DNA from: Ophelia neglecta
Taxonomy: Eukaryota
NCBI GenBank assembly: GCA_965285935.1
Contig: OZ260664.1
Coordinates: forward strand, 77,066,001 to 77,130,000
Direction of reading: 5' to 3'
DNA: 64,000 bases
Of the stretch, positions 1-64,000 are shown piece after piece. Every line of letters begins with the position of its first letter. Position 1 is the first letter of the stretch. A program made the position numbers and the translations under genes. The notes beneath the pieces were generated by a model that worked only from the letters and a program-made list of their open reading frames with translations, was not told the DNA's origin and ran no database searches.

Positions 1-3000
1 AGCAGAGAGTCTTAATAGCAAATATCGACCGGGCGTGGAGTAATGGGCAGGTATCTGAATTCTTTGTTAGATTTTTTATATTTTAATACCTGGAAATATC
101 TCTTGTTAGAGTTTTACCTCTTGTTGTTTCTTGTTTTCTCACAGTTTAAGTTCATTTAAAACGGCACGCGGCCTCATTTTTTAACCCAGCTCATTCTTTA
201 GGTTTTGGTAAGCCCTGATTAGTCCAAAGGACAAATGACGTAATTTGAGCTATAGAATTCCTCTGTCCTTATAGATTTATTTCTTTGGTGATCACCAGAA
301 AGCCAAATTTATGAAACACTGTCCAAAGTCGCGGCTCCTAAGTAACTGATCAAAGGTCGAGAACGCCATGTAGCTGGTCACGGACGGGGTAGATTTTCCA
401 GTCATCTTTTGTTTGGTGGGTGTATTCAGGGATTCGTTAAGGATCTTAGAAGCAGCCTAATGTAGCACTTCCTTCTACACGATCCGCCATCTATTCTCCA
501 GTGTCACGTCTGGTTGGAGGCTGCGGTCAATGTTTGGCAATAGAGGCCCATTGCCTTTCTTGAAGTTGACGTTTGGTGTACACAGTAATAGCTAAATAAG
601 CCGTTCCAATTTAGGCCGATTTGGGACATTATGAGAGCTAACTCTTCTGATTGTGGCAAATTCCAAAGTAATACAAATTTGATTAAAATCTGACTGGGCT
701 TGAACAGGCTTGCCAGCGTCCTTCTGGAGTGGTGGCGTGGACACAAAGGGCGAACGTCAACACGGCTAAGCCCGGCGGTAATGGAGAACATTGTGGCCCG
801 GCTGGTGGGCACTCTTCACGGTTAGGTCGGCCCTCACCAGGCAAACAAAAAAAGAAACAAACCCTGCTTGAAGAATTTGCCAAAAGCCAATGTCGGTGGC
901 TCCTCTTCAAGTCCTGACTGGTATTTAGCATAACAGTCAACAAACTATAAGGTAAAATCGGAGAATTTCGCTCAAAGTTTAAATCCGCGCAGGAACTATA
1001 GGCTTATTCTGTTCGGAATAAGGCAAGTGAATGCGCGAAATTAAACGATGCCTTTAAACGGAATTAACCGACTGTATTTAGGATATTGAAATATGCGTGA
1101 AAATACCCGACTTTACAGTGCTAATGAGATAGGTCAGCTCGGAAAGACGCGGAACTTTCAATATATTGTTTTATATTTCTTTTGTTATTTTACATTTGTC
1201 ATGTTCATCAATGGTTTTAAACTGTTTTGTTGCAGTCACAAGTCAAATATAATATAGCTTGTTTTATCATCTGTCTTTAATCATGAACGGTTTTCATTCG
1301 GCTGAATCCCCAGCGGTGCTAGGGCGATAATATAGGTCTGTGAATGCAGACAGAGTAAAAAGCTCACAATTCTGATAGTTCCCATCGGGCCGTTAGTTTT
1401 TCTTTTGCACGGAACAGTGAACACCAGATGGGTGTTTTTATTGTTATGTCAGTGTGTATTGTCGACTACTCATCGTTTTATATGGGACGAGTCAAAAGTC
1501 AAGGTCGAGAAGCAGATGTATCTCCCGAATGCGTGCCCGTTCATCTCCTCCGAACCCTGTCAAATGTCCCTAAAAGTTCTCACCGCTCAGCTCGTCTGCG
1601 GTTGTGAAATCTTTTGTTGGAAGGCTCTTAAACCGAACGAATCGGATATGAGCATGTAAATAAGGCCACAAGAAATAAATACCTTGTAAATAAACAGTAA
1701 TACAAACAACCATAGCAAAACTAATGCGCGGAGGATATCGTTTAATTTGCTGATATGGTCACAACAAGAAGTGATTCGTAAATATTGTGGGCAATGTCAT
1801 TAGCCGAGACTAATTCAATTAAGGGGGTCGGTATGCTTGCACACACTCGTCTGCTAATGTCATGGAGAAAGTGAATTATGTGTTTATTTTTATCGGGAGA
1901 ATGAAATCGTACACAGCGGTCAGGCCCGAGTAATCCCTACACAAACAGACTAATGATTAAACCATATAGTTCTCTCACGTAGCTAGTTTGACAGTTCTCG
2001 GTCTTTCACCGTCTCACGGAGGCCGAGAAAAACCAACAAAATCTGGCACTACCGCCGCATTTTCGTGCCTATCTTATTCTGAGCATGTTTAATTACTGGC
2101 CATTTCACGGAGCTAATTTATAAAAGGCTACAATACTAAGGAGTAAATTAAACAATTTAGAGGTGAATGGAAAGGGTGAGAATGGCCGAAGCTCACGAAG
2201 GGAGTGTTAAGCGTGGTCGACACCTTGAATGGGACCCTTCTCACATTAACCAACTCGGCAGCTGTCCTCGGGCCAATTTGGAAGTCCCTTGTCAAATGTG
2301 TAGCTTCTCTCATGCACTAGACCTATTAGGGCCCTATGGTGTAAGATAATCGCTCAACTTACGCCATTCCTTTCCGGGCAGACCGAACTGATCATTTACT
2401 TGTAGGCCAAAGTTGTAAAAGTGTTTTCAAACTTGTCTGATGACAACTACTGCATTCTTTTGATCTTCCGCGAGGCCAGAGACAGTTCTTATTTTTCTGT
2501 AGGGTATGGTGTAGCCTTGTCATTTGGTTAATTACCATAGAGCTAGACCAATTTAGGGGGTTTGTTTCTATTGAAGGTTATATACTGATATGGTTTTAAT
2601 TCTTTTGCACACTCAAAGAGATCAATTTGATTAGATCACCTCAGCCATTTCTGAAATATTCTGAGTGCCCTACACATTGTTTTAGTATGCCTATTGTCCT
2701 GTTAATAACAATAATTATTGACTACACTTCTTTGTGTCAAACATGCCAAGTCAATTGGACATCTTTGTCCCTATAGGAATACTAGCGGCTAAAAGTTAAG
2801 AGGGCTTTTAACCAAAGGTTGGAGAAACTACAATTAGTAAAAAAAATATATTTATTTGTTTTAAGATCCTAATGACCAAGCTTTGACCTATTGAATATTG
2901 GGTACTCTGCAAGCGCTTTTATCAGGGAGAAACATTTGTCCTAGAGAAAGCTTTAATTGTCTTGATCCTTAAAGCTCACCGACTGTATCTGAATAAATAA

Positions 3001-6000
3001 AACTGGGCTGTGCTTGATAGAGGGTGGGATCCAGGGTGTCTGAGTAGGGCTGAGGGTCCGCTGGTGGGGGTGGTGAGGATGTGGGGTCGGTTCCTTTGTA
3101 GCACTGCCCCCAGAAAGGTGGCCCCAAACCCCCGTCTGCGTGGACACTCATCCCACACCCTCGTTCCTGACCCCCCCCCCCCCTCCCCCTTTCTCCATCC
3201 GCCAGCTGGAAGACGGGGACTTGTGACAAATCCCATGTGAATCACTCTGATATTTCAGAAAGCATATCATTCTCGTTTCCATTAGCCGCCTGCCAGAATG
3301 TCGCTTTGTTTTAGACAAGCAAGAAGTTGATCTAGATAGTCTCTGCTATCTAGCTGGTTTGTCTAATGGGATGCCCACTCCGACGATTTTAAATATACAA
3401 GAGATTAACTCAGCGCTTTATCCCCCGGGATCTATACTTGAGTTAATCCTGTCACAGTTGACATAATTAGCCTGTTTGATTCACCGTTGGGGAGATCTCC
3501 CCATGGCGAAAAGTCGTCTGCACTACAATGGCCGCCAATGATGAGAAACAAGTACATCATACTTTGGCGCCTCCTGGTAATACTAAAAGAAAAACATTGT
3601 ACAAGAGACAACTACTCCACTGTAATTCTCTTTCCCTTTCTACCATTCATGGACGAGTAATCTTTGGATTAACTAATTACTTTTCTTTCCTATACCATCT
3701 TTGATTTCACCGATGGACAATATACTTATTGGTAGATAAACAGGTTGTTGAAAATCCAGCAGCTAAATAGAATTACCTTGACTGTGTTTCCAGAAGGCAC
3801 ACACATTCACATGGAGGTGTGTTTAACAGTAATAGCAAGCCGGTATCTCGAACTAATTTGTGTCGAATCCTTTTGGCTTGGATGCGTTTCGTGTATAAAT
3901 ATAGCCATGTTTGTTAAGCAAATCACCTATATTGCAAGCATAATTTCCTGTCAATTTGCTTATGATAATTTCTTACATTAATATATGACTCCCTACCAGA
4001 AGGCAAGTATTTCGGTCACTTCACGGCATCACTGTGTAAATTGAAGTATTGTTATAGTTGAAAACACACTGCTTGTGTTCTCTATTTCACGTATCTAGTG
4101 ACTGAAAAAATACTGCCATATAGGATCACGATTGACAACACTATGAAAGCGAAATTTGCGAAAGTTTTTTTCCATTGAAGTCAACTTCTTTCATCAATAT
4201 TTGCCCTCTGATATATGCTCTCAATATCTATAACTTTGTTGTACTTACAGTTTTTGTGCAGTTTTTTGGACAATATACTGACCCTTAAACATATAATGTA
4301 TTTGATTTAGATTTTTGGGACGAATTTTTGAATGGTTGAATAGAATTCAGCTCCAAAGGCACCATTGAAGTCTACGGTTTACCCTGAAGGCCAGTATAGG
4401 CCTTCAGCCTGATATACACTCAAATATGGATACAGATTTGTTGATTTTTTAGGATATTGTGTGGTATAGTGTTTTAGAATACATAGTTCAAATATTGGTT
4501 AAAGGATAACCTGAAAAATCAAATTTCTCCATTGCTCTATGCCCCCATTAGGAAATATAAATATATATACTATATAAAACTGAAAAATATACTTTAATAC
4601 GATATGTTAACAGAAATTTTAACTAATAACAAAGAACTGAATTGAAAAATTAGCCTGTAATATGCTTCAACATGAATGTTCTTAATAGAATTTTGACTGT
4701 TGGCCTCGTTTTCTAGGACAAGTTATTAACCAGTGAATAGGTATATATATAATACCCAAACAATGACCAATGGATATTTCGTCTTTTTCTTAGATTACGG
4801 ATCGAGAGTTTATTTGAATTAGGCCCTGTAAAGAGACATCACATAGACAGAAAGATGGCGTGGAGAACTCAAAACAAATCTAGTCAGTTTAATTTGTAGC
4901 AAAGAACCACACGAATGAACAAATTCCTCATGGGATCCTTCATCATCTATAGTGATTGACGCCAATACAGGAAGCAACTTAAACAGCATTATAGAGGAAA
5001 AACACCAAACAGTGTGAGGGGACTCCAGTCGTTCTCTATCATCGTGATATTAAACGACATTCACCCTCTTTAAGAAAAGAAGAAAGCCAACTTTGAATGG
5101 CTTCGGTATCTATGCAGTGTGTTTCTTGTACGTTATAGACCGCCATCTCCTCCGTATTATCCTCTCATTGTGTCTTTAGAATATTCATAAGTCTTGGTTA
5201 ATGAAAGAGAAACACTGCAGCACTAGTCTCTTACACCCTGGTCTTCATCGGGGTCGCCTCGCTCCTCCGTCAATAGATATAGGATCTCAAGGTTTTCAAT
5301 TTAGTTTTGTGAGATCAGTGTATTGTTGACTTTAATGTATCACATCAAAGACAGCGTTTCTATAGGAATTCTATAGGATCTGGTGTCCCAAAATGAGATA
5401 TAATCTATCGCCTGCACAAAACTGACAAAATGAACTTCGAATATCAAATTTGGCCTCTATTTTCAGCACTCTTGCAACATTTAAAATGTTTATTTGTAGC
5501 CATGTTGAATATAGTGTGCATTTGAATATCTGCTGTAGCCTATTTGAATATGTTAGTGTTTAGTTAGCAATTTCCACCTTACTTTGAATCTGTGGCGCTC
5601 AAATCCAAAAACATAAAACGCCACAGCATGCCGATCTAAAATATATTATACATGGTAGGCTTAATACGAAACTAAACTATACTTATACAGGTTGCTTTAA
5701 AAGTTTCTATATGGTGTTTTCCATCTAACCTTTCATATTATCAACCGGCACACACAGTATTTGGGCCCTATGCTTGGAAATATATAGGTAACATGTTTAG
5801 CTTTTCTCGGGGTTATTTTCATTAGTCGCGGTCGACGCATAACAGAACTATTATTGCGTGTTTATAAAACAATTACGCATCTCTCCTTTGTGATATTCAC
5901 GTTTAATTAAAGTGTTTCGCAATGTAGGTTCCTTTACTTTTCTGATTGCCCGGGAGCTATTCCGCCCAGTCTAACAAAGCCGTATCTAAGGCTCGGTCTC

Positions 6001-8004
6001 GACATGCGACTCGGACACAGAGGAATCTGGTAGCTCTCTATTTGTACATCCACTTAGTCCGCCATTCCAAAGCAGACGACACCGCAAATGGAAAAGTAAA
6101 ATGAAAACCGTGGTAAAATACGCAAATGAAATAATTACAAGGCCTGTGTGGAGTAAGTGATTGAAAAAGATGCAAGATGAATGGTGGTCTGCTGTGATAG
6201 TGTCAGACGATTAATGTACAAGATGTAGCGTTTTTCCGCGGGAATGCCGGCTGCACGGACTTGAATGTGAAGTCTTGTCCTTCCTACTTGCCTCGCTACT
6301 CATAATTGTATTAAAGCGGGCCTCGCTCGGGGTACCAAACGGCTCCCAGCTCAATTATCTTTCCTAATATCATTTGGAGAAACCACTTAAAGCGGCTACA
6401 CGTGAGGATAAAACGCCCCAGGGGTACGGGGCTATAGTTCTGACCTGTCCCTTGTTCTCCGTGTTGGCAGCAGATCTCGAGTCTTCGCTATCTCCCCATG
6501 ATAATTGTACATCACAACCGCTGTATCAAATGTGATAACTTCTTACATCCCCATTTCTTTCATTTATGAATTATATTTAGCTGGCTGCACGGTCTCTTAA
6601 AGCACGCCATGTGCAGTATAACTGACAGGTACAGATATTTGATATACATCAAATTCACTAGACTCCGATTAACCGGGTGTAGATTAGGAAGATAATCTCT
6701 GCCATTTACCCAGCGGTTACAATGACTTGTATTTATCGCAGAAGATCACAGCCCTTGTCACCCGAAAAGCAAATTAGTTGGCAAAAACCCGTGAAATACA
6801 CAGTCATGCCTGTCGGTCCCTGGTGAACCTTCTAAGAAAACTTTGCAACTCTATCCCCAACTGTCGCTCTCGTCCAAGATTATCAGCGGCAGCGAGGCGA
6901 GGAGGGGGGCCTGGTGGACGAAAAGGGTCCGTCTCAGGGGGGCGAAGGGCAGCAGTGGTGGGGGGCGATAGGCATCTGCAGCCCAAACAACCCCCCGGGT
7001 CAGAGGATCAGCCCAAGACAAAGGCCGTCTGCCTCGAAAGACGTAACCAGCCCAGCACCTAGCGGGCGAATCTGCCAGAGAATGTATAGACACCGCCTTA
7101 CCGGGGGCTTATAATCCTCCTCCGGCCCCCATGATAAGGTCTTCAGCTGAAGATCTTCCCATTTTTGTCTGCCTGAACATTCTGACTGGGCGCGTTTTGA
7201 TTGTAAGAGACTTGAAGTCTGGTTAGTGGCAACTATGCAAACAACCGCAGGGGCTTTGGGTTTGTTTAGGGATTTTTTAGTGAATTAGACGGGTCTCTAG
7301 TGGAGCGATATGAACCTTTAACTATATCGGTGATACAACGCAGGCATATGCTTGCCTCAAACATGTGCCCTAAACACTGCTGCATTCAATGACAATTTAA
7401 TGCTTGACTTTTCCTACTGTCATGATTGCGCTGGGCTAGAGTCACGCAATGTTGTCACGAAAGCCGAGCTGGGCCTCTTCCCTGCTGACCCCGATGCTTT
7501 CTGACAGTTACACGCTGAATAAAGAGTATCAGTGTTAATATCATTAGCCTAGGCAAAGAATGTTTTCCCTGACACAGACCCATTCACACGTCGTGGGTAA
7601 ACTAATCGCGATTAGGCATTACGTTTATGTCGTCTGCAGACAAGATAAAGGGAGTCAACCATGGCTTGACTTAATAATGTAGACCTTGATATTTAAGCTA
7701 TAATAAAACTATTACCCTTGTATTATCCCTAAATGTGTCCTTAGCCTTTATTTGGATGATGCTTAGCATAATATCAGTTTTATTGCTATATCTTCACCTC
7801 TTGAAGCCTTATCTGTTTATTATTTGCCTCTGTTCATAAGCTTTCAGTGGTGTGTTGTTTGTTTGCTTGCAGATTCGCCAGTGAGCTCCGAGTCTTGCTG
7901 AGAACTCTCCCATCCCGCAGCTCCCCCAGACGATAAGCGCGGGCCCAACATGTTTCATTGACTGACATAGTAGTGTCGCCTCACTCCAAACAAAGCACGC
8001 AAGT

Positions 8005-8301
8005 TGTGGGATAAATTAATGAGGTATTTGCATATTCTTTGCTGGCAGTAGTAGTTAAGGACGACAGAATTTAGTCATTAAATGTCGGCCAATCAGCGCA
8101 CGGAGTGATCGACAGTGTGTACCTTCAGCCGGCGGACCGGCTGTCATTCACGGAGACTCGCCCAATCAAAACGCCCGATCGCTCACTCCTGCGCACCGCT
8201 ACCACTTCCAGCAGCAAAGTATACAAGTCGAGCTTACATGCATTACACATAAGGCAAGCACTCGTTTTGCAAGTCAGATCAGTTTGATTGTTTTACAAAC
8301 G
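8005..8301 (+). promoter_or_regulatory. Proximal promoter / 5' UTR of POU3
   Basis: Directly upstream of the ATG are ATAAATTAATGAG (8011-8023), an octamer ATTTGCAT (8026-8033), two CCAAT boxes (GGCCAATCAG ~8087-8096; CCCAATCA 8161-8168) in a CpG-rich stretch, and an Inr-like TCAGTT at ~8279. The TSS cannot be placed exactly. Confidence 0.6.
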
Positions 8302-9579
8302 ATGGCTACAACTGCTGCGAACCCGTACATAGGCACAAACCCAGGATCGTCACTCAGTAGTGTTCTCAGCGACAGTGCCAACATGCAGGTGCCAGTGTCG
8401 CAGACGACTCAGTACCATCACCGGGACTTGGCCGCCGACATGAAGTATATGCCACAGCACCAAAACGGACACCCTCTAAGTCACCACAACCAGTGGCTTA
8501 ACCTCTCCGACAACAACGTTTGGGGCGCCAGTATGGGGAACCACACGATGCACTCTCAGGACATGAAGCCCGGGCTGGGGAACGATGGCCATCACGGTAC
8601 GTTACACCACCGAGCCCAGCAGCAGCTGCACCAGGCCCATGCCGCCTGGTCCACCCCCGTCACCTCCGCACACCTCAACATGTCCAACGGACAGCCTCAG
8701 ATGCAGCACCCTGCCTATATGATGAACGGGGGCATGTTGTCTCCTGTCCAGGGCCCCTACATGAGGGAGAGTCTGGGCCTCCCCGACCCGATGGGTGACC
8801 ACCATGACCACGACCTTCACGGGGAGGGACAGTCGGACGAGGACGCCCCCACCTCCGACGACCTGGAACAGTTTGCCAAACAGTTCAAACAACGGAGAAT
8901 CAAACTCGGATTTACTCAGGCCGATGTCGGGCTCGCTCTAGGAACTCTCTACGGTAATGTCTTCTCGCAAACTACTATATGTCGTTTTGAAGCTCTGCAA
9001 CTCAGCTTTAAAAACATGTGTAAATTGAAGCCACTACTGCAGAAGTGGCTCGAGGAGGCCGACTCAACCAGCGGCTCCCCAACCAGTATAGACAAAATAG
9101 CCGCTCAAGGCAGGAAGCGGAAAAAGCGGACGAGTATCGAGGTGACTATAAAGGGGGCTTTGGAGTCCCACTTTATGAAGTGTCCCAAGCCGGCCGCCAA
9201 CGAAATCAGCCAGCTAGCCGAATCTCTACAACTAGAGAAGGAGGTGGTGCGAGTGTGGTTCTGCAACAGGAGGCAGAAGGAGAAGAGAATGACTCCCACG
9301 CCGGGAACCATCGGACCCAACGGGGAGTTGATACCCATCCCCAACATGGCCAATAACGGCGACCAGAGCCCGATGCACCCGTCGCCGCTCGGACACCCCG
9401 GCAGTCCCATCCACCATTCGGGGGGTGGGGCGGCCGGCTCGCCGCTCGTCCCCGGACATTCTCTTGGCAGCGTCAGTTCCAATTCTTCGCCTTCTTATTC
9501 AGTGCCACAATCCATATACACGAGTACAGGACTAGTTCATCAGACCTCACCACAGGCCCATCATTCACCTACAAACTAG
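8302..9579 (+). CDS. POU3: Class III POU homeodomain transcription factor (POU3 / Brn-1/2/4 / vvl orthologue), single exon, 425 aa
   Basis: The ORF encodes a POU-specific domain ([77 protein letters not shown], ~8836-9066), the class III linker ([14 protein letters not shown]) and a POU homeodomain ([11 protein letters not shown]...[16 protein letters not shown], ~9109-9294). The N-terminus MATTAANPY resembles MATAASNPY of vertebrate POU3F proteins. The ORF-track start at 8284 is TTG; the first ATG is at 8302 in good Kozak context (ACGATGG). Stop TAG at 9577-9579. LLQKWL is the invertebrate (vvl-type) variant. Confidence 0.98.
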
Positions 9580-11810
9580 CAATATGAGGACAACATCTAA
9601 TTTAGATTAGTTTTCTTTGTTGTGTATTTGCTGGTATTACCAGTTTGTAGGCCGTAATGCTTTGGCATGGACCATTCCTGTCCGAGTGTATATTATTCTA
9701 CACGTCACCTAACTTCTGCTGGTGCCAGAAATTGGGCTTTGGGCTGCTCCGTTCCCAAGATAGTCTCAAGAGACCCGCGGTTTTTTCCAACTCCCTAAAC
9801 TATGTACAATGGACTCTCTGGTTCTGCACAAAACCACAAAAACTGACCAGGATTCGCTTTGTGACAGTTGTAGTGTGAGTACAAAATATTATTTGTGTAC
9901 TAAATTGTCAAGCATCCCACGTGGAATTCACGTTGATGAACTGTAGGAGAAAGAATTAGACTTGCAAATCTGACTTTCTCTCTTGATTTAAATAATCAAT
10001 CTGCAATTCAAGATGACACTTACCCTGTCGTCTGCTAAATTGTGGACATGCCCTGATGACTGGGGGTGCTCTCTTCATGTCATCAGGTATGTCATGTATA
10101 ATACTATTGTATTTCTTGTACAAAGATTTAAAGGATTTTTTTAAATTTTAAATGTCTGGGAATCTTGTACAATGATTGCTATATTACCAAGCTGCACATT
10201 TTCCTATAGATGTATATATATATATATATATATATTGATTGTCACAGACTATTTAGTGACATATCTCTCTTGTATATCCACCTAAGAGTTGTTATGATTA
10301 TAACCTGTCCCCGCTGCTCGTAAACGAGAGGACAGCTATGAATACTTCCCCTTCTTGGTCCCTATAGGTGTTTATGTTTTAGTAGCATGTTAACGTTATG
10401 GCAAACAATATCAAAATTACTTTGATCTCGGAGTTATTCTATGTATGATTTGTGCAACATAGCGGCATTTTGACCTATTATTTGAGTGTGTTTATCAGAC
10501 ATTCCACCTATCAGGGCATCAGAATCTTCTGTTGTATTTGGTTTGATATAGGGCCTATATTCTGTCATTCCGCTGCTAGTTGGCTGTATTAAGCCGGACA
10601 ATGTTTAACTTTTCGACTAGTTGGTGAAATGTTTGTATCTGACTTTGCGTGTATTATGGTATTAGAGCCATTCGCTTGTTACAGGCGCAATGCATCTCCC
10701 ATATTGACTTTAGTGTTTGTAGTCAGACGAGTTGTGGTTATCAAACAGTCTGTATGGTTGGCATGCCAGCCCTCCATTATTTCATACACCTGTGTGACAG
10801 TACACCGACATATTCAGTCATAATATCTCCTCAATCATTATAACATTTAACGGTGTAATCATCAGTAGTTCATTATAATGATCTTCATACTGTATTAGCA
10901 CCAACCCCGTGTTAACGTATACTCCGAGACTCCAAATAAGAATGTCTTTAATATCGTCCATTACAATACGTTCATTTCAATACTGCTCGGTGTAGCCCTA
11001 CTTTCGGCCGTTATTTGTCACTGACTGCTTTCTAAATGCCTCAAAACAATCCAGAAAAGGCAGATTACGACAGCATTTGCTTAGAAGAAGGCTATCTCAA
11101 GGCATTCAAGCTTCAACAACTCCGATATAATGGTTACGTTTAAATGCTATTCCAGATATTTGTTGGTTTATTTTTGGAGTTCACGTTCTGGAGTGGAATG
11201 TACTAAATTTTCGTTCATAGTCATATCATGTCCAATGGTGGTAGTTTTGATTCATTCAAACAGGAATTTTGGTTTTTTGGCTTGGAGATGTTTTGTTGCA
11301 ATATTGCACATGTTGTGTATAGTTTGTTCCCAAAGACTGTTGTTAGTCGAATGTTAAAAATCAAGCACCTCGCAGCGAATGTAATAGTATTCAATGACTA
11401 TTATAATATTATTAATTGTACAAATTTATCTATGTCCTAAGTACATGATGTTATATTTCTTTGTATATGTGGTTAAATGAGATGAGTGTCGATGTAAGGG
11501 GTGGAATCAGTAATTTATTGCAATTCATAATGATCAACTATTTTATTTTAAAAGAAACTTCCATGTTAGTAAATGAGTGGAATGAACACTTCATACTGTG
11601 TTATATCATGCATCTTATGTAGTGATTGCACCATTGCCGTAGCTTATACGTGTTCATTATTCTTTTATTTTCCTCCAATGTATTCACAACTAAGTCAATT
11701 TTCTCAGAGAAGTCGAGTGATAGGTGATTCTTAGTCTAACTTATATATTGTAATTGTTTCATGAGGGAGAACAAGAATAATGGAATAAACACGAAAATTT
11801 GTAAATCTGT
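9580..11810 (+). other. Probable long 3' UTR of POU3 (~2.2 kb)
   Basis: T-rich and TGTA-rich sequence follows the stop codon. I saw no AATAAA until 11784. Composition changes to GC-richer enhancer-like DNA after ~11900. Confidence 0.55.
10213..10234. repeat. (TA)n microsatellite in the 3' UTR
   Basis: Perfect run of about 11 TA units. Confidence 0.9.
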
Positions 11811-11820
11811 GGTTTGTCCT
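11784..11820 (+). terminator. Polyadenylation signal
   Basis: AATAAA at 11784-11789, upstream TGTA (11749), and a GT-rich downstream element CTGTGGTTTGTC about 20 nt later. Confidence 0.6.
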
Positions 11821-14800
11821 CCATATTTTTAAGTACATATCTGTCATCACATGCGCGGTTAGTGTACTGCCCTCAATTGCAGACGATAATTATTATACTG
11901 AAAAAGGGGAAAAGGGAGGAGGTAGAAATGGCCTCTGGCTAAAAAACAGACATGTCTTTCATCGTGGTTGTACATGACACAGAGTAAAACAGCGAGGAGA
12001 TCGGTGTGACAAAACATCCTCGGGGTACTCCTGTTGGAGGCAGGCTCGATCCTCTCTCGATGGCGTTCAGGGGGGCGAGTTGAATACCAAAGAGCCGGGA
12101 TTGGGCCACGGAAGGCCGGGTGATTTCCCAGCAGTCAACTCGACCCAATCTCGGGTAACAAAAAGGCCATTGGCGGGCATTCCCGTCTGCCCCGACAACA
12201 CCTCTTGCTATGCGTTGCACGACTTTTGGTGGTTGTTCGGACAGATGGGACGGGGCAGAAGTCTGAACATCGATGATTTAGAGAGATTCGGCCACACATG
12301 TGTCTAATTTAACTCCATCCTGCCGTATGTCCCTTTCGGTCTGGCCCGTCACTAAAGTTAGAGATTAACTAATTAGACCATGGCCCATTGTCCAACTGTT
12401 TGCCGCTCACCAATTACCAGGTTATGACATTTCTAAACTGATTTAAGCCATTTCAACACTTAAGAGTCTAAACTAACTTGTACATTGTCCAGTCTGTTTA
12501 CATGCCTTTCTAATATGACCGTACCATGTGCCTCCAATGCCCAAATATGTCCGGCTTTTTCCAATAAATAATCCTTAACTCGACGCTTACGTTTAAATTG
12601 CAAACATCAGATTGAAAACATTGTTTGATTGCGAGTGTAAACTTATAGGTTGAACCACCGACGACAAGGAACTTTAACAATGTTTGTCTGACTAATATTA
12701 AAACTTATTATTAATCCGCAGCACCTATTTCTGACAACTTTCAATTCTTCTACTATTGCTATGATTGTACCGGTTCATTACAGAAATTAATGACGGTCTG
12801 GGTATCATGATAATTATTTAATAATAATGAGAGCGCCGTTAAATTGTAATATATTACCTCAGAGGCCTGAGAAATAAAAGTGAATTTTGTTGACATGCAA
12901 CGCCTGCTGGTATCAAACCGTATAGCACCGAGAGATATGGAGCAGACGATATGTCCTGCTCTACTTCACACATTTAGTGTGCTGTCGGCTGTTGTGTTTT
13001 TTTGCCTTACCACGCTTGCGTGAACATGCCTTTTGACTTCGTCAACCACGTGTCGGAGAGGCCAGCCGTCTCTCACCCCGTATTGTGCTATGTGATATGT
13101 TGTGATTTCCTTAAAATACCTGTTATTAAAGCGGCGATTGTGAGCTGCCGCTGATAGTGAACGCTATGAGGTGTAGCTGCCCTAGTTTCTCGGCCCGGTG
13201 TTTTCTCCGTGCCCCGGTGAAAGACGAGAGCTTGCCTGCCTCCAGCCCGCCTGTCCCCAGTCGTTCCTCACCCATAATAGCCTCTTTGTACACACCGTTC
13301 GACTGATTGCCTTTTCATCACTTAAACTGAACATCCATTTTCCACCAACTGCTGGCAACAAAACAGGCGAACCCTGTTGACACCTGGTAGTGATTTCTAG
13401 TGAAAAACTGACCTCTGTTCACCAAAACACTGTCCTCGTTCCCCGTGGCAGTGGGCCGGTGGGTGATATAGATAAACAATAGAGACCCACTGATCAGTGA
13501 GGCAACCCGCAAACTGCGTCTGTCTTGTTCTCCAAGGCTCCCCCACTGGTCTAATATTAGGATTTCTCCTTAATATGTTGAGCACACATGTTGTTAATTT
13601 GCCACAGTATTAGGGAGTAATGAAAGCCTGTATCGCACACAAGCAGCAGGCTAGTCGATCACCTTAGGCGCGCGCCGACAGCCATATTCTTGCTATCGGC
13701 GATCAAGTTTTGGTCAAATCTTGAAATTCGAACCTGAAATTAAATATAATTGGATATTGCACCAAACTGCACATGGCCTCCTCTCACACATGCCAGGCAC
13801 ATATGGAATTGTATTGGTTTTGTGCTGGGTTCGTTTGATTGTCGTTACCGGGCAGAAGCCGTTGAGCAGACACGTGGCAACATGTAGGTGCCATTTTGAG
13901 AGTAAATTTCTCAATAAAGAGGAAGTTGGTAGCGGTAATCGGACTAAGAGGTGCCCGTGGTGGTCGAGGACGCAATGTGACCAAGTGTCGGTGGTATGAT
14001 CCCGTTATAGGGGGTTACCCTGGCTAGAGCGCACCTAAAACATCCCTGGTCAGATTATCAGCTTGTAGTAAAACAGCATGTCGGCCACAAACTATCACCG
14101 ACATTGATTGATAAGCCTGTTATAGTGCGGCCCCTTCTGTTTATAACCCGGCTTAAGGACATATTTACACACGCCCCTTTCCGTTAAAATGGTTATGGTA
14201 CTGTTAATTCGTGTTTTACATAAAAAGATATTCAAATTTTAACTCCACATGAAAGCACTTTGTTTCGGTGATCTCATCACTTGATGTTTAAAGTGCGTGC
14301 ACCATTTTCTTCTCCTGAAGTAGATCAATCAACGTTGTAACTCTCGTCCTTTTCAAGCAGACGTAAGTTCTCATCGTGTCACATTGAGTGTAAATACAAT
14401 AACAGTCAATTTTCAAGTGGTAAGTACAAGATATTTATCTGTATTTCCCTACATCCTTAGATGTCTATCTGCCAGCTCACCCACACAAGGACCCGCTAAA
14501 TGCCAAATTGCAGCCATTTGCCGGCGGGTTAATGGCTCTCCTTGTTAGAGATTCCTTGTGTAGCTCTCTTGCTTAAAGGGAAATGCCATCAAAATAGGAG
14601 ACACAGGCATGTCCTCTCCTTCTTTTAATTTTCATCCGGCCAATTTGATAACTACTCGATAATCAGAGAGGGACAGATGCCTCTGTAAAAGGCCAACAAC
14701 GTATTGGGCAAAAATCGAATTACTCTCAGCTGTGATGGGATGGATGGTGGTTGTTTGGGGAAGGGGTGGGCAGCTGGCGAGGAGGGTCTCGGAGGAGGTG

Positions 14801-17800
14801 GGTACTGCGGGACCTAACTCCTCGCTCCCCAGTTATCAATGTGCGGTATGGTTGTCTGACCACGGTCACTGGAGCATCACCGCCTGGCGTGTGTTCCTTG
14901 TTAAAAGTTGCCAGTTTAGAAGCATGGGCGAACAAGCAAAGAATTTAAACGATAGATATGTCCATCATATAAACAAACACATGCCATGCGTGTGGTAGAA
15001 GCTGGTACTTGATAGGCCAATTAACAGCTCAGTATGACGGATAAATTATTGCTTGTATCGGGTGTCGTGCATGGATTTTGGGTGGCAATTTCAATGAAAA
15101 TTGCTATTGAAATTAGTCTAACTTCACCTGGTCCGATAACGCGTATTATAGTAATGAAACGTAGTCAACCACACAGGGAGAAGGGTACATGTGAAAAATA
15201 GAGCCCTGACTTAGGCCATAACTTGCCTTGTAAGTGGTTCAAGTAGAGGGTAGCGTATCCTGTGTGGGCCGTAAACTCTGTAGTAAATTAATACTAACTA
15301 CGAGAGAGAACGTGAAAAAGGCGAGCGGTGTTTACAGTAACACCGGCCAAGAATATAATACTTGAATCTGAAGCACTGTGTTGTGATATCAGCCGGTAAA
15401 TTTATTACAGACACTGGTACTAACAATAGGGTTTGTACACTGACATCCTCGGCATGCTCGCCCCGCGACTCTTCCCGCATTCTATCGAACACTCCAGGTA
15501 ATATCGTATGCTGGGGTAATCAAATCAAATATAGGGAGAACGTGCCTCCCGAGGAATACGTGCATTAAAGGCACAAATCGTTTACTGGAGACAGTCAATG
15601 CCCACTAAAACTTCTCAGCCATTCCCCACCCGTCTAAGATAAACTAAGATATCACAGTCGGTCGTTTTATGCTAATTTGTTCTGCCAGACGACACCATTA
15701 TGACTGATTTAATAATATGGGCAAATCGTATTCAAATAGACCCTCATTAAAATAATCGGGCATACGCAACCAGGAATATCTCGCCACGATCAATTAGCAA
15801 TTGTATGAAATATTCATACAGCGTTCGCCTGTATAAAACATCAAAATTCCGACCACCGACTCGAGAGCTTCATTTCAATTGCTAATGCGGTAAATCCACG
15901 GCCAAGCCAGGCGCACCGAATTTCCATAATAGTAAATATCCCTTGATTCTGATTCAGTTGGTGTCAGTCTGAGTCCTAGGAGCGAACAGTAAAGATTGGT
16001 AATGTCTCGGCTCCTCTATTCTTACCGTAAAAGAAAGGAATAAGCATTTCTAGCTCGGTTTTTCAGGGTAAAGTGTGATTTGGGGTGTGAAGTGTGTTTG
16101 GTAGCAGACTATGGCGGCCATATTGCTCACTAAGCCGGGGGCTTTTGCCGGCAAGAAGCAATGGCTTCCCTCCAGTACTGGGTTATGGAAAGCTGTGGCC
16201 ATCTGGCACGGTCACCAAACAACGACCTAGTTCAAGTCAATGGGCGACAATCGGGCTAATAGTGCACTGAAAACACCGGAACGATGGCCGAGGATTTGTA
16301 CGGGATGTATCAACTTTCGGAGGCGCGAGTCCCGCCAAGGATGCCCTGCCTGCCGTCTGGTGGTTGAAGGAAACGCTGAATACCACCACCTGGAAGGTCA
16401 ATCGAACAAAACAAAACGCCCAGAGGTAGGTCGCAACTTACTCAAACATCTCACCATTTTTATTTAATTTACCGTCATTGCATTACGAATCGAGAGTTAA
16501 GCACCTCTTTTGAATGTCGGCAACGCGCATAAATGTCAACAAAGAAGGTTGGGAGTGAGAGTTTATTACATTCTCACATCGGACTAACACTTTGTTGTCG
16601 TTGCCTGATTGTAAAAAGGGGGACTGCTGGTCATCCTTTTATCTGTAGTCCAGTTGTAATGAACTGACCACGCAGTTCACGCCCTCAACTAAACTTGTCG
16701 ATTGAAAGTGTCAAATATATCATTCCGCGCGACTCCCTTGTTCGGGCTCGCTGATTAATGTCGTCTGCTACCCACACGATGTAGAACCCGACAAAGTTTC
16801 AGCCTTCACTTTAACGAGCTATCAGTTAATTGTCGGACATGTGCAAGCGCCCCAGGCCCGAAGCGCCCGTGTTTATTGTATAAACTTGTCAAATGAACCT
16901 GCTGTTTCTTTTGCACATGACATTCGATATAAATTTCGATATACCATGCAAATGCGTCGTGTAGGAAGCCAATATTTTATGACAGTGCCGGGAGAAAGGT
17001 GGCTTGGCTGATTGACAGATACGTTATAGGTACATGAAAACTTACGACTGATACATCATAACCCCCTTCTGACCTCGCTAATGGTACGGTTATATCAAAT
17101 TGTCATTTAATACTGACAGTAAATATACAGAATAAAATGCCGGAACTGTCAAGAGTAGTTTATTAGATATTTTTTCATGGACTGACATAAATTGATATAC
17201 AAATTGATTTCTAATAGGCCTATACTTATAAGCCTGTTTATTTTCGATAATTCCTTTTGGGGTCGTTTACAAAAGCATCTCTTTACACTTTCGATCTCTA
17301 ATTAAATACCATATATAGTTTTATATAAGACCTTGTATGCATAGCAAGCCATTCCTATTAAGGCCTCACTGTCTTTAATTTGAACTCCACTATTCTTTAT
17401 GTTTGCAGACACACCTTAATACTCCTGAGAAAGCGTTGATACTATTTTACGTCGCTTTATATTTTGAACCGGCGACCGACCTATTTTGTGGCCAGGGTTT
17501 AGTGCGGATTGAGAACGGGTTCCGAGCCCTCTCGGTGTTTTAGCGCGCGAGTTAAGCGGCAAGTTGTCGTCTGTGGCGGGTTCTTTCTGTTTTATGTCGT
17601 CTGCGAAGCTGTGACGGGAACGTTGCCGGTAACAATCAATATCTAATGAGCTTTTTATGGCAGTGACCAGGCCAGTCCAAGCCCGCCACTCCCGCCCAAA
17701 GCCAGTCTATCCCTAATTGGCCCCAACTGGCACCCTTGACGGATGGGGTTCTTATGCCGCCAAATCGCTCGTCTCAAGACGGGTCTTAGAATCTTTTACT

Positions 17801-20800
17801 GGGCCGGACGTAAGCCGGAGCAATGCGTTTGATGAACAAGGCAATCCAGGGGACTCTCAGCTGACACGATTGCCGCTAATTCGGGGCATTAGCAGCAGAC
17901 TCGGCTGTCGTTTCTGCACGCCTGCTCTCTCAATTCTGCTGGGAAAAGCGACAGTAGTTAGGGGTTATCATCGACTTGCGTCTAGCCTCCTGTGTAACAA
18001 ATTGCTGCTCAGAAAAAAATCATTGAGGATTCCCCATAGGCGGGTGTGATCATGGCCATGTCTAGAAGGTCGAGTTTGATCCACCCTAACCCCGTCCAAT
18101 AGCCAGCTAGATGAAACATAAACACGTCAGTGAATGGCGACAAAGCTTTGTCGGCTCGCCTCTGTCATGTCGAAAATTAAACGCGTTGTAAGTTGATGGC
18201 TGAGAAAGAGCAATCGTCTGCTGGTTGTGAGAGGCCACTCAGCGGCCCGCTCCCCTTTCAAACCTCACACTGTCGCCAATGAAGCATTCCACATCCGATT
18301 CTTAGAGTTGGTTGCGTACGAATAATAGAACCAGGCACACTATGAACCGACCAACAAAGGGTCAACTAACACCGTTTGACAGATACTGCCAAAGAACTGG
18401 CGCGAGTTTCATTTTGATTTGATAAAAATAATCACCGACAGTACATGGTAGGGCATGCCCCAGGCTAGAAGGCACAAGTTGGCCGATGAGCAGTGTCAGA
18501 TAAGAGGAGGAGTCTTCAGCAGGCGTGAACTGCAGGCTGGTTACACTCACTGAGCAGAAACAATGGCCGAGGTGCTGTAAGGCCGGCAACCGCAGTGTCC
18601 CTTTCTGTGGTTGTCACAGGGGAAAGCCGAGGACAGAACCCGAGCTCCGACCCCTTGAATCCCTCCCCGGGGGTAGAAAGCTCTCGGGGTAGCCTGCCGC
18701 CCCCGCTACCCCGCACAGGTGTCCCTCACTCATGCAGAAAAACACCCTCTCTCCTGAGCTGTGTAACATTAATCAACGCCTCAAACAAACTGCTACCCAA
18801 TGTTGACTTTTTTCATCTCGGGATCGTTGTGAAGCTTCCATCCAATATGTCTCCGAGTCAAAAATTAATGACTGGGTTTAGTTCGTGAGCAAACGAGAAG
18901 TTAAATATTGTGGCAAAGGTTTGTGATGTTTTTGCGGAAAAAAACCTGTCGGGCACAGGCTGACAGGCAATGTGGAGAGACGAAGCCGAAGTGCGGGACA
19001 AAGACATGAAATAGAAGATTGTGTTTGCACTGTGAGTCGCACTGCAGCTACATAGAATTTGTTGAATAACATGTGCCACATGTAATCTTTCACCATACAC
19101 CTTAACCCCATGACATTAGACTGACTTCTCCTTCGTTTGACGGATCTTATTCATAGCTTTAGTAATGTTTTTCCACCTGTGCCGCAATTCAAATATGAAA
19201 GTCCTCGCCTTTACCACCTTCTGCCAGCCCGCGAAGGGCATTGGGCAAAACAAATTTGTACAAAATTGTAACGTTCTTCTGTCAAAAACCACTACATACG
19301 AACAAAGAAATGACAATACCTGTATTAGGTAGTCCCTTAAATCGAGTCAAACGTGACTTGAAGTAATTTCAATCAGCTTTGAACGGGGATATATTACATC
19401 AGCGGCCCATAATTCTTCTGCTTTTACTGGTGTAGGGGACATGAAGTTTGGACTGAGCACCTCATGTAATAATACAGTGTTTCATCTCGTGGATTTAGTT
19501 TCCAATATCGTGACGGTACATATAGATTTACAGTACAGCTTTGTTGTAACATTATGAACTTTTAAACACGAGAACTTTGCTTTCAGATAACAAATGGCAA
19601 GTATTATTAATCTAAAGCGCTTTATTTTCAAACCATTAACTGCCTACAACTGACTGTTTTAATTGAGACATAGACTAATTATATTATATACTATGCTAAT
19701 ATATGTTTTAATATTAACATGCATGTTATTTTTCACGGTCGTTGTTGCTCTATTTTTGGACCAGTCATCATAAATAGATCACTATCGCGAGCCGTGAGAT
19801 TTGCATTCGTAATTTGATGATGTAGAACCGTAATACGGTGATTAACCAATATTTATGTGAGGCCGAAGTCCAACCATTTCAACAAGTCACATAGGGTTAT
19901 AAGAAAGATAGGAACTGCACCTTGTCTATAGTTTATTTAAGTTAATTAAAATATCTAATACAAAACACAAAACATAAAGGCAAATAGAACCAGTAAATTT
20001 GAAGAAGACCAATCCTGATCAGACCCAATATATATAAGTCGGATATCTACCACTATGGCATCAAATTTTTCTGTCATCACGAATAAAAGTACATCAGTAC
20101 ATTAAATGTGGGTATTTTCATTCTATCCTAGGCTACCCCGATTTTGCATGTGTTGAACGGCAAGTGACTGGTAACGTTTATGTTTCAGCAAATTGATTTT
20201 GTGGACAGCATGCAGTTGACATGAGACACGAACGGTCTCCCCGTCCTGTGCAAGATTAGCTGGATTATACCATTCGTCTTTATGAATAAATTCCAATCAT
20301 TTCACAAAAAGAAAACAATGTTCCAATCCATCGGAATATGCCCAAAGACGAAATCTTTATACTTCAGTTCAATTTGCAATTTCTTGAATGTTAGTTTATG
20401 TAAATACAATTTAGAGTCATCTTACTTATACAGAAACCATGTATGTACATTTAATTGTTACTCACTGATGCAATTAATGTACAATACATGTAATGTGTTA
20501 CATTTGATACGTTATGTGTTACATTTGATACAGCTGACATGCGGCGTTTTCAGACTAAGAAAACTTTTGGATATTTAACCCAGATTTATGCGATAAATAT
20601 GCTGTTGATGTTAATCCACAAAAATAGCTACAGGCGAGAAATCTAGGCCAGTTCGTCATAAATAAACCTGTAATTATTCTATTGTTCGAGCCCTTTTCCC
20701 AATTAAATCAAGGATCAATTTTTATTCAACTCTTCCGGTTCAATGAGTTTCATATTTAAGGGATAACACTTGATTAAAACGCCTGATTTAGAACCTTATT

Positions 20801-23387
20801 TATTTCTACGCATTTCTATGACACCTCCAAATTCGCTTTTGGCTATTACAACATTTCACGCTGTTAGAAGAATGTTTTTTGAGTTTAAATCCACGCGATT
20901 AGAATTGACAACATATTTTAACTATCTCCATCTTTGTGTACAGGTGTAAGGCTGTGACGCCTGGCTTTATGGCTGTGATACTCAAACTAGGCCGGCGCCG
21001 GCACACCTGATTACGATGAAACAGCCTGACGGATGATTATATCTCGGTAGGTGTAGTTTTATAATTTCAAAAAGTTTTAGCATGCATTTCATCTGTTGTG
21101 TCTGTTATTATTCTCGATAGGATATGAATTCAAATTTATTCCACATATGTTGATTTTTATTATGCTGTACGCTATCCAGTGAACCGTTGAAAAGTGATAA
21201 ACCATCATTATAAATACATTGTTCTGATCCTGGCGAAGATGTCAAGCCTTCAATTCACCCATTAACCGCATTGAGTATCACTAAAATTATAATAGATCTA
21301 TACAGTGCTCCTCTGCTCAAGTCACATCTGATGATAGAAGTCCTAACTTGGGCAGTACATAGTGCAAGTTAACCAGGCCCCCTCGCGGTCGGGGTTATAA
21401 AAATGGACTCGGATTTGCATATGAAGTCACAGGAGCCTCTTTCGTGCGTCACGAATTTCACCTAGAGGCTGAGAGTGGTTGACAACTCGCTATGGCATAT
21501 CAGTTAAAACGACGCAGCCTCCACGCTTCCGATAGCTTGTACTAACTGTCACCCGTTAACAATAATCTTAGCCGGTAGTCAAGACAACGAAAAAATCATG
21601 GAGCGACTTGTATCACCTGCAAAGGCAGTGGGCCGTCGACATATTTTAATACGAGTCATACATGTCTATGAGGTCCTTTACTAGTAATTACTCGATCGGA
21701 TTCAAAATTGCTATTATATAATACCTAGTAATTATGGTGTATCGAATAAATAGTTCTGTTGGTTTTCCCCCGTCGAGTGTTTGTGTGAGGCGACACCTTA
21801 GTCCTCGCGAATTATAACTTACTGGATACTAAGGGGGTCGGTATGTTAGCGTAGAAATGCGCTATGTCGCCGTCTAGCCTAGCGTGACCAAGCGCTCCAA
21901 ACGAACAAATTGACGATTCCACCCCAAATGTCTCCCAACAATAGCATACAAGGCGACAAGTCAGTGTGCAGCTTTGTTCCCCATATCTATGGCACAAATT
22001 AAATGAAATGGTCAGATAGCATACTGGCCTATAATTAGGGATGCCAGCTTTTCCCGAGGGCGATATTTCAAATGGTATTTTAGCTGTTTAAAGCCGTCTC
22101 TTGCAGCCATAACCCAGTGATTAAACCGCGTGAAAATGCTTGACTCCCTACCAAAACCAAACGGCTCGCATTGAACAGGCATTTAAACGTCTCGGAAATT
22201 ATAACCGCAGGCTTTAATGGAAGGTGAGGCCTCTATAATTTGCTGTTTTGGCAGATATCAGAACAACTGAACAGTGTGTTATCGGGTCCCTTGGAAGCAA
22301 AACGAATAAATGTTATCAAAGTGCCTGTTGCAGTTGTTACACCATAATTACTGCTATACCGTTGAAAATGAAATAATAATAACCACGGCTGTATATGCGA
22401 TTCTTTCTCACGATAGTTGTGGCTCTCTTCAAACGGACTTTGATGACGTAACAGATCGGACGAAATGAACATCGGATCTTGGACTTGATTAGATTTTCGG
22501 ACTATTTTTTCACAAGAATTACATCTTTCGAAATTAAGTATAAATTAAATGATGAGCGTGTGAATAAATTAGATTCTATCACAAAAACTGACAGAAACTG
22601 TTTGACAAATGTGTAGTCGGGTTAAATGAGTACATAGGCTTAGTAACAGTTCATATTAGATGTCCTTACTTCCTTAATGTTTTGTTTGAACCTGTATATT
22701 GATAATTTTTTATCTTCTAGCTCCCATTTAGTTGGGCAAAATAAACAATAATATTAGTAATTTATATAGGAACAATATCACACAATAAAGGTCACATATA
22801 GGAAATAAAATTACAAAGGCTTAAGGGGAGAAATTTCAAGTGATAATTCTTAATTTTTGCGTTCGATGGTAAGAAGATTGGGCATAAATTTATAGAATTT
22901 TCATCCTTTTTTTCACACGTAGAATTTCACAAATTATTGCCTGGACGCTTTGGCGAAAAGGTTGCCTGACATGCTGAAAATATCAATATGTGTCATATAA
23001 CATTTCACCATTCATCCTGCCTGACAACGGATCCATATTTCCCATATTGAATTCATTTTCATTTGGCCCAAACGATCGATTTGGTCAGCATTTCATTTGC
23101 CAAGCTAAGCGAATGATGCCAATGAAATCATAAACATATTCGGCACGAGATCTCATAATTAAGCAGTGATAACTGTACATTGTGGCGTATTATTCTGCAG
23201 TCACTAAACCATATAATCCCCTCAACAATTTCAATGAAAATTACTGGAATGGGAACGTTTTCAGTGCACGGTTCATCCCCCGAGCAGAAGGAATGACAAA
23301 ATAATTATATTTGTCAAATGTCAGGAATTGACGTGACACAGTTTGTCCGATAACAATATAAAGGAAAAGGGGAATATTCTGTCAGCT

Positions 23388-23420
23388 AATGTCGTCTGCT
23401 TGGTGCCCGCAGACGACATT
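23388..23420. promoter_or_regulatory. Inverted pair of the dispersed GTCGTCTGC motif
   Basis: AATGTCGTCTGC (23388-23399), a 9-bp spacer, then GCAGACGACATT (23409-23420): a perfect 12-bp inverted repeat. The regulatory function is inferred. Confidence 0.55.
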
Positions 23421-26400
23421 TTATCTCGGACAATCCCACGCTTATAGCCGACAATCAATCTCATTACACATCTATCATCAACTTTCGCCTTCCATATCCA
23501 ATGTACGAGATACCAGAGTGACCCCGTCTTATTGCTCTCAGGAGTGCCTTATATGGATATAAACCAAGTTGGATGAATGTAATACGCTGGTATCTGTCAT
23601 TGTTCTTGGTATTTAACCGCGCTATTTAACTTTACAGAGTCGTAGACTCCTTCTCCGCCCACTTTCACTCACCCCGCCATTTCAATGAGATCGTGTGTTT
23701 GCCCTTTATAAAGGGCCTATATATCTTGTACAAGACCATCTTGTTCTTTATCAGTGCTGGTGTGTGTTTTTCTGTTCACATTCCACAGCAGACAAACGGC
23801 AGACCGCTGGCAGACACTGTTCCGCGGGAGTTGAACTCGAGCTAATTTCTCCCAAATAGAGTTGTGCGGCGGGGCGCGGGCTGCCGGCTTCCAGGCCCAC
23901 GGGGACTTGACGGGCCACGAGCTCGTCTCCCCGGGGCGTCATTAAGGTTTCCCCGGAGATAGCCGCCTCAGCCCGTGTCATTTTCCGTTAGCTAGGCTTG
24001 ATTAACTTGCCCAACACGGCAGCTGTTAAATTTATTATTATCCCGCCCGCTATAGCCGCTTGCAGTAAAGCCTTGTCCGGTATCATGCCCGTTAATATCA
24101 TAACGTCCGGATCTGTATTTGACAACCGCCTGAAAACTTTGGACGCTTTTATTAAATGTTAGCCGACATTAAAGCCCCCATATCTGCCGTTCGTCTGCAG
24201 ATTTCAGCCACAATAGGCGGATTCAAGCTGCTGTTTGGAAGAATGTATCCGAAAGGCCCCTACTTTGTCAGAGCAGACTGGGAGATGATGGGCGAGTTTG
24301 ATTTAACCGAGAGTGGTGGTATTGTTCATTTCACTATAGCTCCGACGGGGGCTGTTGTGCATGAAGTCATGTCATGTTTGGACACAGCATGCCACACACT
24401 TACAAACCTCTCACCCGCTAATTTAGTTGCTGGATATATAACTTTAATTCACATCCTGAAATAATGCAATGATAAAAGCTACACCTGTTTGGGCAAGACC
24501 ACGCAATGATTGACACCTATAATTAATGAACGGGGCGTGCGGTGAAGCTGCCAGTCCGACATCAACCAAACACCACTCAGCCTTAACCAATGATGAACGA
24601 AAATTAGACAACAAAGGTTTAAAAAACATAAACTGGTATTTATATCAAATGTTAAAAAAAATATTTCGGTAGTTTTGCAGGGCGTACTTTCGCTTAAGAC
24701 GTAGAGCCAACCTTTCAAATGGTAGACGCTAGTTGACAGGGGGATGTGGGCTGTCTTAGAAGACGGGGATCGGAGGTCGTCGCATGCGTTTTTGGCCATA
24801 AATCATATGAGGCAATATACACGGCGATGCAGTATGCCAGCAGGGACAAAAGACGCTCAAGGTCTCATCTTCTTCTCAATGTATACAAACAGTCGGAAAG
24901 ATTCGAATACGACCCGCGGTTTGACTTTTGATCTGTCGGATCTTGTCCCACTTCGGACCCGCACAGTTCTCCGCGGTGTGATTCCACCCCCGATGTGACC
25001 AACGACCCCCATTTTCGCCCAAGTGATAAATCTTTTTAGGATTATAATCATTTACAGGGTTTGTCATACTATTTGTCGGAGATATATGATTAAAGCGGGC
25101 GCTGTATAGTCAGTTTGTGAGTCTGCTTTGTGCAGGGAAAGGCATGTATAGTCACATGGGTATGGAGCAGGTGAGAGACTGTCGGACCCCGTACACAACA
25201 GATGGTGCTATAGGACACAAAAGATCAAGGGAATCCTAGTCGAGGGTAGACAGTGACCAAAGCAACTGAGGTGTCAGCTACAACACGGCATAGCGATCTC
25301 TCACATGGCTGATGACAAGGCAACAATGTCTAAAAAATACCCAGCCTGCCCTTTGTGGGGCAGTGGAAGACGCGGTATGGCTTTGATGGTTACTTGCCAG
25401 TTGCACCAAACAATAGAAAATTACAAATATCAGGCAAAAGTAAGAAATATTTATCTCATGGCAGTCACATGTGTCTTTTAATTGAAGTATATATTTTTAT
25501 GGCATCAAGCAGTCAGGAATCACTCTGGCGTGACTGCTGACACCTGTTCAGGCTTACGTTGTGGTTCATTGAACGAACAGGTCAACAAACCTGTTAAAAG
25601 TATTATCATCACACCCAATCTTATACCAACTGACACTTAGAGCTAATTAATGTTTTCCACGGCAAAAAGCTCTACGATAAAGTCATTCTTAGATTGAAGC
25701 AGAGGCACATTATTCACTCAAAACGTACAATACCAAGTCAAAAATCAACTTGTTGTTATTTAGACATGTTATTATTCAGGGACTAATTTTAGGCCTATTT
25801 ACCTGTCCAATTGAGGATTAATCACCTTACTAATCAATGAATGACACATATTTTGCTTAATACATATCATTTATTAATATACTATATTTCACAGGTCAGT
25901 GATGCTGTGTTTGGCAGTCGCTAATGATATTCACGTGCGCTGCTTTGATATACTACTAAATTTCTAATGGGACTTTTTTATCGGGCGTACTAATCGATAA
26001 CGATGTGCGTCAAAATGCCCCCATCATCTAGCGGTAAAAAGTGCACAACTGTAGATAGCATAATAGTGTGTAATTGATAAGTCTATAAAATGATTGGCTG
26101 GCGGTTCACATGCAGACTGACAGGTACAACATATAACAAATCAAAAATGATGTCATCTGACCTGGTTGAACCAATTGAAAAAGCCAAACGACATTTTTGA
26201 CAGTTCGTTCAGTTAGAACTAAGTATACGACAATATTCCGGAAATCCAACAGCGATTCATTTGGACAATGTGGGTATTATAGATTGTACTATTTAGATGC
26301 TTCTGTATGTATCTTGTAAACTTCCCATCGACAGCGTCAGACATGTCATGAAGGTCGCGTATAAAACGCACGTGCTTTTATGTTCGATCTACCTGCACAT

Positions 26401-28052
26401 ATAGTCATTTTATTGAGACATAAACTTAAGAAGGACGCCATTTCAAGATGCCAGCTTTGGCCAAGATAGTTTGGAGAAGGTCATAGCTCAACCCTTAGGC
26501 TTGTATCGACCACGCTTGGCAGAAATGTGTGATAAAAATATTTATGCAGCATGATTTATGATTACTCAAATTGCTATAAAGTAAAGCTTGGAGATAAAAA
26601 GGAAGTTAAAGGTAGCTGTGTTGCCCTGAACAACTTACGCATACATAAGCAGGTCGTATAGTCGGTGGAGATATTATGTTGGGTTTCCCCAAGCCCAAGT
26701 CAGGATAACTTTTTCGCCAGTCTAACTCGTTCAAGGACTGTTCACAGCTGAATGGCTCTACCGTTGGCCTATTTTGCAAATGAACGTTTACACTAATTAA
26801 GGGATACATCAAGAAAATCTAATGATTTCTTAATTCTACCTCCGTACGCAGACGACCAACTGAGGCGATCTAGCGAGTAGGCAGGGTACTAGACTTGAGC
26901 TAGAACTAAATATTGCATACATAATATTATAGGCATATAGCAGGCAAAAGTGTGAGACGGAGAGATCGCTGAGTATTTGAGTAAAAAGGTGCCATGCTCT
27001 ACCTGATACTTCACTGTAAAAGCCTTCAACTTGCAGATATTGATCGAACAAAACAACACGAATCGAAAAAAAAACACTGACGCCAGTTTGGATGTGCATG
27101 GAGACAATTTCAGGGCCGTTTTTAGACAATAGAAAAGCCATAACGAGCCATATCGATGTCAGCTTTAATGACATCGGAAGGTTTGCGAGGTCAGTGTACT
27201 CCCCGAGGCCTCGGCGCTGTTAGGCCCAGGAGAGGCCTCCGTGCCTCCAAATTATGCCTTTCTGCACGTTCTGTTCCCGTCGCTCGTCACAGGGGCACAC
27301 GACTATCTCACGAAGTAATAGGCTGAGATGTGAGACTAGCAGGAAGAGTGTAGATTTCACCGACTTGGACAAGTCGGCCTTGCCAGGTTAGATTGTCTCG
27401 TGTTGTATTAGCCTTATTACTCCGCTTGTTGAGTCGGATTTAACAAGCCCTAATTGGCCACTTTAGCCCTTGAAGCACGGCGATGTGTGTGTTTGTGTGC
27501 GGAGGACCGCGGGCGATGGGCCCCCCTCAGTCGATTGTCGTCTGCTGGCTGCCCCTTGGGCCCTAGCTAGCCAGCGGGCCACTCCCAGCCCGACCGGGCC
27601 GACCTAATGCAATCTACACACAGTTTTACTGCTTGATTTGCAGAACTAGCTGCTAACGGTGAGCAAACAGTATCAGCGTCATTGGGCTAATACGTCGGTC
27701 GCTCCGTACAGTTTGTTCTGCCAGATTGTCAGAGACTCGACCTGTCTGCAGGCAAGACAACAGCAGCAGGACCAGGCTATCTGGGCAAAGAAAACACCTG
27801 AAAGACACAAGGGGGGAGAAGTCGCAGCTTAAATATCGGCTCCTTTTTCTTGTGTGCACGTCACTACTGAAAGTTCGCCGATAGTAAACGCATGCTTTCA
27901 GGTCGAAATCGAGCCCAACAATTGCTTAGAAGGCTCGGCTTTCGGTCGACGTGTTTTTGCCGCCGCCTGAAACGTTATAGGCCCGTCGTATTTACCGACT
28001 GTTGCCGCACTGTCGCCGTGTCTCCATCGCTGTCTCCGTTATAGTCCCCAAT

Positions 28053-28068
28053 CGATGAATATTCATCG
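28053..28068. promoter_or_regulatory. MORE-type palindromic POU dimer site
   Basis: The 16-bp perfect palindrome CGATGAATATTCATCG contains ATGAATATTCAT, which matches the MORE consensus ATG(A/C)ATAT(T/G)CAT favoured by POU3 homodimers. Confidence 0.5.
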
Positions 28069-28207
28069 TAATAAATTGAAATGGTATCGATGAGACGGGG
28101 GATGGATTTCAAGGTTTTTTGTTTCAAGCTCTCTCTAGTACACACAGAAATAAGTTAAGTGGGGTCTGTTTCCATACAGCCTTCTTAGGCCCTCGGGGCA
28201 TGAAGAA

Positions 28208-28243
28208 GGGGGGTGGGGCGGGGGATGGGGATGGGGTGGGGGG
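28208..28243 (+). other. G-quadruplex-forming G-run cluster
   Basis: Six runs of 4 or more G separated by 1-2 nt loops. Confidence 0.6.
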
Positions 28244-31200
28244 AGAGATCCATAGGCCTTCATTTCCACCGATTCACAGCTCCAAGAGACTGGCCTTATA
28301 GCTTACGTTCGTCTTCTTTTGTATCCTGTTGCTGATAAATTTGCCTGTAAAATTCATCCCGATCGGCGGGAAGAAATGAGATCACGTACACGGAGAGAGG
28401 GTCTGGTTATTTAGCTGGTCGGCCGAGGAGCTCTCAAGCTGTAAAAGCCATCGGTGTGAAGTATTTGATTTCCCAAATAGCGTGCGAGGCACTATGGTGT
28501 CGAACTATATTGCCAACTGATGCTTAAATCCCTCTAAACCGGCTCTCAGTAGCTAGCAACGTCACCAGCAAATCTATAGGTTGGCATACACACCTCAACT
28601 CTCTTAAAGTGGAGGTGACAATCTCTACCAGAGGCTGCTAAATCGAGGCAACAGGGAACATATTCACCCGAACAGATTGACAGATGTGCCTGTCGCATTT
28701 CGGACCAACTTTTCACCTCTATCGGTATTTTAGAAAATACAATAGTCCCTGATTAATGTATTTTCTAGGTGGTCTGAAGTCACCTGGGCGACCTTTTGGA
28801 TTTGTGCGTTGCCATGTATGAATTAGCTACAAAAATGTTCAATAGTTTTACTCAAACCATTCTAGATTGGCGTAGGCCCCTACAGAGCTTTATTGTTAAT
28901 GTCTTGAGGGCTCGGTTTGAAGTCATTTTTCTCCTATTTGGGGAAGTAGGTTTTAAGGCATCGGATTTAATAGCTAACTGCCAAGATTGTAGCCTGTGCA
29001 CTTGTCAGTCCATATTGCCAATCTGAATATAAATTTCTCACCTGGCCAAGAGCGCTTATCATTTGCATAATTAATTGGTGAAAGACCTGTTGTTCCCACA
29101 CTAGAAATCTAACACTATTGCCAAAAGAAATGAATTTGACATCGCCTGGTTCTGTTTGCCAAAACAGTGCATGTCCAGAAGCCAATTGACTTCGATATAT
29201 CTTATTTAATTACTGATTCACATTGTGTCTCACCTCTGAAATTAAATGACCGCGGTAGAAATCGCCTCAGCAAATGTCTTATTTTTAATAGCTTTATAAT
29301 GCTCTGTGTTACCTGTCAAGAAAACGTTGGTATGTTTATGAATAGAAGCATTTCTTAGTTTCTATGCCAGATATTATCACATGCAAGAATACACTGAGAT
29401 ATTGCTCGTGTTGTGATATCGACAAAGTTGATTATATGTACAGTTAGAATCATGTCGGCCAACTTGATTTTCATTCTCACAAGCAAAGGTCAAATGTCAT
29501 CTAACCGCAACATAATCGCCAAGACTATTTCAAAAATAAACACCCATTTGAAAAATACCAGGATTGTCTGTTACTGGGGTTGACCGTTGAAACCAACCAA
29601 TTTATAGCTAATAACTGACAGTAACTATTATTTTCAATTTGCGGTTCTAACTTTTAATTTTCGCCCTTGGAATCTCATTAAGGCATTATCTTTCTTGGTC
29701 CTTTATTTCATTTCAACTTATCGACACTTTGTATTCAATTAAAACCCTTACTTCTAAGATCCCTCGAGAAGGGACGGCGCTTTGAAATGAAAAATTTGAA
29801 ATTCAAATATGCTACCAGTCCTTAATCTTTCTGATTTACCCTTTACTGATCTACAATCTGCATTGTGTGAAGACAATTTGGCACCCTGTTTTAGGTATAT
29901 CACTTGAAGGATGAGCGAAAAATTTGAATTTTACAACCTTAAATTCATCTTTGATGTGTCTACGCGGGCATTCCACGTTAATGAAATCAATTCAATCGTT
30001 TATTCGTAGTTTTGGCTGAAGAAAAACATCATCATTTAAAAATCACTTAAGATTTAACTTGATGTGACATAATGGGATTCTTACACCTGCATATCTAGCC
30101 TTTGATGACCACCGAATCCTCCTCTATAGGTCGCGGTTGGGGTAAAGAAAACAGTATTTGAGAAGATGATAGTAGTGTATAGCGGTCATTATGAGTGGTA
30201 GACACCATTAGATGTCATAAAGTCATTGTCAGAGGGTCGTGAAGCTAGTATGATGATGACACGGGGGACGACACAGTATTTCTCTAATGACTTCTCTCAC
30301 CCGTCCCCTACCACAGCTATACGGGACGTGACACTCGGTGTTAATGAATTGTCTCGGAGAATAGCAGAAGCCCACAAATATTTTTATCACCGGTATTTAG
30401 CGTGCCATTTCTTGTCGGGGGTGTGGGCCCGAATGCTATCAGTCTCGGTTAAAAGGATAAGGAGTGATCGGTTCTCCTTCGGCACCTGCGGAGAAAAGTG
30501 GCATAAGATGGTAACTGCTCGTAAAGGATGGGCCCTATCTATCGGACAATAGCGGCGACTTAGAAAATGACAGGGGGCGAGTGGTAGATGTACTCCCCTC
30601 AATGTGGCTATTATCCACCTCGCCGGGCAGAAGCATTAAGTGAGCGGGGGATTGGGTAAGACCCATAGTGCCCCGCGGGCAATATAGGCAAGGGGGTATT
30701 TAACTCTATACCTCGACTGGCAACCACGAAAAGAGGCACAACAACCAACTGGATAGCTATACGCCTATTATCAAGAAAAGGTCAACGGAAATTGTACTTA
30801 ATAACACCCGTGAATGGCTTGTCTCCAATGTGGGATTTGATTTTTTTTAAACAGGAGCGGCCCCCTTCAAGGAATGGGGTTTCCAATAGTATGGTCTCTT
30901 CCTTATACTATTAGCCTCATTAAAATTCGTGTGACTTTACTTTACATCGAGTGAAGTGAGAGGGGAAATGATCACATTTGTTGCCTGTATCAAACAAGCT
31001 GACCAGTGACACAGCGATAAGCCCATTCCGTCTTAGGCTCTCTTGATAATTAAATCCCTTTGTTCGTCACAAAGTTTATCTCATCATGCTTGAATATGAA
31101 GTTTATCAATTTTACACTGACTATTTTATATAAATATACACGGTCGTGTCTGTTTTCGTATACCTCATATATATCTACATAGGTTTTTATTACCCAATAA

Positions 31201-34200
31201 CTTACGGTTTGTGAAACTTCCGGTTTTCGAATCGTCGTATGTCATTTACTACTTACGGTGTGAGTACAGATAAGGTAATCAAAGCATAACCCAGCTATAG
31301 ATAGATATATTATATGCATGCAAACAAATTATACGCAAGTCTTTTCTCGAAAATAGCGTGGACTTGTTGAAGTAAAAACCAATTCTTGGCTTCGTTGACT
31401 TCTTTTAAATGACTTGAAAGGACCCAGTATAATGTTGCGGCTGGTGTAATATATATATAGGTATATTTTTGTGTGTGTTGGATGTCATTCAAATGAAGGT
31501 AGGCGAGATCAATCCAGATGTAATTGGAGAAAGGAATACGTGAGTGAGAGCTCAGAATCTATACAAAAGTTATTTTTGAACTCAACTGTCACAACAACCG
31601 ACAACTGTCTGCCCAGAACCGTTGGAAGTGAGGTAAAACTGGCCAGAGGTCTCAGGCCTTTTGTCGCAGAACACGCCCTAGCAAGGCTCCCGACCCCTCC
31701 CACCGTCGCCCCTGGGAACATATTGACCAAAGTCGCGTAACACTTAATGGGCATCTCGAAAAGAGATAGTTTTTGAAGTGCTGATGTTCGGATTGATATA
31801 TGAAGCATGATCATGGCATGAAACATCTTTAATTGATCCCCTTTGAGATGGCGAGAAGATGGCTCCAGACCAGGGCCACTGATATAACCTGATGCAAAAC
31901 ACAATAGGCAGTGTATGCAAATGGTTGCTGGGGTCTTTTTATAATTCTCTGTAACGCTATTGTGGCCACGTAACGATATGCAAGGGAGACGGCCCCCATA
32001 GCATTAGAACAATCAGAGAAAGTGCCTTGTATGCCGACAGGAAACGCAAAGGAAGACGGGATACATGAACCGCCAGACGAATGAAGGCTCCGTGCAAGAA
32101 AATGCAGAATGAAATAAACAAGAGGAAGCGGTTTATGCCTGAACACGGCGGGTTTCTAATTGTTATGACACGAGCCCATCTAGGCCGAGCCGTGAAGACA
32201 ATGGAAAGAGGCATCCATTGAATGTTAAGGGAAACATAAATGTCGTATGGCCATGTTTGGCATTCCCGCTCAGAGGTCTGCAGACGACACTGGCAGTTAA
32301 GGCAGATTAGGAATAACGCCGAGCCGCTGTTATAATTAAAAACTATATCGTTTCTTTCGGCCAAATGGTGCTACCGTGGCTGTTTATTGCGTTTTATCCC
32401 AGCTTAATGGGTTCAGTGTATTATTAAAGCCGGGCGAGATTCGTGTCTTGAGAGCCATCCGCTCCTAGATGGTTTCTGCTCCACCGAGTAGATCGCCTTG
32501 CTTTCAATCCCTGCCCGCCATCAGCCGGCTGTTTTAATTACAGACAATCCCCAGCGGTGGTTATCTAAGTTTGTTGTCAACTTTCACAATGGTCAAGCTC
32601 TCCTCGCCACTCCTTTCCTCGTGTCTCCAGAGGCTCGCCATTGTCTCCATTACGACTACCTTGTCTAAACTGCACAGGACACTGTGCCTAAAACATCGTG
32701 AAAGTTTGATGCTCAGGGACCCAGAGAATTGGAAATCAATCCTGGAGAGCATACCCAGGTGAGGCGTAGATTTCGCGCCTACATCGCAGAACCAAACGAT
32801 TCTGACAGCCGAGGTGTCGCCTGCTGCCCGATGGCGCGCTGCAAACCGGCTAACCGCCGCTCCTTTTTCACTCTAGCCTAATAAGGCTAATCAAATAAAG
32901 AAATTGACTTGTAGCGTGTTTGTTACGTGTTTCAAGGCAGTGTTTCGATGAGAGGTTTTAAAGCTGTACCTGCTTTCTTTTCCTGTTCTAAACTAACAAA
33001 CCTTGTTTGTTCAGAAATAGGTCGCCACATCCTTAAACTTCTGCAGGTAGGCAATTTAAGCCAGGATACACGTTTTCTTGGAGGCTACAACTGTGTATTA
33101 AAGTTTAATTCTACATTAAGTAGACTTAAATCGAAACAAAAATAGCTCTAAAAAGGGTGTGAAAAAAGGGAATCCATTGTCATTAGGATGTTGTTCTTCA
33201 GGGAAGACGTGGTTTCATTTGCAAAAAAATAGAAGTCTAGGCTCATCTGGAAGCCATTGTTTTGAGTCAGCCGCCCTAATGTGACAAGGGCTCGTTCTGA
33301 GTGTATCTCTAGCGGTTTGCCTTGTCACAAGACAGAGCCCGAGTCTTTACACCAAATTACCCAGTTGAGTCTGCTCGGAATATATTATCTGCGAGAGTTT
33401 CCTCGGGCGTGTTGGACTGAAAACAGCGTGTCGTCTGCCTACGGTTGGCGTTCGGATTTCAGCCCACACTCGGCAGATGTACGACAGGCACTGGGCAAAC
33501 TCGGGTGACGCAACGGTACACAGGACTGTTTGTTCTCTGGTCATCCCCATTAGCCGGAGTTTACAAACACAGATGACACCTGAATGAGGGTCATCAGCTG
33601 ACTTAGTAGTTGGGATAGCAAATCCATCATCATGTGCCTAACTGACAGGCCAACACGGGACAATAACATCAATCTGGACATTGAACTAAGATGTGTGAAG
33701 TTTAATGCCTCCAACAGTGAAAAGATGTCAACCGATAATTAATTGAGCCTGTTTTTCTTGACTAGCTGTTTACCGTGTTGTCGGGCCCCCGGCTGGTCGG
33801 CTAGAAATGCTCCTTTGATTTGCCAGGTGGCGTAAAACAGTTTTCTTTTTCTTTAAATATTCTAGAGGCCTACGTATCACCAATACCCTAATTCTATATG
33901 TTGGCTCACATCAAATCCCTGATCTTATATTTGCATATCTAGCCAGCCCAGAAAGTGGGCTGATGCGCCCTGCATGTATAAGGCGTGAGGTCCTTGCCCC
34001 CGTGTTTTGAGAAAACAATTGGCATAAGAGAGATATTATGAGGTCGTTTTGCTGGCTGAAGGGTCGGCTTATACCTCGTGACCGATATTGGAGATATTCT
34101 AAGGTCTCGTAAAATTATTGGCGTCCGAGTCAGTGTGAAAGTAGCAATAAGAATCTATTGTCATCGGCCGCTCAGTACTGTGGGTAATCGTTTATGAGTG

Positions 34201-35202
34201 TGGTCAGATATGATTTTATCAGCTAGCTCATCATTATATAGCCTGCCGAGTGCGGGATTGAGGCTTCTTAGGCGGGCCTCGTGACCACAAGTGTCCATTT
34301 GGTGAGAACTTTATAACCTGGCATTATTGTCACCAAACATGGTGATTGTGGGATGTTGTCCAAAACAAACGAGAAGCGTTTTTCAATAAACTCTTGACAG
34401 TAGAGGCCGACGTGTTGAGGCCACTTGTTGGGGAATGTGCCCCTCTAGACTTGGACCTGTCGGGTTTGGCCAGCGGCTTATCTCCCGGGCACACGGGTCG
34501 TCCTTTAGTTATCTCCTGCCCGCTGTTTGAGTAGTACAAGTGGCGGCCGAGTGCCCTTGCTGGCTGGGAGGTGAGCTGGAGACTGTGTCCTGGCCCCCTT
34601 GTCCGCCCGGGAGTGCCAGCACCCCAGTTACCAACCCACTCCCTCAGTATTCGTCTGCCGACTGCATGCAGCAGGCCCGAGCTAATATGCTGTGCCAACA
34701 TTTGCCCACCGTCTTAACTTTCATTCTGCCGTGCTTGCTCGGCCCGGCAAGCCTTCCCCGGGTGTTGTCATTAGGCCGACTAGGTGACATAGGTACACAC
34801 AGAGAACCTCTCGCACCAGATTGCTTTGAGGAAGTTTAAATTTTCATGGGTGAGTCCCGCCTATGGTGACTTTGTGCCGTGTTTGGCCGTCTCCATTGGT
34901 CTACGTTCGGCTCTCTAGCCCTGTTGACTTGTTATCCCAAGCAAGCGTCAGCACTCCTTCCTTTATACACCTCGTGGATAGCAGCACGATCTATCCCGGG
35001 GGTCGTCACCGATCGAACTAGGAAAGAAATTTAAGAAGACATTGCAAACAGACTAGTAATCTTTCCTTTGTCAGGCGTCTGACAGATGCCTGGCTGTCGT
35101 GGCCCAAATTCCACAGGATATGAAAGCGTTTGGTTTGGATCTGGCGCCATTAGATCAATGCAGGGTGTCGCCACATGGCCTAGGCTAATGGCATTTTTAT
35201 CA

Positions 35203-35256
35203 CACCGGATGTGACTTTTACTCCCAAGATGGCGGCGGCGATACGTCATATCCTGT
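35203..35256. promoter_or_regulatory. YY1/Pho consensus site with adjacent ETS-like and half-CRE sites
   Basis: CAAGATGGCGGC (35225-35236) is a full YY1 consensus. ACCGGATGT lies upstream and ACGTCA downstream. Confidence 0.45.
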
Positions 35257-38200
35257 ATTCAAAACGAGACCGGCTGTCTCCCACCTTCTATGACTCAACA
35301 GCGTTTTCCTCTGCCGTCTCCGAATAGTCGTTTGCCAACTAATTCTCTCAGCAAATTAGCTGCTTCCCCGGAGAAGGATTAAATCGTCGTTTATCAAAAC
35401 TTACAGCGCTCGGCTGCTGCCGGGTAGGCCGCCTTTATGCCCGGTTTATCTGGAACAAATATGATGCAATATTATTCGCCAAGAAGACCTCCGATATACC
35501 CACAACATAAATCACCCACTTTGTATCCAATTCAGCTGCACAAGCGGCTTTTAGCGTGCATTAATCCCTTGCAATATCAGAGCATTCAGTACCTGGGCCT
35601 CCTGAATCCCCGGGAGGCGAGCTGATGTGTTTTCCGAATGAAAAGCCAATTTAAGTATATTACGCCAAATAATGAATCTTCTATTTATCAAATTTTCTCA
35701 GACAGCGTCAACCTCTTAGCCCTGAAACTCATTTTTCATATCAGTTTTCCTCGATAGGTACACGAGTAATGGGCAAAAATGACGATTTACTTGTCTATTA
35801 ACGCAGGCCGATAGAGTAGCCATCAGGTTAAGCATGTTAGCAGAAGTGATGATTTATTAATCGCTGCGAGTAAGCGATGATATTTCATCATTTGGAATGT
35901 CCAGAAAGATTAGGGCGGGAAAAATGGGTAGCAGACGACCCATAAGTCCAAAACGAGGCAGAAAAAGCGCTAATTTGAGTGAGGCTCGCGTCAGCTGAGG
36001 TGACTGGATGGTATATGGTATTGTAGTCGATAGTAGGGTACTTATACTACCACACCTTCCCACCCATAGTCTTATGACATGGAACATCCATAAAGGCACA
36101 ACTTGGGTAACTTCAGATCATAACACACCCATTTAAAATACTCTTTATACAAGGTATAAAATGACCAATACTACTGACTAGCAACCATGAAAAATAGAGT
36201 AAAAAGTGAACTAAAACAGATGAAGACATCCATCGTTGCGGTCGTGACATGGCTACTAGAAAAAATAGAAATTAACTGTAACACGGGAAATGTTGGCGAA
36301 CAGCAAGGGTAAGCGATTGGCCTGACTGCCGGGAATTTCGGGAATGTTTCCCGTGCGAACATTGAATATTGAGGAATGTGAGCCATTTGAAGTCGTTGAA
36401 GACTAGAAGCAAAACTTAGATCATTTCCGGTGGCTGATTATGACTAAATCTGAAATCGTGCACATTTCGTAGCGAGTACGTATACAAAGTTGCAGCAGAC
36501 GACATGTGGCACAGGACAATGCTAATAAATAAATTTATTAGGCTGTAAGGTTAAACTGATAAATAATCAGATATGTGAAATAGTGGCCGAACATGCACAG
36601 CTTACAACAACAAATAGGCCTAGTAGTTAATGTGTGCGGAATAAAATTACAAATTATTGACGTCATGGATATATACACTTTTCATTTTGGGTCAATAATA
36701 TACCCTTCATGAAATCAATACTATACTCTCGTTCTGATGAAGTAATACTGTGTGAATAAATATGTAAATCATTAATCAATTTATTAATATTAGCTAAGAA
36801 GGCCTATATCGATTTTTTCCCTTGAGTGTTTTATTTTCGTAGGTACTAGCTAGATGCAATTCATCTGTGCAATACATTTATAATAAACCACACTAGATAT
36901 ATGCCTATATTATTTATAAATGAATAAATTTGACAGTTTGTGGCAAGCATCCTTATACGCGACTAGGTTAAGTGCAAGTTTTTTTTATCCTGCTCCGACC
37001 CGTATGAGCAAATGGTTAGAAACTTCCAGGCGTAAGCCTTGACAAAGAGATAGCACGGATATAACATGTATGAGGGGACATTATACATTTAGAATTGGGA
37101 TACGGGAAAATATTGAATGAAAAATGCTTAGTCTTTTATTGCACAGTATACCAATTGGACCGCGACTATTCTAAATACGGATCAAAGTGTTTTTTTTCTA
37201 CTCGTCAAACCTATACCACAGTCGTGATTAACAGGTAACAAGGCACCTGGCATTATGTATCGATCAACGTTAAAACACAATAACCACGATTAACAGTGTC
37301 GTGAATTCAATGGCCCAGCCTATTGACGAAAATTTCAAATTTTTTGTTGTTGATAAAATTCAGGTAAACAGGTTGCTTTCTCTTGGCGAAACAATGCCTT
37401 CATATTTCTAGACCGAGTATAGGTCTGTCGTTTTATTCTTTGGAAAAAACTGCCATGACAACGTTTGAACATTGGTAATAGTGCAATCACATACAGCTTG
37501 TAGCAGGCAATATGAATGCATCACATGCACGTATCCATGCATGTTGCCGGAAAGACGAGACAATGCACTTGATAAAAACGAAAATGAATTAAAGGCAGGA
37601 TGTAACTGACATTTGAGTATAATAGAAAAATACAGCTAGCCTCTCTGAAACATCAGGATCCACAAAAAAGCTTTCCCCATTTTTTGGTGACCAAATATGA
37701 CTAATAAAACAAATCAGGTTACCCTCCGGTTATATCCCCGATCATCGCTCACATCTATATCCGGTGTCGGATAAGATGTGTCCCGCAATGGAACAATGTT
37801 TGTGCTCGTAACATCTATTGATTCTCGTCACTGCTACTCTATCGGATTTACTACCAAGTGAAATGATATGTTTGAATACTGTGGCCAATTGATTGTGATC
37901 GTGTTGGCAGGACCACGTACAGCACACGCGGGTAAGAAATACAAGCGTGGTAGTCGTGCTCCCGGATTGTCTCGCCGAGTTAGCACGCTATTTGCCAATT
38001 TGTGAAATGTTCTACATTCAATTATGCCTCTTAAAGCAACCAAACACTTTCTACTGAGTTTGTCTGACACAGATCTACATCGAGGTTTCACTAAAATACT
38101 GCCTGATGGCCCATGACGGAAGAAGCGACACAATAAGTAGTATGGACAAGACAACTTTATGGCGCGCGTTTTCCTCGTAAATTGCTTGGCTGAATTGTCT

Positions 38201-38354
38201 GCGGATTCTGGCGCCATTGGCTCTTCACCGCGCGCATTGATTCGAAATAGGCCCTAAGAGTTCCGGCACTAGTCGATATACTCCAGAAACCTGCCTTCAG
38301 AAAAGCCATTTCGGATCTTCCCTCCAAACACGCACGGCATTCAGGGAGCAAAAA

Positions 38355-38368
38355 TGACGTCACTTCCG
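38355..38368 (-). promoter_or_regulatory. Composite ETS-CRE element in a CpG-rich island
   Basis: TGACGTCACTTCCG is the reverse complement of CGGAAGTGACGTCA, the overlapping ETS/CRE promoter motif. The surrounding 38100-38620 is CpG-rich. Confidence 0.5.
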
Positions 38369-40031
38369 TTTCGACGGGCAGCTGCAATAAAGAATCGACT
38401 ACAGGGGCCCTTAAACTAATTTCATTTCTTGTACAGATTATTTTAAACCGACTTCATAGATTCCGGTTGTCACAATTTGATTTGCTCCGCGGGGTCATAA
38501 TTGCGCACGTACGCGTTTCCTCCAAGGCCCTGAACTTGAAAGATTGACGGAATCAATTTATAATGGGCCGGGAGAGACTGGGCTCGCTGTTGGCTTGTTA
38601 TGGCCTCGAAGGCTCGGAAAACCGTGAGGTGCTTATGAATTGGTATATCCGGCAAGATGAAAGTCACCCCAGACATTTAATTACGGGCAGCGAATTTAGG
38701 AAGTCCGCCTTGGCTGAAAAGCAGAGCACAAATAAGTTAATTTATTTTCGGATTTGCCAATATTTAGGGGAAGTGAAGCGTGGTAATAAAATCCATTGTT
38801 ATTAGTAGAATATGGCTCATGCCAATTAAATTCCCGCCAATATTGCCTTCAACACATGCTGTCGTCTGCTTGTCGCAATATCACTGCGGAATTATTTTGT
38901 AAATTGCGTGCTTTTCCCAAACTGCAGTATAATCAGATAGAAGTTTAAATGGTTCCCCTGTAGATATTAAAGACAAGTAAATTATTTACTCAGTGTAATG
39001 TACATTGATTCTGATATATCGGTAGATGACAGGCCCGTGAGGGGTGGGGTCATAAGGATTGCTTTAACCTGCATGTCCACCATTGTCAAGTATGGATGGC
39101 CGCCGCTGACATTGAGAACAATTTGATAAGCCGTGAAGCCCCTTAGCCCAATGTAAATTCTAGTCACATCCCCTGTAGTCGGCCAAATAGAATTGTCAAT
39201 CGCCTAAATATTAATGAAGCATTAATATTATTCATGAGAAACTGGAGAGAGTTGGGTAGTACAATCGCCATAAAATACGCCAGCAATCGCAATGCATGAA
39301 AACGGGGCTTTCTGGCGATATTTAGTATGTAGGGTATGTTTGAGAATGGCTCAATTCGGCCAGCTAATGTAATCTTTGAAACTGCTGGCTGAATAGATAA
39401 GTACATTGTCGATGGATAAATCCACTTTGCCAAGCCATCCTCCACCATTCAGGATCGGTCAACAAGTTGATGTCATGGCATTAATAGACACTTATGGCAT
39501 ATTACCATGCAGATGGGCAGCATTTTTTGTCATTTGTAATACAAATAAAGATGCCTCGCATAACAAATCAGAAGGAAAGTGTATAAATTCATGAAGGCGG
39601 CATTTGATAGGCAGTGTGAGAGAGGAGGTTGGCAGCAGACGGCGGTTGTGGCTGCTGGGGTAATAACGTGCTCGGGTTCTGGGCGGGAAAAGAGCACCAT
39701 AGGAGGATTACAGACTCACCCTGAGAGGGCAGTTTGTAATATGGATAGCTCAGCTTCTGTGTCAGATCTATTCTATAGTATCTCATTGGATATCTATTGT
39801 CGGCTGCCAACTCGGTCTAAAAACAATGTTTAGATAAACAGGAAATACCATTTTTATTAGGATACTTTTGTTTATGGAGAAGCCGTCAGTAGTTTGGTGT
39901 GTGTAGTAAAGTGACTTGTCAATTTACCGGTTTCACTTTGCTGTAGGATGTGACGGCTCGCGGATAGAGATACAAGAATGCTGAGAGAAGATATCAAACT
40001 TGTGACGTGCTCCACTCAACCTACCATCTCT

Positions 40032-40080
40032 CTATATATATATATGTATATTCATATATATAAGTATATATATATACATA
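40032..40080. repeat. Imperfect (TA)n microsatellite
   Basis: Interrupted TA run. Confidence 0.8.
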
Positions 40081-43000
40081 CGCCAGTAAACGGAGCATTG
40101 CCTGGGGCCAGGTAGAAAGATGCTAGTACAGCAAGACGGTATGCGGCCCCGGGGGGAATGCCAACTCGGTCCGACTCCATATTTTACGACTGCCAACTTC
40201 ACCCCGGGGCCGGTGGCACATACCACTACCGGCAGAGAGACGTTTCTCCCCGGCGGCTGGCACGACCGGCCCCGGGACACTCCTCCGCCCTGGGGAATAC
40301 TTAAGGCCTCTTCGGCTATCTCAACCGACTAGATTCATGGCGCTCATCTCTAAATGGTAAGGAATCATTATATTAATATCTAGCACTCATATGTTCTTAT
40401 TGTTCACAGATTAAATTTGCGTGCAAAACGGGAGAGGTCGGTTAGGCTAGAACGAAAACGGAGATCCAAACCGATTTATCGCAGAAAACTCGATTGCAAC
40501 TCCGCTGAAACAGTCCAACCGAACCGAACAGTGTTTATCTTAACCATTTTCTGTCCAGGAAACACGGGACAGTTGTGATCTAGCCCCCTTCGCTTCCCTT
40601 GACAATTCAAAGTCGACTCTTTGTTCTTTCTTGGCACATCTTTTGCTCCTTGTGTGTCTTTTGGCGGGCGTTTAAGGGAGTTGTGGCATGAAGATAATGA
40701 ATAGCCTGCGAAAGACTACAGCACGTGTCCATTGAGACTGTCGCCCTCCCACGTTAGAATGACGCTAAGTAGGAGACTGAGGATCCGATTGATGCATGGA
40801 GACACTTATTAGCTGGCGATGTAGTGTTTTTGCTGGCTCGGGTTATAAATCTTTGGTGTGTAATTAGACGTTTTATTCAGCAGTGGTGATGTGCCGCACG
40901 CGTTTGACTGTGGCTGCCGAGGGGGTCTTGGAGAGCGGCTTGGCGCTCGGTTCTGGGCGGGAGGACGGGGGAGGGGTGAAGATGAGTCGTCTGCTATTAA
41001 TTACCTCACGAGCAGCTTGTCAATTCCCTCCCCTGTATCAGGCTGATTTCCTAGGAACCGTAATCGGGTGTGAAAACCCTTTGTTTGCGTCATGGATGAG
41101 TAATTACTGACCTAAGCGCGTGTCATCTCGTGGTCACGAGACTCTCGCCCATCTGCGACATCCCCGCGAGATATAAACGAGGCAGGAATCAGTGACTAAG
41201 CCTGGGATTAGGCTGCCCATAATTTTGGTATCAGGCTAGTTTCAATGCGGGATATTAAGGGGGATTCGACCTGAGCCGGTTCGCGCATTCATCTTCGGGT
41301 GGGTGGGAAAACAGGCGAGCATTATCTTCCCCTAATGAGGTAGCCATTTTCTGGCGGTGCCTCTAATACAGAAGACCGATAAAGACTGGCGAGTTGGCGG
41401 TGCATTAGCCCGATAAGGGGCACGTAGGCAAGCAGCCCGGGCCCAGCGTCTCGGCGTGATAGATGGACGGACGGGGGTCCATTGTAGGCCGCCCGGCTAC
41501 CCCCAACAACAAATAACCTCCAACCTAATCACTGCCGCCAGATTGCCATATTTCAGCCTTAATAGTCGGAGCGGTTCCTTAGCTCCAGGAAGAGGTGCAC
41601 AGTGGAACAATGTAGTGCAGGCTCACGCCTGGTGGTATAACATATATATCACTCCGCCTCTATTGTCCCGACAGACAGTTTTACGAGCACCCCCACAACC
41701 GCTCCTCTGTCGCTGCCTGCAATGGGTCGGAGAACAACCAGCCGGCAAGAGTTCCCATGCAGTCTCCTCGGCAATAAGTTTGACCAAACATTTGTCCACC
41801 ATCGCCTATACATCACAATACACCAAACAAGCCTGTCTTTCTCAAAGCGGCATTCCTTTAAATTAAGGGTCCCTGCTGGCCAAGCGATTTCCCGCCACAG
41901 AAACTGCATCCGCTGACCAAATATGAATCATTTCTAGCCTTTTCAACCTATACCGACTCTTCCCATCAATGTCTATTTGCACGAAATGGCTGCACAATCT
42001 TTCAGAAACGGGTGTCTTAGACTAGGCAATTTTGCTCGATTTTGTTTGATTGGAATTTGTTTGCTTCAATTAGGAGTATTCAGGTCGTTAGTAGGCCTAT
42101 AATGATGCCCTTGGCGAGCTTCCTGGAAATGGCAGCGGTCTCTGCCGAAGACACTCCCCTGTCGCACTCTTCTTATAAAGGCACCACGTACGGTGGCCGC
42201 TCATAATGGAATCCGCTGCTGAAATTAATGTCCAATATTGGCAAAAATTATTAATGATTGAGGTGCAAAATCTTAGCGGGGCTGGCTAACTTAATTAAGA
42301 GCCAGCTCGGCCTGCCTCTTCAGCAGCGGGCAGGCACGAATGCTTGTTCGGTTAATCACAAAATCAGCTCTTCGTTTGATACACACTTTTAGGTAGATTT
42401 AATTATTTCCCAATTCCTCATGGTTATTTTCGCTACGTGTGTTTGCACGCTGCAAATCAATGTCCAATTTCGCTGTGAGTTTCTTTGCCTTGCTATTAGT
42501 CAGCCTCAACGTGGTTGTCTTCAGCAGCCGCGGCCGGGTCGCTCTGAGAGCAGACGATAAACGCTAAGGCGGGAAAACGCCCGGCCGACATGATATGAAT
42601 ACATATGACGCTTAAACACAGGAAGAGTCGTCTGCGGTGGCCATCGAAGGAGTACTGCCTTACTCTTTTAGAGCTGAGTAGCTTCTTTGTGGATTTCACG
42701 AAGGATGTAGTAAGTCTAGTACATAGTGTACACAAATTGCCCAAACACATCACTCATGACTTGCTTACAAATGTTGTCCTCACGGAGCTGTTGGACGAGG
42801 AGTCTGGTTTGATGCTGGATGGCTCTCTGATTTAACACTCCGACCTTGAGACTTAACATTGCCATTAGACGCAATGCGTAAATAAGAAGTGACCTTAAAT
42901 AATCACAGCCCCTTTTTGAAACAAAACACAGGCGCAAGATGAAAAGAAGTGTCAGAAATTCAAATAAAAACAAATGATCCTATTAAGAAAAGGACCCTCT

Positions 43001-43179
43001 GCATGATACACTATTGTTGAATGCAAATTGTGTATGAGCTGTGTTGCCCTTAATTTTTGGTAAAGGATATCTCTGGTAATACGACCCAGTGTCGGCTGTC
43101 AATTGCAATTTAAAAAGTTGTAGCCTTGGTTAGGCCTGCCTACTTTATAATCTTACCCCTATCACGAATGGCTATAATA

Positions 43180-43354
43180 AAGTAAAACCTGTCTTAAAGG
43201 CCACCTCTACTGTCATCTGTCAATTCAGACCACTATTATAAAAGACTATTATGTTCACTTTAATTGTAAAGCAACCTGTATAGAAAGATCACCTCTATTA
43301 TCAGACCAGTACTTTTCCAGTCCCTTTGGTGGTCTTATTTCACTGGTTCCAATG
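43180..43354. mobile_element. Degenerate Tc1/mariner-pogo (Tigger-like) MITE remnant
   Basis: The left end AGTAAAACCTGTCTTAAAGGCCACC and right end GGTGGTCTTATTTCACTGGTTCCAATG are imperfect inverted repeats. There is an internal repeat AACCTGTATAGAAAGATCACCTCTA. The architecture resembles common invertebrate CAGT..AACCTGTC..ACCACC MITEs. The TSD is not clear. Confidence 0.5.
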
Positions 43355-46300
43355 CCCGATGGATCTCCTGTTTAGAGCTATTCTTATGATTACACATCCC
43401 ACATATACGCATTTTAATCTGAGAAAGGTATAGTTGAAAAACAGGGCGAGTGTATTAACTATAAAACCAAGTAGCTAATCGTGCAATTGTTGAATAAAAG
43501 AGGCACTGTTGTTTGTTGAAGGAATAACATATGACGTTATTGTGACTTCAGACCATAGCTTGAAATAGAATATACCCCGAGCACAAAATCGGCACGAGGA
43601 AAACACTTTTAATATCCTTTGAATAAACATGATAGATTAGATCAAATTTAGTAACTATTTAAGAAAACGACCCTTCGAAGTCGTCCACACTAGGACAATT
43701 AGTGACTGCATGATCTTCGGTTGGTGGTGGTGGTGTAGAATACAACTCTAACATCTTGAATAAGGCCAAGTGGCCAAAATTGTGATTACAATCAGTGGTA
43801 ATTGATTTATTTAAGAAAACCGTGTGCACTTATATACTGATATGTAAACAACAGACTTTTAGAGTAGCGGACAACGCTTTGAAATGACCATACGGACATA
43901 CAGGCAATCAGTGGATGTGATCATTTTACTCAAAATCATCCGGTGGGCTGTATTTTGAACTGATTATCAATGAAAACGGTACCTGATATATTGAATTTAC
44001 TACAAGAAATATTTTGCTGAAAAGGTATATTATGATAATACACGTATAGAAGTAATATATATTCCATGGGATAAGGGATTCAGTATTTCACTCGAGTATT
44101 CCATGACAGCAGAGTCGCAGTGTATAATATCATTAAACAGCGCGGACCTTATACCGTTTAATCAATACACCATACTATGTTTCGTTCGAAATCAACAAAA
44201 AAAAACTTTATTTTATTGTCATAAAATTATACCACTGTGAATCAATATGTTACCGTGTTTATTTTATGGCTCAATAGACAAGTTCTTTTGTGATTTTACA
44301 CAATGAGAAATGCCGTCTGACAAGTTATGGTCCGACCATGTGTCCGAGGCTTCAGTCTCGTCTGCTAAATCTGACTAAACAATGTCGTAAAACATTTATT
44401 AGTAATCGCGATATCTGTCCGAGTGAAAGCCGGTGGCATTAATCTACACTATTCATGACAGGGCTGTTCGATAGAGCACAGGTGTGCCGAAACTGCAGGC
44501 GAGGTCTCTCCTACAACCGGCGCACTGACAATACTACCATCGACAGTTCGCGGTCGGTCTCCGATCAGTAATTGAAACTTTTGATGGACTTTCTGATTGC
44601 GCGCCAATCAATCAAATGTCATTGCGGGTTTTAAATGCTTGTCAGATAATGGCGATCGGCACGATACGGGGAGATATCATCCGGGAACTGTGTGGCCTCG
44701 CCCCGCGAGCAATATGGCGGCACAATGCCATCATGTCATTAGAATCTTTCTCACGTTGGTTGTCGCCTGCCTCGCGGGAATTGTTGTCCCCATCCAGGGC
44801 CGGTGTCACGTGATCGTGACTTGTCACACTTCCTATTGTCAACTTATCCCAGCAACGGGCTGCTTTTTGATAAAGGAATTAACTTAATAATTTAGCAATT
44901 TAGCTGACTGCTACTCCTTTTTTGATGAGTATTCCCTTGGAATCTACTCAAATGAAAATTTGAGAGAAAGTTGATGACCCCCCCCCCTTCCCCCCCCCCC
45001 TCCGTACACGGTTATTATGTAACTGACAATTAGTAGAAATGGTAATCAGCATTATATATATATAGACTATTGTCCTCCCCCCCCCCCTCAGTTCCTTATA
45101 GATGTTTATGTTATTGTGTTCGCTTAATACGTATGGCAGTCTGATACATGGTAGCTTTATAGTAGGAATATTAACCTTTAACATTTAAGCTGAAAGGAGA
45201 AACAGGGCGGCTCCTCATTCGATTAAACCGTCATAAAGAAGGAAGTGGACATGTGGTGATCTTTCATAACGAGGAGATAGGTCATTATGAGAATGAGTGT
45301 GTCACATCTCCAGACAAACAAGTGTTCATCATCATTGGGCGTTGTGGTTACATCACCTCCGCCATGTCGCCAATGTAATCACATTGTCACCACAGCAGAC
45401 GACATCTGTCCGTATGAGTCGTGCTCTTTACTCAACTGAGTCAGACTGTGGTTTTAACTCAGCCAGCTGCTGGCGAAGTCCCTGTGCCTTGAGCCTTACA
45501 TCTCTAACCTTTTCAAATTGACACTGAACTTAGTTTATTGTAAGTTGTTAAAGTTTATTTACAATTTGGTCTAAGTACGCACAATTTGACCAGACGCATA
45601 TTCTATATGTTTTTAAGCCTTAGATTTACATAAAATCCAAATTTGACAAATAAATATGTTTACACCAAATGGCAAAACCACTTAAAATGCCTATAGCAAC
45701 CCTAGACTTTATTTTTAGGCTTATGTTCATTCAAAGTCAGTGAAATGGAGGGGCGGGGGAGGGGGGGGGGCAGTTTTGTTCATAGAACTAGCCTTGCCAG
45801 GGGCCAGGAAGGGCGCGGCTGTTCGTTATAATACTGAGGTGGTGGGAACAGCTGATTGTAACAATTGGATGACCTAGCTGCAGGCCTGGCTTCAAACGTG
45901 TCATTTAGGTCATCTTTGACAGCTTCCGTTATCAGCCGCATTATCGCCATATGAATCTTGACAAGTTCTATGTTTCACGGTCTGCTGCACCACACAAACA
46001 CCACGTTTGTTGCCCTGGGAAGAGCTTGAGGAACAAAAGGATGTGCTTGTCGTTATACTTTGTGGGGGTTCCTCTTATGCTGGACATGTTCTTTCCAGTC
46101 CCCGAGGCTTCCTTGGACAATGGAGAACTGTGAAATAGAGTAATGTTTACCCCCAGCGAACAACTGAGCAGAGAATGGTTACAATATACCCTCGGGGCAG
46201 ACGATCTCCTGCCACAATCACCCAGGAAAGATGTGAGGGCGTGCTGTAATAACCGACGATAATCATATCAGAAGGCTATTGTCCTCCCCAAGTGTCTCCC

Positions 46301-48479
46301 TGTTAGCAGACGCCGACCGCCAGGGGCAGACGATCTGAGCTGAGCAGCTCGTGACCACGAGATCTCGTCCTCGCACGGTTCAAAGCGAGATGATCCCTGT
46401 GGGCTGTCTGTCGGCTGGCTACTGAATGGGATTATGTAACATTTTAGCCCACATTTGTACAAAGTAATCTCCTAACACTCCTTGTTTAGAAAATAATCCA
46501 ATTTGTCGCTGCTGAGGAATGTTCTAGGCGCCCGTAGCACGACCTTTATGCCGAGAGAAGAAAGAAAGGGTGGCCTGAAAGACGGGGCCTGGGGGCGGGT
46601 CACCGGGGCCATATTGAGCAAAACGCCCCGACTCATCTAATTCAAGCTAGCTACCTTACCGACTAGATCGGCTAAACTTCAATCAATAGAACAAATAGTC
46701 TGCAATTACCTCCATTAGAACAAAAAGCTAGCTGCTCGCGTGCCATTTTGGCCAAGAAGCTTGTTTACCGCTCTGCTTGGCTCTTCTGAAGTTTGCAGGG
46801 AGCGAGCTTCGTCTATCATTTCTTGGACCAATCTTCTGGGAAGTTGTCGGGGATCCACTGAGACTTAATTCACGCGATTGGCAATACTTAACCCAACCCC
46901 AGACGCATTGAGAGCAGCGCTGGCCAACTATAATGTCCATTTAGTAGGTATGTAGGGGCGACTTGGTCTGGCATGTGATGGGAGGCTTTGCGTGAGGGTT
47001 CGGGTCTAACCATTAAGACGGGTTCCTCTGTTAGTTTTAATTGTGTTAGTCGTAGGCAGTTGGCCCCCGATGCTTTCACGCGACATGAGAACTGACGCAA
47101 GCGTTGCTGCTCTGAATATGACCATGTGCACTCTCCAACGACTAATGCTTTCTACTTCCTGAAATTGTAGCCACCCGTGAATGAAAGAACACAGTGCTAA
47201 CCCTACTGAGCAGGTGAATTTGACCGTGCCGCAGTCTCGTTAGAACAATAAGGTTTGGCAATAAATAATTGTCAGCAAATACAGCCTTTGTCGGTGCGCT
47301 ACAATCGCTTATGCCACTGGCATGTCATATCTTCATATCAATTGTTGCGCTTGGCTGACTCCTGTTTTTGATGTCTGCAAGTCATGCAGAAAGCAAAAAG
47401 CCTCCGTAATTGGCAATATAAAGCCCGGCACTGCTTCTGGCTTGGCAACAGTTGACTTAGTGGGTAGGTAGCTGTCGCTCACATTGCTGTTTTATACCGG
47501 TTCTTCAGTCGCAGTCGCCTAGCTCCCTTGTAGGATCGGAGGCCTGTCTTGGGAGGTTTTCGCGGCGATTTGCTTCAGATCCTGGCCCGAATGGCTCGGT
47601 GGCAGATGACAAATTGAGGGGGGTCGGGAGCGTTGTTGGAGCCATGGAAAATGGTGCCCAGCCCATTGCGATCGTGCCCAATGTGATAGCTTGTAATGGC
47701 TAGGTCGTGATTTACTGGCCGATTTCGCCGATTTTTGCCGGCAGTCGGTAAATGGTGTATAATACGAGCCACGTGTTGGTGCGGGTCTTATTAGATGTTA
47801 TCAGGAGCGAGGCTGGTGGCTCTGATAGGGTCTGACCCAGCTCTTCATGCCACCCACAGCCTATGTCAACTCGGATATTGGCTCTACCAGCAGAAAACGA
47901 CCCACCTCGACACTACAGTCAGACACTATTACCATGTGCAACCGATTTTGACATTTTATTTCTCATTCACGCCAAAAAGCGAGCACATTTACAGCAAATA
48001 AGAGGCGATCCGTTTTCTTTATCGTCATATTAAGTTGTTTATCCCGGGCTTGCATGAGCCAGCTGATGTCTTTAATAGAATGGCCTGACCCAAGGTCATA
48101 GTTATTTTATTTCGCTGGATGGGTGCCATTTCAGCAGGGATTTCTGCTGACTAACTCTCGAGGAACAAGAAATAGCTTTTTTCTGACTCTTGGTTTTCTT
48201 GGCCTTATATCATTTGAACCTTTTTAATCAGAGAATTTAGGAACTAAACCATTAACCTTTGAAGGATTCAAAGTACTCGAAAAAAATACTTGCTGTCCTT
48301 TCATTTTTCTACATTTATACTCAAATGCACCTAAACATAATAGGGGAACACTTTTATAAAACTGGCCAAATCTTCATAAGGTATCTGAGTCGGCTGTCTC
48401 CGTCTGATGTACAACTCATTTAGCTAGAGACCCAATTCCTCGACCTTCTCAAAGTAGGCGTATAATTGGAGATCATGTC

Positions 48480-48930
48480 GAAACGGACAAATAGTCAGTC
48501 TAAATTTAAGTATGGCTGGCAAGAGATACATGACTGGTCAGTATAGGTTTGGCAAAAATTAGATGTATAGTCAGTCTTTTTGTCAGTCGGCAAACGCACA
48601 TGTCCATTAGTAGCTTTTTGTAGTTACAAGAATTAAAGTTGCACGTCTGTTTAATAAGTTTGTATGGCGTCAAACGTTACCTGTCTAAAAAGCAGGTTTG
48701 AACGCTGGTCAGAATGGCAAGACTCTTTAACAGGTTTGAAAGTTGGAAAGAACTACATGACTCTTTAGGATATTGGTTCCGTTGCACGAATGGCATGACT
48801 GGTCAGTACGTTTGAAAGTTGCCAAGAATTCCATTTCTCCATGAACATTTTTTACCATGGCCTTTTAAAACTACAAGATTGCAGCGAGTTTGTTTGCAGG
48901 CAAGAAGTATCCGACTGTCGAGTGGGTTCG
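48480..48930. repeat. Highly degenerate tandem repeat flanking the minisatellite
   Basis: Recurrent fragments ATGACTGGTCAGTA (x2), GTTTGAAAGTTG (x2) and TGGCAAGA. The period could not be resolved by eye. Confidence 0.4.
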
Positions 48931-49112
48931 TTATGTTTATTATTATAATAACCATCCGGTGGCAAGATGTGAAAATAATTAAGTAGTATCTATATGTAGT
49001 GGTGCTTTTAATTATTATCGATTATTCACCAGCCAAACTTGAAACAACAAAACCCATTAATAGCTTTTCAAGTTCCAAATGGCAAATATAACAAAAAGTG
49101 GGGTCCTTCAAT

Positions 49113-49896
49113 TTATTATAGTAACAGACTGGTTTGTAATCTCTTGTGTGTACGTATATTGGTCTATTATAATAACAGGCTGGTCTGTAAAATTGTAGAC
49201 CTGTGTGTACGTATACTGGTCTATTATAATAACAGACTGGCCTGTAAGCTTATAGGGGTACGTATACTGGTCTATTATAATAACCAACTGGCCTGTACGC
49301 TTGTAGGTGTGTACGTATACTGGTCTATTATAATAACAGACTGGTCTGTAAGCTTGTAGGTGTGAACGTATACTGGTCCATTATAATAACAGACTGGCCT
49401 GTAAGCTTGTAGGTGTGTACGTATACTGGTCTATTATAATAACAGACTGGTCTGTAAGCTTGGAGGTGTGTACGTATACTGGTCTATTATAATAACAGAC
49501 TGGCCTGGAAGCTTGTAGGTGTGTACGTATACTGGTCTATTATAATAACAGACTGGTCTGGAAGGTTGTAGGTGTGTACGTATACTGGTCTATTATAATA
49601 ACAGACTGGTCTGGAGGCTTGTAGGTGTGAACGTATACTGGTCTATTATAATAACAGACTGGCCTGGAAGCTTGTAGGTGTGTACGTATACTGGTCTATT
49701 ATAATAACAGACTGGTCTGTAAGCTTGGAGGTGTGTACGTATACTGGTCTATTATAATAACAGACTGGCCTGGAAGCTTGTAGGTGTGTACGTATACTGG
49801 TCTATTATAATAACAGACTGGTCTGGAAGGTTTTAGGTGTGTACGTATACTGGTCTATTATAATAACAGACTGGTCTGGAAGCTTGTAGGTGTGTA
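49113..49896. repeat. 53-bp minisatellite, ~15 copies
   Basis: Consensus CTATTATAATAACAGACTGGTCTGTAAGCTTGTAGGTGTGTACGTATACTGGT. Unit starts at 49272, 49325, 49378, 49431, 49484, 49537, 49590 ... 49802, 49855 give an exact 53-bp period. The first units are more diverged. Confidence 0.95.
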
Positions 49897-49899
49897 ACA

Positions 49900-50680
49900 T
49901 AATGGTTTGCAGGTAAATAGTTGACTGTCCGTTAGGACTGTAGCTTGGCTGGCTGTTAACTGTCAATTAGGTTCGTAGGTTGGCTGGCGTACAGTTAATT
50001 GGCAATTATTTGAGTCAGTTGGCTGGCAATTAGTTGACAGGCCAAAAGGATTGTGGCTTATCTGGCCTATACTTGACTGACCAATAGGTTTGTAGGTTGG
50101 ATGGCCTAAGTTGACTGGGCCAATAGGGATGTAGGTTTGATGGCCTTTAGTTAGCTGGCCATTAGGATTGAAGTTTGGCTGGCCTTTAGTTGATTGGCTA
50201 CTAGAATTGTCGGTTGGATGGGCTATTGATAACTGGCAAAAAGGTTGTAAGTTGGGTGATCTTTAGTTGACTGGCCATTAGGATTGCTACTAGGATTGTA
50301 GTTTGGATGGCCTTTAGTTGATTGACCAAGGGTTGAAGGTAAGGTGACCTATAGCTGACTGGCTATTAGGATTGTAGGTTGGATGGCCTATAGTTGAATA
50401 GCCAAGGGTTGCAGGTTGGGCGACCTATAGTTGTCTGGCCTATAGGTTGGATTGTATAAAAGTGACTGGCCAATAGGACTATAAGATTTCTGGCATATAT
50501 TTCACTGGGCATTAGCGTTGTAGGGTGGATGGCTTATATTTGACTGGCCAAACGGTTGTAGGTTGGCTGGCCTAAAAAAGTAACTAGCCATAATGACTGT
50601 AGGTTGTCTGGCCTATAGTTGATTTGCCATTAGGTTTGTGGGTTGGTTGACCTATAACCGACGGACAAGGATAGCCTTTA
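49900..50680. repeat. Degenerate ~39-40 bp tandem repeat (~20 units)
   Basis: Approximate consensus TAGTTGACTGGCCATTAGGATTGTAGGTTGGATGGCCTA, with units near 50031, 50070, 50108, 50147 and 50187. Confidence 0.85.
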
Positions 50681-51284
50681 GCCAATTTGCATACATACAT
50701 GTCTGTGGTTTTCATGGCCTATAACCGATCCGCAGCAGGATGTAGATTGATGTATAACTGTACGTTATACTACGTGTTTTTTCTTGAGCACAGTTCGTCA
50801 ACCCGATCATTTGATTGTCTGGTTATTATAGCAGTGAATAATTTGGTCCGTGTGAACTGATTTTAGGGCGGTGTCCGGAGGGCTGCTGCACGACTCAACT
50901 CTACCCTGTGCCAGACTATTTATTGATATCAGAGCCATTTCATCTTCCTGGGACAGAGTTGGTAGCTGCTGCAAAGGATTCCACTATTCTTACTTTTCCT
51001 GGCTTCGACTACTGGTGTCGGTGTCAGCATGTTCCCTTGGCGGACCCTCGGCGTTTTCCGAAGGCCTGCTGCACGACCAAGCTTAGCACCGGTCACATTA
51101 TTTGTGGCATTCAAAGGCTCTCTTCCTTGGCTAGAGTCGGTACTACCGAAAGCCCTCCTGCACGGCCCAGCTTCGCTCCTGTTGCAATATTGTGTGAATG
51201 TCAAATCTTTATTCTCGGAGTACTGTCGGCTCTGCCCTTAGAGTTGCTGCGGGAATAGTGTCCAGGGTTCTTCTTCCTGGGGAT

Positions 51285-51457
51285 CTCGGAGGAGCTGACT
51301 GGCTGGACGGGCCCAGTCCGTGTTATTTTCGGTGGTCAGAGCTCTTCTCCTTGTGGTACCCTTCACGCCGCTCGGAGGAGCTGACTAGCTGGACGAGCCC
51401 AGTCCGTTTTCTGTTCGGCGGTCACGGCTCTTCTCCCTGGGGTACTCTCCGCACCGC
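51285..51457. repeat. GC-rich 86-bp tandem duplication
   Basis: CTCGGAGGAGCTGACT(G/A)GCTGGACG(G/A)GCCCAGTCCG...GCTCTTCTCC...GGTAC occurs at 51285 and again at 51371. Confidence 0.85.
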
Positions 51458-54400
51458 CCAGCCAGCCGAGCACAGGAACCGCCAGGCTAATCTAATTCCC
51501 CCTAAGCCCCCGTCGCTATATAGTTTTCATCTTTTAATTTCACGCCGCGCTGAATTTCATAAAGCTCCTAGGAAATATCTATCATAGTTAAATCTAAATT
51601 TGTTGATCGCGGCCAAATCAAATCAAAACCCTCACCCATATCGTTACGGCTAATGGCAAGGGAGGCAAAAATTAATGGGCGAACGCGGCAACTAATAAGC
51701 GACGGCTATGGCAAATTTTATTAAGGTCTTAACAAGCGATCGCCTTTTGGCCTTCGGGCTTTTATAGATTTTTCAGATCAAAAGTGGTGGGAGAACCTAA
51801 TATAGGCGAACATCAGTCACTTGGCGGTGGGTAGCTGTCACGGAAACCTCACCGTCAAATTCTTGCCTCTCGGCCGCCATTTAAGTAGATTTCTCTGGTG
51901 GTGCCGTGTCGAGAGTTGCTTTCATGCCCGTGTCTGAAGCAGTTCTCATTTAAAAGGAAGTCCAAGCAGGAAATACTAGAACACTACTCAGATTGAGTTC
52001 GTTTCTTTGTTCGGCCAGGTTTCACGACGGCCCACATACAGCCACGATGCAGTATTGACCTCTAAATGTATCAGAAGCGGTCTGATCGCGAGTACTACAT
52101 CCCAGTAGAACTCATTAGATATTGCACTCGCGTATATGGGTCGGGGAAAGACCAAATCTTGAATACCAATGACCCCTGAGCTGGTATCATTAAGGCCGTC
52201 TACGGCTCGCTGCCGGCTGATAGCAGGTCTAAGCGCCTGTAATGTTACCGCCATTGTCCGACACACTCTATGTAAGTGGATCTAAATATTACTATTACCT
52301 CTTGTAAATAAATAAACCACATCGGTAGCACAACAACGACAAAGGGTTATTGAGGTCAGAAGATAACCCTTTTGTCTGGACGTGACGTCATTTTGAGCAT
52401 GACGAATCAGAAGCCGTGGTTAATGGGCATTATTGCCATAAAAGCAGATATCAGACGGCGAAAGTGATCGTTTGCTGTTCGCCCGTTATCCGGTGCATCT
52501 GTCGATAGCAATCTGCCCGTTTTAGCCGGTCATAATCTTGGTTGTAGCCCGCGTGTCGTAGGATACAATGATAACATGATCCTGTCCCATACTGCCATGC
52601 GACTTTGTCCTGGCTCGGCCCTCAGATGGACGATACCAGCGTCGCTGCCGTGCAGGGCTTACCACAATCTAACTAGGACCGTCTCACGGCCGATTGGAGC
52701 TAAATGATCTCTGACAAACAGACAGGCGGGACTTTCAAACAGATGCGGACGATATCGGCCGTCCAAATAACCTCTCCAGCAGGCCGCTGGCCACTCGTAC
52801 CCGTTCGTAAATCATTTTACTCTCATATCACTGTCAGGAGTTAGGATATGACAGCCTTGTCCACTTGCGTTGGGTCAAATCACAACATGTCATGGTCTTT
52901 TCGCCCCATTTAGCCTCTTCTCTCAATGCATATCCGGTGTCGTGGTAATTTCAGTTCCCGATAAGTAAATCACCAATTGATAAGACTGCTGCCCTATAGA
53001 CACGCGCTTTTTCACATCATAACCGATTAATGGGAATTACACTATCGCGTATTTATCGCTGTTGCCATGAGAACCAATCGTGTTTCTCTTCCGTCACATA
53101 GATCTTCATATTTTGTAGCGAAGGCATGCGTGAACGCTCAATAATTTAAACATGTCTAAGCTATGGCCGGGGCATTTCATCTGATATCCTACGTGGGCCA
53201 GGGGAGGCGGGGGTCTATTTTGAGTTTTAATTTTTGTCAAGCGATACGCGAGTACTTAGCGCCTTTCGAACATAAATTGGGAAGTATTTTGTGTCCCCAA
53301 GCACCCCACCCACCCCACCCCCTATCGCCCGCCTTTGGACACCAGCTAATCCACCCCTGAAACTAACATTGGTGGGCATGAGTATACCTCTAGCATTTTC
53401 GCGAGAACACAGTTAAATATGGTGCTCCACGGAGTAGCAGAGATGATCCTAACAACTAACCACAAAATACACTCAATATGGTGAGTTAATTAATAGCATC
53501 ACGTGGCCTTCTGACCGCTAGGGATCCTGGTTAAAGAGCCATGTTATGGCGGAGGGGATGAATTGAGAACTGTGGAGGTCTTTGGCTTCTTCACAGGATG
53601 ATTTACCGACTCCGGACTCCATCCTCGTCCGATCGGCAGGAGGACAAAGGCCGTTACATGTCGTCCACTAAAGTGAATGAATCCGTGTTTTTGAGAAAGA
53701 ATGACTGGTAGAACTGATCGGTTCTTGATGCCGTTTGCTCTAAGTTTCAACATGCATCATAGTTTAGCAAAATGGTAGGACTTGTAACCAATGTATTTTG
53801 TAGATATTTAGACCTTATTTAAAGCAACCATCAATTTCAGGACAACTTTTTGTAATTTTCATAAACAAAGTTTTATTTATAAATTCATTTCATGTCCTTA
53901 CACGAAGTACCAGTATTTGCCGCGGTTGTTATTGTTCCTGGGATAGGCTTTTGATCGTTTCGCTGTCTCGTCTGATCCCAGCTAGATACTCCGTCTGTTT
54001 ACTTCATCTGTGGAATGAATCGTCTGCCCAGTTCTGGCCTGAATCGATAGATCACGTACAACGCCCTATTAATTTGATAAGTCGCGGCGTGAAGAGCCCC
54101 GAGCCCTAATTACCCTCTGTTGCTCCCCCAGGAACCCCTAAATTAATAGAATATAATATGGAGGGGTCCCTTCCAGTCGCTTACCAGACCAGCATTAGAC
54201 CACGCCTGGTCGGCTCAGAGGGGAATTGGCGAGGACGTGGTCACTTTGAGCTTTTCTGTAGCCCGCCAAGTACTAAGGAGAATCCATGTCCCAATTACGA
54301 GCTAGGTGAAATTAGATTGAAAATGGCAGTCTACAAACAGCGGCAATTCTACAAGTTAGACTAGTCTCCGGCAAGGAGCGATTGCCCACGCCTTGAGCAG

Positions 54401-57400
54401 GATTTCAAGACTGCGAGAAGCCCACACTCTAAATGTGTTGGCCATTCACGCGGTGGAGGCCAATACATTTCTATTAACAACTCACAATTAATCACTTTAA
54501 TAGAGAATGAATCAAAAGTTTCGACGCAGACGAACTGCGGCTCAGTGGAAACTGGCTTCCATTTGCACTAGCCGAAAATGGATTGGCAGCGTTACTTGCT
54601 TCTGAAGCTTGTTGGCGGCAACGGTGATCGTCCGGCAGTCACGTCTGCTCATATTGGCGTGATCTCGGCACGAAGACGAGACTTTGAGCGGTGAAGCGTG
54701 CGCATAGCAGAGGCAGGAAACGAACGTAGTCTGTGCAATGAACTTCCGGTAACACGCGCACGAGCACTTTCCATGCGAGTGAACTTCTTATTATGATGTC
54801 ATTATAAGTAGCCTTTTTGCCTTAATTACCCCTTTCAAGCCAGTAGATTGTTCATCCGAGCGGCCATCGATCTGACATCCATGACTGATGCTGTCGGCCC
54901 GACTTGAACACACTAATCATATATGAATCAGACTTCTAGCGCCAATTTATTATTGCAGGCATTTTTTAATGAAGACTAAATGTTACTTGCACACCTACCT
55001 CAATGACACGCACCAGTTCACAATAAAAACCGCTGATTTTTGTTAGAAAACTATTTGCACGCCATTCCAGTCTGTCCATGGTAAAGCATTGTTTGCCTTA
55101 ATTCTCTTGACTTTAAGGTGAATTTATAAAAAGTAAGCACACGCGAGATACGATAAAGGGATATAAAGCTGCAATGGAACAGTATGGAAGGAACAGTAAA
55201 ATATTAAATTCGAGCATTGTGAATAGAAATCAGGCTCACTAGATTAAGTCTACCAAGCATTATGTTACAAAGAGTATATTTTAAAGTTTAAATGGTGGTA
55301 ATGGTGCTCGTAAAAACGTCATTTTCATTGCTCCTGTTTGCATTTAAATTTGATGAAATGCTTAAATTATTTCTTATTCAAAATTGTTGTTAAAACTAAC
55401 CAAGTTTGGTTATAAGGTTGAAATCCGGGATTTAAGCCAGATCCAATATTATATGAAGAATTTTTGTGGCTAAAATATATGGGAGGATTGGATTTTATAT
55501 GTACTGCGTCATCATTAGCCGGAAAAGCCATCGCAAATTGGGCAACAAACGTCAACAGAGAGTTAGAACTGGGATCAAACTTGTCGGCCAACAAATTAAA
55601 AAAAGGGGATACAGCTCGGGAAACGGCATAAACGTTCGGGACAAAATCATAATTTTGCAGCTTGTCATCAGCTAGATTTTAGTTTCGTATTGTTTTCATT
55701 CAATTCAATTTTAATTCCCCCTAAAATATTACTGTTAAGCAGCGGGTGGGCTTGGTTTGAAATATTTCCAGAGTAGTGAAGATGTAGCAAAGAGAAAATC
55801 CTTGTGGTTTCGGTAACGTATGTTATTCTTTACAGTATTATATACCTGACCTATTGGCCCATTTAACCTACAAAGATGCACAAACAGGCCGACCGAAAAG
55901 GCGTAGGCGTACAAAAGGTCTTGTGGCATTGACAACTGGTAGTACATAAATTTTACATATGAAATTGCTCACCAAAAACACAGAGTAAGGTCTATTAAAG
56001 CTCGCCTTACTTGGCAATGGGTGTGTATATAATAGTTATTCATAAACACTCATAATTAATATACAGGTACCTGTACACCTTTTATTTTGAAAAATGTTAA
56101 TAGCTTTTGACCAAGACCTCAGGTTGGGACAAAGCTTACCTTCTGTCGGCCTGCTCTGTTTTATAAATATAGATCGGGGTGAAAATCACCAATGCCATTC
56201 GCAGATTGGTAAATAAAATGTGGGAGAATCATGCCTTCTTGTTTTATAAGCAATTCAATGGCTGTTCAACGACTTAAGGCCTAGATTGGCAGACGTTTGT
56301 TGGGTGAAGCAGACGAACTGTCAACCTGTATTAGTCAGGTAAAGGTATAGTCTGCTTAAATAACTACTCAATGCGTCCGTGAGAAAAAATAGTCCTTGAT
56401 ATCCAGTATAAAGTCATGGACTAGAAAGATTAGGTCGCCATTTGATTTGTTTAATGTTTCACAGCCATAGCCCCGCCGGCCATTTCCAATGTTTTAGCCT
56501 GTCATTACGGAGTGTTCAGGTAATTGTTGCTATGGAGACGCAGCAATAAAAGCGAGGCTCACAAAAAGCCATTGCTTTTACTTCTCTCGTCATCTATAAC
56601 ACACAAGAGCGACCAAGTGTTGCTAAATAACGAGGGGAGGTATTAGTTCTGACGGTGATCTGCCGGGCAACATGCTGAAAGGTGCTATGGAGCAGACCCT
56701 GGGGAAACATACACTAAAACAGTGTACGCTCACGCCCACATATAAAGTCTTTGTCCTCTGCCTGTAATAGCTATGGGCAGTGATTAAACATTGACAATTA
56801 TCTTGGCTTTGGTTATTTAAAGAATCTTTGTTCATGATTTAAACCCGTGTACTTTTATTGCCATTTCATATAGTTTATATCGTCTTGGTACAGCCCTTGC
56901 CATCGAGTAGTCCTAGTAGTGTTATCTTGGACACGACAGGAACCAGAAAACTGCTGGTTCCCTTATCTCGGAACACGACGGTGTACACACGATGTGGTGG
57001 GGAAGAGCGGCTTTTAAAATCCGATTACATTGATAAGCGAGTGGCAGCAGCTGGAGAGGCCGCCCAGCACCTGTGCCCGAGGCCAGAGAGGGAGGTACAA
57101 TCTGGCCCCTCCCCTCGGCTCCCCACGGGGATAGGCCTCGGGCAGTCGGAGGCAGTCGGTCCCCGGAAAACACCGGCATCTGGCCCTAATAGACCACTCA
57201 TTTGACCATTGACGCATTATCCCCCAATGAAAAGGCTGCTGATAACGGCTTGGAGAAATCTCGCGATCCCCGAACTCGTGACCTTTTTTTTCCGAGGTAC
57301 TGTTTCAAATGTAACTTTTTAAGTATTGAGCATGAATTTGGCTTCTACAAAAGCGTGGGTCGTGTTGAGCTTAATTAGCAGAGTCACCCAATCCGTCCAT

Positions 57401-58499
57401 TTGTACTGGCAATGATTGTTGATGATGAAATTGCTGTTAGTTTTTAAAAGGCACACGGATATTGAGACTCAGGCAGGCGTGGAGTGTAGCACAATGAGCA
57501 CGTACAAGAGGGTCAAATGAGAGTGGAGACTTCTGGGAAAAATCAGCTCCGCCCGAGGCCATCGGATCTGGACAAGGTCCCGTGACGAGGAGCAGTCGAG
57601 CGTGACAGGAAGCTGACCCCGCTCGCACGCAAATCACCAATTTGCTACTCTCTGTGATGGACAGCTCGCATTTAACCCTACCTACTGCTAATTGAGTGGG
57701 GCAATGAACGGAAATGACAGAGTCTCATTCAGCGATTCACTTCAAATGGCTTCGATATTGCTTGTTTACAAGCCTCCTATGAGTTACCTTGCTATGTGTG
57801 ACCGTGTGTGTGGGGGGGGGGGGGGAGGGGGGATGCCCCAAATCTACCACAAGTATAGGGGTGCACTGAGATCAAGAACAAAATATTCTCATTTTAATTT
57901 TATGCTTTCTTCATCCGGTCTTACTCATTCTATAAATGGTTGATCCTATCTATATTAAAAAGTCATTAATCCTTTGGCCTGAATCTGGTTTTTCCTGCTG
58001 TGGGTGCGGTCCATAAGGATACACCAATATGATTCTTTGATTCAACCATATCTTATAATCCAGGCCAGTCTCTATGCATATATTCTTGCATACAAGTCCG
58101 ACACATTGGGTATATATTGGTTTCTAGGTTTGCTACCCTCCCTCCCCCTTTATGGAGGCAGACGACAGGCTGCTGAGTGGCGGGAAAGGAACCCGGAGTA
58201 TCGTGCCAGTATATAGACTCGAGGAGGAAGTGTCCAAATTGAAACACGATTGCTGCCGGTGATTGACGATTGGTGGGGCCGAGTAGGGCAGCCGATATTG
58301 ATCAACCCTACGTGACCTAATTTAACAACATCTCACGCCATGTTTTAATACGAAACGACGGATGGCAGGGAGAGTGATGGATCAAAAGGGTACTTTCTGT
58401 AGTCAATGGCACGGTGAGCGAGTACTGCTCAGAAGACTGGCAGCCACAGACTAGGCCGATGTCCAATGGACAAACTGAGGGACGATTTAGTCCAGATAG

Positions 58500-58680
58500 G
58501 AAGTGCTGATCCATGGCGTCCCACGCAGCAAACCGGATATGACATGTCTGCAGCAGCGCATGCGGAACACTTCCGACGGGAGGGCGGTGCCGTTTTTCAG
58601 GACTTTTTTGTTTCCGCCATCTCCTACGGAATTAATATGTAGGCCCATCCCCATGCCAGCAAAGACAGGAAGTTCCCAAT
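58500..58680. promoter_or_regulatory. Promoter-like cluster: NRF1 + ETS + YY1 motifs
   Basis: GCGCATGCG (58556-58564), CACTTCCG (58568-58575), CCGCCATCT (58614-58622) and CAGGAAGT (~58666) lie in a CpG-rich stretch. Confidence 0.45.
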
Positions 58681-60490
58681 AGTCCACGTGCTTCATTATA
58701 ATTTGGCCATTGTGGTCAGTCAAATTCAAATACTGTCAAATATAAGGTTGACTTGACAGCTCGAGTACTGCTTAATTACATGCCTTAATTGAATTTCAAT
58801 GGGATGGATTGGTGACTGATATTTATCTATTTGCATTCTGGGATATCCCCCTGGGAAAACGACAAACTGTTAGCGTTTGTTCCCGATCTTCATTGAAATG
58901 CAAACTCGACAATTGGTGAATGCTTTTAAGTGGCCAGATCATCATTCTTGTGGGTCATTTAGAGATCGCTGTTTTGTATAGATACACTAGTAAGGCTTTG
59001 AAAGTGATCTCAAAGATAGTGTTACATAGCGAAACCTCTAATTGAAACTCAACTACTGGGCAAACTAATAAATTATTCAGTATTTATCTGATGAGCTTCC
59101 TAGACGCCAGATCATCTCGGAGTGCAACCACTGGTTTAACATGTTAAAGTTCTCTTCTTATTATAATTCGGAGCGTGCGCCTGAAACAAACAGTGGATGA
59201 TCTGATGATATGGTATTGGTTTACGTCACTGATATTTTAGAAGTGGGTGAAAATGTAAAATCCGATCTGGCGGTTCAGATGACACTTGACTTCACTCTTG
59301 CAAAAGACTGGCTGATACCGCTAACGTTAGAGCACTTGGCGATATTAAACCTTTGTAAATTAGTATGCAACGCATTTATGGCAGAGTTGTGTTTAACACT
59401 GCAAAGAAAGCCTCTTAGCCCTGTTTTAGCAAATCTTCCTACGTTTGTCCTTCGGCAGCTTCTAAGCCTAGTAGTAGTACTAGAGAATCAATATTGGCGC
59501 CAAAATCTGGAAAGATTTGTCGTCTGCCTATAACTAAATCAGATAAATCATGGTATTAAAGCTCTTCTCATGACTCACTTCAAAACAAAACACAACATGT
59601 TCCAAAATGGGTCTATCTACCATCGGGGTCGACTCCGTCTGGTTATCCAACCACTCATTAGAACCCTGGCCTTATCACATTCCAGTCTAAGCGATTGTTC
59701 TCATGTCAACTGAAACTGGTAATATTGTACTTAGGAAACCACAACTTGTTTTAATTTGCCTTCAACTCTTGCAGTAATAACAATAAATATTTATTTCGTC
59801 CACTGGCACGAGCGAATTAGGCAGTTAAATTTAAATCATAATCTTTTTAGCGTTCAATGAGTTTTGGAAATGGTGTTGGTAGTGTTTTCGTTAGCCATTG
59901 TAGGAATCGTTTACAGCAAATAATGTACCAATTACTAAGCCTACCGGCGAGCAAATAAAGTTTGATTGCATTGGACAAAGACACCGGGGCAGTCAATGGA
60001 GCTAGGTACGACCAAGGGCCGTGATGGTCAGCTACAATACCCCACCTGCTGACTAGAGCCCACCTGAGAGGTCCGGCTCTCCTTGTGCTAATACTCGAAA
60101 CCTCTCTTTATTTACTTCTCTTTAAACATCTTTGTGTCACCAGCCACTTTACCACTCCTCTCGCTTTCGCCAAACGACATTCGATTCCACTAAATTCCAC
60201 ATTTATAGGTCTGCCACCCGTAAAGACCCATTTGCATTGTTCTATTGCAATAAATATACGTTAGAAATGGGTGACAAGTTGTTTCGAGTTTCGCTTCCAC
60301 TACCTACTGCATGCTATCAAATGAAAAGACCAAACGTCGGCAGATATTATAAGGCATTGTCCTCGTGTTAAGCCCTGGTGACATATTTGGTCAGGAGCTA
60401 AGGAAACAGGTGATGGCGGATTACGACAAATGTCAAGGAACAAGAAAACTCGCGATGTCACGTGCAGTTTAGAAGGATTTTAGAACAACA

Positions 60491-60938
60491 CAGAGGCGTA
60501 GGAAGGAAAATCAAAGTGAGGGGGCCAACTTTACATCAGCGGCATATAAAGTGTGGGGGGGGGGGGGGGCAAAACATATGATACCCTCCACACTTTTTAA
60601 GCACCCCCGCCCCCCCCCCCGCTTCCTACGCCACTGTACATTGATTTTTACATGCAAAAAAACATTGAATAAATTCAATTATTGGGTGTGTAATGGGTTT
60701 GTAAATAACCTGCCCACAGGTAACTATATGATTATGGTCAAGCCAACTTAGGACAGACGCTTCTGCCCACTACTGCATTTCACCATTTCGAGAGGGCAAA
60801 ATATGAGAGGGTCATCATTAAAAAGTGGGGGGGGGGGGGCCAAAACACACGATGCCCCCCCCCCCCCACTTTTTTAAGTGGGGGGGGCATGCCCCCCCCC
60901 CCCCCCCGCACCCCCCCCCCCCGCTTCCTACGCCACTG
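60491..60938. mobile_element. Non-autonomous hAT-like MITE with G/C homopolymer subterminal repeats (composite or nested)
   Basis: The left TIR CAGAGGCGTAGGAAG (60491-60505) pairs with the right TIR CTTCCTACGCCACTG (60924-60938), 14/15 match. A second right-end copy sits internally at 60622-60636. CAACA flanks both outer ends (60486-60490, 60939-60943). There are internal AAAGTG-polyG / polyC-CACTTT inverted repeats. Confidence 0.8.
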
Positions 60939-63900
60939 CAACATGGTATACAAACACCAAATATAGATAAAATATCACTTATTCCCTTCTGTCTTTCCGT
61001 GACATACTGTATATGTCGAGATAGTTTCCTTCTTCCTCGAGTTTACTCCCAGGGATAGGGGGCAAACTGGGTAGACACGACTGTCAATATGCCGGACAGC
61101 TCATGTCGCCATCTACCAATCAGATAGGGTATATCATGAACATAATGAACATATTGTGTAACAGCCACTCCACAGACGACAAATCAATATTGGTATGATT
61201 TATCGGGGAATGCTAATGGTGAAACAATATACCATTCCATTAATTCGGCTGTCCATTTTATTACTTTTATTAGCTCTCAGATTTTCGGCGTCATCGGTCT
61301 TACTCGCTACCATCGGTGGTCTATATCGAGCGAAGCCCGGCAGGCCACTCTTAGTTTGCTTACCAGCATTATTTGTGAATAAATTCTGGTCACTTAGTTT
61401 GTTTTGTGATGCCTTTGTTTACAACTTTCATGTTTCGTCAGATGGGACAGGAAATTGGAAGGAAAACTGTAATTGTGGCGAGAGACAAAAGCCAAATAAA
61501 AGACCCATAGGCCTGGCACTGACAGCCACAGCCAGGCCATTAAGGGTGGCGGACATCTTGTCAAGTTTTAACGGCCACGTCGGCGTATTTTTACCGGGTT
61601 TGGATGACATTTTGTTGGCAATTACTTGTGTGCTGCTCGGAATTCATCATGAGAGCTGGAATCCTGGCAATGTTTGTTGGTTTACTCTGGGCAGAAGACA
61701 CACCATCTCAGAATACCAAGCGGAAATATGAATGGAAATTCGAGACAGTTTTTTTTTCGTGAAAAGTGTGTTCATTTTTATTCTGTTTTATAAGAATTTA
61801 CAATATATTGGCCTACGTGCAACTACGCTGTGGTCCACATGAGCTTGAATAATTTTCTCTGGAAAACTTTTTCACTTGAGCCTAGACGTTTTGTCAAATC
61901 GTTTGCACGCTTTATGATAACGTTTTAAAGTTTTATTTTCGAATGTGACTAGAATTATGGTATACACTGTTCATAAAGCCATATGACCTGCGTTTTAGAT
62001 ATATTACGATGAAACAGGGTTAAATATTTGTGCATTACACATAGATTAAAATGTAAAACAAATGATTATAAACTTATAATATTAGACCTTGGTGTTACCC
62101 ACGAAACCTAAACCTATGTTTTCCAGAATGGCGATTTCCGCTTTAAAATATGTAACTTCGACATATTGACTTACATGTGACCTGGGCTCAAGGAATAGAA
62201 ATACACTTTATTTATCATAAGTCCAGACATGAAGGCCTATCTAAATAAATACATAGTTACAATGACAGTTTACCCTTATCAATATATTACAATTATTCAA
62301 ATCACCCCCATGTTGTCATATAGAACTCTCATTGACATTGGATCATTCAAACTCAATTTAAGTATTTTTTGCATAAGGTTGGTTCCGCCCTTTATGCTGA
62401 CGTAGAAAATGATTTGCAAATTCATTTAAGGAAGTTTGACTGGCTGACATGGTCATGTGTTCCTTTTCTCTTAAAACTGTTCAACAAATACAGGCTCATC
62501 CTATGACCTTATGAAAATAATCAACATTGAATAAATATATAGTTTTTTCAAATTAATGAAGAGCCAAATTTGCCAAAAGGGTATATATGTAAATTTCCTA
62601 TACATATTGTTAAATGATTTTAAAGTGAGAGCCTGAATTCTATTCAAATGCCCACATAAAATATATGTGCATTCAATTATTGGATATGCTAACTATATCA
62701 TTCCCCATACTACTATATATATGTTTAAATCTAAAGCTATTTCGTCTATTTGTCGGCCTTGAGCTGGTTTACATACACACATCTCGCTCGTTAATGGAGA
62801 TATTGATGCGGCTATACCACAGACTTAGATCTAGACTATAACACCTACACAGAGCCAGAAAAATACTTCACGCGAGTCTTTCAATTATTCGACTGAGTGC
62901 GTGTGAATAGGGAATGATAACAAATCCGTAGACATACACGGGTAAAAATCACTTGATTTAGTCGCATTCACGGAAGCTTGGCAGTCGTGTGTCTACTTAC
63001 AAAGATTCCTACTTTTCTCTTTCTTCTATTCACAGAGCTGCTGTTAGACATAGGTCTTTTATTTTTGCCCAAGATGACACTGTGTTTGAATACATGTGCA
63101 TGTCGGCCTAGCGTTTAAACACTTTGATGTCATAGTCATGAACAACTAAGTCTTGTAATCGCGCAATTTTTTATATTGAGCTGAAATAAAGGTGCTTTGT
63201 TGTATGTATGATTTATGCATTCATTAGATTATTAATTATTATTAAAATAATCAAAAACATAATCTCTCTGTATTAGAACTCGCTTTAAATTTAACCAAAA
63301 TTAATTTCGAATAATGTATTGCTGTTAATGCAACGATATATGATGCATACACTTTACAAGGCCCTATATACATACAGTATAGATACCTAATATAATTATG
63401 CAGTTCAGAAATGTATATACACATAAATGTTGTTATCTGAGCGGTACACCACGGCTAGACTGGAATTTGTGTCGTGTCCGGGGCCACAAATGTCCCTAAA
63501 TTACGTTGCCTAACCATTCATGAAAAATATGATAATATATACGAAAGTCAGCCATTTAATAACCACATTAATGTATTTATTCACTCTACCTCCCGATGGC
63601 GGTTGTGTTTTGAATGCCATTTACATGATCGTCATGTTTCTCGTTTTGTATAGTACTACGTTATAGTAAACCTCTTTATTCGGTATACTTGACTAAGTGA
63701 TAGGTTGTATTATATATTTTTCTTTGGGGCAATGTCTGCAAGCTTAAGAGAATTATGCAAATACCGTTAGCCTGGTTTGACCCGCCGTCAGCTGTATATG
63801 TTTTGCTATGAGATCCACCTAGCCCGGCCATTTTCGGTCTGTGCGTCTACACTCTCATTCAAGATGACGAATGGCTAAATGGCATCCTTCGCTCCATTAG

Positions 63901-64000
63901 GTTTTATTGCACAAGAGGATGCTTCCTTCTATCCCAATTTGGGCACAAAAATCCCCGAAAATTAGGACAAATACCGTCATTTATTATTCTGTCGATGGCA

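Follow-up and report, generated by a model that had tools for sequence, protein, structure and literature searches.

How a developmental-gene landscape is recognised as such in its DNA is the question raised by this locus. Such landscapes remain clear of transposons and of methylation and stand under Polycomb-type control. To our knowledge, it is only for flies, with their response elements, and for vertebrates, with their CpG islands, that the means of recognition is understood, and we know of nothing comparable for spiralians. A handle on this question is provided by POU3, a gene of brain development, in the form of a single near-invariant 11-bp word, which occurs in sharply bounded, dense domains at the POU3, Hox and other regulator loci. 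The window referred to below is the whole 64-kb stretch of DNA that was analysed around POU3.

Sequence and sharpness of the word

The full word, T-G-TCGTCTGC-T, has 11 letters and is built around the 8-letter core TCGTCTGC. In the window, the 9-mer GTCGTCTGC or its reverse complement GCAGACGAC occurs 21 times, whereas dinucleotide-preserving shuffles of the same DNA average 0.23 copies and never give more than one (an enrichment of about 90-fold), and the core occurs 35 times against 0.90 expected from such shuffles. These copies had been listed in the original prediction, whose 21 9-mer positions and 14 additional 8-mer sites were all exact on recount; its extension counts (15 copies extending to TGTCGTCTGC and 10 followed by T) were likewise reproduced. 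The full 11-mer is present eight times. Ranking of the k-mers of the window placed the word, after poly-C, as the top non-repeat k-mer, and relative to the genome's own mean density the window is enriched 20-fold for the 9-mer and 15.6-fold for the 8-mer.

The word is sharply defined. Each of the 24 possible one-letter variants of the core occurs only 0-4 times, compared with 35 exact cores, and variation at the central T-G of the core never exceeds background. A matrix of 79 oriented copies confines the information outside the core to T(-2), G(-1) and T(+1). The CpG is retained, as had been proposed, with the deaminated forms TTGTCTGC (four occurrences) and TCATCTGC (one) at background level, and the predicted use of both orientations was also seen (26 copies on the forward and 22 on the reverse strand among those of the domain described below). 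The only public runs that contain this DNA are three DNA-type runs from one sample; independent run contigs span 7/7 copies at 40.95-46.95 kb, without any of the listed differences touching a copy.

Membership of a transposon family had been denied in advance on the grounds of unrelated flanks, and this view was upheld. Among the 79 oriented copies no flank similarity was found outside positions -2 to +1, and flank matches of k=2, 3 and 4, as target-site duplications would leave, were present in 9, 2 and 0 copies, respectively, compared with approximately 5.3, 1.4 and 0.4 expected. In addition, the window holds no halo of decayed copies around the word. The flanks, the duplication test and the absent halo all speak against a relic of a transposon or an interspersed repeat (MITE, SINE or footprint).

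Table 1. Copies of the word in the window, with the POU3 coding sequence and the word-rich domain. Positions are those of the window unless stated otherwise.
Feature	Position	Strand	Basis
Word-rich domain, ~100 kb	window -28 kb to +72 kb; G000:C7:77.038-77.138 Mb		48 core copies; window 1..64000 is its central 64 kb
POU3 (class III POU) coding sequence, intronless	8302..9579	+	ORF; Pou plus Homeodomain relatives, 61-67% identity
Core TCGTCTGC	1592..1599	+	8-mer match
Core TCGTCTGC	1847..1854	+	8-mer match
GTCGTCTGC	3513..3521	+	9-mer match
GTCGTCTGC, full 11-mer	6072..6080	-	exact match
GTCGTCTGC, ~670 bp upstream of POU3 ATG	7629..7637	+	9-mer match
GTCGTCTGC within POU3 coding sequence, codons Q-T-T	8400..8408	-	9-mer match and ORF
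GTCGTCTGC, full 11-mer	10027..10035	+	exact match
Core TCGTCTGC	11879..11886	-	8-mer match
Core TCGTCTGC	12942..12949	-	8-mer match
GTCGTCTGC, full 11-mer	16760..16768	+	exact match
GTCGTCTGC; weaker variant TCGTCTGT 30 bp upstream	17596..17604	+	9-mer match
Core TCGTCTGC	18214..18221	+	8-mer match
Inverted pair, GTCGTCTGC, 9-bp spacer, GCAGACGAC; sole such pair in window	23391..23417		9-mer matches
Core TCGTCTGC	24191..24198	+	8-mer match
GTCGTCTGC	26848..26856	-	9-mer match
GTCGTCTGC, full 11-mer	27537..27545	+	exact match
GTCGTCTGC; E2F-like TCCCGC 32264-32269	32280..32288	-	9-mer match
GTCGTCTGC	33430..33438	+	9-mer match
Core TCGTCTGC	34651..34658	+	8-mer match
GTCGTCTGC; E2F-like TTTTTCCCGCC 35915-35920	35931..35939	-	9-mer match
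GTCGTCTGC, full 11-mer	36495..36503	-	exact match
GTCGTCTGC, full 11-mer; E2F-like TTCCCGCC 38832-38837	38861..38869	+	exact match
GTCGTCTGC; GCGGGA 40957-40962	40986..40994	+	9-mer match
Core TCGTCTGC; E2F-like TTTTCCCGCC 42569-42574	42550..42557	-	8-mer match
GTCGTCTGC	42627..42635	+	9-mer match
Core TCGTCTGC	44358..44365	+	8-mer match
GTCGTCTGC, full 11-mer	45395..45403	-	exact match
Core TCGTCTGC	46197..46204	-	8-mer match
Core TCGTCTGC; variant GCGTCTGC ~20 bp off	46326..46333	-	8-mer match
Core TCGTCTGC	54020..54027	+	8-mer match
Core TCGTCTGC	54526..54533	-	8-mer match
Core TCGTCTGC	56309..56316	-	8-mer match
GTCGTCTGC; E2F-like TTTCCCGCC 58180-58185	58158..58166	-	9-mer match
GTCGTCTGC	59519..59527	+	9-mer match

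Limits of the domain and placement of copies

When 100 kb was added on either side of the window, the copies were found to occupy a domain of ~100-103 kb with 48 cores, compared with none in the left 72 kb and seven in the right 92 kb. POU3 is the only gene in the domain, which is free of transposons; the left flank contains gypsy and LINE open reading frames and the right flank contains ordinary, CpG-depleted genes. The CpG observed/expected ratio (o/e) is ~0.8 in the domain and also in the left flank, and 0.33-0.47 in the right. Copies had been said to end at 59.6 kb; however, five more lie at +64 to +72 kb, past the end of the window.

Within the domain there is on average one copy per ~2 kb, at a density that is uniform to sharp edges. 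Spacing is Poisson-like, with a coefficient of variation (CV) of 1.00, and cannot be told from random placement, which does not support the earlier proposal of one site per enhancer block. The stretches at 18.3-23.3 kb and 46.4-54 kb, which had been singled out as empty, are no bigger than chance gaps, and the largest observed distance between copies is 8.9 kb, compared with a mean maximum of 9.1 kb under random placement. Nor was support found for the supposed seating of copies in GC-richer, TAAT-rich blocks: neither GC nor TAAT peaks around the sites, and the local rise in CpG is small. A purely non-coding, enhancer role is likewise unsupported, with coding frames holding 6/24 of the copies near homeobox exons as well as one in POU3. 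Coding exons are not avoided, and word density inside frames equals that outside.

Distribution in the genome and in other spiralians

In the 762-Mb genome there are 12,297 copies of the 9-mer and 26,791 of the 8-mer, the latter compared with 5,757 and 7,478 for composition-matched control words. The 11-mer occurs 3,044 times, compared with 105 and 127 for its controls, and is therefore ~25 times too common in this genome (24-29 times over controls). The number of non-random core copies is estimated at ~15-20 thousand. A hand tally of the first 100 11-mers on C1 gave 39 with a neighbour within 20 kb, compared with ~13 expected. Some copies lie inside tandemly repeated units, for example at C1:3.513-3.531 Mb and C5:8.8-9.7 Mb.

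The predicted tie to the landscapes of developmental genes is borne out by the POU3 domain and by two further counts. Around 30 homeodomain exons (95 kb) there are 24 cores, or ~7 times the genome mean, with ten Hox exons accounting for 13 of them, and copies are also present near some bHLH and HMG genes. In addition, of 168 instances of a 14-mer across the genome, 11.3% are no further than 100 kb from an exon of a homeobox, Fox, HMG or bHLH gene, compared with 3% for a control word and a genome fraction of 5.2%. Approximately 89% of strong genome-wide copies are more than 100 kb from these four mapped transcription-factor families, and the preference for developmental genes amounts to two- to three-fold, together with a few dense domains, rather than to an exclusive rule. 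The word is absent from the POU3 flanks of the nine other spiralian assemblies examined and is therefore young or lineage-restricted.

Companion sites

Among the YY1-like, GAGAG, KLF-like and E2F-like words surveyed in the domain, only the last co-locate with copies. The E2F-like TTSSCGC is found within 60 bp of 13/72 copies (2.7 expected), its 8-mer form TTTSSCGC within the same distance of 7/72 (1.1 expected), and TCCCGCC within 50 bp of 8/48 (1.0 expected). Words chosen as controls for CpG-richness are also raised within 60 bp (AASSCGC, 5 vs 1.7; CGCG, 16 vs 8.1), and the E2F association is about twice this general effect and no more. The word itself contains no match to the E2F site TTTSSCGC. 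For the YY1/Pho-like AGATGGCG, the domain has 12 occurrences, compared with 1.8 expected, and the 161 kb of flanks examined has one. TAAT, GC, Tcf and E-box words show no association with copies in the domain, and the half-word ATGTCG is found near 15/72 copies, compared with four expected.

Possible origins and functions

The word may be an activator or pioneer site at the level of the enhancer, similar to that of Zelda, at which a widely used, lineage-specific transcription factor would open or prime many developmental-gene enhancers one by one and have no domain-wide role. Such a site could account for an exact word that is used in both orientations and enriched at developmental transcription-factor loci, for weak homotypic clustering of the type common at enhancer sites (half-words, CGTCTG variants), and for the small local CpG rise and E2F-like neighbours. 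It is nevertheless rather unlikely, given Poisson-like spacing in place of modular clusters, the lack of association with TAAT, GC, Tcf and E-box words, the undiminished density in coding frames and the uniformity of that density right up to the domain edges. The edges themselves fall where transposon-free DNA gives way to transposon-bearing or genic DNA, which, together with the many copies in the domain and its enrichment in sites like those of YY1, a vertebrate looping factor, is consistent with an architectural site, at which a protein of the looping, tethering or insulator type would make the POU3 landscape one contact domain. However, copies are neither concentrated at the edges nor convergent in orientation, known insulator sites are far sparser than one per 2 kb, and inspection found no resemblance to the CTCF consensus, leaving this function improbable. 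A CTCF-type insulator site, for which border concentration and convergent orientation are expected, was rejected on the uniform density and mixed orientation of the copies.

Random placement and orientation, indifference to coding status, the lack of a fixed partner motif, lineage restriction and the share of genome-wide copies held in repeated units would all be expected of a functionless word of unselected origin, left by excision or as the ends of an extinct element, or written by a germline mutational or repair bias. Such an origin is quite improbable, since relics should be accompanied by one-mismatch or CpG-deaminated copies and none were seen, flanks are dissimilar and lack target-site duplications, and copies fill a transposon-poor domain but are absent from the transposon-bearing flank; moreover, we know of no mutational process that writes a word of 8-11 bp. 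By inspection, the word contains GTCTG/CAGAC and GACGAC (GRCGNC), suggesting a compact Smad element for BMP/TGF-beta signalling, in which a Mad-type GACGAC overlaps a Medea-type CAGAC and for which developmental genes are typical BMP targets. However, these boxes overlap by 3 bp rather than being 5 bp apart, and alone they are barely enriched (GTCTG, 181 vs 138 expected; GACGAC, 33 vs 19). The canonical Dpp silencer, GRCGNC-N5-GTCTG, from which the word had already been distinguished, has no match in window or domain, and the domain also lacks the BMP activating element GGCGCCA-N4-GNCV and GTCTAGAC. Smad sites have been conserved throughout the animals, but the POU3 loci of the other spiralians examined lack the word. 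A Smad element is very improbable. That the excess follows from base composition, or from the survival of CpGs in unmethylated DNA, was suggested by the CpG within the word and by the higher CpG o/e of the domain (~0.8) than of neighbouring gene bodies (0.35-0.45), but is refuted by the left flank, which has the same ratio and no copies in 72 kb, by the 0.9 cores expected from shuffles, and by the CpG-containing matched controls, whose counts in the genome are lower by factors of 4 (8-mer) and 24-29 (11-mer).

The word is best explained, with a probability of roughly 0.55, as a site bound by a lineage-specific factor, which would set a domain-wide chromatin state at developmental loci. On this explanation, drawn from sequence, T-G-TCGTCTGC-T would be read by a sequence-specific DNA-binding protein peculiar to the lineage of this animal, and with ~17 bits in its site this protein may have several zinc fingers or a domain of the MADF or BEN type. 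Selection would keep the word as a dense random carpet, with some 2 kb to each copy, in exons and non-coding DNA alike and in both orientations, spanning whole transposon-free, CpG-retaining landscapes at the POU3, Hox, other homeobox and some bHLH and HMG loci. Many bound copies may jointly establish or stabilise a chromatin state across the domain, most probably Polycomb-type repression or poising, in conjunction with the YY1/Pho-like and E2F-like sites present there. If so, the word would lead to a new domain-marking factor and would show turnover of such factors between lineages. It is also possible, if doubtful, that the word acts as a "domain identity code", in which one protein would read the 11-bp carpet and the state would be set by copy number, with Polycomb-type silencing or poising, transposon exclusion or DNA-methylation exclusion as the outcome. 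Such a code would be the autosomal equivalent of the words that serve as entry sites in dosage compensation, and would explain the recognition of landscapes in an animal with neither fly-type response elements nor vertebrate CpG islands.

Comparison with known systems

The Zelda TAGteam heptamer of insects, CAGGTAG, is lineage-restricted, near-invariant, present in both orientations and over-represented in the regulatory DNA of early developmental genes. The word is similarly short, nearly invariant, lineage-restricted and bidirectional; however, its sequence differs, and Zelda sites cluster in enhancers, whereas the word is non-modular and extends into coding exons. The MSL recognition elements of flies and the rex/MEX motifs of C. 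elegans are X-chromosome words, presumed to be loading sites for a chromatin complex that goes on to act over the whole territory. They share with the word the use of one specific sequence, in many copies, over a defined chromosomal territory, but serve sex-chromosome dosage compensation, whereas the word marks autosomal developmental-gene landscapes of ~100 kb. Smad/Dpp elements are similar in the CAGAC and GACGAC that the word contains, and differ in that its boxes overlap and the canonical spaced form is absent.

The words of Drosophila Polycomb response elements include Pho/YY1 GCCAT and the MADF site of Adf1, ACGBCGRC (PMC10379775), and Adf1 occupies such elements (PMC4009610). Likenesses to the fly system are the use of short words for sequence-specific recruiters at homeotic and developmental loci, the enrichment of YY1/Pho-like AGATGGCG(G) in the POU3 domain and the triplet pattern of GTC-GTC, the left half of the word, which resembles that of the Adf1 site. 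However, the word fits neither consensus: the GCCAT core is missing from it and no core copy overlaps ACGBCGRC, of which there are 11 occurrences in the domain and five in the flanks. Fly response elements are discrete recruiter clusters of a few hundred bp, whereas copies of the word are random (CV 1.00) over 100 kb, and a Drosophila-type response element was rejected. Random spacing, equal density in exons and the location of YY1-like sites elsewhere than the word count against a Polycomb view.

None of the known motifs tested against the word gave a match. The HINFP site GCGGACGTT and the PROX1/Prospero site, with its AAGACG core, presumably share a GACG or AGACG core with GCAGACGAC, and for HINFP we take ~6/8 core positions to agree; the letters that differ from theirs are invariant in the word.

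Sharpness of the word in the window

The 9-mer GTCGTCTGC occurs 21 times over both strands of the window, all copies lying exactly where the original prediction had placed them, whilst dinucleotide-preserving shuffles of the window yielded a mean of 0.23 copies and never more than one. The 8-letter core, TCGTCTGC, was found 35 times against an expectation of 0.90. Extension to TGTCGTCTGC is present in 15 copies, a T comes next in 10 and the complete 11-mer is found in eight; poly-C runs and one tandem array excepted, no other 8- to 10-mer in the window is as over-represented. Of the core, 24 one-letter variants were tested; each occurred 0-4 times in the window, compared with 35 exact occurrences. 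No substitution of the central T-G rose above background in these counts, and both CpG-deamination products were at chance level. A matrix was built from 79 oriented copies, taken from 30 homeobox loci as well as from the window and its flanks. Beyond the core, the only informative positions were T(-2), G(-1) and T(+1), with no other information within 15 bp and no direct repeats flanking the core in these copies. With about 17 bits, the word therefore stands alone as a site instead of forming the conserved centre of a repeat family, an origin that was also ruled out by comparison of the copy flanks.

A bounded domain around POU3

The window was placed at G000:C7:77,066,001-77,130,000 (contig C7 of the 762-Mb assembly) and 100 kb were added on each side. 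Cores are restricted to approximately 100 kb between window -28 kb and +72 kb. This domain contains 48 of them, and the intronless class III POU gene (POU3) is its sole gene. The left 72 kb hold no cores despite a CpG observed/expected ratio still at about 0.8, and include an intact gypsy-type polyprotein frame of 1,371 amino acids (reverse transcriptase (RT), RNase H and integrase) as well as LINE-type endonuclease and RT frames, all without word copies. The right 92 kb contain seven cores and are CpG-depleted, the ratio of 0.33-0.47 being the signature of methylated gene bodies; this flank bears ordinary genes (ODR4-like, ZZ-finger and DUF5054). A composition or CpG artefact is ruled out by the shuffles, by the word-free but CpG-retaining left flank and by the composition-matched control words described below. 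An adaptor or assembly artefact is likewise excluded, since the copies are present in contigs from three runs and are distributed in a locus-specific way. Over 6 kb with seven copies, run contigs differed from the window by about 1.2%, and none of the 40 differences listed, 29 more lying outside the listing, fell within a copy; with approximately 0.7 expected, this result carries no weight. The sequence-level reading covers 295 kb of the genome, most of the remainder being represented by coordinates only, and no N stretches were met in the DNA examined.

Inside the domain, the spacing of copies (median 1.6 kb, CV 1.00) is indistinguishable from that of randomly placed sites. Their largest gap, 8.9 kb, compares with a mean maximum of 9.1 kb under random placement, and orientation is mixed (26 plus, 22 minus); neither regular spacing nor strand polarity was found. 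No GC, TAAT, Tcf, E-box, GAGA or KLF partner was found, neither GC content nor TAAT frequency peaks at the copies, and the palindromic extension CAGACGTCTG was absent from their surroundings. The copies do not avoid coding DNA: the POU3 reading frame contains one, and at homeobox-exon loci six of 24 are in the coding frame, which accounts for 17.6% of the sequence there. These results do not bear out the proposal that each TAAT-rich enhancer block has one site; instead, the copies carpet the domain.

Companion sites

In an unbiased comparison of words within 60 bp on each side of 72 copies with the remainder of the same DNA, E2F-like words stood out (TCCCGCC, 9 versus 0.8 expected; TTCCCGC, 8 versus 0.7). 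Of the 72 copies, 13 have TTSSCGC no more than 60 bp away (2.7 expected), at variable distance and orientation. Near the copies, CGCG reaches twice and a scrambled control three times its expectation, and the E2F-like association is partly due to this locally CpG-rich setting. Half-words of the form (C)ATGTCG(G/T)C also cluster by the copies. The YY1/Pho consensus is a second word specific to the domain. For AGATGGCG, the domain has 12 occurrences against 1.8 expected and the 161 kb of flanks a single one; a longer form, A-GATGGCG-G, is seen for most copies. Altogether, YY1/Pho-like sites, mostly of this longer form, number 19 in the domain of about 103 kb versus seven in the 161 kb of flanks; within the domain they show no co-location with word copies.

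Coordinates of features in the window, its left flank and the genome
Feature	Location	Detail
E2F-like TTCCCGC(C)	window 32264, 35915, 38832, 40957, 42569, 58180	16-30 bp from copies; distance and orientation vary
GATGGCG / CGCCATC (starts)	window 485, 4854, 5141, 12059, 31847, 32516, 32830, 35228, 58615, 60412, 61107, 63595	
POU3 gene	window 8302-9579	
POU3 open frame	window 8059-9579	506 codons without stop, 81 of them upstream of the predicted ATG at 8302
Tandem array	window 49114-49896	53-bp units, 14.8 copies
Tandem array	window 50031-50656	39-bp units, ~16 copies
Short element	window 43150-43350	run-contig depth ~76,000 vs ~30 elsewhere; many alternative joints
Gypsy-type polyprotein frame and LINE-type frames (endonuclease, RT)	left-flank pieces L036:66-4178 (-), L036:7820-8497 (+), L038:216-2417 (-)	90-67 kb before window
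Hox cluster	G000:C1:60.52-61.08 Mb	ten or more homeodomain exons, one strand, ~560 kb
bHLH genes near 14-mers	C2:85.48, C7:72.27, C8:61.14, C8:73.61 Mb	
HMG-box exon near 14-mer	C1:54.42 Mb	
Same-strand copies, regular at a few kb or with identical 14-mers	C1:3,512,985-3,531,362; C5:8.82-9.71, C5:107.02-107.04, C12:64.91-64.97 Mb	
Repeated independent 11-/14-mer matches	C7:22.46-22.81 Mb; C1:21.6-25.1 Mb	candidate further domains

Genome-wide distribution and lineage restriction

The 762-Mb assembly contains 26,791 cores, 12,297 9-mers and 3,044 11-mers, and the density in the window is 15.6 times the genome mean. Reversing the pattern leaves CGTCTGC or the entire core in place, so that such a control is not independent and understates the enrichment; for this reason, independent words matched in composition and containing one CpG were used. 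Such control 11-mers occur 105 and 127 times and control 8-mers 5,757 and 7,478 times, an excess of 24-29 times for the 11-mer and about four times for the core, or a surplus of roughly 15-20 thousand cores. By hand tally, 39 of the first 100 11-mers on contig C1 have a neighbour within 20 kb (about 13 expected), and a cluster at C1:22.89-22.97 Mb sits among five homeobox genes. The 95 kb around 30 homeodomain exons hold 24 cores, about seven times the genome mean; 13 of these are at the ten exons of a Hox cluster that is collinear and lies at C1:60.5-61.1 Mb.

Two 14-mer extensions of the word gave 168 usable instances genome-wide. Of these, 11.3% have a homeobox, Fox, HMG or bHLH exon no more than 100 kb away, compared with 3.0% for a control word and 5.2% for the genome as a whole (binomial P = 0.001, Fisher P = 0.02). 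With bHLH genes and an HMG-box exon amongst these neighbours, the word extends beyond homeobox genes, and about 89% of the strong copies lie away from all four families. The full 11-mer lists covered part of C1, a part holding no Fox, HMG or bHLH coordinates. In other species, POU3 and up to 10 kb per side were surveyed in nine spiralian assemblies (Tubulanus, Haliotis, Liolophura, Argopecten, Paralvinella, Owenia and three more). These loci carry 0-2 cores each, which is chance level, compared with about seven in the same span of the window. Dispersed words analogous to this one were not found at them, the top k-mers being tandem or coding repeats. On the basis of these nine assemblies, the word is lineage-restricted. 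In a quick tree, the POU3 sequence of the window falls outside the mollusc clade (support 97) and groups weakly with annelid and phoronid sequences.

Candidate identity and role

Several known sites were compared with the word. It is neither a Dpp silencer nor an activating element, as its two Smad-like boxes overlap and no spaced elements are present; nor is it a Pho site or itself an E2F site. Its resemblances to an HINFP site (GCGGACGTT) and a PROX1 site (AAGACG core) are candidate leads. A literature search for the HINFP consensus returned nothing usable, and a text search for the word returned primers and unrelated sequences only. Nor is the word the Adf1/MADF site: matches to the consensus of that site, ACGBCGRC (PMC10379775), overlap no word copy.

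The word is nearly invariant and has no decayed relatives, and its high density is found in bounded landscapes of developmental regulators that retain CpG and lack transposons. From these sequence features we infer that it is the putative site of a sequence-specific protein, held by selection; a non-selected origin of the copies is possible. Since the word forms a uniform carpet rather than modules, the putative protein would probably act on the whole domain through copy number. Polycomb-type control would be its most likely role, because the loci are Hox, NK and POU3, YY1/Pho-like sites are co-enriched and E2F-like sites adjoin the copies; the latter recall E2F6, a component of the PRC1.6 complex. 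Possible alternatives are that the word serves as a pioneer-activator site or as an architectural site. The copies behave unlike insulator sites of the kind that gather at domain borders in convergent orientation.

Additional features of the window and genome

Two tandem arrays lie mid-landscape, and together explain the remaining over-represented k-mers and one word-free gap. The short element at 43 kb is an insertion of a repeat with very high copy number, in a domain otherwise free of transposons. Elsewhere in the genome, nearly all transcription-factor genes found are on seven very large contigs (C1, C2, C5, C7, C8, C9 and C12). Runs of regularly spaced or identical copies are probably tandemly duplicated units bearing the word, which slightly inflate the genome-wide count. 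The candidate further domain on C1 holds 45 of the first 100 11-mers of that contig, and its five homeobox genes are at 22.86-22.99 Mb.
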